Below are positions 1 through 44,861 of a stretch of 44,861 nucleotides of DNA, piece by piece. A program made the translations under genes and the position numbers. The notes under the pieces were generated by a model. It was given only the letters and a program-made list of their open reading frames with translations. It did no database searches and was not told the origin of the DNA. The stretch comes from Actinomycetota bacterium (lineage in GTDB: Bacteria; Actinomycetota; Actinomycetes; Nanopelagicales; Nanopelagicaceae). Every line of letters starts with the position of its first letter. The first letter of the stretch is position 1. The stretch is from contig JBEANJ010000004.1 of the NCBI GenBank assembly GCA_041165565.1, positions 1 to 44,861 of the forward strand. The letters are read 5' to 3'.

Positions 1-984
1 GTGACTGCTGATGCTCGCATTACTCCGGGTTGTCCGGGAATGTATACAAAAGAGCACACTGATGCCTGGACTCGAATAGTTGAATTTGTACATAACAACA
101 CCGATGCCAAAATCGCGTTACAAATTGGCCACGCTGGTGCGAAAGGCGCAACTAAGTTGGCTTGGGAAGGAATCGATAAGCCAGTTGAAAAAGACGGGTG
201 GCCGCTTGTCTCAGCCTCTGAACAACAATATCTTCCAGGAATTTCCCAAAAATCTCGAGCAGCAACCAAAGAAGATATGGAACGCATTAAAGCTGACTTT
301 GTACGTGCCACAATAGAAGGCGACAAATGCGGTTTCGATTGGTTGGAATTTCACGCAGCACACGGCTATTTCATTTCATCATTTATTTCACCGCTTACAA
401 ATAAGCGAACTGATGAATACGGTGGCTCTCTTGAAAATAGGTTGCGTTATCCAATTGAGGTTTTTAAAGCGATGCGAGCCGTCTGGCCAAATGGCAAACC
501 CATGAGCGTTCGTATCAGCGCTCACGATTGGGTTGATGGCGGAATTACCCCGGATGATGCTGTTGAAATAAGCAGAGCATTCAAAGAAGCAGGGGCTGAC
601 TTCATCGATGTTTCATCGGGCCAGGTATCAAAAGAGGAAAAACCTGTATATGGACGCATGTTCCAAACTCCTTTTGCTGATCGAATTAGAAATGAAGCTG
701 GAATCTCGACAATCGCAGTTGGTGCAATTTCTGAGGCCGATCACGCAAATACCATCATCGCGGCAGGTCGAGCTGATTTATGCGCGGTAGCAAGACCACA
801 TCTAGCAAATCCAGCTTGGACGTTAATGGAAAGTGCAAAATCCGGCTTCTTAGATATTGGTTGGCCGAAACAATATCTATCTGGAAAGGTGCAACTTGAG
901 CGAAATCTTGAGCGCGAGAAGTTAATTGCAGAAGCAGCTAAATCGAGTATGACCTTTGAGGAAATCCAAGCTAAATTCGGATAA
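1..984 (+). CDS. NADH:flavin oxidoreductase, Old Yellow Enzyme (YqjM-like) TIM-barrel domain. It is 5'-truncated by the window edge. It may be the reductase half of a bifunctional aryl-CoA monooxygenase/reductase.
   Basis: The frame is open to base 1. OYE motifs are present: LQIGHAGAKG, EFHAAHGYFISSFISPLTNKRTDEYGGSLENRLRYP and the C-terminal ARPHLANPAW...WPKQY. The fusion idea is inference only, because the N-terminus lies outside the window. Confidence 0.8.
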   Translation: MTADARITPGCPGMYTKEHTDAWTRIVEFVHNNTDAKIALQIGHAGAKGATKLAWEGIDKPVEKDGWPLVSASEQQYLPGISQKSRAATKEDMERIKADFVRATIEGDKCGFDWLEFHAAHGYFISSFISPLTNKRTDEYGGSLENRLRYPIEVFKAMRAVWPNGKPMSVRISAHDWVDGGITPDDAVEISRAFKEAGADFIDVSSGQVSKEEKPVYGRMFQTPFADRIRNEAGISTIAVGAISEADHANTIIAAGRADLCAVARPHLANPAWTLMESAKSGFLDIGWPKQYLSGKVQLERNLEREKLIAEAAKSSMTFEEIQAKFG

Positions 985-1000
985 GCAGTTTTGTTGAAAA

Positions 1001-1798
1001 TTAACGGTAAGGCGAGAAGTCAGGTGGGCGCTTTTCCGTAAAGGCTTTGCCACCTTCTTTGGATTCATCTGTTGCGGTGTAAAGATCTAAGACATCAAAA
1101 GCTAAAGATTGAATGCCCATAATGTGATCGGTATCTGCATTAAATGAGTGCTTTAACGCCTTGATAGCAGTGGGAGATAGCGCAACAACTTTCTTCGCCC
1201 ACTCCATAGCTGATTCCATCAATTTATCTGAAGGGACCACTTTATTAACTAGCCCCCAGCGCTCAGCAGTATTGGCATCATATTGTTCGCAGAGAAACCA
1301 AATCTCTCTTGCCCTTTTCTCGCCAACAACTCGCGCCAAATAGGCAGAACCAAATCCGGCATCAAAAGAACCGACTCTTGGACCAACTTGACCGAATCGA
1401 GCGCTCTCAGAAGCAATAGAGAGATCAGCGAGAACATGAAGAACATGGCCTCCGCCTATTGCAAATCCATTTACAGCTGCAATCACAGGCTTGGGAATCG
1501 CACGAATTATTTTATGTAATGCTTCAATTTCAAACATTCCAGTTTCAGTCTCACCATAATTTCCTTTTTCGGCTCGCTCTTTTTGATCGCCGCCGGTACA
1601 AAATGCCTTCTCGCCCGCACCCGTAAGGATTACTGCTCCAACTTTTTTGTCTACCCAAGCAAATTTGAACGCGGAGAGCAACTCATCAACTGTGCGACCG
1701 CGAAGTGCGTTATATCGATCCGGACGATTGATAGTGATCGTGGCGACCCCATCGCTGATTTGGTATTTAATATCAGTGAAGTCGGATTTCTCAATCAT
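1001..1798 (-). CDS. Crotonase-superfamily enzyme of the MenB/BadI subgroup (1,4-dihydroxy-2-naphthoyl-CoA synthase / 2-ketocyclohexanecarboxyl-CoA hydrolase-like)
   Basis: 265 aa. It carries ITINRPDRYNAL, the AFCTGGDQK motif typical of MenB/BadI, and VNGFAIGGGHVLHVLADL. The ATG is at 1798. Confidence 0.85.
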   Translation of the reverse strand: MIEKSDFTDIKYQISDGVATITINRPDRYNALRGRTVDELLSAFKFAWVDKKVGAVILTGAGEKAFCTGGDQKERAEKGNYGETETGMFEIEALHKIIRAIPKPVIAAVNGFAIGGGHVLHVLADLSIASESARFGQVGPRVGSFDAGFGSAYLARVVGEKRAREIWFLCEQYDANTAERWGLVNKVVPSDKLMESAMEWAKKVVALSPTAIKALKHSFNADTDHIMGIQSLAFDVLDLYTATDESKEGGKAFTEKRPPDFSPYR

Positions 1799-1838
1799 GT
1801 CGAGATACTACTCCGAAGTTGAATTGAATAACCAGAAA

Positions 1839-3029
1839 CTAGACTCGAATTGCAATTGCTACTCCAAGCCCTACTCCGATACATGCGGCTGCTATGCCAA
1901 TACCGCCGCCGCGCCTTCTTAATTCTCGTGAGGTATCTACAATCACTCGGGCCGCAGATCCGCCAACTGGATGACCAATCGCGATCGCTCCCCCATTAAC
2001 ATTTACTCGGTTGCGGTCTATTTCTGGCAACTCCTTCAAGACCGTTAGCACCATAGAGGCAAATGCTTCATTGATTTCCCAGATTGCAATATCTTTAAAT
2101 GCAAGTGACAGTTTTGAGAGTAGTCCATTGATTGCATCAACCGGAGCCAAGCTAAATTCATCAGGAGATCGCGCAACGACCTTGCTTCCCAAGATTTCAC
2201 CGAATCCGCCCGAGTGATTCCTGTCAATATTCAAATCCTGAATACCCATTTCATCGGTCAACAACATGGTTACCGCGCCATCATTTATTGGAGATGAGTT
2301 TCCCGCCGTTCCGGAGCCGCCTTCAGAAAATGCCGACGGCAGTTCTGCAAGTTTTGCAAGTGAGGTATCAATTCTTATCGATTCATCTCTAGTCAAACCA
2401 CCGTATGGAAAGACAAACCCATCGTGAAGTTTTGAAGTCCACGCGCGGTCGGCCAAATGATGCGAGCGCAACGCCCATTCATCTTGTTCAGCTCGAGTTA
2501 TTCCTAATTTCGCCGCTACTTTTTCGGAACATCTACCCAGACTTTCAGTCCAGTTTCCTGGAAAATTCGGATTAGTCATTCGCCATCCGACCGTAGATTG
2601 ATTTAGCTCGCTGACTTCAACTTTCTCGGGGAGTTTCTTCTGATTCCTGCGAACAATCCATGGAGCTCGAGACATAGATTCAACTCCACCGGCTATTAAA
2701 AATTTGGCGTCGCCAGTCTTGATTGCTCGAGAGCCTTGTATAACCGCTTCTGCACCAGACCCACAAAGACGATTAATAGTAACTCCGGGGACTGTTTCTG
2801 GAAGTCCAGCAAGTAACGCACCCATTCTTGCCACATTTCTATTATCTTCACCGGCGCCATTTGCATCGCCAATCACAACATCATCGATCTCGCTCTTATT
2901 TAAAGTTGGAGTTTTAGAAACCAATTCATTTATGGTTGCACCGAGTAGGTCATCCGGACGAATATTTGAGAGCGCTCCAAAATATGCGCCGAAAGGTGTG
3001 CGAGCGGCCTGCGCAATGAAGACCTTCAT
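1839..3029 (-). CDS. 3-oxoacyl-CoA thiolase, 3-oxoadipyl-CoA thiolase (PcaF/PaaJ)-like
   Basis: I trimmed the ORF to the internal ATG at 3029 (MKVFIAQAARTPFG), because the upstream 116 codons are antisense to the SDR gene. Motifs are GDANGAGEDNRNVARMGALLAGLP (PaaJ/PcaF-like), the catalytic NRLCGSG, GHPVG and AACIGVG. Confidence 0.9.
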   Translation of the reverse strand: MKVFIAQAARTPFGAYFGALSNIRPDDLLGATINELVSKTPTLNKSEIDDVVIGDANGAGEDNRNVARMGALLAGLPETVPGVTINRLCGSGAEAVIQGSRAIKTGDAKFLIAGGVESMSRAPWIVRRNQKKLPEKVEVSELNQSTVGWRMTNPNFPGNWTESLGRCSEKVAAKLGITRAEQDEWALRSHHLADRAWTSKLHDGFVFPYGGLTRDESIRIDTSLAKLAELPSAFSEGGSGTAGNSSPINDGAVTMLLTDEMGIQDLNIDRNHSGGFGEILGSKVVARSPDEFSLAPVDAINGLLSKLSLAFKDIAIWEINEAFASMVLTVLKELPEIDRNRVNVNGGAIAIGHPVGGSAARVIVDTSRELRRRGGGIGIAAACIGVGLGVAIAIRV

Positions 3030-3037
3030 GGGGATGA

Positions 3038-3075
3038 TTATCCCTGATAAGTTAAGGTTCTCAGACAAATTAAGG
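3038..3075. promoter_or_regulatory. Candidate operator elements in the 58-bp divergent thiolase/SDR control region
   Basis: There is an inverted repeat TTATC-cct-GATAA (3038-3050) and a direct repeat TTAAGG (3052-3057 and 3070-3075). No cognate regulator is visible in the window. Confidence 0.2.
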
Positions 3076-3087
3076 ATAGGAAGCTCT

Positions 3088-3864
3088 GTGAGCAACAACC
3101 GGCAGTTACGTGTGCTCATTACGGGTGCTGGTCGCGGAATTGGACGTGCAATCGTAAATGAGCTCAAGGTTTCGCCTCTAAAACACAAAATTGCAGTTAC
3201 TGCGCGAACAGAATCAGAATTACAGGATTCAATAAAGGGCGCTTCCGGAGAAACTTTAGTTATCGCAGCAGACTTGCTTGACTCCAAGTCACCCTCCCAA
3301 ATTATTGAAAAGGTCGTAGAGAAATTTGGCGGTTTGGATTTTCTAGTTCTAAATGCAGGAGATGGAATTTCTGCCACTATCGAATCTACTGATGACGAAT
3401 TATGGAATCGAACGATGGAATTAAATGCAACGGCGCCTTTCCGCTTTATTCGATCTGTCGCTCCAATTATGCGCGAACAAGGCGGCGGAAAGATTGTAAT
3501 TGTGGCTAGCGAGGCGGGTCTTCATGGGGCCGCTAATGTCGCGGCATATTCGGCATCCAAGCACGCTATCGTTGGATTGATGCGTAGCGCGGCCGCTGAA
3601 TTGTCTCGAGATAAAATTCAAGTAAATGCGGTCTGCCCAATATTTGTCGATACCCCAATGATGCAACGAAGCGTCGAAGCTGCTGCTGCAAGAACTGGTA
3701 AGAGCGTTGATGAAGTAAGAACCACATTGGCTTCACGCCAGCCAGGTGGTCGAGTTTTAACTCCAGAAGAAGTCGCTTCTGCTGTAGTTTCATATTTGAA
3801 TGTTGATACTTCTGGTGAAGCGAAATATCTAGATGGTAGTAATACGAATGGAGCAAGTAGATGA
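3088..3864 (+). CDS. Short-chain dehydrogenase/reductase (3-hydroxyacyl-CoA / 3-oxoacyl reductase-like)
   Basis: I chose the GTG at 3088 because it is preceded by AAGGATAGGAAG. ATGs at 3028 and 3034 are alternatives. Motifs are VLITGAGRGIGRA, NAG, and YSASKHA (YxxxK). The ORF-track N-terminal extension is antisense to the thiolase. Confidence 0.85.
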   Translation: MSNNRQLRVLITGAGRGIGRAIVNELKVSPLKHKIAVTARTESELQDSIKGASGETLVIAADLLDSKSPSQIIEKVVEKFGGLDFLVLNAGDGISATIESTDDELWNRTMELNATAPFRFIRSVAPIMREQGGGKIVIVASEAGLHGAANVAAYSASKHAIVGLMRSAAAELSRDKIQVNAVCPIFVDTPMMQRSVEAAAARTGKSVDEVRTTLASRQPGGRVLTPEEVASAVVSYLNVDTSGEAKYLDGSNTNGASR

Positions 3865-4256
3865 ACTTCGAGCGAATTAATCCAGAAAATTTAGCTGCGC
3901 CAATTGGCTTCTCGCACGCCGTCGCTGTTGAGGGTAAGCGGATAATTTTCTTAGCCGGACAAACCTCAATGGAAAAGAGTGGTGGAATTGTTGGTAATGG
4001 AATTGTCGAACAGTTCGAGCGAGCTCTATCAAATCTTTTAATCTCACTAAAAGCATCAGGTGGCACACCTGACTCACTAACAAAATTAACTATTTTTTCT
4101 GTTGACCCAGAAGATTATCGAGCTCATGCTAAAGAAATCGGGTCAGTCTGGAAACGATTGGTAGGTAGAGATTATCCAGCGATGACGCTCGTCGGAGTCA
4201 CGAGATTATGGGATAAAGAGGCGTTAATCGAGATTGAAGGGTATGCCGCGATCTAA
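3861..4256 (+). CDS. ridA: RidA/YjgF/UK114-family reactive enamine/imine deaminase
   Basis: 131 aa, with GFSHAVAVEGKRIIFLAGQT and the C-terminal ALIEIEGYA pattern. Its ATGA start overlaps the SDR stop. Confidence 0.85.
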   Translation: MNFERINPENLAAPIGFSHAVAVEGKRIIFLAGQTSMEKSGGIVGNGIVEQFERALSNLLISLKASGGTPDSLTKLTIFSVDPEDYRAHAKEIGSVWKRLVGRDYPAMTLVGVTRLWDKEALIEIEGYAAI

Positions 4257-6319
4257 TGTCGCAGGCAATCGCAAAACTTTGGCGCGCTAAATCCATCGCC
4301 ATAATTGGTGCTTCAGAGCGCGAAGGAGCAATGTCGCGACTCCCAATTTCCTACCTAAAGAAATATGGATTTGAAGGCGAAATTTTTCCGGTAAACCCCA
4401 AAGGTGGCGAAATTGCTGGAATTGCTGCCTATAAATCTGTAAAGGATATTCCAAAGCAAGTCGAATTAGCTTTGATTATGGTTCCAGTGGATGCGGCTAA
4501 ATCTGCAGTCCAAGAATGTGCGGAAGCCGGAATCGCAATTGTTACGGTTATGGGATCTGGTTTCGCAGAGAGTGGCGAATCTGGCAAACAGCTTCAAGAT
4601 GAGATTGTTTCGATAGCAAAAGAATTCGGGATGCGTGTGGTTGGACCTAACTGCATCGGCTCAATTGGAAGCGAAGCCAGACTGTTAGCTACTTTTTCAC
4701 CAGTCTTCGCTTCAGATTCGACCGAGTTGGCAAAAAGTGGATTAGCCTTAATAAGTCAATCAGGTGCTCTTGGTTATGGAACCTATTCTCTTGGTATTGA
4801 CCGCTCGCTTCCGATCGGAATTGTAGTAACGACCGGTAATGAGGCAGATGTAACTGCGCTAGACGTTGCAAAAACTATCGCTGATGATGGTTCTGTTGCT
4901 GGAATCTTGATTTATGCGGAATCCATCGATGATTTAGATACGTTGGAATATGTTGCTAAGGCAAAACCAACTGCCGTTTTGAAATCCGGTCGTTCTGAGG
5001 CTGGTGCGCGAGCCGCTGAATCACATACTGGCGCTCTCGCTACTAGCGATCGAGTGATGGATGCGGCAATAAAGCGTGCTGGTGCGGTTAGGGTAAATGA
5101 TGTAGAAGAGTTGTTAGATGCCGGATCAATTTTTGCGACCAAGAAACGTCTTCTTGGAAATCGAATCGCAGTAATAACTACCTCAGGCGGTAGCGGAATT
5201 CTCGCAGCCGACGCGATAGAGAAGTATGGTCTTGAATTAGCTCGGCTATCAAAGCAAACTCGAGATGAACTCGATCAAATAATTCCTTCTTACGGCTCCT
5301 CGGCCAATCCAGTTGATCTCACCGCGGCTGTCATGTCAGATAGAGAACTATTCAAAAGAGCAATTCGGGTATTGAGCCAGGATCCTGGAATCGATGCAAT
5401 TGTCGCGGCCTTCTGTGTGCTGGTTGGCGAAGATGTAGAAATGATTGCAAATACTTTAGATTCCGTAAATCGCGAGGCAGGTGAAAAGCTTCCCATAGTT
5501 ATTGCGCGCACTGGATCGCCATCTCTTGCGCCTTCCGCAGGAAAATTATTTAGTGAAGCAAACTTGCCGACTTTTCCAGTGCCCGAACGAGCAGTCAGAG
5601 CGCTCGCTTTGCTAAGAAGAATTTCCCAATTAAATTCAAAAGGCGTTTCTAGAGCTCAAAATCAAATTACTCCTGCGCTTTCGGAACCTACCTCGGGAGT
5701 CACCGAGCGGGAGTTAAAGGAATTGTGGCGACAATCAGGTATTTCGGTACCTGAAAATATATTGATAGAAAATTCTTCCGAAGCGAGTGACGCGGTCAAG
5801 TCAGTTGGTGGCAGAGCAGTTATGAAAGTCGTTATCCCCGGCGTAATGCATAAGACTGAAATTGGAGGCGTACTTCTTGATATTGACGAGAGGGCCGCAG
5901 AGAGTTCGGCAAGAAAATTATTTGCACTAAGCGATTCCGCAAAAGTGATGGTGGAGAGATTTGTTCCCAAAGGAGTTGAAGCTTTGGTTGGAATCACAAC
6001 TTCCCCTCTTGGCAAAGTACTTACTGTGGGAGTAGGTGGAGTACTCACAGAAGTTATTCGTGATTCTGCTCTTAGAATTCTTCCCGTAACTAAAGATGAT
6101 GTTGAAGAGATGTTGAATGAGACACGTTTAGGGCAATTAATTGAGGGGGTGCGTGGCGAAAAGCCGGGAGATCGAGCCGCTCTAGTTGAGACTATCCTTC
6201 GCATTAGTGAGGCAACGGCGAACTGGCAGGGAGATTTCGAATTGGATGTAAACCCTGTAACGGTCACTACTGAGGGAGCTTGGGTCCTTGATAGTGCGTA
6301 TGTCAGACGCAAGAATTAA
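4256..6319 (+). CDS. ADP-forming (NDP-forming) acyl-CoA synthetase, fused alpha-beta type (acetate--CoA ligase [ADP-forming] family)
   Basis: 687 aa. The N-terminal CoA-binding domain reads KSIAIIGASEREG...VGPNCIG. The phosphohistidine loop reads AAESHTGALA. The C-terminal ATP-grasp reads AVMKVVIPGVMHKTEIGGV. Its TAATG start overlaps the RidA stop. Confidence 0.85.
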   Translation: MSQAIAKLWRAKSIAIIGASEREGAMSRLPISYLKKYGFEGEIFPVNPKGGEIAGIAAYKSVKDIPKQVELALIMVPVDAAKSAVQECAEAGIAIVTVMGSGFAESGESGKQLQDEIVSIAKEFGMRVVGPNCIGSIGSEARLLATFSPVFASDSTELAKSGLALISQSGALGYGTYSLGIDRSLPIGIVVTTGNEADVTALDVAKTIADDGSVAGILIYAESIDDLDTLEYVAKAKPTAVLKSGRSEAGARAAESHTGALATSDRVMDAAIKRAGAVRVNDVEELLDAGSIFATKKRLLGNRIAVITTSGGSGILAADAIEKYGLELARLSKQTRDELDQIIPSYGSSANPVDLTAAVMSDRELFKRAIRVLSQDPGIDAIVAAFCVLVGEDVEMIANTLDSVNREAGEKLPIVIARTGSPSLAPSAGKLFSEANLPTFPVPERAVRALALLRRISQLNSKGVSRAQNQITPALSEPTSGVTERELKELWRQSGISVPENILIENSSEASDAVKSVGGRAVMKVVIPGVMHKTEIGGVLLDIDERAAESSARKLFALSDSAKVMVERFVPKGVEALVGITTSPLGKVLTVGVGGVLTEVIRDSALRILPVTKDDVEEMLNETRLGQLIEGVRGEKPGDRAALVETILRISEATANWQGDFELDVNPVTVTTEGAWVLDSAYVRRKN

Positions 6320-6347
6320 CGCAGAAAATTTCGAAAGGAGATAGTAA

Positions 6348-7789
6348 GTGGACGTTGGAACGATAGTCGCCCGCTCCATGCGGCGATATCGAGATCGCGT
6401 TGCGCTTATTGGCCCAGACGGAACAAAAACTTATGGTGAGGTTGGCGCGAGAATTTTTCAACTCGCGCGCGCACTTCGCTCATTAGGACTTGAGACAGAA
6501 GATCGAGTTCTTGACCTTCAATCTAATCAGAATACCTACATTGAAACTGATCTAGGTATCTCTTCTGCCGGTCTTTGTCGCGTTGCTCTCAATTATCGAC
6601 TTCATCCAAATGACTGGGTCCGCATTACTAGAGACTGTGGAGCAAGAGTCCTGATACTTGATGCGAAATTTTGGGATGACGCTGCTCCCATACGAGAATT
6701 GGTTGAACACATAATCGTAATCAATGGTGATGGAGATGGCGCCATCCCCTATGAGAAGTTTCTTGGGAAAGAATCAACCGAGCCGTTGAAGATTGCGATC
6801 TCTCCTGACACCTTGGTTTCACTCAACTACTCCAGCGGTACAACCGGAAACCCCAAAGGTGCGATTCGCACACATAGAAATCGGATGGCAAGTCTTGGAA
6901 ATATTGTCACTGATATTTTTAAACGTACGCCAAATGAGAATGACATTTGGGTACATGCCGGCCCCGTCACTCACACAAGTGGCCTTTTTGTGCTGCCATA
7001 CTTCACATTCGGCGCCAAACAAGTTATTCACGCAAAATATGAACCTGAGTTACTTCTGGAGGAGATTGAGAAGCGAGGCGCAAATGCCACCGCGCTTGTC
7101 CCTACCATGGTGGCAAGACTTCTAACTCTTGATGGAGTAACCCCTGAGAGATTTAAGAATCTTAAGATGCTTGGTTATGCCGGCGCCCCAATGCCTCCCG
7201 AACAGATTAGAGAATGTTTTGAAAATATAACTACCCATATGGTCCAGTACTACGGATTAGTTGAAGCTATTCCCCCAGTCACCGTATTAAGTGAGGCTGA
7301 CCATCGGTTGGGTCTAGAAAAATCTCCAGAAGTTTTAACGAGCGCGGGAAATCCTTGCACGACCGTGGAAATTAAAATCGTAGATGAGGACGGAAAAGAA
7401 GTTGCTAATGGTGAAATCGGCGAGGTAATAACTCGCGGCGATCTTGTGATGCGTGGTTACTTTGGCGCGGCCGGAAGTGATCCCAACGTAACTAAAGTGG
7501 TGCGCGATGGGTCATAGCCGAAGTAACTGAAATAAATGAAGTAGCCGTTCTGGGAGCTCCGGACAAAGAATGGGGACAGCGCGTGACGGCTTTTGTCTCA
7601 CTTAAGCCAAATTCTTCGATAGATGAGAAAATCGTTGTCGAAAAAATTCTTGAGCACTGCAAATCCAAAATGGCGTCATACAAAAAGCCGAAGGATGTGT
7701 TTGTTGTTAAAGAGTTTCCGCTGAACTCAACTGGAAAAATTTCAAAGAAAACTTTGAAACTACAACTCGAGAAAGATCGTGGTGCATAA
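6348..7789 (+). pseudogene. AMP-dependent acyl/aryl-CoA ligase, disrupted by a frame change plus an internal deletion of the A7/A8 hinge region
   Basis: The GTG start follows GAAAGGAG. Frame A (6348-7517) carries YSSGTTGNPKGA (A3) and QYYGLVEA (A5), then stops at ...VVRDGS*. The C-terminal domain continues in another frame from about 7508 (WVIAEVTEINEVAVLGAPDKEWGQRV...PLNSTGKISKK, A10). The expected W-x-TGD and D-R-x-K-D...GG-x-N motifs are absent. Confidence 0.7.
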
Positions 7790-9272
7790 GAAAATGGAGT
7801 CGCCTGGTCAATTTCCATATACGCGAGGTATAAAGGCGGAACCATCAGTTTGGACTATGGGCCAATATGGCGGCTTTGGAACGCCAAAAGAGACAAACCA
7901 AAGATTTAAGACTTTGTTAGAACAAGGCCTGACCGGCTTTAGCGTTGCTTTAGATCTACCGACCCAACTTGGTCTCGACTCAGATCATCCTCGCGCCTTC
8001 GGAGAAGTTGGTCGAGTTGGCGTTGCGATTGATTCGTTGCGTGATATTGAAATCCTGATGGGCCAAATCCCACTTGAGAAAATTAATCAAGTTAGAACAA
8101 CAGCTAATTCAATTGGATATATCTGGGCAGCCATGTTCATCGCACTTGCTGAAATTCGAGGTGTTAATCCGAATGATTTTGGCATGTTCATCCAGAATGA
8201 TGTTTTGAAAGAGTACATCGCGAGAGGAACTCAAATTTTCCCCGCTGAAGCCGGGTTGAAGTTATCGGTTGATGTAATTGAATATATTTCTGCCAACGTA
8301 CCAAAGTGGGTCCCGCTGGCTATGAGCGGTTATCACATACGTGAGTCAGGCTCCTCCGCCGCTCAGGAAATTGCATTCACTTTTGCAAACGCACAAGAAT
8401 ATCTTGATGCTGCCATATCGAGAGGTGTCGCGGTTGATCAAGTAGCGCCAACACTTTTTACATTTCTCTCTTCAAATATCGAAATTCTTCACGAGGTAGC
8501 GAAATTCAGAGCTGCCCGCAGAGTTTGGGCCCAATTAATAAGAAATAAATATCAGGCTAAGGATCCACGATCAGAACAGCTGCGCATCTTCGCCTTCACT
8601 GCAGGCTCTTCGCTAACTTTCCAACAACCGATGAACAATGTGACTCGAGCCGCCGCAGAAATGGTTGCAGCAGCGCTTGGTGGAATTCAAACGATGCACG
8701 TTTCCGCATATGACGAAGCTTTAGGTGTCCCAACCCAGGATGCAGCCACTCTGGCGCTACGCACTCAACAAGTAATTGCCTTCGAAACAGATTTGTTAAA
8801 AGTTTCAGATCCACTTGGCGGTAGCCCCTATATCGAAGGACTGACTGATCAATTATGTGATGAGATTTGGGAGTTGCTGAAAGTGATTGAGAATCGAGGT
8901 GGTGCGCTCTCTTGTGTAAAAAGTGGCTGGTTTAGCAAAGAGCTATCCGAGAGAGCCTATAGGTTCCAACAAGCGATTGAGAGTGGCGAGCGAACTTTGG
9001 TTGGCGTAAATAAGTTTGAAACTGATGAGGAAGAGAAATTCGTGCCATTCACAATTAATCCCGATAGTGAGCAAGCTCAAGTAGCTGCCGTTCAAGAATT
9101 GAGAAGCTCCCGAGATAATACGAAGGTTGAAAGTGCCCTTAACAGACTTCATGAAGATGCTAAATCAAACAAGAATGTTATGCCGGCAACTATTGATGCT
9201 GTGAAGTCGTATGCAACCGTTGGCGAAATCGTCTCGGTCTTATCAAAAGTTTATGGAACCTGGAAACCTTAA
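7779..9272 (+). CDS. Acyl-CoA mutase large (substrate-binding TIM barrel) subunit, methylmalonyl-CoA mutase family. There is no B12-binding domain.
   Basis: Motifs are PGQFPYTRG, WTMGQYGGFGT, FSVALDLPTQLGLDSD, QNDVLKEYIARGTQIFP, SGYHIRESG, AKFRAARRVWA and LRTQQVIAFE. It ends with the ...TVGEIVSVLSKVYG pattern typical of split large subunits. The start is GTG 7779 or ATG 7794 and overlaps the ligase 3' end. Confidence 0.85.
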   Translation: MVHKKMESPGQFPYTRGIKAEPSVWTMGQYGGFGTPKETNQRFKTLLEQGLTGFSVALDLPTQLGLDSDHPRAFGEVGRVGVAIDSLRDIEILMGQIPLEKINQVRTTANSIGYIWAAMFIALAEIRGVNPNDFGMFIQNDVLKEYIARGTQIFPAEAGLKLSVDVIEYISANVPKWVPLAMSGYHIRESGSSAAQEIAFTFANAQEYLDAAISRGVAVDQVAPTLFTFLSSNIEILHEVAKFRAARRVWAQLIRNKYQAKDPRSEQLRIFAFTAGSSLTFQQPMNNVTRAAAEMVAAALGGIQTMHVSAYDEALGVPTQDAATLALRTQQVIAFETDLLKVSDPLGGSPYIEGLTDQLCDEIWELLKVIENRGGALSCVKSGWFSKELSERAYRFQQAIESGERTLVGVNKFETDEEEKFVPFTINPDSEQAQVAAVQELRSSRDNTKVESALNRLHEDAKSNKNVMPATIDAVKSYATVGEIVSVLSKVYGTWKP

Positions 9273-10795
9273 GCTAAAGAATTCGCGACAATTGCGCCGC
9301 TTGCTCCCCCAACGCCGCCTCCGGGCCAGGTTCCTGAACCACATATCCAAAGATTTTTAAGTGGAGTTCGATGTCGACTCCATGCTGGGAGCGGCCTTAA
9401 GAAGAAGAATTGCGAAATATGGTGGCTGCCACCAAGAGAATCTCCGCCAATGAGATTTACGTTGTATCGCTCTAAATCTGACGGAGTAAGAACTGCTCGA
9501 CTAAGAATTGAAGATTTGGTTCCAGGAGCATAACTTTCAATTATCTCGATAACTTGATCGGCGTAGCGCTCTCCTTCTTTGGCCCAATCAATGCCATGAG
9601 GTAGAACTCGTACTTGAATCCAAAGGACGTGTTTACCTTCTGGAGCGCGAGATGGGTCGGTCAAAGTTGGTTGACCGACAACAAGAGTCGGGGTTCTGGG
9701 AAGTTTGCCAGCTGCAGCTTCAGCATATGCCAATGCCATGTCGTCGATATAGGGGCCAATATGAACGTAGTTATATTCGCGAGCCTCTTGTGCAGTCCAT
9801 TGTGGCAATTTATCCATTGCAAGATGGATCATCATCGTTGCAAGACCCGGTGCAAATTTGTTTATCTCTTGAATTTCAGGTCGAGAGCGTTCGTTACCAT
9901 CTAATAAGTTAGGTATCAAGGCCGGGTTTATATTAGCAATTACTTCTTGAGCCGGGATTACTTCACCGTTTACTAGAGTTATACCCGTTGCCTTTCCATT
10001 CTCGGAAGTAATTGATTTAACTGGTGTGCCAGTTCTAATTTCACCACCGTATTTCTTAATAACTTTTGAGAGCGCATTTGGAATAACATCAGCGCCGCCT
10101 TTTCCAAGTACCATTCCAAACATCTGGCCGCCAATTGATTCAAGAAAAGCAAATAGCGCCCCGCCCGCAATATCCGGGCCGTAATCGAGGTGCATTCCCC
10201 AGCTCGCGGCTAGCGCTCTAGTTTCGCGCGCACGAAAATTCTCAGAAGTAAATGATCTGGTTGATTGCAACAAGAGTCGAATCAAAGATAGAAATTCGGT
10301 GGTTCCAAGAGCGCGCCAAGATTTAAAAAGCGCTTTCGCAACATTAAATGATGGTAATTCATTTCCCAGTATTGGCAGGATGTGTGGTGCTAATTGACCT
10401 AACTTAGCCGACAAGGCGCGCCAGGCTTCTAAATCTTCGGGTGCTATGCGATTTATATTGGCTTCGGTTGCCGCGAAATCCTGAACTACTCCTAGCGCCT
10501 TGCCATCTGGAAAAACAGAGCAGAATGGTTTGTTCGAAGGTACGAATTCCAGTCCCGCAGCAACCAAATCATCTTTCAATTCAGCCATTATTGGTCCGCC
10601 TGCGAAAAGTGAAAGGTTTGTGGCAAAGAGGTCGTGACGAAAGCCCGGCAAAGTAACTTCCTCAGTCCTTATTGCTCCGCCACACTTCTCATTAGCCTCT
10701 AGTAAGAGGATCCTCTTTCCGCGCTTTGCCAAGAGCGCTGCTGCGCCCATACCGTTTACTCCGCCGCCAATAATAATTACGTCAAAAGCGCTCAT
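9269..10795 (-). CDS. FAD-dependent oxidoreductase, phytoene desaturase/CrtI-like (COG1233) family, function unknown
   Basis: I trimmed to the ATG at 10795 (MSAFDVIIIGGGVNGMGAAALLAKRGKRILLLE, a Rossmann GxGxxG). It also has GGAIRT, VVGQPTLTDPSRAPEGKHVLW and the C-terminal GSGTWPGGGVGGASG. Confidence 0.8.
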   Translation of the reverse strand: MSAFDVIIIGGGVNGMGAAALLAKRGKRILLLEANEKCGGAIRTEEVTLPGFRHDLFATNLSLFAGGPIMAELKDDLVAAGLEFVPSNKPFCSVFPDGKALGVVQDFAATEANINRIAPEDLEAWRALSAKLGQLAPHILPILGNELPSFNVAKALFKSWRALGTTEFLSLIRLLLQSTRSFTSENFRARETRALAASWGMHLDYGPDIAGGALFAFLESIGGQMFGMVLGKGGADVIPNALSKVIKKYGGEIRTGTPVKSITSENGKATGITLVNGEVIPAQEVIANINPALIPNLLDGNERSRPEIQEINKFAPGLATMMIHLAMDKLPQWTAQEAREYNYVHIGPYIDDMALAYAEAAAGKLPRTPTLVVGQPTLTDPSRAPEGKHVLWIQVRVLPHGIDWAKEGERYADQVIEIIESYAPGTKSSILSRAVLTPSDLERYNVNLIGGDSLGGSHHISQFFFLRPLPAWSRHRTPLKNLWICGSGTWPGGGVGGASGAIVANSLA

Positions 10796-10837
10796 GTGCT
10801 CTATCTTGCCATGCAGAATCCCGCTTAGATAGGACTT

Positions 10838-12436
10838 ATGACCAAAGAAACAATCATCGTAGGAAGTGGAATAAATTCCCTCGTAGCCGGCGCAATACTT
10901 GCACGGGCGGGAGTACCGATAAGAGTTCTCGAGCGTAACAAACAACTTGGTGGCGCGATTAAAACCGAGCCTGCGACGCTGCCTGGTTATATTCACGAAC
11001 TGCTTTCAAGTTGGCACCCACTATTTGTTGGTGGACCTGCATATGCCGAATTAAAAGATGAACTAGAGAAGAGAGGATTGACTTATAAAAATACACCGAT
11101 GCCGACTGGTGTAATTTGTAAGGCTGGCGGTGCAATTCTATTTACAGATCCAAATCAACTTGGCGCTGAGATGTCACGACTTGGAGATGGTGAGAATTGG
11201 TCTAACTTCATGGCCGAATTTGGCAGCAAAATAGATTTAGCATTCGGGCTTCTTGGAACTGATTTTTGGCGGCCTAGCGCAATTAAACTTGCGCGGACTG
11301 CACAAAAAAGATTAGGCCGCCGAGGCGTTTTAGCTACCGGCTCAGAATTATTGGAACCAGCAACTTCATGGCTAGAAAGACAATTCAATTCAGAAATTAC
11401 CCGAGCGCTGCTTGCGCCGTGGGCACTTCATAATGGTCTAGGCCCTGATGATGCTGCGAGCGCATTCATAACAAAAGTAATCAGCGCAGCAATTGCGTTT
11501 GGTGGTATGCCAGTTCCTGTGGGCGGAGGTATTCGCTTAGTTGAAGCGCTGGCAAAAATAATTACCGATCATGGAGGAAAAATTGAGACCGACGCTGATG
11601 TCGTAGAAATATTAGCAACCGGCAGCCATGTTTCAGGCGTTCTTCTAAGTGACGGTAGGAAACTTGATAGTGAAACTGTGATTGCCTCAACTACTCCGAC
11701 CTCGCTATATAACCAGTTACTAGCTAAAATTGATAAGCCCAAAGAAGTCACCAGTTCAGTAGCTAGCTTTAGATATGGAAGATCAGCGATACAGATTCAC
11801 TTAGCGCTTAGCGGAAAACCAGAATGGAAAAACGATCCGAGACTAAGTGATGTAGCAATTGTCCACGTGCTGGACGATGTAAATTCACTTTCCGAATCTG
11901 TGAATGCTGCAAATCGAGGTTTTCTTCCAAAGCGACCCACCATCGTCGTGGGACAACCTTGCGCGGTTGATGCTTCACGTGCGCCAGAAGGTGGATCTAT
12001 TCTCTGGATTCAGTTGCAAGAAAATCCACGCACAATTAAGGGTGATCTTGCTGGTGAAATAAATCCGGGTGATGGCAGCTGGAATTCTGAGAGATTAAAT
12101 GCGTATGCAGATCGAGTGCTTTCACAACTCTCGGAGCAAATTCCGAATCTTGCTTCAATAACTAAGGCGCGCTTAGTGCTTGGACCAAATGAAATCGAGG
12201 CGATGAATAAGAATCTTGTTGGGGGCGATCCCTATGCAGGCGATTGTCGGGTCGATCAATATGCTCCTTGGAGACCACTTTCCGCCGCGACTGGACACAA
12301 AACATTTCTCGATGGACTCTGGCACATCGGAGCATCTACCCACCCAGGTCCAGGGCTAGGCGGTGGTAGTGGCTTTATGGTCGCTAAACGATTAACTCAA
12401 CGTACCTTTATCGAGCGCGTTCTACGTAGAAAATAA
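10838..12436 (+). CDS. FAD-dependent oxidoreductase, CrtI-like (COG1233) family, a paralogue of the neighbouring gene
   Basis: Motifs are IIVGSGINSLVAGAILARAGVPIRVLE, GGAIKTE, VVGQPCAVDASRAPEGGSILW and GASTHPGPGLGGGSG. It is collinear in motifs with 9269-10795. Confidence 0.8.
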   Translation: MTKETIIVGSGINSLVAGAILARAGVPIRVLERNKQLGGAIKTEPATLPGYIHELLSSWHPLFVGGPAYAELKDELEKRGLTYKNTPMPTGVICKAGGAILFTDPNQLGAEMSRLGDGENWSNFMAEFGSKIDLAFGLLGTDFWRPSAIKLARTAQKRLGRRGVLATGSELLEPATSWLERQFNSEITRALLAPWALHNGLGPDDAASAFITKVISAAIAFGGMPVPVGGGIRLVEALAKIITDHGGKIETDADVVEILATGSHVSGVLLSDGRKLDSETVIASTTPTSLYNQLLAKIDKPKEVTSSVASFRYGRSAIQIHLALSGKPEWKNDPRLSDVAIVHVLDDVNSLSESVNAANRGFLPKRPTIVVGQPCAVDASRAPEGGSILWIQLQENPRTIKGDLAGEINPGDGSWNSERLNAYADRVLSQLSEQIPNLASITKARLVLGPNEIEAMNKNLVGGDPYAGDCRVDQYAPWRPLSAATGHKTFLDGLWHIGASTHPGPGLGGGSGFMVAKRLTQRTFIERVLRRK

Positions 12437-12439
12437 AAA

Positions 12440-12467
12440 TACCCCGCCTAATTTCTTAGACGGGGTA
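12440..12467. terminator. Hairpin between convergent genes, a candidate bidirectional terminator
   Basis: TACCCCG-N14-CGGGGTA, flanked by an A-run on the left (AAAATAAAAA) and TTAGCTAATTTTT on the right. Confidence 0.5.
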
Positions 12468-12478
12468 TTAGCTAATTT

Positions 12479-13252
12479 TTAGTTAGCAACAAGTGCCAAG
12501 ACTCGGCATGGGCTGCCCGAACCTTTAACAATTTTTAGCGGAGCTGCAATAACTATAGCTCCGGTAGTAGGCAACTTGTCCAAGTTACGGAGCTGAGTTA
12601 ATCCATATTTATTGTTTCCTAAGAAGAGGGCATGGCATGGAAACGGAGTGGAGAATCCAAAAGCGGCTCCAGCATCAGTTCCAACAGTCTCAACACCCAT
12701 TCCAAGAATTTCAGTTTTAGTTGCAAAATATTCTGCAGCGGCTACCGAAAGGCCGGGAGTATGAGGGCCATTTGCGTCAGCATTCGCATACTTTGCGGCA
12801 TCCTCACCGAACTTTGACCAACCGGTACGGAACATAATCCACGCGTTCTTAGGAATTGCGCCATTCTTTTCTTCCCAGGCTTTGATATGAGGAACATCAA
12901 GTAGGAAATCTGGATTGGCCTCTACCTCTTTGGTGAAGTCCAAGACACATGCCGGACCGATTAAGCGTTGCGCAGGAACTTGGGAAACATCATCGAGATT
13001 TTTCCCGGTAACCCAGTGAATTGGCGCATCAAAGTGGGTACCTGTGTGCTCGCCGGTGCGGAAGTTATTCCAGTACCAAGCAGGACCTCGATCGTCGTAA
13101 CTAGAAATCTCTTCTAATTTAAACCGAGCGGTTTGGCCCATTGGTTCTGGCAACATCAAAATTGGAGTGTTCTCATGTAGCGGTGCAGTCAGGTCAACGA
13201 CCTTGACCGAGCCGGCCACAATCTCCTTGGCGAGAGCGGATAGATCAGCCAT
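12479..13252 (-). CDS. Cyclase-family metal-dependent amidohydrolase (kynurenine formamidase KynB / isatin hydrolase family)
   Basis: I chose the ATG at 13252 because AAGGAG lies 7 nt upstream. The family motif GEHTGTHFDAPIHW (HxGTHxDxPxH) is present. At 257 aa it is longer than typical KynB as I recall it. Confidence 0.75.
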   Translation of the reverse strand: MADLSALAKEIVAGSVKVVDLTAPLHENTPILMLPEPMGQTARFKLEEISSYDDRGPAWYWNNFRTGEHTGTHFDAPIHWVTGKNLDDVSQVPAQRLIGPACVLDFTKEVEANPDFLLDVPHIKAWEEKNGAIPKNAWIMFRTGWSKFGEDAAKYANADANGPHTPGLSVAAAEYFATKTEILGMGVETVGTDAGAAFGFSTPFPCHALFLGNNKYGLTQLRNLDKLPTTGAIVIAAPLKIVKGSGSPCRVLALVAN

Positions 13253-13422
13253 CAATATCTCCTTTATCGGGGCCTTCCGTCGACCCATTCGTGAGTAAAG
13301 ATGTCACCATTTCGATATCTTCACAAGGGGGTTTCCACTAGACATGGCGCACACCATTGGCGAGACTTCCCTCCAGGCTTGGCTACTGCCTGGCTAGGTT
13401 GCTTAGTAAAAAGGGGAGTGAG

Positions 13423-15507
13423 ATGGCAGAGCGGTCATTCCTAGAAGAGGTTAAGAAGTTACGGACTGGCGCCGGTGAGGAATTTGCGGGCGAAGGAATT
13501 TTGGCAGTCACAAAGGCCCTGCTTCAATCTGGAGTTTCTTATGTTGGAGGCTACCAAGGCGCTCCAATTTCACATTTGATGGATGTTCTTGGCGATGCAA
13601 AAGAGATTTTGGATGAATTAGGCGTCCATTTTGAAAATAGCGCTTCAGAAGCAACTGCTGCAGCCTCATTAGCAGCTTCAGTTCATTATCCACTTCGTGG
13701 AGCAATAACCTTCAAATCAACTGTTGGTACAAATGTTGCTTCAGATGCACTTGCCAATCTCGCTTCAGGTGGCGTGACTGGTGGCGCTCTCATAATTGTG
13801 GGTGAAGATTACGGCGAAGGTTCTTCAATCATGCAAGAGCGTTCACATGCCTTTGCTATGAAATCGCAAATTTGGTTAATGGATCCTCGGCCAAATTTAA
13901 CCGCGATTGTTGATTCAGTAGAAAAAGGTTTTCAACTATCTGAGGTGAGCAACACTCCGGTCATGCTGGAACTACGTTTACGTTCCTGTCATATGCATGG
14001 AAAATTTATCGCGAAGAATAACGTGCGACCATCATTCACATTCGAACAAGAGAAGGTTCAGAAACGTTGGCCAGCAGCCGTTAAGTTCATAAAAGATAAT
14101 AAATTAAATGAATTTCTCAATGACGGTACTCAAGATATCGGAATTGCAGTCCAGGGCGGTCTATACAACATAGTGATCCGCGCGCTCCAGTTGCTAGGCC
14201 TCTCTGATGTATATGGAAATACGAAAATCCCGCTTTACGTCATGAATGTCACTTACCCCGTCATCGACGACGAAATTGTCCAGTTTGCCGCGAGCAAGAA
14301 GGCCTTCATACTTGTTGAAGAAGGTCAGCCTGACTACATAGAACAGAATCTCCATGCGGTTCTGAGACGTGCTGATGTCCCCACCAAGCTACACGGCAAA
14401 GATTTCCTTCCAGTTGCTGGCGAATATACGCCCGCTGTTGTCACAAAAGGTTTGCTCGAATTCATAAAGAAGTATCGCCCTGATTTGATTTCAAATGAGG
14501 AAGCTCTTCCATCGGTTGTAAAACCAGCAGCGCCTCGAATCAAAGCTGAGAACGTCCACGGTCGTCCCCCATCATTCTGTACCGGATGTCCAGAACGGCC
14601 AATTTTCACCGCGCTAAAACTTGCCGAACGCGAAACCGGAAAGCATCACGTCTCAGCAGATATTGGCTGTCACCTATTCTCGATTTTGCCGCCGTTCAAT
14701 ATCGGTGCAACAACTATGGGCTATGGTCTCGGTTCAGCCGGAGCTTCTGCGTTGCAATCAAAGGATACGGACCGCGCAACTATCGCATTTATGGGTGATG
14801 GTGGTTTCTGGCATAACGGTCTCACCTCAGGTATTGGAAATGATGTTTTTAATAAGAATGGAACTTTAACTGTCGTCGTTGATAATGCTTATTCAGCCGC
14901 TACCGGTGGTCAAGATCTTCTTTCATCGAAAGCTGAAAATGAGATTCGCTCCACAAAGCATCCAATCGAACGCGCTGTCCGCGGCGTGGGGGTCAAATGG
15001 GCAAAAACAGTTACTAATACTTACAAAGTAAGTGAGTTGCGAGATTTATTTATTGATGCCCTTAAGAAAAAAGATGACGAGCCGAAAGTCATAGTGGCCC
15101 AAAGTGAGTGCACGTTGAATCGTATGCGCCGAGAAAAGCCAGCTATGGCAAAGCGCATAAAAGAGGGAAAGCGGGTAGTCAAGGAGCGATTCGGTATTGA
15201 TCCGGAAACTTGTACTGGCGATCATTCCTGTATTCGAATAAATGGTTGCCCTTCGTTGACCATCACTGATAACCCAGATCCGATGCGAAAAGATCCAATC
15301 GCCACAATTCTCTCTAGTTGCGTTGGTTGTGGGCTCTGCGGAGAAGCGGCACATGCCGCGGTGTTATGTCCTTCGTTCTATCGAACCGAAGTTATTTCTA
15401 ATCCAAGTCTCTGGGATAAATTGAAATTATCTTTCAGGAAGTTTGTGATTTCAATTCTTCAGAATGGAATTGATCGACGGCTCGCAAAGATTGAGGCTTA
15501 TGCCTGA
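13423..15507 (+). CDS. iorA: Indolepyruvate (arylpyruvate):ferredoxin oxidoreductase alpha subunit
   Basis: The ATG at 13423 follows AAAAGGGGAG. Motifs are GGYQGAP, the TPP-binding region FMGDGGFWHNG, FCTGCPERP, and the Fe-S Cys clusters CTGDHSCIRINGCPS and CVGCGLCGEAAHAAVLCPS. Confidence 0.85.
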   Translation: MAERSFLEEVKKLRTGAGEEFAGEGILAVTKALLQSGVSYVGGYQGAPISHLMDVLGDAKEILDELGVHFENSASEATAAASLAASVHYPLRGAITFKSTVGTNVASDALANLASGGVTGGALIIVGEDYGEGSSIMQERSHAFAMKSQIWLMDPRPNLTAIVDSVEKGFQLSEVSNTPVMLELRLRSCHMHGKFIAKNNVRPSFTFEQEKVQKRWPAAVKFIKDNKLNEFLNDGTQDIGIAVQGGLYNIVIRALQLLGLSDVYGNTKIPLYVMNVTYPVIDDEIVQFAASKKAFILVEEGQPDYIEQNLHAVLRRADVPTKLHGKDFLPVAGEYTPAVVTKGLLEFIKKYRPDLISNEEALPSVVKPAAPRIKAENVHGRPPSFCTGCPERPIFTALKLAERETGKHHVSADIGCHLFSILPPFNIGATTMGYGLGSAGASALQSKDTDRATIAFMGDGGFWHNGLTSGIGNDVFNKNGTLTVVVDNAYSAATGGQDLLSSKAENEIRSTKHPIERAVRGVGVKWAKTVTNTYKVSELRDLFIDALKKKDDEPKVIVAQSECTLNRMRREKPAMAKRIKEGKRVVKERFGIDPETCTGDHSCIRINGCPSLTITDNPDPMRKDPIATILSSCVGCGLCGEAAHAAVLCPSFYRTEVISNPSLWDKLKLSFRKFVISILQNGIDRRLAKIEAYA

Positions 15508-17074
15508 GAAATCGCGACCAATTACTATGGCAATCGTCGCGATGGGTGGAGAAGGCGGCGGAGTTCTTGCAGATTGGGCAGTCGACTTAGCTGAAAAGCA
15601 GGGATACTGGGCACAAGCTACTTCAGTTCCAGGTGTAGCTCAGCGAACTGGCTCCACAATTTATTACCTAGAGTTTATGGAGAATGATGGTTCAGGTAGA
15701 GAACCAATTCTCTCAACCATGCCAACTCCTGGTGAGGTTGACATTGTTCTCGCCTCAGAATTAATGGAGGCCGGTCGCGCAGTTTTTCGTGGTCTAGTTA
15801 CTCCTGAAGCAACAACCTTAATTACTTCAACTAACCGGATGTACTCCATGCAAGAAAAGACTGCAATGGGTGATGGTCGAATCTCTTCTGAAGAAATATT
15901 GGAATCGTGCGAAGCTGCGAGCAGAAGGTTTATCGGTGAAGATTTTGCAAAGATTGCTGAAGAATCTGGAACCGTAATCTCTGCCTCTTTATTTGGAGCG
16001 CTAGCAAGTTCGGGTGCGCTTCCTTGGTCAAAAGAGGATTTCATCGCGGCGGTAGAGCGAAGTGGCGTCGGAGTTGCTGCATCACTAAAAGCATTTGAGC
16101 GCTCTTTCGAGATTGCAAAAGCGCCCAAGAGAACTAAAACAGCTCCTGTTTCAATCGAAATCGGTAAGCGTCCAGAAGAGCCTCGTCCATCTGGCCTCTC
16201 GCCGCAAGAAGAGTTAGCGCTGATAAGCGATCCCGCTTCTGGCGTAGGTCCAGCGCTACAAGACCTCGCTCAAAGAATTAAATCCGAATTTCCTGAACCA
16301 GTCCGAGTTATGTTGATTCACGGAATCAAGCGTTGCGCCGAATATCAAGATGTCAAATATGCATCGCAATATCTAGATCGATTAGTTCGGATAAAGGATC
16401 AAGATGAGAAGTTCGGTGATGGCAGGTACCAATTACTGTCCGAAGTTGCTCGGTATACCGCGCTCTGGATGACATACGAGGACACCATCCGAGTCGCAGA
16501 TCTCAAAGCGCGACGACGAAGATTTGATCGAGTTAAAAAAGAGGCGAAAGTAAATGAAAATCAGATTACGCAAGTTAGAGAATTTTTCCATCCCGGAGTT
16601 GAGGAAATCACCGATACTCTTCCCGGGCCGCTTGGTCGCGCAATTCTGAAATCACAATTTGCAACAAAAATTATTGAACGTGTGACAAAGGACGGATTAA
16701 GGCTGCACACAACATCTCTTCATGGTTACATCTTGTTATACACCTTGTCGAGACTTCGCCCGCTAAGACGGCGCTCTCTCAGGTTCTCACTGGAACAGAA
16801 TCGGATTGATGCCTGGCTCGATCAGATTTTTGAAACTGTAAGTGAGAACTACAGCCTTGCTGTGGAAATCGCAGAAACCGCGAATGTAATTAAGGGATAT
16901 GGCGATACCCATCGAAATGGGCTAAATAATTTCAACGCAATAATGAGGGAAGTAAATCTCTTGCGGGCAAAGAAAGATCCGGACGCCGCCTCACAGGTAG
17001 CAAACCTAAGAAAAGCAGCTCTTGCCGATGAGAGCGGCACAAAACTACGTTCCTTACTCTCAACTTCTGCTTGA
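15500..17074 (+). CDS. iorB: Indolepyruvate:ferredoxin oxidoreductase beta subunit with a long C-terminal extension
   Basis: The ATG at 15500 overlaps the iorA stop (ATGCCTGA). The N-terminus reads ITMAIVAMGGEGGGVLADW...VPGVAQRTGST. About 300 further residues follow the core gamma-like domain. Confidence 0.8.
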   Translation: MPEKSRPITMAIVAMGGEGGGVLADWAVDLAEKQGYWAQATSVPGVAQRTGSTIYYLEFMENDGSGREPILSTMPTPGEVDIVLASELMEAGRAVFRGLVTPEATTLITSTNRMYSMQEKTAMGDGRISSEEILESCEAASRRFIGEDFAKIAEESGTVISASLFGALASSGALPWSKEDFIAAVERSGVGVAASLKAFERSFEIAKAPKRTKTAPVSIEIGKRPEEPRPSGLSPQEELALISDPASGVGPALQDLAQRIKSEFPEPVRVMLIHGIKRCAEYQDVKYASQYLDRLVRIKDQDEKFGDGRYQLLSEVARYTALWMTYEDTIRVADLKARRRRFDRVKKEAKVNENQITQVREFFHPGVEEITDTLPGPLGRAILKSQFATKIIERVTKDGLRLHTTSLHGYILLYTLSRLRPLRRRSLRFSLEQNRIDAWLDQIFETVSENYSLAVEIAETANVIKGYGDTHRNGLNNFNAIMREVNLLRAKKDPDAASQVANLRKAALADESGTKLRSLLSTSA

Positions 17075-18109
17075 TTTTGAGCGATTCAGTTTGGGAACTC
17101 TGAATTCTCGTCCACCAGTAAGGCCAGCAAATCTCCAAAGCAAAATTCCAACGAGGCTACCGGCAATAATCAATGAGCGCGCTCCATTCGGGAGATCAAA
17201 TTGAATTCCTAGAACTGATTTACCCTGCTCCCAAAGGAGAAGTATTTGGCCAACTGCTGTAACTACGAGGGTTCCTACGACTGCGCCCCAGAGACTTGCT
17301 GATCCCCCGATGACAAGCATCGCAAGAGTTATAAAAGTGAAGACAAGGTAATAGTCCTGGACCTGCCAGGTTCCCGCAACATGAACATACATAGCGCCGG
17401 ATAAGCCAGCCAGCGCTCCGGAAATAGTAAACGCAATCCAGCGAACTTTCTGGATGCTTACCCCAAGTGCTGGAGCTGCGAGAAGATCTTCGCGACTCGC
17501 CCGTAAACTGCGAGCTGTCGGAGAAATGTTGAAAAAATAAACAATAACAATCGCCAATAACGCCAACACAAGTGGCTCGTAGATTCCAGAGAACTTTGGA
17601 ACCGCAGGTAGAGCCTGTGAACCTGGGCCAAGTGTGATGTTGTTAAAAAAGAAGTTGTAAAAGAATCCCAGTAGGGCAAAAGTTGCAATACCGGCTGCGA
17701 GTCCATTTAATCGCATCAAGAATGCTCCAGTGATTGCTGCAATTAGGGCGCCAATTAAGGCGCCAGCAAAAATCGAGACGTATAGATTTAATTTGAAACC
17801 AACAAGTGGCTCCCATAAATCTTGTAGAGCAAGCGCGTTTGCTTTAACTCTTTCACTTGCGGTGCTCATGCCAGATATCCATGCACCAGCCATGGCGAAG
17901 GCTCCATGGCCAAAAGAGAGAACTCCGGAATTACCAACAAATATTTGTAGCGCTAGAACCATGACCATGTTGCAGAGTGCAAATTGAACTGCTAACTGCA
18001 AGCTTGCCGAAATAGCGCCCACCCCGATAGAAAGTATTACCACGGTAATTAGTGGTCCCAGAATTTCCTCGCTCTTGAATCGAGTAAGTCCCTTCAACTT
18101 TTGGCTCAT
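17060..18109 (-). CDS. livM: Branched-chain/hydrophobic amino-acid-type ABC transporter permease (LivM-like)
   Basis: 349 aa and polytopic. It has the LivM-type motif pattern SFGHGAFAMAGAW. Its start overlaps the livH stop. Confidence 0.85.
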   Translation of the reverse strand: MSQKLKGLTRFKSEEILGPLITVVILSIGVGAISASLQLAVQFALCNMVMVLALQIFVGNSGVLSFGHGAFAMAGAWISGMSTASERVKANALALQDLWEPLVGFKLNLYVSIFAGALIGALIAAITGAFLMRLNGLAAGIATFALLGFFYNFFFNNITLGPGSQALPAVPKFSGIYEPLVLALLAIVIVYFFNISPTARSLRASREDLLAAPALGVSIQKVRWIAFTISGALAGLSGAMYVHVAGTWQVQDYYLVFTFITLAMLVIGGSASLWGAVVGTLVVTAVGQILLLWEQGKSVLGIQFDLPNGARSLIIAGSLVGILLWRFAGLTGGREFRVPKLNRSKSSRS

Positions 18110-18978
18110 CAGACTCGCTCCATTTCATTACGCTTCGAGAGAAGTCCACCTGGTCTAACTAAAAGAATAATTACGACTGCTAGGAATAAGTACGAATAGG
18201 CATATACGCGAGCATTGCCAAGGAAAGTATTAAGAATGCTAAGAATGAAGCCAACGATAAATCCTCCGAGGGCGGCTCCGCGAAGTGACGAAATTCCACC
18301 AATCACAATTCCAACAAGTGCCAAGATAGTTATGTTCAAACCAAACATAGGATCGACTTGTGGATTCTCTACAACCAGAATGAATCCTACAAATGCCGCC
18401 AAGATGCCAGATATAGCGAATGCCGAACCTATTAATCGATTAGAACGTACCCCCAATAGTCGAGAGGTTTTGAAATCTGTTGCTGCCGCACGAAGTTGCA
18501 AGCCAAGATTGGTTCTCTCTACAAGAAATCCCATAGCTAGAAGTATCGATACAGTCAGACCAACTGTGACGATACTTGAAACAGTTATATTCAACCCAGC
18601 AATTTGCGAGGACCCAGTCATCCATGGTGCAACTGCAGCCGATCTTGGAAGTGCTCCAAAAATTAATTCAAATGATTTTTGTAATCCCACTGAGAGACCA
18701 AAAGATGCAATCAGCATAATGGCCGGGCCAGTCCCACGTAACCTTCGATATATAGTCAATTCAGTAAGTATTGCAAGTAGCGCCGCAGTCAGAGCGGCGA
18801 TACCGAACGAGACAATCAGCGGTAAATCGTTAGTTACTACGATGACATAGGCGGAAATCGTAATTAATTCAGCATGCGCAAAATTAACAAGACGCATGAC
18901 GCCGAACACGAGCCCTAAGCCAAGGGCGGCTAATGCATATGTGCCGCCAAGTGATATCGCATCAAGAAATGGCTGCAT
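18109..18978 (-). CDS. livH: ABC transporter permease (LivH-like)
   Basis: 289 aa, with GGTYALAALGLGLVFGVMRLVNFAHAE and the C-terminal LLVRPGGLL. Confidence 0.85.
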   Translation of the reverse strand: MQPFLDAISLGGTYALAALGLGLVFGVMRLVNFAHAELITISAYVIVVTNDLPLIVSFGIAALTAALLAILTELTIYRRLRGTGPAIMLIASFGLSVGLQKSFELIFGALPRSAAVAPWMTGSSQIAGLNITVSSIVTVGLTVSILLAMGFLVERTNLGLQLRAAATDFKTSRLLGVRSNRLIGSAFAISGILAAFVGFILVVENPQVDPMFGLNITILALVGIVIGGISSLRGAALGGFIVGFILSILNTFLGNARVYAYSYLFLAVVIILLVRPGGLLSKRNEMERV

Positions 18979-19691
18979 TAATTCGCTCCAAAATAGGCAC
19001 GGCGCAAGCCTTCTTCATCTTTTGCAGATTCAGGTGTCAGGCTGGCTTGAATTTTCCCAGCTCGCAGAATTAAGGTCTTATTGGCAAATGCTGTTACAAG
19101 ATGTGCTCGCTGCTCCACAATTATTACTGAAGTTCCCAGAGCTGTAATCTCTTTTAATTTAGAGAAAACGTCAGCAATAACCGTTGGCGCAAGGCCAAGT
19201 GAAGGTTCATCGAGTAGTAAAACTTTCGGATCAGCAACGAGCGCTCGAGCAATCGCTAGTTGTTGCTGTTGGCCACCAGAGAGCATGCCCGCCTGATAGT
19301 CGGCATGAGTGTTGAGAACGGGAAAGAGAGATTTAACTTGTTCAACTGCTGCTTTCGCAGATGACTTATCACGCCTTCCAGTCAATCCCAGTAATAGATT
19401 TTCCGTAACAGTAAGTCCGCTGAAAATTTGTCGACCTTCTGGAACTAGCGACAACCCTAGTCTCACAATATCTTCAGGTTTCTTACCGGTAATTGATGCG
19501 CCTTGTAAATTTACGTTACCTAATTTGGTATTTATTTCACCAGCAATAGTTTTAAGTAAAGTTGATTTTCCTGCGCCGTTTGGACCAACAATTCCAAGAG
19601 ATTCTCCAGGTTCCAAAGTAAATGAAATTCCAAAGAGAACGTCGACCTTTCCGTATCCAGACTGGAGATCGCTGACATCCAAAATTGCCAT
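18978..19691 (-). CDS. livF: ABC transporter ATP-binding protein (LivF-like)
   Basis: Walker A is GPNGAGKST, the signature is LSGGQQQ and Walker B is LLLDEPS. The C-terminal YFG pattern is present. Confidence 0.9.
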   Translation of the reverse strand: MAILDVSDLQSGYGKVDVLFGISFTLEPGESLGIVGPNGAGKSTLLKTIAGEINTKLGNVNLQGASITGKKPEDIVRLGLSLVPEGRQIFSGLTVTENLLLGLTGRRDKSSAKAAVEQVKSLFPVLNTHADYQAGMLSGGQQQQLAIARALVADPKVLLLDEPSLGLAPTVIADVFSKLKEITALGTSVIIVEQRAHLVTAFANKTLILRAGKIQASLTPESAKDEEGLRRAYFGAN

Positions 19692-20431
19692 TAACTGACC
19701 TTTCCAAATGTAGCGTCGCCCAGATATGCACTCTTTACTTCTGGATCAGTGAGAGCTTCCGTTGGAGTTCCATTAAAAATAATTACGCCTGTTGCTAAAA
19801 CAATAACACGATCACAAGCTTCGGCAACTAGTCCTACATTGTGATCGACTAAAAACATTCCGCATCCAATGTTGTTTCGAATCGTTGCTAACGCCTCAAG
19901 AACACCTGGAACTTCACTTTCATTTAAACCTGCTGCCGGCTCGTCCATGATTAGATACTTGGGTTGAGAGGCGACCGCACGAGCTAGGCCAACTAAGCGT
20001 GCATTTCCATGGCTAAGACTGCCCGCAGGCTGTGTGGTTAGTTTTCCTAAACCTAAGATTTCAATGATTGAACTCGCGCGCTCTTCTGCCACTTTGTGCG
20101 ATTCACCGATTCCAAGAGCTCCGAGAGCAATATTTTCAGCAACCGTTAAAGAATTAAAAAGTCTTCCTGATTGAAAAGTGCGAGCAATTCCGGCTCGAGC
20201 ACGTTTATCTGGAGATAGGTTATCTAGCGGAACGCCATCTATTGTGACCGTTCCTCCATCTTGTCTTTCATATCCAGCGACAATATTTATCAAAGTGGTT
20301 TTACCTGCACCATTAGGTCCAAGTAATCCCACAGTTTCTCGAGGTTTGATGCTTAAAGAGACATTATCTAGAACTTGGAGCGCGCCGAATGCCTTACTAA
20401 TCTCACGGGCGCTAAAACCCTGATTGAGCAT
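19691..20431 (-). CDS. livG: ABC transporter ATP-binding protein (LivG-like)
   Basis: Walker A is GPNGAGKTT, the signature is LSHGNARL and Walker B is LIMDEPAAGL. Confidence 0.9.
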   Translation of the reverse strand: MLNQGFSAREISKAFGALQVLDNVSLSIKPRETVGLLGPNGAGKTTLINIVAGYERQDGGTVTIDGVPLDNLSPDKRARAGIARTFQSGRLFNSLTVAENIALGALGIGESHKVAEERASSIIEILGLGKLTTQPAGSLSHGNARLVGLARAVASQPKYLIMDEPAAGLNESEVPGVLEALATIRNNIGCGMFLVDHNVGLVAEACDRVIVLATGVIIFNGTPTEALTDPEVKSAYLGDATFGKVS

Positions 20432-20520
20432 TTAAGTCATTCCCCATCTGTTTGCAATTCATCGAAAGTTCTCATTTATATCTTCGTGAATGAAGTATAA
20501 AGAACGGGGCGCACCGCTTA

Positions 20521-20557
20521 TTGGCGGGCGCCCCGTTCATCACTAACCGTGATTATT
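20521..20557 (-). terminator. Strong GC-rich intercistronic hairpin, an attenuator/partial terminator between the binding-protein gene and the membrane/ATPase genes
   Basis: Perfect 11-bp arms, GAACGGGGCGC...GCGCCCCGTTC, plus an inner CCGC/GCGG pair. On the minus strand it is followed by TTTATACTT. It sits in the 131-bp gap after the SBP stop. Confidence 0.6.
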
Positions 20558-20562
20558 TACCC

Positions 20563-21768
20563 TTATAGAACTGGCTTTTCAGCAGCTCGGTACTCCACGA
20601 ATTGGTGCTTGCCACCATTGACGGTAATGACTGCCATTGGTCGCTTCACATTCACGTGAAGATCAGGAGTAAATGATGTAGGACCTGCGGTTAGGTCCTC
20701 GTTATCGAACTTGTTGAACTCTGCTGCTAGCGCTGCGCCATCAAATGACTTAGCACGTTCTGCAGCAAGTTTGAAAGCTTCGATTGTTGATGCACCGGTA
20801 ATTAGACCACCGGTTGCAGCATCCTGACCCGTCTTCTCTTTGAAAGCAGCAAGCAGGCTTACTACCTTCTCATTTGGATCATCGCCGAATACTGATGCAT
20901 ATGTAACGGTGTAGAAGTTGCTTAGGTTTGGAACTGCGCCAAGCCAGAAAGCACCATCCATTCCGAATCCGGAAATTACCGGAGTCTCCACGCCAGCATT
21001 ACGAATAGCTGCCAGCGCTTGAGCGCCACCACCAGGATATGAGCAGAGGGCAATAACGTCCGCGCCATCCTTCTTGGCATTAGCAACTTGTGCCGTTACT
21101 GGCTTATCAAGTGCTCCAGCTTGAGTTTGCGTGAACTGTTGAACGGACTTAATGGTTCCGCCAAGTTCTGTGTAGCGGGTTTCGAAAGCATCGCACTGTG
21201 AAGTTGTGTATGCGATGGACATATCTTTGAACAAAGTTGCAGTCTTGCCGAGAGCTTCGAATGCATACTCAGCCATGATTGCAGCTTCGCCTGGCACTGC
21301 AGATCCCATTGAGTAACCGAGATCTAGTCCATTATCTGGGCCCATTGCAGTTGAACCAACGCATGGAGCAACAACTAGTACGCCGGCATCATTTGCAACC
21401 TGCGATGACTTCGCATTGATGTCATAGTCGCAAGTAACTAATAGCAACTTGGCACCTTTAGCAATCAAGTCAGTTGCGATTTGCTGTCCCTTGTCAGGAT
21501 TTGTTTCAGTGTCAACTGCTTCAAGGACAACCTGGCAACCATTGATGCCACCTTCGGCATTGATCTTATCTACGGCAATTTGTGCGGTAGTTAGAGCCGG
21601 TGCATCAAATGGCGACATAAATCCTGTCTGTGCCATCGCTGCGCCAATTAAAATCGGCTCTGTACAGTCGATTGCTTCTTCGCTGCTATTAGATGAGCAA
21701 CCAGTAAGACCTGCGAGTACAAGTAATAACGCAGAGATCTTGATTGCGAATCTCTTACTCTCTTTCAT
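20563..21768 (-). CDS. ABC transporter substrate-binding lipoprotein, LivJ/LivK (type I periplasmic binding protein) family
   Basis: There is a signal peptide with the lipobox LAGLTGC. The fold pattern is ILIGAAMAQTGFMSPF...DKINAEGGING. Confidence 0.9.
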   Translation of the reverse strand: MKESKRFAIKISALLLVLAGLTGCSSNSSEEAIDCTEPILIGAAMAQTGFMSPFDAPALTTAQIAVDKINAEGGINGCQVVLEAVDTETNPDKGQQIATDLIAKGAKLLLVTCDYDINAKSSQVANDAGVLVVAPCVGSTAMGPDNGLDLGYSMGSAVPGEAAIMAEYAFEALGKTATLFKDMSIAYTTSQCDAFETRYTELGGTIKSVQQFTQTQAGALDKPVTAQVANAKKDGADVIALCSYPGGGAQALAAIRNAGVETPVISGFGMDGAFWLGAVPNLSNFYTVTYASVFGDDPNEKVVSLLAAFKEKTGQDAATGGLITGASTIEAFKLAAERAKSFDGAALAAEFNKFDNEDLTAGPTSFTPDLHVNVKRPMAVITVNGGKHQFVEYRAAEKPVL

Positions 21769-21808
21769 CTACTCTCCTTCGAGTTAGTTGAACGCACAAA
21801 TAAGCGCG

Positions 21809-21834
21809 CTCCGTACGGACCGCTACGGAGTTTT
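21809..21834 (+). other. Orphan stem-loop with a T-tract in the divergent SBP/TDO control region
   Basis: CTCCGTA-N8-TACGGAG followed by TTTT on the plus strand, about 50 nt upstream of the 21882 ATG. Confidence 0.35.
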
Positions 21835-21881
21835 GGCTCCAGGCGGATGCCTTATCTTCGCTCCTGAGCGCCATCAGGTCA

Positions 21882-22667
21882 ATGTTGCCTGGAGGTGATT
21901 CTTTAGAGGATTCTGCTTGGGCTCTAGGTAGCAGCAAAGCGTTGAAGTATTCTGACGCTATGTCATACGGCGCAGATCAAATACTGACGGGTAAGGGCAA
22001 TAGCGATTACGAGCGATATATAAGAACAGTTGATTTACTCAAGCTGCAACCAGAGCCCGAGAGCTGGAAGCATAGGGACGAACTTTTGTTCACGATTGTT
22101 CATCAATCTTCCGAACTTTGGTTGAAATTAGCCGTTGCAGAATGTGATGAAATTGTTATCAAACTAAAGGCCGGAGAGCTTTTAGGAGCGCTCCGATTGT
22201 TGCCGCGCATCCCGCTCTGCATAACAAATGCAACTATTGCTTTGGATATGTTGGAGCAGATGTCGCCCTGGGATTATCAACAAGTTCGTAGGGCGCTCGG
22301 CCATGGATCAGGATTTGACTCGCCAGGTTTTAACGCAATCCGTAGAGCAATTCCTAAATTAGGAGTCGAATTTTTTAGGATTCTCAGCGAAGCGAAACTT
22401 ACGTTGCTTCAAATGTATGTAAATCATGAGAAGCACGATGAAATCTATCGACTCGCAGAAGCGCTCGTTGAAATAGATGAGCGGCTAATTACTTGGAGGG
22501 CTCGACATTTCAAGGTGGTCGAGCGCTCTATCGGTCTTCATGTATCGGGAACCCAAGGCACACCTGTTGAAGTTATAGGAAAGTTAAGAGATAAAACATT
22601 CTTCCCGGAGCTTTGGGATGTTCGAACTGAGATTACAAACTACGCTCTCTCGGAAGAGAACAAGTAA
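21882..22667 (+). CDS. kynA: Tryptophan 2,3-dioxygenase
   Basis: Motifs are DYERYIRTVDLLKLQ, HRDELLFTIVHQSSELWLKL and ITWRARHFKVVERSIG...GTQGT. The start is uncertain, with ATG 21882 and ATG 21960 both possible. Confidence 0.85.
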   Translation: MLPGGDSLEDSAWALGSSKALKYSDAMSYGADQILTGKGNSDYERYIRTVDLLKLQPEPESWKHRDELLFTIVHQSSELWLKLAVAECDEIVIKLKAGELLGALRLLPRIPLCITNATIALDMLEQMSPWDYQQVRRALGHGSGFDSPGFNAIRRAIPKLGVEFFRILSEAKLTLLQMYVNHEKHDEIYRLAEALVEIDERLITWRARHFKVVERSIGLHVSGTQGTPVEVIGKLRDKTFFPELWDVRTEITNYALSEENK

Positions 22668-22670
22668 CTC

Positions 22671-23099
22671 TTAAGCTAGCGCGGCATCCAGCGTAATTAC
22701 GGCGCTTGAAAAAAGTTTCGAGACTGGGCAAGTCTTCTTAGCTCTCTCGGCATAGGAAACAAACTCATCATTAGAACAAGACTGGTTTTTGCCTCGCGCA
22801 ACTAAATGGACTTCGGTTATATAAAAGCCATCGCTTTTCTGTTCTAAAGTAACTTTGGCTGAAGTTTCAATCGACCCAACATTTAAGCCTGCATCTTCCA
22901 AAATGCTGGTGAGCGCCATCGAAAAACAACCAGCATGGGCTGCGCCCAACATCTCTTCCGGATTTGTACCGGCATTTTCTTCGGTGCGAGACTTTAGGGA
23001 GAACGGAATTGTGGTTCCATTTCGGCCAAGCGTCATCGATCCAGTTCCTGTGGGTACCGGTCCGTTCCAAATCGCGCTAGCGTAGCGAAGTATCTTCAT
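22671..23099 (-). CDS. osmC: OsmC-family peroxiredoxin / organic hydroperoxide reductase-like protein
   Basis: 142 aa, with NPEEMLGAAHAGCFSMAL and KKTCPVSK (the two conserved Cys). Confidence 0.85.
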   Translation of the reverse strand: MKILRYASAIWNGPVPTGTGSMTLGRNGTTIPFSLKSRTEENAGTNPEEMLGAAHAGCFSMALTSILEDAGLNVGSIETSAKVTLEQKSDGFYITEVHLVARGKNQSCSNDEFVSYAERAKKTCPVSKLFSSAVITLDAALA

Positions 23100-23106
23100 A
23101 TGCCGA

Positions 23107-23118
23107 CCTTTCGAAAGG
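23107..23118. promoter_or_regulatory. Perfect 12-bp palindrome that supplies the Shine-Dalgarno sequence for both divergent genes
   Basis: CCTTTCGAAAGG lies in the 26-bp spacer. It reads AAAGGAG 7 nt before the bicupin ATG (23126) and GAAAGG 7 nt before the osmC ATG (23099). Confidence 0.5.
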
Positions 23119-23125
23119 AGCTCTC

Positions 23126-23887
23126 ATGGAGCCTGGAGTTGTTTATACCTCCCAAACCTTAGCAAAGGATCGAATCAAGCGTCGCGGTGACGCAACTTGT
23201 TACGAAATCGTCAAAACAGATTTTTATGTAGAAGCTATTAGCGCAATTGACTTACACCTTTCAGGAAGTACGCCGTCTGTCAAGGCTGATAAATCTGATG
23301 TACTTATCTTTGTTAGAGAAGGAAACGGAGTACTTCAAACTGGTAGTGAAATAATCGAACTCTCCAGAGGCACGGCTGTACAAATAAAAAGTGGTGAGAG
23401 TTTTCAATACGAAAATGGAGATAATCTAAAACTGATTGAGGTATACATACCAGATGCAAGTGGGCCATTCGGAAAAAGATTAACTTCACCGACTTCTGGA
23501 TTTGTTCGCTCGGTTCAGCAGGGAATTTCTTCAAAAGGCAGCGCTACCGGCAATCGAGAATTCGAAGTTTTATTTGACGCTGAAAGAGGTTGTGCCAGCG
23601 CAACAATGTTTGTTGGATTTATTCCCACTTCAGGAGCGCCCGCTCACTTTCATCTTTATGATGAAATCTGCCAAATAATTTCAGGTCAAGGACAACTGGA
23701 AACTTATGGCAAAGTACAAGACTTAATTCCCGGCTCTACTTTTGCTGTAGTGCCTCGAATGTTGCATTCCCTTATAAACAATCGTGATGAAGATCTTTGG
23801 GTGCTCGGAGTATTTCGCCCCCAGGGCTCCCCAGCCGCCGCCTATTACCCCGATGGCAGGCCTGCCCCCGGCTATACCGAGGCATAG
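23126..23887 (+). CDS. Bicupin protein. The C-terminal cupin has a metal site and the N-terminal cupin is degenerate. The substrate is unknown.
   Basis: 253 aa. The C-terminal module reads GAPAHFHLYDE...RMLHSL (HxH...E...H). The N-terminal module lacks the His ligands. Confidence 0.65.
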   Translation: MEPGVVYTSQTLAKDRIKRRGDATCYEIVKTDFYVEAISAIDLHLSGSTPSVKADKSDVLIFVREGNGVLQTGSEIIELSRGTAVQIKSGESFQYENGDNLKLIEVYIPDASGPFGKRLTSPTSGFVRSVQQGISSKGSATGNREFEVLFDAERGCASATMFVGFIPTSGAPAHFHLYDEICQIISGQGQLETYGKVQDLIPGSTFAVVPRMLHSLINNRDEDLWVLGVFRPQGSPAAAYYPDGRPAPGYTEA

Positions 23888-23956
23888 CGCGCGCCCAGGC
23901 TTCGCTCGTATTGCTGCTTAATCAATCACATTGCTTCCCAGGCTCATTTACGGCAC

Positions 23957-23962
23957 GATAAT
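23957..23962 (+). promoter_or_regulatory. Candidate -10 element for the second ABC operon
   Basis: GATAAT lies about 30 nt upstream of the GTG at 23993, and the RBS GAAAGGA is downstream of it. This is weak, by-eye evidence only. Confidence 0.25.
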
Positions 23963-23992
23963 CCACAATCCCTACACGAAAGGAACTTCTAC

Positions 23993-25126
23993 GTGAAGCT
24001 TTTCTCCAAGCTCGGCGCAGTCGTGGCTTCTAGTGCACTTGCACTAACAGGCCTCGTTGCGATTGCAACTCCCGCTAAAGCGGCAGACTGCACCGGAACT
24101 ATCGCCATCATGGCGCCACTAACCGGTGGAGTTGCGTTTATTGGTAAAGAACAATCAGGTTTTGCACAAGTTGCAATTGATGATGTCAATGCCAAGAATG
24201 GTTCAAAAATTACTTTTAAAGAGTACGACACCCAGCTTGATGCGGCTCAAGCAGCCACACAAGCCCCAAACATCGTCGCAAATAAAGATGTAATCGGAGT
24301 TGTCGGTCCAGCAGGTAGCCAGGAAGTTCTAGCTGTCGGCGGTCTTTTCGGCGCAAATAACATTGCCGTAGTAAGCCCATCAGCAACTCGTACCAACCTA
24401 ACTGCAGGAACTTATCCTTCATTCTTCCGCCCAATTCCAAATGACGGATTACAAGGCCCTGGTAACGCTCGTTACATGGTCCAGAAATTGAAGGCTAAGG
24501 AAGTTGCAGTTATTGAAGAGAAGACTGCATACGGAACTGGTCTCGCCAAGGAATTTATGGATGAGATGAAGAAGCTTCGCGTCAAAGCAACCAATTACGC
24601 AGTTAATGAAAAGAATGCAGATTATGCAGCTGTCGTAACTCGTATTTCAAAGACTGCAGATTTCGTATTCGTAACCTTCCAGGATGCAGCGAAGTCACAG
24701 CAAGTTGCACAGGAATTGATTAAGCAGAAGAAGAAGGCAGTTGTATTCGGCTCTGACGGATCTGATCAACCAACCTTCAAGACTCCTGGAACATATGTTT
24801 CAGGATTCGCTCCTGATGTTAGCGGTCTAAAGGTTGCTGCATCCGCAGTTGCTGCTTACAAGGCAAAGTCTGGCGCGACCAGCATCACCACTTTCGGACC
24901 ACCTGCATATGTAGCAGCTCAGGTAATTGCTGAGGCTGCAGTTCGTGCATGTGCTGCCGGAAAAACTGGCGATCGTGCAACCGTCCTAGCTGAAATCAAG
25001 AAGACCAAGATTAAGAAGACGATCTTGGGCGGCCCACTCGAATTCACCGCTACTGGCGATGTGAAGGGTGGACGTTTCTACATCTTCCAGACTCAGAAAG
25101 ATGGCTCACGCAAGTCAATTGGCTAG
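23993..25126 (+). CDS. ABC transporter substrate-binding protein, LivJ/LivK family (secreted, not a lipoprotein)
   Basis: It has a GTG start and a signal peptide ending TPAKA/AD. The pattern is IAIMAPLTGGVAFIGKE...DDVNAKNG. Confidence 0.9.
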   Translation: MKLFSKLGAVVASSALALTGLVAIATPAKAADCTGTIAIMAPLTGGVAFIGKEQSGFAQVAIDDVNAKNGSKITFKEYDTQLDAAQAATQAPNIVANKDVIGVVGPAGSQEVLAVGGLFGANNIAVVSPSATRTNLTAGTYPSFFRPIPNDGLQGPGNARYMVQKLKAKEVAVIEEKTAYGTGLAKEFMDEMKKLRVKATNYAVNEKNADYAAVVTRISKTADFVFVTFQDAAKSQQVAQELIKQKKKAVVFGSDGSDQPTFKTPGTYVSGFAPDVSGLKVAASAVAAYKAKSGATSITTFGPPAYVAAQVIAEAAVRACAAGKTGDRATVLAEIKKTKIKKTILGGPLEFTATGDVKGGRFYIFQTQKDGSRKSIG

Positions 25127-25149
25127 TCGCTAATTGAATAATTAATGAA

Positions 25150-25191
25150 CTAGGAGGCGGCAGTCTTGAATTGCCACCTCCTAGTTCTTTT
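25150..25191 (+). terminator. Intercistronic hairpin plus T-tract after the SBP gene (attenuator/partial terminator)
   Basis: CTAGGAGGCGGCA-N9-TGCCACCTCCTAG (13 bp with one mismatch), followed by TTCTTTT. Confidence 0.6.
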
Positions 25192-25206
25192 AGCGAAAGA
25201 AAGCGG

Positions 25207-26124
25207 ATGGAATACCTCGGTCAACAATTAATCAATGGGTTAACGCTCGGTGGCGTGTACGCGCTAATTGCCTTGGGTTACACCTTGGTTTACGGGGTGC
25301 TACAGATTTTGAATTTTGCCCACGGCGATGTTTATATGATCGGGGCGTTTCTTGGATTCTTTGCAATGACTTGGCTGGGCGGACCACTTGCTCCAACGGT
25401 ACCGGTGGCGCTGATGCTTTTGGTCATGTTCTTGGTTGCAATGATGGGAACTGGCCTATTAGGAATAGTAATTGAGCGATTTGCCTATCGACCGTTAAGA
25501 AATTCCACGCGAATCGCCCCGCTGATAAGCGCTCTCGGAGTTTCTATCTTGCTTCAAAATGGCGCGCTTCTAATTTTCTCACCAAGTATTAGATCGTACG
25601 ACACCTCTTCCTACATACCCTCAACAGCTGGCATTTCAGTAGGAGGGGTAACACTTGATTCAGTTAGATTTGGCGTACTTGCTCTATCAGCGCTCTTGAT
25701 GATTCTTCTTACTAAGTGGGTGAATGGAACCCAAGTTGGCCGCGCAATGCGAGCTATCGCATACGATAAAGATGCCGCAGTAATGATGGGAATTGATGTC
25801 GATAGAGTAATTCGTTGGACGTTTTTCGTTGGCGCCGCTCTCGCTGGAGCTGCCGGGGTAATGAATGGACTTCTTCTACGTGGCGTATCTAGCGGTATGG
25901 GCTTAATACCTGGGCTAAAAGGATTTACTGCTGCAGTTATCGGAGGTATTGGTTCGGTGCCTGGTGCGATGCTCGGCGGTTTACTACTTGGCGTAATTGA
26001 GAGTTTGGCTCAAGGTTATCTATCTACAAACTTCGCCGACACGATTACTTTCATCTTGTTAATCACCTTTATGCTCTTTAGACCAAATGGAATATTGGGA
26101 CGTCCGATGATGGTGAAGGTATGA
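25207..26124 (+). CDS. livH: ABC transporter permease (LivH-like)
   Basis: I trimmed to the ATG at 25207 (MEYLGQQLINGLTLGGVYALIALGYTLVYG). The sequence LNFAHGD is present. Confidence 0.85.
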   Translation: MEYLGQQLINGLTLGGVYALIALGYTLVYGVLQILNFAHGDVYMIGAFLGFFAMTWLGGPLAPTVPVALMLLVMFLVAMMGTGLLGIVIERFAYRPLRNSTRIAPLISALGVSILLQNGALLIFSPSIRSYDTSSYIPSTAGISVGGVTLDSVRFGVLALSALLMILLTKWVNGTQVGRAMRAIAYDKDAAVMMGIDVDRVIRWTFFVGAALAGAAGVMNGLLLRGVSSGMGLIPGLKGFTAAVIGGIGSVPGAMLGGLLLGVIESLAQGYLSTNFADTITFILLITFMLFRPNGILGRPMMVKV

Positions 26125-27548
26125 GTAACTTAGGAATTGGAACAGATGAATGGGTCGCCCAGCACGAAGAGCGCCTAGCTAGCCAATCTCCACTGAAGAA
26201 GTTATTTGATCGGATACCACTCTGGGCAAAGTGGGGATCATTCTTCGTGATTGCTTTTATCTTTGGAGCTCTCTCAGATAACCAGTACTTGCTTCGCGTG
26301 GGTGTAAATCTGGCTCTCTTTATAATGTTGTCTTACGGATTAAATATTGTGGTTGGTTACGCGGGAATTTTAGATCTGGGATATGTCGCTTTTTATGGAT
26401 TTGGTGCATATGGATATGCGCTACTTTCCTCAGAACAACTAGGACAGCATTGGCCCACTTATATAACAGTTCCATTTATCACAATTTTGACGGCGCTACT
26501 TGGATACCTAATTTCACTGCCTTCGCGCCGCCTATTTGGCGATTATCTAGCAATCGTAACTCTCTTCTTCGGCCAAGTTTTTGTTCAACTTGTCTTAGCG
26601 TCAGATAACATCACATTTCCGTGGGCAGATGATTATGTTGATATAACCGCAGGTTCTAATGGAATTCCCGGATTAGATACTTTTAATCTCTTTGGATTCG
26701 TCTTTGATGATATTAAAGATTATTACTGGTTGCTTATGGCTATTGTCCTATTTCTAACAATTGCAATCCATCGAGTGAGCGCAACGCGAATTGGAAGGGC
26801 TTGGCGAACTGTCCGCGAAGATGCATTGGTCTCCGAAGTCATGGGCGTTAGCGTTAATCGTGTTAAAACAATTGCATTTGTCGCTGGTGCAACCATCGCC
26901 GGCTTTGCAGGAACGATCTTTGCGGGAATGCAGACTGCAGTTTTCATAAATGGCTTCGACTTACCGCTTATGATCATGATTTATGCCGCTGTAATTCTAG
27001 GTGGCAGCGGTAGCCTTGCTGGAGCGCTAATTGGTGCGATTATCATGACAATTCTTCCTGAATTACTGCGTGTTCCTAATTACGGCGCAATATTATTCTT
27101 TGTTGCTTTGATATTAACTTTCTTTGTAATCAGCAAGAAATTCTCGCGCTTCTTAATTAATATAGCCTCGATTATTGCAATAGGTTTTGTATTTCAATTC
27201 TTGATGAAAGCACTAACTATCAATCAGGCAAACGCGGAAGATTGGGTAGTTGGATTTACTGGAAACCTCCTTAAGAATTGGTTATTCGTTCCAGAAAATA
27301 GAATCCTTTGGGGTAATTTTGCCTTTATAGTTTTACTTACTCTGGTCGCAATTTTTTCGATCTCAAAACCTATCTGGAAGAAATTGCTTCTGCCGTTTAT
27401 CGGCTTCGCCGCGATTTTCTTATGGGAGGTAAGGCTTATTGCTGATGTAAGCACCACGCGTCAGCTAATCATTGGAGCGATGTTAGTTGTACTTATGATT
27501 CTGCGCCCACAAGGTCTATTCGGACAGACAAGAGTGGAAATCCTCTAA
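26121..27548 (+). CDS. livM: ABC transporter permease (LivM-like) with extra hydrophobic segments near the C-terminus
   Basis: 475 aa, with an ATGA overlap onto livH. The core reads LNIVVGYAGILDLGYVAFYGFGAY. The canonical ending, ILRPQGLFG, appears only after about 110-130 additional hydrophobic residues. Confidence 0.85.
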   Translation: MSNLGIGTDEWVAQHEERLASQSPLKKLFDRIPLWAKWGSFFVIAFIFGALSDNQYLLRVGVNLALFIMLSYGLNIVVGYAGILDLGYVAFYGFGAYGYALLSSEQLGQHWPTYITVPFITILTALLGYLISLPSRRLFGDYLAIVTLFFGQVFVQLVLASDNITFPWADDYVDITAGSNGIPGLDTFNLFGFVFDDIKDYYWLLMAIVLFLTIAIHRVSATRIGRAWRTVREDALVSEVMGVSVNRVKTIAFVAGATIAGFAGTIFAGMQTAVFINGFDLPLMIMIYAAVILGGSGSLAGALIGAIIMTILPELLRVPNYGAILFFVALILTFFVISKKFSRFLINIASIIAIGFVFQFLMKALTINQANAEDWVVGFTGNLLKNWLFVPENRILWGNFAFIVLLTLVAIFSISKPIWKKLLLPFIGFAAIFLWEVRLIADVSTTRQLIIGAMLVVLMILRPQGLFGQTRVEIL

Positions 27549-28327
27549 TGCTGAAATTATCGAACATTTCTATGGAGTTTGGGGCGCTAAAAACTCTAAA
27601 TGATTTAAGTGTTGAATTGAAAGAGCGAGAAATAGTTAGCGTAATTGGGCCAAATGGCGCTGGAAAAACTACCTTATTCAATGTCATTACCGGGTTATAC
27701 AAACCGACTAGCGGCAGCGTTCAACTTGATTCGAAAGAGATTCTGGGGCTTTCGCCGGCTGAGATTAATCGCGCGGGAATTGCTCGAACTTTCCAAAATG
27801 TACGGCTCTTCTTAAATATGTCTGTCTTAGAGAACGTTATGTCCGCGACCTTCGGTAGAACCCGATCCGGCATATTCTCTTCTGCTCTAGGCTTGAAGCG
27901 AAGCAGACGAGAGGAAGCTGAAGTAAGAGAGAAGGCCCAGGAACTTTTGAAGTTTTTTGGTACCCGACTTACTGGCTACCGTTGGGATCAACCTGCTTAC
28001 TCACTTTCCTACGCAAATCGACGTCGCCTTGAAATTGCAAGGGCGCTTGCGACTGATCCAAAAGTTTTACTTTTAGATGAACCAGCCGCCGGTATGAATC
28101 CTAAAGAGACTCAAGAGATAACCGAGATTGTGGGAAGTCTTAGAGCCGAAAGAGGCTTGACGATTTTAATTATTGAACACGATATGCACGTTGTTGAAGG
28201 CGTTAGCGATCGCGTGGTTGCCTTAGATTACGGAGTAAAGATAGCTGAAGGAGATTTTGATCAGGTGGCAACGCATCCCGCTGTAGTAGAGGCTTATCTA
28301 GGAAAAGGGAGTACCGCTACTAAATGA
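27548..28327 (+). CDS. livG: ABC transporter ATP-binding protein (LivG-like)
   Basis: Walker A is GPNGAGKTT, the signature is LSYANRRRLE and Walker B is LLLDEPAAGM. Confidence 0.9.
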   Translation: MLKLSNISMEFGALKTLNDLSVELKEREIVSVIGPNGAGKTTLFNVITGLYKPTSGSVQLDSKEILGLSPAEINRAGIARTFQNVRLFLNMSVLENVMSATFGRTRSGIFSSALGLKRSRREEAEVREKAQELLKFFGTRLTGYRWDQPAYSLSYANRRRLEIARALATDPKVLLLDEPAAGMNPKETQEITEIVGSLRAERGLTILIIEHDMHVVEGVSDRVVALDYGVKIAEGDFDQVATHPAVVEAYLGKGSTATK

Positions 28328-29034
28328 GTGAATCATTATTAAAGATGGAAAATGTCGATACTTTCTATGGAGCTATCCATATTCTCCAGAAAGTAAATCT
28401 AGAAGTTGGAACCGGCGAGCTCGTTTGTCTCTTAGGCGGTAACGCTTGCGGCAAATCAACCACACTTAAAACCATTCTTGGAATAGTGAAACCAAAATCT
28501 GGAACCATCACATTTGCAGGCGAAGATGTCACAAAAGTAGGCACCCCTGGAAGAGTGAAATTGGGTATGGCAGTAGTCCCTGAAAATAGAAGGCTCTTCG
28601 CCCCAATGACAGTCCTTGAGAATTTAAAGTTAGGCGCATACGTTCGAGGCGAAGCAGACCCTGCTGATCTAGAGAGAGTCTTCGAACTCTTTCCAAAACT
28701 TCGCGACCGCCAGAGTCAATTAGCAGGAACTCTATCTGGTGGCGAACAGCAGATGGTTGCGGTCGGTCGCGCTTTGATGTCTAGACCAAAATTAATTCTC
28801 ATGGATGAACCTTCGATGGGATTGGCGCCTAAGTTCGTTGAACAAAGTTTTGAGATGATCTCAAATCTTCATAAGAGCGGTGTCTCGATGTTGGTGGTCG
28901 AACAGAATGCAAATATGGCGTTAGCTATTGCGGATCGCGGTTATGTCCTACAGACCGGGCGAGTAGTATTGACGGGAAGTGCGAAAGAGCTATCTGGCCA
29001 CGAAGAGTTACGAAAGGCATACCTTGGACGTTAA
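28324..29034 (+). CDS. livF: ABC transporter ATP-binding protein (LivF-like)
   Basis: The P-loop is the variant GGNACGKST, the signature is LSGGEQQ and Walker B is ILMDEPS. The start has an ATGA overlap. Confidence 0.9.
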   Translation: MSESLLKMENVDTFYGAIHILQKVNLEVGTGELVCLLGGNACGKSTTLKTILGIVKPKSGTITFAGEDVTKVGTPGRVKLGMAVVPENRRLFAPMTVLENLKLGAYVRGEADPADLERVFELFPKLRDRQSQLAGTLSGGEQQMVAVGRALMSRPKLILMDEPSMGLAPKFVEQSFEMISNLHKSGVSMLVVEQNANMALAIADRGYVLQTGRVVLTGSAKELSGHEELRKAYLGR

Positions 29035-30178
29035 GACTGATTTGTCGGTCAAATACCGAGTGGATTTTCCGGTATTTGAACATGTTACCTATTTGAACTC
29101 TTGTTCCCAAGGAGCAATATCTAAATCAGTCCGCCAGAGCTTTACGACATATTTAAATTCATTAGAGCTTCATGGTTCCACCTGGGGTGATTGGGCGGGA
29201 CAACAAGAGAAAGTACGCGGGCTTCTCGCAAAGTTGTTTAATGTATCTCCCGGCGAAATGGCAGTAACCACCTCTACTTCGGCAGCAGTCAGTTCGCTTG
29301 CTTCCGCCCTCGATTTTTCAACTAAACGAAATCGAATAGTTACAACGGATAATGAGTTCCCCGCAATTGGCCAGATCTGGCATGCGCAAGAACGTCGTGG
29401 CGCAAGAGTTACTCATGTGCCGAGTCGAGGCGATAACACAGTTGATGTCGACGCAATCTTAAAAGAAATCAATGAAGAAACACTTCTCGTTTCAATAACT
29501 CTAGTCTGCTTCCGAAATGGCGCGCTCACCGATATCGCTCCTATCATTGAAGCTGCAAAACGCGTTGGCGCTCTGGTACTACTCGACTCTTATCAAGGTG
29601 CGGGCGCTATGAATCTTGACCTCTCAAAAATAGGTGCTGACTTTGTCGTAGGTGGAGTCCTCAAATACATGTTAGGCGCCCCCGGCGTTGGATACATGTA
29701 CACAAAAGCTGAAACCACAAAGAATTTAATTCCAACTTCTACTGGATGGTTTGCCGCAAAAGATATTTTTAAAATGGGAATTCATGAATACGATCCTGCA
29801 CTAGATGCTAGACGTTTTGAGAGCGGAACTCCCCCTATTCCAAGTTTGTACCCAGCTGTTGCCGGCCTCGAATACCTCTTACAGGTTGGAATGGAAGAGA
29901 TTGTGGATTATGTAAGCCATCTTCATGAAGCACTAAGGTCTGGAATCGAAGAGTTAGGTGGTTCCATAGCCACTCCCGCCCATGCCCACGCTGCAATGTT
30001 GGCTGTTAGATCGACTGATGAAAACGCACTTGTTGCAGCTTTAGAGACTGAAAAGATCATCACCTCTTGCAGAGATGGAAATCTTCGAATCTCACCTCAC
30101 TTCTACAACAATATGGAAGATATAGATCTCACGATTAAAGCTTTAGGAAAATATAAGTCCCTGCTCAAAACTCCTTAA
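29024..30178 (+). CDS. Class-V-fold PLP-dependent enzyme, kynureninase-like
   Basis: The segment LLDSYQGAGAMNLDLSKIGADFVVGGVLKYMLGAPGVGYMY resembles the kynureninase PLP-lysine region (GADY..G..YKYLNxGPG) more than the SGHK of cysteine desulfurases. The start is uncertain. I propose the TTG at 29024, which follows GAAAGG and overlaps the livF stop. The ORF-track start at 28979 lies inside livF. Confidence 0.65.
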   Translation: MDVKTDLSVKYRVDFPVFEHVTYLNSCSQGAISKSVRQSFTTYLNSLELHGSTWGDWAGQQEKVRGLLAKLFNVSPGEMAVTTSTSAAVSSLASALDFSTKRNRIVTTDNEFPAIGQIWHAQERRGARVTHVPSRGDNTVDVDAILKEINEETLLVSITLVCFRNGALTDIAPIIEAAKRVGALVLLDSYQGAGAMNLDLSKIGADFVVGGVLKYMLGAPGVGYMYTKAETTKNLIPTSTGWFAAKDIFKMGIHEYDPALDARRFESGTPPIPSLYPAVAGLEYLLQVGMEEIVDYVSHLHEALRSGIEELGGSIATPAHAHAAMLAVRSTDENALVAALETEKIITSCRDGNLRISPHFYNNMEDIDLTIKALGKYKSLLKTP

Positions 30179-31027
30179 TTAGAGGCGACACGAATTTATA
30201 TTGCTTACCAGGATTCCTTTTGCCCCTAATTGCCACAGTTTATCCATAGCCGAGTTAACTTCTTTGCGTTTAACCATCGCTCTAACGGCAACCCATTCTG
30301 AATTTTGTAGAGGTGAAATAGTTGGGGATTCGATTCCTGGAGTGATAGCACAGGCTTTCTCTAAATCCTTCTTCAAAACATCATAGTCCACTAGTACGTA
30401 TTGGCGAGCGATAACAACCCCAGAGAGTCTTCTTACTAGTGTATCGACGGAGCTCTGATCAACTTTGCTATTTCCCTGAATTAGAACCGCCTCGGAATTA
30501 GTGATTACATCTCCAAAACTTTCTAGATTTGCCGCACGCAGAGTGCTACCAGTTGAGACTACATCCGCTATTAAGTCGGCAACGCCAAGGGCAATGGCGC
30601 TTTCGACCGCGCCATCTAGTTCGACGATCGAAGCCTCAATCTTCTTTTCTTCCAGATAGTTCTTAAGTAATCGTGGGTAAGCTGTTGCAATTCTCTTGGT
30701 TGCGACATCTTTAAGCTGAAGATTCTTACCTTGAGGTCCAGCAAATCTAAATGTCGATTTACCAAAGTCTAAATCAAGAATTACACGAGCTTGGGCTCCG
30801 CTATCGAGTAATAAATCTCGGCCAGTGATTCCAAGGTTTAACTCACCATTTCCGACATAAACTGCGATATCTCGTGGTCGTAAATAGTAAAACTCAACGT
30901 CATTTTCATTATCGATAAGAGATAAATCTCGATCATCATTTCGCTGTCTATATCCAGATTCCCTCAAGATTTGGGCAGCAGCTTCTGCGAGACTCCCTTT
31001 ATTGGGAAGAGCAATTTTCAATCTCAT
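30179..31027 (-). CDS. hisG: ATP phosphoribosyltransferase, long form
   Basis: 282 aa, with LKIALPNKGSL, ITGRDLL and a C-terminal regulatory domain. Its stop abuts the stop of the convergent gene. Confidence 0.9.
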   Translation of the reverse strand: MRLKIALPNKGSLAEAAAQILRESGYRQRNDDRDLSLIDNENDVEFYYLRPRDIAVYVGNGELNLGITGRDLLLDSGAQARVILDLDFGKSTFRFAGPQGKNLQLKDVATKRIATAYPRLLKNYLEEKKIEASIVELDGAVESAIALGVADLIADVVSTGSTLRAANLESFGDVITNSEAVLIQGNSKVDQSSVDTLVRRLSGVVIARQYVLVDYDVLKKDLEKACAITPGIESPTISPLQNSEWVAVRAMVKRKEVNSAMDKLWQLGAKGILVSNINSCRL

Positions 31028-31291
31028 CTAAAGCTCCTTATAAATGTCATCTAATGAAAGTCCCCGAGAGATCATTAAGACCTGGAGATGGTAGAGCAAC
31101 TGAGAGATCTCCTTAGCTAAATCTTCTTTAGATTCATGTTCGGCTGCTAACCAGACTTCGCCCGCCTCTTCAATAATCTTTTTACCAATTTCATGCACGC
31201 CCGAATCGAGCTCGGAAACGGTTCGTGAACCGCTAGGGCGTTCCTGCGACGTCTTAACGAGTTGTTCCCATAACTGGTCAAAAGATTTCAT
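31028..31291 (-). CDS. hisE: Phosphoribosyl-ATP pyrophosphatase
   Basis: 87 aa, with FDQLWEQL...[17 protein letters not shown]...[13 protein letters not shown]. Confidence 0.85.
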
Positions 31292-31324
31292 AGTAAAGTT
31301 TACCGCAAGGAATATTTTTATGAG

Positions 31325-31648
31325 TCAGATAATTTTTTCTTCAAAACAGGTAATAGTCCCGTTGTGGCAAGCCGGTCCTGCTGGGTCAACCAAATAAAGT
31401 AGTGAATCACCATCACAGTCAAGCTTTATATTGATGATGCGCTGATAATTACCGGACTCCTCACCCTTGATCCAAATCCTATTTCTGCTTCTGCTCCAAA
31501 AGGTAGCGTTTCCAGATTTTATAGATTTCTCGAGCGCTTCCTGATTTGCCCAAGCAACCATTAGAACTTCCTTAGTGGAACTATCTTGAACTACAACGTT
31601 GATTAATTCGCCGGCCTTAAATCGCTGAATCAGAGACTCGGGAATCAT
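31325..31648 (-). CDS. hisI: Phosphoribosyl-AMP cyclohydrolase
   Basis: 107 aa, with MVAWANQEAL, FWSRSRNRIWIKGEESGN, DCDGDSLLYLV and PACHNG. Confidence 0.9.
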   Translation of the reverse strand: MIPESLIQRFKAGELINVVVQDSSTKEVLMVAWANQEALEKSIKSGNATFWSRSRNRIWIKGEESGNYQRIINIKLDCDGDSLLYLVDPAGPACHNGTITCFEEKII

Positions 31649-31667
31649 TTCTGTATCCTCTCATTAA

Positions 31668-32438
31668 CTATCCAATCTTTTCCATGCGGACTGGAATTCC
31701 GCCTTTCTTAAGCGCATCTTTTACCTGTTTTATTCGAATTTCACCAAAGTGAAAAATTGATGCAGCAAGTAGAGCATTGGCGCCAGCTGAAAGCGCTTCT
31801 GAAAAATGGTGTAACGATCCGGCTCCGCCACTTGCGATTATCGGTAGATTTGAATGCGCCCGAGCAACTCGAATCATTTCAAGGTCATAACCAGATTTAA
31901 CTCCATCTTTATCCATCGAATTTAAAAGTATTTCGCCAGCGCCTCGGACTTCGATTTCCTCAATCCAAGAGCGCATATCTAAACCACTGCTATTTCTGCC
32001 ACCGTGGGTGGTCACTTCAAACTGACCGTCTTTCGTCCGGCGTGCATCAATGGACAATACAAGAACTTGGTTGCCAAAGCGCTCACTGATTTGATTAATC
32101 AATTCGGGATTTGAAATTGCGGCAGTATTGATTGAGACTTTATCGGCGCCGGCACGCAATAGCGAATCAACTTGAGCCACAGAACTTATTCCGCCGCCGA
32201 CAGTTAGCGGAATAAATATTTCTTCGGCACATTTCTTAACGACTTCTAGTGTGGTTGAGCGGCCATCGGCCGAAGCTGAGATATCTAAAAACGTTAGTTC
32301 GTCTGCGCCTTCTGATTGATACTTCCTCGCCATCTCCACTGGGTCTCCGGCATCAACAAGATTGATGAAATTAATTCCTTTAACTACCCGTCCGGCATCT
32401 ACATCAAGACACGGGATAATTCTTGTTGCCAGGCTCAT
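31668..32438 (-). CDS. hisF: Imidazole glycerol phosphate synthase, cyclase subunit
   Basis: The ATG at 32438 follows GGAGG. Motifs are [24 protein letters not shown] and IASGGAG. Confidence 0.95.
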
Positions 32439-32439
32439 A

Positions 32440-33171
32440 CTATTTGCCTCCATTAGCAACTGTTAGAGCGTCACGTAAAGTAAAGGCTCCTGAATACAGA
32501 GCTTTTCCAATAATTACACCCTCTACTCCCGAATCTTGCAGTTCGCAAACTTTCTTCACGTCTTCAATCGAAGAAATTCCTCCGCTTGCAATTATCGGAG
32601 TGCTAGTGAATTGAGTAATTTCTCTTAGTAAATCCAAGTTAGGTCCGGTTAAGGTTCCATCTCTTGAGATGTCAGTGACCACATAACGCGAGCAGCCTGC
32701 TCGGTCTAGACGCTCGATAGTTTCAAAGAGTTCGCCTGCGGTTTGGGTCCAACCCCGGCTAGATAGTTCGCGATTCTTTACATCTAAGCCCACGGCTACT
32801 TTATCGCCAAAACGAGATATTACATCGGCAGTCCATTCAGGATCTTCTAGCGCTGCCGTTCCAAGGTTGACTCGCCGACAACCAGTTGATAGCGCTTTAA
32901 TTAATGAAACTTCATTTCTAATTCCGCCCGATAATTCAATGTTGAGATTAACACTTTCTATAACTCTCTTGATTAGAGAAAAATTCTCACCCTGACCAAA
33001 GGCGGCATCAAGATCTACTAAATGAATCCATCTAGCTCCTTCACGGGCGAATTCTTCAGCTACTTGTACCGGTTCGCCATATTGTGTTTCTGCGGAAAGT
33101 TCACCGCGAACGAGACGAACGGCGTTACCGCCCTTAACATCTATGGCCGGAAGAATTTCAAATTCGCTCAT
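32440..33171 (-). CDS. hisA: ProFAR isomerase (HisA). It may be the bifunctional PriA type if the host is an actinobacterium lacking trpF.
   Basis: The ATG at 33171 forms an ATGA overlap with the hisH stop. Motifs are [24 protein letters not shown] and IASGGISS. Confidence 0.9.
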
Positions 33172-33764
33172 AGGCTCTCGACCCAATTCTTTATCAATTT
33201 TAAGCCGGCAGCTCCCGATTTTTCAGGATGGAATTGAACGGCAGACACCAATTCAGTTTCTACCGCACAAATAAATTTGCCCTCGTAATCAGTATATGAA
33301 TTTACAGCGCCTGCTATGGGCGAGAGAGTCCCATAGCTATGAACAAAATAAAATCTCTCACTTTCAATCCCCCGAAACAAATTAGATTTCTCATTTACTT
33401 CTACCTGGTTCCAGCCAATATGAGGAAGTATTCTTGCAGGCAAAATTTCCACCTCGCCTTTTAGTATGCCAAGGCCATTGCTAATCTCTTTTTCAAATCC
33501 TTTGGTGAAGAGGATCTGCATTCCTACGCAGATTCCAAGTATTTTTTTCCCAGATGAAATATGTTTTTGAATAATTTTCTCGCCATCAATAGCACGAAGT
33601 TGATTCATACAGGCTGCAAACGCTCCTACTCCCGGAATTACCAACCCCTCGGCTGATGCACAGACATTTGGGTCAGAGGTAACGATTACCTCTTGAGATG
33701 TAGTTGCGAATGCACGTTCAGCTGAGCGAATATTTCCAGAACCGTAATCAAGGATTGCTATCAA
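33168..33764 (-). CDS. hisH: Imidazole glycerol phosphate synthase, glutamine amidotransferase subunit
   Basis: It has a TTG start with a TTGA overlap onto the hisB stop. Motifs are [20 protein letters not shown] (catalytic Cys) and QFHPEKS. Confidence 0.9.
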
Positions 33765-34345
33765 AGAGAGCCCTTAGTTGAAGGTATCCCACCTACTCGA
33801 GAATCTAACGACACTGCTTCTTTTAGAGCACGCGCAACAGCTTTAAATTGGGCTTCATAAACATGGTGAGCATTTCTACCTTCAAGAACTCTTATATGTA
33901 GAGCGATACGGGCCTCGGCTACAAACGATTCCCAGATGTGGCGACCGAGAGTTGTATCGAAAGTTCCAATTAACTCAACAATATTTGGTTCTTGGTGAAC
34001 TAGATACGGGCGACCGGATAGATCTACTGCGGCTTGGACCAATACTTCATCGAGAGGAACGAGAGCATCACCAAATCTTCGAATTCCTGATTTATCTCCG
34101 AGAGCTTCTCTTAGAGCTTGTCCCAACGCGAGCGAAGTATCTTCAACGCTATGGTGTGAATCAACTTCTATATCTCCTACAGTTTTAATCTCAAGATCAA
34201 AACTCGCGTGTTTACCGAGTTGGCTCAACATGTGATCAAAAAACGGTTCTCCGGTAGAGATTTCAATTTTTCCAGTACCGTCAAGATTCAATTTGACCGA
34301 GACGTCAGACTCTTTAGTAGTTCTCTTTACTGACGCTATTCTCAT
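33761..34345 (-). CDS. hisB: Imidazoleglycerol-phosphate dehydratase
   Basis: The ATG at 34345 follows AGGAG. Motifs are [26 protein letters not shown] and GRNAHH. Confidence 0.9.
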
Positions 34346-34371
34346 AAGTCTCCTAAGTGAGGTGCGCAATT

Positions 34372-35454
34372 CTAGCGTAGCGAGGTTTTGATTGCGTTAA
34401 GAAATTGATCATTCTCCTCAGGTGTGCCGATTGTTACTCGAAGATAACCTTCAATTCCCACATCTCTTATCAAGATTCCCTTATCCAATATTTCTTGCCA
34501 AAGTGCCTGGCTCTTGAGCCGAAATCCGGTAAAGAAAAGGAAATTAGCTCCGCTATCCATCACCTTTAGACCAAGCTTTACCAGCTCATCTCGCAATCGA
34601 GCTCGCTCGGCAACAATTAATTGGATCTCAGATTGCATCACTTTTACATTTCTTAGCGCAACCAAAGCTGCTGCTTGAGTGAGAGCGCTTAGGTGATAAG
34701 GAAGTCTAACAATCTTTAAACCTGAGATAACGCTTGAATCCGCAACTAGATATCCAACTCTTGCTCCAGCAAATGCAAAAGCTTTACTCATAGTCCGAAC
34801 CACCGCTACTTGAGGATGTTTTCTAATCAATTCAATCGCCGATTTTTCATCTGAAAATTCGGCATACGCCTCATCAACGATTAATAGCGTGCTTCTTCCC
34901 TTAAGGAATTCTGCAATTCTTTCGAGTTGATTAAACGCAACGACGCCGCCAGTTGGATTGTTGGGAGAGGTGATGAATACGAGAGATGGATTTATTTCAT
35001 CGATTCTTTCAAATAGAGCGGATAAATCAACCGTGAAATCATCCTTTAGAGGAAGCGAAATCCATTGAGCGCCGGTTATTTTGGCAATCAATGGATGCAC
35101 AGAATATGAGGGTGAGAGACCGATGCAACCCGAACGTGCAAACGCCAAGAAGACTTGCTGCAAGATTTCGTTGCTGCCATTTGCAGCCCAAATGTTTTCT
35201 TTCGTTAAATCATCGAATGAAAGGTAATTTGCAAGAGCAGTTCTTAGCTTTACTGCATCTCGATCGGGATATCGGTTTAAATCGCTCGAAATAGATTCAA
35301 TTTCTCGGGTAAGTTCTGTTACAACAGATATGGGAAGCGGGTAAGGATTTTCATTTGTATTTAATTTGGTTACATCTTCAATTTGTGGTGCGCCATAAAT
35401 ATGGCTATCCCGAAGGGAGTCCTTGATGGGCAACCAGCTAGGCCAATTTGGCAT
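34372..35454 (-). CDS. hisC: Histidinol-phosphate aminotransferase
   Basis: 360 aa, with [16 protein letters not shown] and [15 protein letters not shown] (PLP Lys). Confidence 0.9.
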
Positions 35455-35467
35455 TTGTGAACTCCAA

Positions 35468-35944
35468 TCAAGTTTGCGCTTCTGGGGCTAATGTCGCTCC
35501 ATCCACGCCCCATGCGCCATCAATCCTAGACAATAGGTATTCCATCCAATAAGCCTTACCGTCATTTCCTGTCACTTTTACGCCGAAGACGAAGTAATCT
35601 TCACTTGAGTCACAAGAGTAAATCTCAAATTTCTCAAGGTCGAGCAACATTGAGTATTGATTAGTTATTATCGAGGCGAATTGATCAATTGAATTAGTTG
35701 CGCGAAAATCAGCAGATGCAAATCCATAAGCAACTTTCGGATCCGGATCGCTAAAGGCATTTAACTGCCCTTTGATCCACCGCGATCCCTCTTCAAAATA
35801 TTTTGGATCGCAATTGTTCTGGAGCTCTAGGGTTGAACTATCTTCAATATCGGTTGGCTCCTCCGTTTCGTTCGAACAACCAACTGCAAAAATAAGCGTC
35901 GAAAATAATATGGAGGAGAGTTTTAATCGACTTTTAGTATTCAA
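35468..35944 (-). CDS. Small lipoprotein of unknown function (possibly an NTF2-like / DUF4864-like fold)
   Basis: It has a TTG start and a signal peptide with the lipobox FAVGCS. No catalytic motif is recognisable. The domain guess comes from memory of the family pattern only. Confidence 0.55.
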   Translation of the reverse strand: MNTKSRLKLSSILFSTLIFAVGCSNETEEPTDIEDSSTLELQNNCDPKYFEEGSRWIKGQLNAFSDPDPKVAYGFASADFRATNSIDQFASIITNQYSMLLDLEKFEIYSCDSSEDYFVFGVKVTGNDGKAYWMEYLLSRIDGAWGVDGATLAPEAQT

Positions 35945-35945
35945 T

Positions 35946-36041
35946 TTATTTATCTATGAAGTGGGTAAACGACCAACCCCATAACCAGGCAAAGGTGAAG
36001 ACGCCCAAGATATAGAGAATGTCCATCGCTGAAATATCCAT
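35946..36041 (-). CDS. Candidate 31-aa hydrophobic, Trp-rich micro-protein
   Basis: MDISAMDILYILGVFTFAWLWGWSFTHFIDK. It starts 17 nt after the gltD stop, and its TAA ends 1 nt before the lipoprotein TTG. It fills an otherwise atypically long 114-nt gap. No clear SD is present. Confidence 0.3.
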   Translation of the reverse strand: MDISAMDILYILGVFTFAWLWGWSFTHFIDK

Positions 36042-36058
36042 AACGTAAGGGTAGTCGG

Positions 36059-37516
36059 CTATACGGTTAGTGGCTTGCTAGACGGTTCTATTGGAGATGG
36101 GAGTTGGGTCCGTCCCATTAAGAATTGATCTACGGCGGCTGCAGCGCTCCTGCCCTCAGCTATCGCCCACACAATTAGGGACTGGCCGCGTCCGGCATCA
36201 CCGCAGACATATACATTTTCAATATTTGTTGCAAAATCTTTATCTCGCTTGATGGCACCACGTTCATCGAGAGCGAGTTCAAGATCTAGTACTAATTTAT
36301 TCTGCTCCGGCCCAGTAAATCCAAGGGCAAGTAGAACCAAATCAGCATCGAGAATTCGCTCAGTTCCAGAAACCGGCTCGAACTTGCCATTTTCATACTT
36401 GGTCTCCACTATTTTCAATCCGGTTAAATTGCCTTCTTTATCCTTTATAAATTCCTGGGTTGATATTGAATACAGACGTTCTCCGGCTTCTTCATGGGCG
36501 CTGCTAACTCGATAAACGGCTGGATAAGTTGGCCATGGTTGAGAAGTTGGTCTTTCATCAGATGGCCTAGGCAAAATTTCAATTTGAGTAATCTCAGCAG
36601 CGCCTTGGCGAATAGCTGTACCGAGACAATCGGCACCGGTATCGCCACCTCCCAAAATAATTACGCGTTTACCTTTTGCAGAGATTTTTGGCTCCTCTTT
36701 CAACTCTCCGAGCGCTTGCTTATTTCCCCATGGGAGATATTCCATAGATTGATAAACGCCCTTGGCATCTCTTCCTGGAATATTCAATTCGCGAGCTTGG
36801 GTAGCGCCAACTGCAAGTACAACGGCGTCATATCTAGTTTTCAAATCTGATGCAGTTAAATCAACGCCGACATTTACACCGGCTCGAAATTGTGTACCTT
36901 CTTGTTTCATTTGATTTAGTCGACGATCAAGTATCGATTTTTCCATCTTAAATTCGGGAATTCCGTATCTCAGTAATCCGCCGATTTTGTCAGCTCGCTC
37001 GTAAACAACAACGGTATGTCCTGCCCGCGTAAGTTGTTGCGCGGCTGCAAGTCCAGCTGGACCGGAACCAATAACGGCGACAGTCTTTCCGGTGATTCGA
37101 TCTGGGGGAAGCGGGCGGACGGTGCCTGATTGAAAGGCCTCTTCAATTGTGCGTAGCTCAATCTGTTTGATGGTTACTGGATCTTGATTGATACCAAGTA
37201 CGCATGCGGTCTCGCAAGGAGCTGGACAAAGTCGTCCCGTAAATTCTGGAAAATTGTTTGTCGCATGGAGACGGTTAATTGCTTCAAATTTTTCATTCCG
37301 CCAAATTAAGTCATTCCACTCCGGAATGAGATTTCCTAGTGGGCAGCCTTGATGGCAGAAAGGAATTCCACAGTCCATACATCTTCCAGCTTGATTGCGA
37401 AGGGCGCCAAACTCTTGCTCTTCGTAAACTTCTCTCCAATCTCGAATTCGCACATCCACCGGTCGGCGCTTTGGCGTCTCGCGATCGAATCGTAAGAAAC
37501 CTTTGGGATCAGCCAT
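36059..37516 (-). CDS. gltD: Glutamate synthase (NADPH) small subunit
   Basis: The ATG at 37516 overlaps the gltB stop (ATGGCTGA). Motifs are [26 protein letters not shown] and GGGDTGADC. Confidence 0.95.
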
Positions 37517-40500
37517 TAAGCACCTCAATTATTGCGGAATCAACCGATTTACCTGAACTTTTTGCGCTGGAAATTACCTTCAAGATTCGAGCGTAATCTC
37601 GCGGCATTACTCTAGTGAAACGTGCTAACGATTTTTGCCAATCTTTCATGAGTGACTCAGCAACTTTCGAGCCAGTTTCAGCAAAGAATCTCGAAACTAT
37701 TGCCAAGAGTCGATCGCTATCTTCAGCCGGAACCGGTTGCAAATCAACCAATTCGGTATTAACTAATCTCGCATCAAGATCGAGTAAATACGCAACTCCT
37801 CCAGACATTCCGGCTGCAAAATTTCTACCTGTTTTCCCAAGAACTACGACGGTTCCACCGGTCATGTATTCACAACCGTGATCACCCGTACCTTCCACAA
37901 CTGCTGTGGCGCCCGAATTTCTTACACAGAAGCGCTCGCCAACGATTCCGCGAACAAAAATTTCACCGCTCGTTGCGCCATAGCCGACGACATTTCCAGC
38001 GATTATGTTCTTTTCTGAATCCAATTTAGCTTTTTCATCAGGCCGCACAATCAATCTACCTCCGGAGATTCCTTTTCCAAGGTGATCATTAACATCTCCG
38101 TAGAGGCGAATAGTCAAACCGCGCGGAATAAATGCACCTAAGGACTGGCCGGCAGATCCATGAAGAGTCACCTCTATCGTGTCTTCAGGTAGGCCTTCGC
38201 CGCCATAACGCTTAGTTATTTCAGATCCGAGAATTGTTCCCACAGTTCGATTTCTATTGGTGATCGGCATCGAAATTGTTGTGTGTTTACCTGATTCTAA
38301 AGCGGGTTTAGCTAGCTCTAGTAGTTCGAAATCAAGAGCACTTGCTAATCCATGGTCTTGAGATTTTTCGCGCTTTCGGGCGGGGAATTTACTCTCGCTT
38401 GGAAATTCCAAAATTGGAGAAAGATCAAGCCCAGAGGCTTTCCAGTGATCAATCGCTTTCTTGGTATCTAATAATTCAACTTGGCCGATAGCCTCTTCTA
38501 AAGAGCGGAAACCTAACTTAGCCAGCCACTCACGTACTTCTTCCGCAATATATTCGAAGAATGTCTCAACAAATTCAGGTTTTCCGGTAAATCGCTTACG
38601 TAATTCTGGATTTTGAGTTGCAACGCCTACCGGGCAAGTATCGAGATGACAGACGCGCATCATGACGCACCCTGATACGACTAGCGGAGCGGTTGCAAAG
38701 CCATATTCTTCGGCACCAAGCAGGGCCGCGATGACTACATCTCTGCCGGTCTTCATCTGGCCATCGGTTTGAACCACAATGCGATCACGTAATCCATTGA
38801 GAATTAAAGTCTGTTGAGTTTCAGCTAATCCCAACTCCCAGGGTGCGCCAGCATGCTTAAGTGAAGTAAGGGGTGAAGCGCCGGTTCCGCCATCATGTCC
38901 AGAAATTAAAACTACATCTGCATGAGCCTTGCTTACGCCGGCAGCTACCGTTCCAACTCCGACTTGTGCCACTAATTTCACATGAATTCTTGCGTCACGA
39001 TTTGAATTCTTTAGATCGTGAATCAATTGGGCCAAATCTTCGATGGAATAAATATCGTGATGCGGCGGCGGCGATATCAATCCAACTCCCGGAGTTGAAT
39101 GACGCGTTTTAGCTATCCATGGGTAAACCTTATTTCCAGGTAGCTGTCCACCTTCACCAGGCTTTGCACCTTGCGCCATCTTGATCTGTAAATCATCAGC
39201 ATTAACTAGATATTCACTTGTGACACCAAATCGGGCTGATGCGACTTGCTTGATTGCAGAGCGCTTGGAGTCTCCGTTGGGCAGTTTGGTATAGCGCTCA
39301 GGATCTTCGCCACCTTCTCCAGTATTTGATTTGCCACCGAGACGATTCATTGCAATTGCCAGCGTTTCGTGAGCTTCTTGCGAGATTGATCCATAAGACA
39401 TTGCGCCGGTAGAGAACCGCTTTACGATAGAACTTATAGGTTCAACTTCTTCGATTGAAATTGGCTTACGAATACCTTCTTTAAAGGTAAATAGACCTCT
39501 TAAGGTCATTAAAGACTTCGCCTGTTCATCAACGCGAGAGGTGTAACGGCGGAAAATGTCGTAGCGCTTTGCTCGAGTTGCGTGCTGTAGAGCGAATACG
39601 GTTTCCGGATCGAATAAATGTGGTTCGCCATCGCGGCGCCATTGATATTCGCCTCCAATCTGAAGGCGCATCGTGTTGGGAATTTCGCCACCAGGTGGAT
39701 AAGCGATGTGGTGGCGCTTAATTGTCTCTTCCGCAATCACATCAATACCTACTCCACCCAATCTAGAGGTGGTGCCGGTGAAATATTCATCGATTATTTC
39801 TTGCGATAGTCCTAACGCTTCAAAGGTTTGAGCTCCCGTGTAAGAAGCAATCGTTGAAATACCCATCTTGGACATAACTTTCAGTACGCCCTTACCGAGA
39901 GATTTGATTAAGTTGTAAACCGCAGCTTCCGGGGTCACATCGGTTATTACGCCTTGGAAAACGAGATCCTCCGCACTTTCCATAGCGAGATATGGATTTA
40001 CCGCAGCTGCGCCATAGCCAACCAATAGCGCAACGTGGTGAACTTCTCTAACTTCACCAGACTCAACTACTAAACCAACCTGGGTTCTCGTCTTTTCGCG
40101 AATCAAATGATGATGAACTGCAGCAGTTAAGAGCAAGGAAGGAATTGGGGCATTTTCCGCATCTCCATCACGATCCGATAGAACAATGATGTGCGCACCT
40201 TCCCGAATCGCTTGGGAAACTTCCCTTCTAATCTCTTCAATACGATTCTTTAAACCTTCGCCACCTTCTGAGATTGGGAAAAGGCCTTTAACTTTGTAAG
40301 CAGTCAATCCGGGTCGGTTTCCATCAGCATTTATATGAATGATTTTTGCTAGCTGATCGTTGTCGATAACTGGAAAATCAAGAGTAATTTGGCGACAGGA
40401 TTCTGGGCCAGGGTCAAGTAGATTGTGTTCTGGTCCGATTGAGCCACCAAGTGAAGTGACAAGCTCTTCTCGAATTGCATCTAGTGGTGGATTTGTTACT

Positions 40501-42041
40501 TGCGCAAAGATTTGGCTGAAATAATCAAAGAGTAATCTCGGCTTCTCAGAGAGAACTGCAACTGGAGTATCAGTTCCCATAGAACCAATTGGTTCAGCGC
40601 CAGTCCTAGCCATCGGAGTGATGATTAAACGCAACTCTTCTTCTGTGTATCCAAATGCCCTTTGACGTCTTAGAACTGATGAATGCGGATAGAAGATATG
40701 TTCTCTCGTAGGAATATCTTTGAGGTCTACCAAACCATCCTTCAACCATTGGCCATACGGGGCCGCGCTCGCTAATTCATCCTTTATTTCATCATCTTCA
40801 ATCACGCGTCCTGCTTCAAGATCAACCAAGAACATCTTTCCTGGCTGTAGTCGACCTTTGCGAATCACTCTATCTGGTGCAATATCCAAAACACCGACCT
40901 CGCTAGCAAGGACAACTAACCCATCATCTGTGACCCAGAATCGACTTGGGCGTAAACCGTTTCGATCTAGAACTGCACCAATAAATTGGCCATCGCTAAA
41001 AGTTATACAAGCAGGTCCATCCCATGGCTCCATCAATGAGGCATGAAACTTATAAAAATCTCTGCGCTCTTGTGCCATGGTTGTATTTTTTTCCCATGCT
41101 TCCGGAATCATCATTAAAACTGAATGTGGAAGCGATCTACCTCCCAGATAAAGTAATTCAAGAACTTCATCAAACGAAGATGAATCGCTACCGTCTGGGT
41201 TTACTATCGGGAATAAGCGTTTGATGTCCCCAGGTATCAAGTTACTTTCTAACAAAGCCTCTCTTGCAGCCATCCAATTTCTATTTCCTTTTAAAGTATT
41301 GATCTCGCCATTATGAGCGATGAATCTATAGGGGTGGGCTAACGGCCAAGATGGAAAAGTATTAGTAGAAAATCTTGAGTGCACTAATGCAAAGGGAGAG
41401 GCAAATATTGGATCATTTAAGTCAGAAAAAAAGTCAGAAAGTTGATAGGTAGTCAACATTCCCTTATAAACTAAAGTACGAGTTGATAATCCTGTGAAAT
41501 ATATTGGCAGCGCATGTTCAACTCGCTTTCGGAAAACAAAAGCGCGGCGATCTAATTCAATACCAGTATCTTTTGTCAGGCTTGAGAGAAATATCTGCTT
41601 AAAATCTGGCATAACCGAAAGAGCCGTTTCGCCCAGACTTGAGGAGTCAACTGGTACATCTCGCCATCCAAGAATTTGAAGTCCCTCTTCAGATGCAAAC
41701 TTTTCTAAATCTGCTAAATCACCAAAATTCTTAGGAACAAATGCTATTCCAGTCGCATAACTTCCCGCGGCTGGTAAATTAAATTTAACGTTTGCGCGAA
41801 GGAATTCATCAGGAATCCGCACCATAATCCCGGCGCCGTCTCCACTATTTGGTTCAGCTCCCGAAGCACCGCGATGGTTTAGATTTCGAAGAGCTTGGAG
41901 TCCTTGTTGCACGATTTCATGGCTGGCTTTTTTATTTAAAGTTGCGACCATGGCAACGCCACAGGCATCATGCTCAAAAGAAGGATCGTAAAGACCGCTT
42001 CGTTCCGGCAGAGCGCTGAAAAGGCGATTTTGCTTTGCCAT
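37509..42041 (-). CDS. gltB: Glutamate synthase large subunit
   Basis: 1510 aa. It has the N-terminal amidotransferase Cys (EHDACGV), an FMN/3Fe-4S central domain, and the C-terminal GXGXG beta-helix domain. Confidence 0.95.
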
Positions 42042-42140
42042 CGTTCTCCATCTCGAAATTTTCAGAGTAACTACATTGGGACGACGATGGCCCTTGAGGA
42101 GCGAAAACTTACCAAATTACCTGGGTGCAGGCATCCGGAG

Positions 42141-43442
42141 CTAAGCCTCAAATCGAGCGGTAATCGCCTCACCGTGCGCTGGCAGATTTTCGGCCTCAGC
42201 CAGTTTGACCACCTGAGCCGCAATTTCTGAGAGCGCCTGCTTGTTGTAATCGATCTGGGAAACATTTTTGAGAAAGGTGTTCACAGATAGAGCACTTGAG
42301 TGGCAAGCGCAGCCGCCCGTCGGGAGTACGTGATTTGAACCAGCTGCATAGTCCCCCAATGAAACCGGCGAATAAGTTCCGAGGAATATCGCTCCTGCAT
42401 TGCGCACTTTGGTGGATTGAGTTTCTGGATTATCTATAAGTAACTCTAAATGTTCTGGGGCATAAGCATTTATGACTGCGAAGCCATCATCTAAAGAGTC
42501 AACCAGCACGATTCCAGATTGTGAACCGCTAAGCGAAGTTTGAACTCGCTTTGCATGCTTGGTTGCAGCAGACCTCTTCGCAACTATTTCTTGAACCTTA
42601 TTGCTTAAATTCTCGGAGTTGGTAACGAGAATGGCGGCTGCGAGTTCATCGTGTTCTGCTTGGCTAATTAAATCTGCTGCGACGTGATTCGGATTTGCTC
42701 CCTCATCAGCCAAAACCATAATTTCAGTAGGTCCAGCTTCAGAATCTATTCCAATTAATCCTCGCAATGCGCGCTTTGCAGCCGCTACATAAATATTTCC
42801 TGGCCCAGTTACGATATCTACGCTTTCGCACAATCCTGGAACGCCATAAGCAAACATGGCAACAGCTTGCGCCCCGCCAATTGCAAAAACTTCATCAACG
42901 CCAAGTAACCGGCATGTGGCTAAGACAACCTCATCGGGCAGCCCACCGTTCTTCTTTTGTGGCGGCGAGGCGACCGCAATGCTAGCTACGCCCGCAATTT
43001 GGGCTGGGACCACATTCATAATTACCGAGCTGGGATAGGTGGCTAGACCCCCAGGAGCATATGTTCCAACTCGATCAACCGGAATCCATCTTCGAGTTAC
43101 ATTTCCACCTTCTACAACTTCAATTGCCTTCAAATTCGGCAATTGATCGGCGTGAACTTTCCTAACTCGGCGGATACTCTCTTCTAAAGCGCGCCTGAGA
43201 TCGACGTCTAACTTTTCAAGTGCAATATCCAAAGCTTCGCTAGTAACTCTAATTGAGTTTGGTCGAACTCCATCAAACTCTTGGCAGATATCTAGAAGGT
43301 CATTTTCACTAGCATTTGCTACGCGTTGCAGAATTGGATCTATCTTCTTGAGTGCATCGGAAATCGAAAAATTTCCTCGTGGTAACGCTCGTTTGAGTTC
43401 AGATTTACTTAGTTTTTTTCCACGGAAATCGAGTTGGCGCAT
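42141..43442 (-). CDS. hisD: Histidinol dehydrogenase
   Basis: I prefer the ATG at 43442, which follows GAGGTG, over the GTG at 43448. Motifs are TGPGNIYVAAAKR, SQAEHD and GDYAAGSNHVLPT. Confidence 0.95.
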   Translation of the reverse strand: MRQLDFRGKKLSKSELKRALPRGNFSISDALKKIDPILQRVANASENDLLDICQEFDGVRPNSIRVTSEALDIALEKLDVDLRRALEESIRRVRKVHADQLPNLKAIEVVEGGNVTRRWIPVDRVGTYAPGGLATYPSSVIMNVVPAQIAGVASIAVASPPQKKNGGLPDEVVLATCRLLGVDEVFAIGGAQAVAMFAYGVPGLCESVDIVTGPGNIYVAAAKRALRGLIGIDSEAGPTEIMVLADEGANPNHVAADLISQAEHDELAAAILVTNSENLSNKVQEIVAKRSAATKHAKRVQTSLSGSQSGIVLVDSLDDGFAVINAYAPEHLELLIDNPETQSTKVRNAGAIFLGTYSPVSLGDYAAGSNHVLPTGGCACHSSALSVNTFLKNVSQIDYNKQALSEIAAQVVKLAEAENLPAHGEAITARFEA

Positions 43443-43492
43443 CAACACCTCGCAAGTCTAATCTGTTAAAACATTCGAGGCAGATTTGTTTC

Positions 43493-44191
43493 TTACCAGG
43501 GAACTATTTCCCGATCTTCCCAAAGAACTCCTGTGGTATCGCCCGCGCTAAATTCTCTTGTTGCTAGCCAGATTGCGGTTTCGGCGCCCTCGGCCGCACT
43601 TCGCGGCGCGTCAGGACCTCCCATATCTGTGCGGCTATGGTTTGGACAGATTGCATCTACTAAGAATCCACGACTTCCGTGGCCGGTCTCGTGAGCGAGA
43701 TTTCGCACCAATGCATTTACACCAGCTTTAGAAATTCGATAGGGAGCTAAACCGCCGGCATTTCCTGGTCCAGACATTCTTCCTAGGCAGGCTGAAAAAA
43801 TGATGATTCGCCCCTTTCGAGCCTCCGCCATCTTTGAGCCAAATACATTTACTAGGGTAAATGTGGAATTTAAATTTATATTCATTACACGATTCCATTC
43901 AGAATCTGTTGTTCGCAATGTCTTTGCCATCTTCTCACTCATTACGCCATGAGCCAGTATCACTATATCCGGTACGCCATATTTCGCAAGCATATTCTCC
44001 GCAATTGCACGTGATTGAGATTGAATTTCTAAATCAACAATTTCAAAATCACAACCGATTTCCTTGGCCGTCGCAGCAGCTCTATCTTTATCTTTACTGA
44101 CGATAACTACTTTATCTCCGCGTTTTGCAAGCGCAAGTGCGACCTCTTTACCGAGGCCTCGGCTTCCGCCGGTAACAAATGCAAGTGGCAT
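43493..44191 (-). CDS. Short-chain dehydrogenase/reductase, carbonyl-reductase-like
   Basis: Motifs are FVTGGSRGLGKE and YRISKAG (YxxxK). 232 aa. Confidence 0.8.
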   Translation of the reverse strand: MPLAFVTGGSRGLGKEVALALAKRGDKVVIVSKDKDRAAATAKEIGCDFEIVDLEIQSQSRAIAENMLAKYGVPDIVILAHGVMSEKMAKTLRTTDSEWNRVMNINLNSTFTLVNVFGSKMAEARKGRIIIFSACLGRMSGPGNAGGLAPYRISKAGVNALVRNLAHETGHGSRGFLVDAICPNHSRTDMGGPDAPRSAAEGAETAIWLATREFSAGDTTGVLWEDREIVPW

Positions 44192-44206
44192 GCTGTTTAG
44201 TCTAGG

Positions 44207-44861
44207 TTATTTCACGACAGCAGATAGCGGCGACATTTCAGAATGAAGTCTGCATGCCGCACGGATTATCGGAATACTCAAAATTGCTCCAGTGCCTTCC
44301 CCTAATCTAAGTTCTAAATCTAGAATTGGGTCTAATTTCAACTGACCAGCTGCAATTTTGCTGGCAGGCTCAGAAGAGATATGACCTAAAAGAATTGAAC
44401 TTCGGACTTCTGGTTTGAATGCAACAGCAAGAAGTGCCGCTGCCAACGTTGATACTCCATCCAAAACAACAGGAACATTAAGGCTAGCTGATCTAACAAT
44501 TAAACCGACCATCGCCGCTATTTCAAAACCTCCAAAACTACAAAGTAATTTCAGCGGATCATCTTTTGAAACTAATTTACTTATCTGGTCTGAAACGACA
44601 TGTAACTTAGATTCAAAGACTTCATCTGGTATCCCAGAGCCCCTACCAGTAACTTCAGCAGCCGATACTCCACATAATTTGGCAATTAAAATTGCAGATG
44701 AAGTTGTATTACCTATTCCTACCTCACCGACACAGATACTCCTTGAGCCTCCAGCAATTAAACGCTCAGCCGTCATGGCACCTGTTTCGAGCGCTTGATA
44801 AAGCTGTGATTCAGACATGGCTGGTCCATTTCGGAAATCTAAAGTTCCAGGTGAGATATTT
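44207..44861 (-). CDS. cobT: Nicotinate-nucleotide--dimethylbenzimidazole phosphoribosyltransferase, partial. The 5' end lies beyond the window.
   Basis: The frame stays open upstream of the listed Met (…NISPGTLDFRNGPAMSESQ). Motifs are GEVGIGNTT and LRLGEGTGA. Confidence 0.85.
   Translation of the reverse strand, partial: NISPGTLDFRNGPAMSESQLYQALETGAMTAERLIAGGSRSICVGEVGIGNTTSSAILIAKLCGVSAAEVTGRGSGIPDEVFESKLHVVSDQISKLVSKDDPLKLLCSFGGFEIAAMVGLIVRSASLNVPVVLDGVSTLAAALLAVAFKPEVRSSILLGHISSEPASKIAAGQLKLDPILDLELRLGEGTGAILSIPIIRAACRLHSEMSPLSAVVK

Follow-up and report, generated by a model that had tools for sequence, protein, structure and literature searches.

The first 30,178 nucleotides of the window (the whole 44,861-nucleotide stretch of DNA that was analysed) make up what the window shows of a ~34.5-kb catabolic island belonging to a Nanopelagicales-type (acI) freshwater actinobacterium. 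For positions 1–30178, family-level gene identities, the monooxygenase/OYE fusion, and the repeated co-localisation of all modules in different orders are established from sequence and synteny; the gene set is real and widely conserved, and the cluster is a functional unit. On balance, the island would funnel tryptophan-related indole-ring compounds into 2-aminobenzoyl-CoA, followed by CoA-dependent "hybrid" ring destruction, and its central enzymes appear to point to an isatin route, beyond the textbook kynurenine route alone. A complete tryptophan-to-central-metabolism route of this hybrid type had been proposed in a preliminary description of the same DNA. Its idea of an indole/tryptophan funnel to 2-aminobenzoyl-CoA therefore holds, from confirmation of the fusion gene, the linkage of tryptophan 2,3-dioxygenase (TDO) to the cluster, and the residues kept in TDO, whereas its KynB assignment is wrong and its KynU assignment is unproven.

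Gene content of the island

Every gene named in the preliminary description was found, at the position first assigned or a few codons away from it (Table 1). Left out of that model were the IOR-type oxidoreductase (13357–17074), two CrtI/CrtO-like FAD enzymes (9269–12436), the B12 mutase, the OsmC protein, and the bicupin; the IOR, flavoprotein, and mutase genes rank among the most tightly conserved members of the cluster. Several gene assignments rest at family level only, and the genes are here spread across several transcription units, with transporters in between. It had correctly been remarked that the window lacks a transcription factor: no DNA-binding domain was found on any ORF of ≥100 aa, no intergenic gap is long enough to conceal one, and no riboswitch was found in the window with Rfam. 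This absence is unremarkable and fits a streamlined Nanopelagicales-type genome; in large-genome relatives, PaaX, TetR, or HTH_3 regulators lie beside the same modules.

Table 1. Features of the island within the window, with the principal match for each
Feature	Position	Strand	Match or remark
C-terminal OYE (FMN reductase) half of bifunctional aryl-CoA monooxygenase/reductase	1..984	+	NF006101 positions 456-764/768, 547 bits
MenB/BadI-like crotonase, candidate hydrolase for alicyclic 2-oxo-ring-CoA	1001..1798	-	ECH_1 240 bits
Thiolase nearest 3-oxoadipyl-CoA thiolase, 396 aa	1839..3029	-	TIGR01930 376 bits (cut-off 241); pcaF model 361 vs 597
Short-chain dehydrogenase SDR1, 258 aa	3088..3864	+	adh_short 169 bits; gene call in L001
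RidA-family enamine/imine deaminase	3861..4256	+	PF01042 70 bits
ADP-forming (NDP-forming) acyl-CoA synthetase, fused alpha-beta	4256..6319	+	ATP-grasp_5, Succ_CoA_lig, CoA_binding domains
AMP-forming acyl-CoA ligase, fatty-acyl/o-succinylbenzoate-CoA-ligase-like	6348..7789	+	Disrupted here; intact orthologues elsewhere
Coenzyme-B12 acyl-CoA mutase large (substrate-binding) subunit	7794..9272	+	TIGR00641 556 bits (cut-off 304)
CrtI/CrtO-like FAD oxidoreductase 1	9269..10795	-	Amino_oxidase + NAD_binding_8; CrtO model 195 vs 1000 bits
CrtI/CrtO-like FAD oxidoreductase 2	10838..12436	+	Domain/model matches; in 17 loci at 38-71% identity
Isatin-hydrolase-type Mn amidohydrolase, cyclase fold, 257 aa	12479..13252	-	PDB isatin hydrolases, KynB model
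IOR-type 2-oxoacid:acceptor oxidoreductase alpha (ThDP) subunit	13357..15507	+	TPP_enzyme_C; IOR_alpha model
IOR-type beta-family subunit (POR + DUF6537)	15464..17074	+	NF006179 659 bits vs cut-off 348
Liv-type ABC importer 1: two permeases, two ATPases, one binding protein	17060..21768	-	Pfam
TDO-family haem enzyme	21960..22667 (ORF opens 21882)	+	PF03301 99 bits vs GA 34.9
OsmC-family peroxiredoxin, organic hydroperoxide reductase type	22671..23099	-	TIGR03562 148 bits vs cut-off 86
Metal-binding bicupin, candidate oxygenase	23126..23887	+	Cupin_2, two stretches
Liv-type ABC importer 2: binding protein, two permeases, two ATPases	23993..29034	+	Pfam
Class-V PLP enzyme without catalytic cysteine	28979..30178	+	Aminotran_5 143 bits

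The OYE ORF at the left edge had been predicted to be fused to an FAD aromatic hydroxylase, and so it proved. The window edge removes the N-terminal FAD monooxygenase half of the gene, which encodes 780–798 aa at full length in contigs 99.3–99.8% identical to the window; the 780-aa copy in L001 (DNA 99.6% identical) scores 1305.7 bits on NF006101, whose cut-off is 1078. The family is that of 2-aminobenzoyl-CoA monooxygenase/reductase (ACMR) and salicylyl-CoA 5-hydroxylase, and NCBIfam gives its best-matching model the latter name. In near-identical contigs the island extends ~4.4 kb leftward to include this N-terminal half, a second SDR (SDR0), and genes for a B12-binding subunit and a MeaB chaperone, the last two lying ~2–4 kb left of the window in L001–L008.

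Among the lower-pathway genes, profile matches confirmed the crotonase, PcaF-like thiolase, SDR, and RidA as described. The crotonase, which scores 359 versus 380 bits on the MenB model and 327 versus 468 on that for BadI, is found at 69–84% identity in L012, L018, L022, L070, and L091, and RidA is conserved in the last four of these. A 512-aa thiolase ORF is an upstream over-extension of the true gene. The CoA ligase described earlier corresponds to two CoA-activating enzymes, one ADP-forming (AcCoA-syn-alpha model, 408 versus 567 bits) and one AMP-forming. Neither the window nor the 10 kb to its left contains a benzoate-type aryl-CoA ligase. The AMP-forming ligase is frameshifted in this window by a clean 121-bp deletion at 7510|7511, which takes out GWLYTGD...YPREIED; by tblastn, residues 1–388 lie in frame 1 and 429–521 in frame 3, and an intact 520-aa orthologue is present in L001–L005. 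The best PDB match of the mutase is HcmA (4r3u), yet the equivalents of MCM Tyr89 and Arg207 are kept, and it may simply be a methylmalonyl-CoA mutase.

The TDO assignment was upheld by its Pfam score; the protein also matches PDB TDOs (E 2.5e-24) and scores 139 versus 391 bits on TIGR03036. Its start is likely M27 at 21960, because homologues are 235–236 aa long. Phe-51, His-55, Tyr-113, Arg-117, His-240, and Thr-254 of the Xanthomonas enzyme are all kept, and no L-Trp or haem residue has been lost. The C-terminal domain of the bicupin has a complete HxH...E / H metal motif, conserved in a five-sequence alignment, and no close solved homologue of the protein was found; an OsmC gene accompanies the bicupin and PLP genes in L009, L089, L093, and L094. 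Two LivJ-type importers had been reported, and two Liv-type ABC importers are indeed present, the binding protein of importer 1 being only distantly LivJ-like. Importer 1 is kept beside the cluster in L011, L012, and L023. The binding protein of importer 2 matches LivJ/LivK-type amino-acid binders (E 1e-24 to 1e-26), and this block sits between the bicupin and PLP genes in L089 and L094 as well. FAD oxidoreductase 1 matches phytoene desaturase 4dgk in the PDB (E 1e-19).

The isatin-hydrolase homologue and its recurrent neighbours

The cyclase-fold hydrolase had been taken for a formamidase of the KynB type. It matches the solved isatin hydrolases 5nmp, 5nnb, and 4j0n over its full length (E 1e-75 to 1e-82, the best being 2.5e-82) at ~50% identity and scores only 28 versus 223 bits on the KynB model TIGR03035; it is not KynB-like but of the isatin-hydrolase type. 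When its motifs were compared against those in PMC6117287, the protein was seen to carry the metal motif HxG[T/A]HxDxPxH, a WYW pocket, and the triad Asp193/His207/His79. It lacks the Glu that KynB has in its binuclear-Zn motif, I(L/I)E, and its pocket is the isatin cage. Verified isatin hydrolases carry GLQC or GLAS where this protein has GLTQ, and it could favour another lactam or a formamide.

Co-localisation was counted across 80 genome loci (designated by L numbers) anchored on the hydrolase. This set of ~20 genes reappears in no fewer than six arrangements in Actinomycetota of 45–73% GC, ranging from Nanopelagicales to Nocardioidaceae, Actinoallomurus, and Embleya. The clustering is far beyond chance, being shared by many species and found in several orders. 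Both flavoproteins occur in 17 of the 80 loci, where FAD oxidoreductase 1 adjoins the hydrolase; IOR alpha and beta, always beside the hydrolase, are found in 14 and 12, the fusion in 13–14, and SDR0 in 12. A tight SDR0-fusion-IOR-hydrolase-FADox2-FADox1 core is seen without beta-oxidation genes in L009, L011, L015–L017, and L020, and in Embleya (L027) FAD oxidoreductase 2 is co-directional with IOR and hydrolase.

The position directly downstream of the hydrolase is occupied by IOR in 14 loci and, on the same strand, by a ThDP decarboxylase-like gene in 53 others, with no locus holding both, a pattern that reads as non-orthologous displacement. The ThDP type is also found inside fusion-gene clusters with a benzoate-type CoA ligase (L066 and L070). 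Of the 80 loci, 67 pair the hydrolase with a 2-oxoacid enzyme, and most of these have no TDO or PLP gene. L093 (permease-OsmC-bicupin-PLP-hydrolase) and L094 (bicupin-ABC-PLP-hydrolase-ThDP, with a PaaX regulator) both lack TDO. Elsewhere TDO is embedded in the cluster, lying between the crotonase and the fusion-adjacent SDR inside a compact 20-kb version in L091/L092 and contiguous with bicupin-OsmC-PLP-SDR-fusion-IOR-hydrolase in L009, and it is functionally tied to the aryl-CoA block.

A proposed isatin-centred route and its alternatives

With moderate confidence, the island is proposed to be isatin-centred with an amino-acid-fed upper branch. Ring opening of isatin, or of a closely similar oxindole lactam, by the hydrolase would give isatinate (2-aminophenylglyoxylate), and the adjacent IOR-type ThDP/Fe-S enzyme would convert isatinate and CoA directly to 2-aminobenzoyl-CoA by oxidative decarboxylation, by analogy with phenylglyoxylate to benzoyl-CoA. 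The two flavoproteins probably oxidise an oxindole or dioxindole, more reduced than the dione, to the dione itself. In the upper branch, the LivJ-like ABC system would import tryptophan or oxidised tryptophan; TDO, the bicupin, or both would oxygenate it, and OsmC would take care of hydroperoxides. The Cys-less PLP lyase would then cut the C-beta/C-gamma bond, giving anthranilate (kynureninase-type chemistry) or isatin plus alanine. The fusion would dearomatise the ring of 2-aminobenzoyl-CoA, RidA and the crotonase may carry out deamination and ring opening, and the SDRs, thiolase, ADP-forming synthetase, AMP ligase, and MCM-type mutase would convert the C7 chain to central acyl-CoAs.

Genuine TDO yields N-formylkynurenine, which does not give isatin, and this counts against the isatin-centred model, as do the GLTQ motif, the IOR alpha score (253 versus 651 bits, far under the IOR equivalog cut-off), the ambiguous placement of the PLP enzyme, the MCM-type mutase residues, and the frameshifted AMP ligase. 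Precedents exist for parts of the route. Indoleacetic acid (IAA) is broken down to anthranilate by way of isatin and isatinate with an amidase annotated as "kynurenine formamidase", and compounds matching isatinate (C8H7NO3) and 2-aminobenzaldehyde (C7H7NO) in formula were detected (PMC9613470; bioRxiv 10.1101/2025.10.25.684584). An anthranilate CoA-thioester pathway, with cyclohexanedione-carboxyl-CoA species observed, runs in an actinobacterium (PMC3534580).

A canonical kynurenine pathway, in which TDO makes N-formylkynurenine, a cyclase-fold KynB and a PLP kynureninase follow, and anthranilate is ligated to CoA ahead of the fusion, is unlikely; IOR, flavoproteins, and mutase would then be bystanders or lower-pathway enzymes. 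The complete set of L-Trp and haem ligands in TDO and the contiguity of TDO, PLP, and fusion genes in L009 and L091 speak for it, and KynB shares fold and metal motif with isatin hydrolase (PMC6117287), but the KynB score, missing Glu, and isatin-cage pocket of the hydrolase argue otherwise, as do the prevalence of 2-oxoacid enzymes at hydrolase loci and the PLP-hydrolase pairings without TDO. The PLP enzyme divides the evidence. Its family has kynureninase-like K+6 Pro spacing, its best single-sequence PDB match is kynureninase 1qz9, orthologues pass Pfam KYNU_C (27–28.5 bits versus GA 27), and the Cys loop of SufS is deleted; against this, it scores 79 versus 246 bits on the kynureninase model TIGR01814 (120 versus 475 on SufS), Tyr226 of kynureninase is replaced by Leu, and each of the 50 best Foldseek hits is a SufS or C-DES. 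It appears to fall between kynureninase and SufS/C-DES, and its earlier kynureninase-like label could not be established. Benzoate-type ligases are present in L091, L066, L070, and L019, but the window and its left extension have none.

Also improbable is an aerobic version of the iaa route of Aromatoleum, leading from tryptophan through indolepyruvate and indoleacetyl-CoA to 2-aminobenzoyl-CoA and the fusion. Here a PLP or FAD enzyme would make indolepyruvate and IOR indoleacetyl-CoA, to be oxygenated to 2-oxindole-3-acetyl(-CoA); an isatin-hydrolase-like lactamase would give (2-aminophenyl)succinyl-CoA, the B12 mutase (2-aminobenzyl)malonyl-CoA, and flavoprotein, crotonase, SDR, and thiolase 2-aminobenzoyl-CoA. 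The IOR substrate could equally be indolepyruvate, and the IOR family name and the pairing with an ADP-forming synthetase favour this route. In L066 and L091 the ligase-mutase pair is conserved at 57–74% identity, together with MeaB and the B12 subunit; the ligase is similar to o-succinylbenzoate-CoA ligase, the mutase has the Tyr and Arg for carboxylate binding expected with an arylsuccinyl-CoA substrate, and a phenylsuccinyl/benzylmalonyl-CoA mutase leading to 2-aminobenzoyl-CoA is precedented (PMC8360864); the cluster has no acyl-CoA dehydrogenase, a role that CrtI-like enzymes could take. However, the tight core recurs without mutase, crotonase, or thiolase nearby, the two-gene hydrolase-ThDP module (53 loci) would be odd if ThDP/IOR acted several steps ahead of the hydrolase, and the presence of a TDO whose amino-acid-binding site is intact goes unexplained.

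That the genes share no common pathway and only happen to be packed side by side in a small streamlined genome, or that the fusion is a salicylyl-CoA 5-hydroxylase of a salicylate/gentisate route, is highly improbable: the name of the best NCBIfam model, the family-level assignments, and the scattered transcription units are set against the recurrence of the cluster in at least six arrangements over the GC and taxonomic range given above, the absence of gentisate dioxygenase and thioesterase from the window, and neighbours (isatin hydrolase and TDO) that produce 2-aminoaryl compounds.

Gene content and borders of the island

The gene map of positions 1–30178 was built from an ORF listing together with Pfam and NCBIfam scans, and all genes that the preliminary description had named in this interval were found to be present, along with several that it had not. 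The overlapping ORFs 1839–3377 and 2704–3864 are over-extended upstream according to the gene calls in near-identical contigs, which give shorter models for the thiolase and SDR1. Rightwards of position 30179, histidine-biosynthesis genes, gltBD and cobT begin, which makes the PLP gene the right-hand border of the island. The histidine genes at 30179–44818 are themselves split: the series hisG, hisE (31028–31291, 87 aa), hisI, hisF, hisA, hisH, hisB and hisC gives way to a DUF4864 gene and gltD–gltB, after which come hisD, an SDR and cobT, the last cut by the window end.

Features of the island, with positions in the window
Feature	Position	Strand	Remark
OYE part of the FAD-monooxygenase/OYE fusion	1–984		
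Thiolase, 396 aa	1839–3029	minus	as called in near-identical contigs
SDR1, 258 aa	3088–3864	plus	as called in near-identical contigs
ADP-forming acyl-CoA synthetase	4256–6319		absent from preliminary description
AMP-forming ligase	6348–7789		
B12 acyl-CoA mutase large subunit	7794–9272		absent from preliminary description
CrtI/CrtO-like FAD oxidoreductase 1 (FADox1)	9269–10795	minus	absent from preliminary description
CrtI/CrtO-like FAD oxidoreductase 2 (FADox2)	10838–12436	plus	absent from preliminary description
Cyclase-fold hydrolase	12479–13252		
Two-subunit IOR-type 2-oxoacid oxidoreductase	13357–17074		absent from preliminary description
OsmC peroxiredoxin	22671–23099		absent from preliminary description
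Bicupin	23126–23887		absent from preliminary description
Class-V PLP enzyme	28979–30178		

Contigs for leftward extension were found by exact-protein look-up of the crotonase (n = 22), and contigs L001, L002, L003 and L005 are 99.2–99.8% identical to window positions 1–11678. In these four, the ORF at the left end of the window is the C-terminal third of a 780–798-aa protein whose N-terminal part is an FAD monooxygenase and whose C-terminal part is an OYE domain. On NF006101 (2-aminobenzoyl-CoA monooxygenase/reductase/salicylyl-CoA 5-hydroxylase; cut-off 1078), the full-length protein from L001, whose DNA is 99.6% identical to the window where the two overlap, reaches 1305.7 bits across positions 19–764 of 768; the fragment in the window covers positions 456–764 with 547 bits. 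Score and two-domain architecture both place the fusion in this family, bearing out the key earlier prediction that the OYE ORF is fused leftward to an FAD aromatic hydroxylase. By genomic context, in which the neighbours make 2-aminoaryl compounds, 2-aminobenzoyl-CoA is the candidate substrate rather than salicylyl-CoA. Beyond the fusion, the near-identical contigs carry another SDR (SDR0) and genes for a MeaB-type GTPase and the B12-binding subunit of the mutase, and then the unrelated UPF0114 and PutA; the island is therefore ~34.5 kb long and its mutase complete. Seen from the large subunit, the genes for the B12 subunit and MeaB are found past the fusion (L001:14020–15239), and the parts of the mutase thus flank the catabolic genes.

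No protein of the window contains a DNA-binding domain, intergenic gaps are at most ~135 bp except at a pseudogene remnant and hisE, and no riboswitch or leader in place of the missing regulators was found in the window with Rfam at gathering thresholds. The description of the window as regulator-less thus holds. Regulators adjoin the same modules in large-genome relatives, with a PaaX-family repressor in Nakamurella (L094) and TetR and HTH_3–cupin genes in Pseudonocardia (L093), and are absent beside the modules in low-GC freshwater lineages. The Nakamurella repressor suggests an aryl-CoA effector. GC content is ~46%, and homologues bear names such as "Candidatus Nanopelagicales/Nanopelagicaceae bacterium" or "freshwater metagenome". 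The two IOR ORFs, alpha and beta, share 44 nt (15464–15507) and the PLP ORF shares up to 56 nt with the preceding ABC ATPase gene (28979–29034), which suggests either translational coupling or later true start codons.

The hydrolase and its 2-oxoacid-handling neighbours

The hydrolase had been labelled a formamidase (KynB), a label contradicted by its score on the KynB equivalog TIGR03035 (28 bits against a cut-off of 223, over only 90 residues) and by a Thr at the position of the binuclear-Zn Glu in the KynB I(L/I)E motif. Its entire length aligns with the solved isatin hydrolases of Ralstonia and Labrenzia (E 2.5e-82 to 5e-75). It is ~50% identical to RsIHA and LaIHA, as are the verified Labrenzia isatin hydrolases LaIHA and LaIHB to each other (PMC6117287). 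Determinants of isatin hydrolases comprise an HxG[T/A]HxDxPxH Mn motif, a WXW/FXW aromatic pocket, an Asp–His–His triad and a GLQC or GLAS signature (PMC6117287). The hydrolase has HTGTHFDAPIH as Mn motif, a WYW pocket and a triad (D193, H207 and H79) invariant in 9 sequences; in place of GLQC or GLAS, the window protein and all actinobacterial orthologues carry GLTQ, which is neither of isatin-hydrolase type nor the KynB I(L/I)E. By sequence, the protein is an isatin-hydrolase homologue with predicted Mn-dependent conversion of isatin to isatinate.

A genome scan anchored on the hydrolase yielded 80 loci, one per species and all from Actinomycetota, onto which the window proteins were mapped by tblastn. 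Both CrtI/CrtO-like flavoproteins adjoin the hydrolase in 17 of the 80 loci, IOR alpha lies beside it in 14, the fusion in 13–14, and IOR beta and SDR0 in 12 each. The recurring tight core is SDR0–fusion–IORb–IORa–hydrolase–FADox2–FADox1, and gene order varies between lineages with 45–73% GC, a set that takes in Actinoallomurus (L019) and Embleya (L027). At 53 other loci (Streptomyces, Nonomuraea, Blastococcus and others), the gene directly downstream of the hydrolase on the same strand encodes a ~545-aa ThDP enzyme of the acetolactate-synthase/benzoylformate-decarboxylase superfamily; all-ORF clustering of neighbours in the high-GC loci gave mostly spurious antisense ORFs, with only cluster 3, this ThDP enzyme, being real. 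ThDP enzyme and IOR occur together in none of the 80 loci. Two loci (L066 and L070) have the hydrolase–ThDP pair inside a fusion-gene cluster with a benzoate-CoA-ligase-family gene. The association first noted in the window is thus real and non-random, the same genes co-localising in varied orders in related genomes, and chance juxtaposition is ruled out by this synteny. The fusion beside the hydrolase exists in two clearly different versions by lineage, ~75–80% versus ~47–51% identical to the window type (loci L012, L018, L022 and L024 versus L009, L011, L015–L017 and L020), which may be paralogues with different aryl-CoA preferences.

Since the hydrolase nearly always accompanies a 2-oxoacid-handling enzyme, the most economical interpretation is that it forms a 2-oxoacid, isatinate. 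Decarboxylation of isatinate, with oxidation and ligation following, would be the rule in most genomes, and in the IOR-bearing lineages it would be converted to 2-aminobenzoyl-CoA in one step. The strict hydrolase–IOR adjacency, together with the decarboxylase-like ThDP gene in the place of IOR elsewhere in Actinomycetota, leads to this last conversion being predicted as a new activity, which would provide a ligase-free entry into the aryl-CoA pathway. The proposed isatinate route is consistent with the iad pathway, in which compounds matching isatinate (C8H7NO3) and 2-aminobenzaldehyde (C7H7NO) in formula occur ahead of anthranilate, and in which a protein annotated as "kynurenine formamidase" acts as an amidase (PMC9613470; bioRxiv 10.1101/2025.10.25.684584). 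IOR alpha scores 253 bits against a cut-off of 651 on the TIGR03336 equivalog, and beta 659 against 348 on NF006179. Among known enzymes, the phenylglyoxylate:acceptor oxidoreductase of Azoarcus evansii is a CoA-benzoylating ThDP/Fe-S enzyme that converts an aryl-2-oxoacid to an aryl-CoA, and archaeal IOR likewise forms aryl(acetyl)-CoA from 2-oxoacids and is paired with an NDP-forming acyl-CoA synthetase, the ADP-forming arylacetyl-CoA synthetase. The island shares with these a ThDP/Fe-S 2-oxoacid oxidoreductase paired with an NDP-forming synthetase, but its enzyme has two subunits with a DUF6537-containing beta, occurs in an aerobe and has isatinate as putative substrate. The literature searched gave no description of an isatinate-decarboxylating or CoA-acylating enzyme, and no paper linking Nanopelagicales to this pathway.

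Enzymes proposed to act on tryptophan

The TDO passes Pfam PF03301 (99 bits; GA 34.9) but falls below the NCBIfam equivalog TIGR03036 (139 against 390.7 bits), being short (236 aa) and part of a divergent clade. Its residues F70, H74, Y132, R136, H209 and T224 align with F51, H55, Y113, R117, H240 and T254 of Xanthomonas XcTDO, such that the proximal and distal His and the ligands of the Trp carboxylate and ammonium are all kept, and this retention makes it likely that the protein is a genuine L-tryptophan-binding haem dioxygenase. TDO homologues are common in Nanopelagicaceae. In loci L091/L092 (65% identity; 21 similar places), TDO is part of a compact cluster in the order FADox1, FADox2, hydrolase, IORa, IORb, fusion, SDR0, TDO, crotonase, thiolase, SDR1, RidA, ADP-forming synthetase, AMP ligase, mutase, benzoate-type ligase and MeaB. 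Locus L009 contiguously carries a TDO fragment, bicupin, OsmC, PLP, SDR0, fusion, IOR, hydrolase and flavoproteins, and L089 keeps the TDO–OsmC–bicupin–ABC–PLP block as in the window. These contexts agree with the link between TDO and the aryl-CoA block drawn in the preliminary description, and the two are thus functionally linked. In L089 (5078–9926), from a related lineage, the TDO block comes after genes for a 352-aa stand-alone OYE, a luciferase-like monooxygenase, a flavin reductase and a further CrtI-like flavoprotein, and PLP is followed by the gene of a 504-aa alpha/beta hydrolase; these extra genes may supply alternative oxygenation and formamidase functions.

Of the two Liv-type binding proteins, the second matches LivJ/LivK amino-acid binders (E ~1e-25) and the first is more distant from them; tryptophan uptake by the second importer is plausible. 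An AlphaFold model of the bicupin from single sequence was unusable (mean pLDDT 33.9).

The class-V PLP enzyme lies below every NCBIfam cut-off (SufS, 120 against 475 bits; kynureninase TIGR01814, 79 against 246 bits). Its best single-sequence PDB match is Pseudomonas kynureninase, tied with desulfurases, and a 22-sequence profile gives the same tie (130.5 versus 129.1 bits). A role as cysteine desulfurase (SufS/IscS) is ruled out: alignment of the family profile to 4q75/4q76 places a deletion exactly at the SufS catalytic-Cys loop (GHHCAQP in type II), a feature decisive only against a desulfurase. The name "kynureninase-like" for this enzyme is unproven. Kynureninase-like Lys-to-Pro spacing is present (KYMLGAPG), and Pfam KYNU_C, at 15 bits in the window protein, reaches 27–28.5 bits in orthologues, just passing the GA of 27; besides the equivalog and window KYNU_C scores, the Tyr226–Lys227 pair of kynureninase is Leu–Lys, and the 50 Foldseek matches listed for a good AlphaFold model (pLDDT 88.7) are SufS or C-DES folds, no kynureninase being among them. 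Homologues are 384–392 aa long, compared with 399 aa for the ORF.

Operons of two cultured relatives, permease–OsmC–bicupin–PLP–hydrolase in Pseudonocardia (L093) and bicupin–ABC–PLP–hydrolase–ThDP with a PaaX regulator in Nakamurella (L094), place the PLP step immediately before the hydrolase, and TDO is absent from both. In view of this context the PLP enzyme may release isatin and alanine from oxidised tryptophan; two parallel feeds, one of kynurenine type and one of isatin type, into a single funnel are equally allowed.

Lower module and relation to known pathways

Crotonase, thiolase, SDR1, RidA, ADP-forming synthetase, AMP ligase and mutase are co-linear in loci L018, L022 and L091 and partly so in L066 and L070. 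The crotonase falls below the equivalog cut-offs for BadI (327 against 468 bits) and MenB (359 against 380 and 333 against 343 bits), and is a close MenB paralogue that is retained within the catabolic cluster. RidA would deaminate the enamine product of the fusion enzyme, and the MenB/BadI-like crotonase would open the resulting 2-oxo ring hydrolytically; a cyclohexanedione-carboxyl-CoA species has been detected in Arthrobacter sp. Rue61a (PMC3534580, PMC4539516). The mutase scores 556 against 304 bits on TIGR00641, and in L001 its B12 subunit scores 126 against 57 bits and the MeaB-like gene 140 bits, under the 241-bit cut-off but with a Pfam MeaB match. N-domain, separate B12 subunit, MeaB, and the carboxylate-binding Tyr89 and Arg207 (retained in QYgGF and iaRgt) assign it to the MCM-type B12 acyl-CoA mutases. 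Although the large subunit is overall closest to the 2-hydroxyisobutyryl-CoA mutase HcmA (424 bits, against 362 for MCM), its active-site positions are of MCM type (Tyr, Ala, Arg), with Ala where HCM has Asp117. Its candidate roles are that of an ordinary MCM working on a propionyl-CoA-derived product and that of an arylsuccinyl-type mutase as in the iaa pathway. Action on a 4-oxoacyl-CoA (4-oxopimelyl-CoA from ring opening or 4-aryl-4-oxobutanoyl-CoA), giving a 2-methyl-3-oxoacyl-CoA for thiolysis, is speculation to which the retained Tyr and Arg lend no support. Relative to four contigs 99.2–99.8% identical, the AMP-forming ligase carries a clean 121-bp deletion at 7510|7511 that shifts the frame and takes out GWLYTGD...YPREIED (A7/A8); either the gene is a pseudogene in this strain alone, or the deletion arose in assembly.

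The preliminary description, a route from tryptophan via kynurenine (KynA/KynB/KynU) and anthranilate to aryl-CoA, was right in outline, but its labels for two of the three kynurenine enzymes are wrong or unproven, and the genes that are most diagnostic are missing from it. Likenesses to KynA/KynB/KynU are a TDO-family haem enzyme with conserved Trp-binding residues, a KynB-fold hydrolase and a class-V PLP enzyme that is a distant relative of kynureninase; the hydrolase, however, fails the KynB model, lacks the KynB Glu motif and is tied to 2-oxoacid enzymes in most genomes, and the PLP enzyme has no Tyr226 and stays below the cut-off of the kynureninase model. Beyond family assignment, the mechanistic steps are ones that we infer from sequence. 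Tryptophan or photo-oxidised tryptophan (oxindolyl- or dioxindolyl-alanine and their hydroperoxides) would be imported; the TDO-like enzyme and/or the bicupin would oxygenate it, with OsmC reducing hydroperoxides; a PLP lyase related to, yet distinct from, kynureninase would release isatin and alanine by retro-aldol cleavage; isatin hydrolase and a new CoA-acylating isatinate:acceptor oxidoreductase would yield 2-aminobenzoyl-CoA without a ligase; and RidA, the MenB/BadI-type ring hydrolase and the B12 mutase would form the long-unknown lower half of the 2-aminobenzoyl-CoA pathway. That all five steps jointly hold, as a previously undescribed isatin route of tryptophan catabolism in these abundant lake Actinobacteria, is unlikely. 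For the lower half, the gene set offers RidA, the MenB/BadI-like crotonase, two SDRs, a PcaF-like thiolase, the ADP-forming synthetase and the MCM-type B12 mutase as candidates. The island is carried by bacteria of the acI/Nanopelagicales type, which rank among the most abundant freshwater bacterioplankton, and is thus relevant to the question of which lake organisms use tryptophan, indole, and compounds of auxin and isatin type. A testable connection of tryptophan with isatin in bacteria is provided as well.

Among known systems, the abm/Rue61a anthranilate-CoA pathway and the iad isatin route come nearest; the combination found here, which includes an IOR-type link and a B12 mutase, is a new variation on them. 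In abm clusters (Azoarcus evansii), an FAD-monooxygenase/OYE enzyme carries out the key dearomatising step and is accompanied by crotonase, dehydrogenase, thiolase and ABC binding protein genes. The island resembles them in all of these, the abm genes being compared from secondary sources, but the window has neither a benzoate-type anthranilate-CoA ligase nor a regulator, and the island adds the isatin-hydrolase homologue, IOR, two CrtI-like flavoproteins, RidA, ADP-forming synthetase and B12 mutase with MeaB. The actinobacterium Arthrobacter sp. Rue61a degrades anthranilate only via the CoA-thioester pathway (PMC3534580, PMC4539516). The iad route of Variovorax and Bradyrhizobium runs from IAA via dioxindole-type intermediates, isatin and isatinate to anthranilate (PMC9613470; bioRxiv 10.1101/2025.10.25.684584). 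Shared with it are a cyclase-fold amidase, which in the iad route has an oxindole lactam as substrate and is annotated as "kynurenine formamidase", and also an AMP ligase, thiolase, alcohol dehydrogenase and ABC binding protein, whereas the island lacks the Rieske dioxygenase and MarR regulator, has a 2-oxoacid:acceptor oxidoreductase beside the hydrolase, and is proposed to end in aryl-CoA rather than free anthranilate. TDO, the PLP enzyme and the amino-acid-type importer point to an amino-acid substrate and not to IAA. The anaerobic iaa pathway of Aromatoleum (IaaB, IaaL, IaaGH mutase and IaaF) ends in 2-aminobenzoyl-CoA (PMC8360864). The island resembles it in the B12 acyl-CoA mutase beside a CoA-activating enzyme and in its proposed convergence on 2-aminobenzoyl-CoA (PMC8360864), but has no homologues of the molybdenum hydroxylase, hydantoinase-like enzymes, CoA-transferase or IaaF acyl-CoA dehydrogenase, and its downstream enzyme is the oxygen-dependent fusion and not a reductive route.
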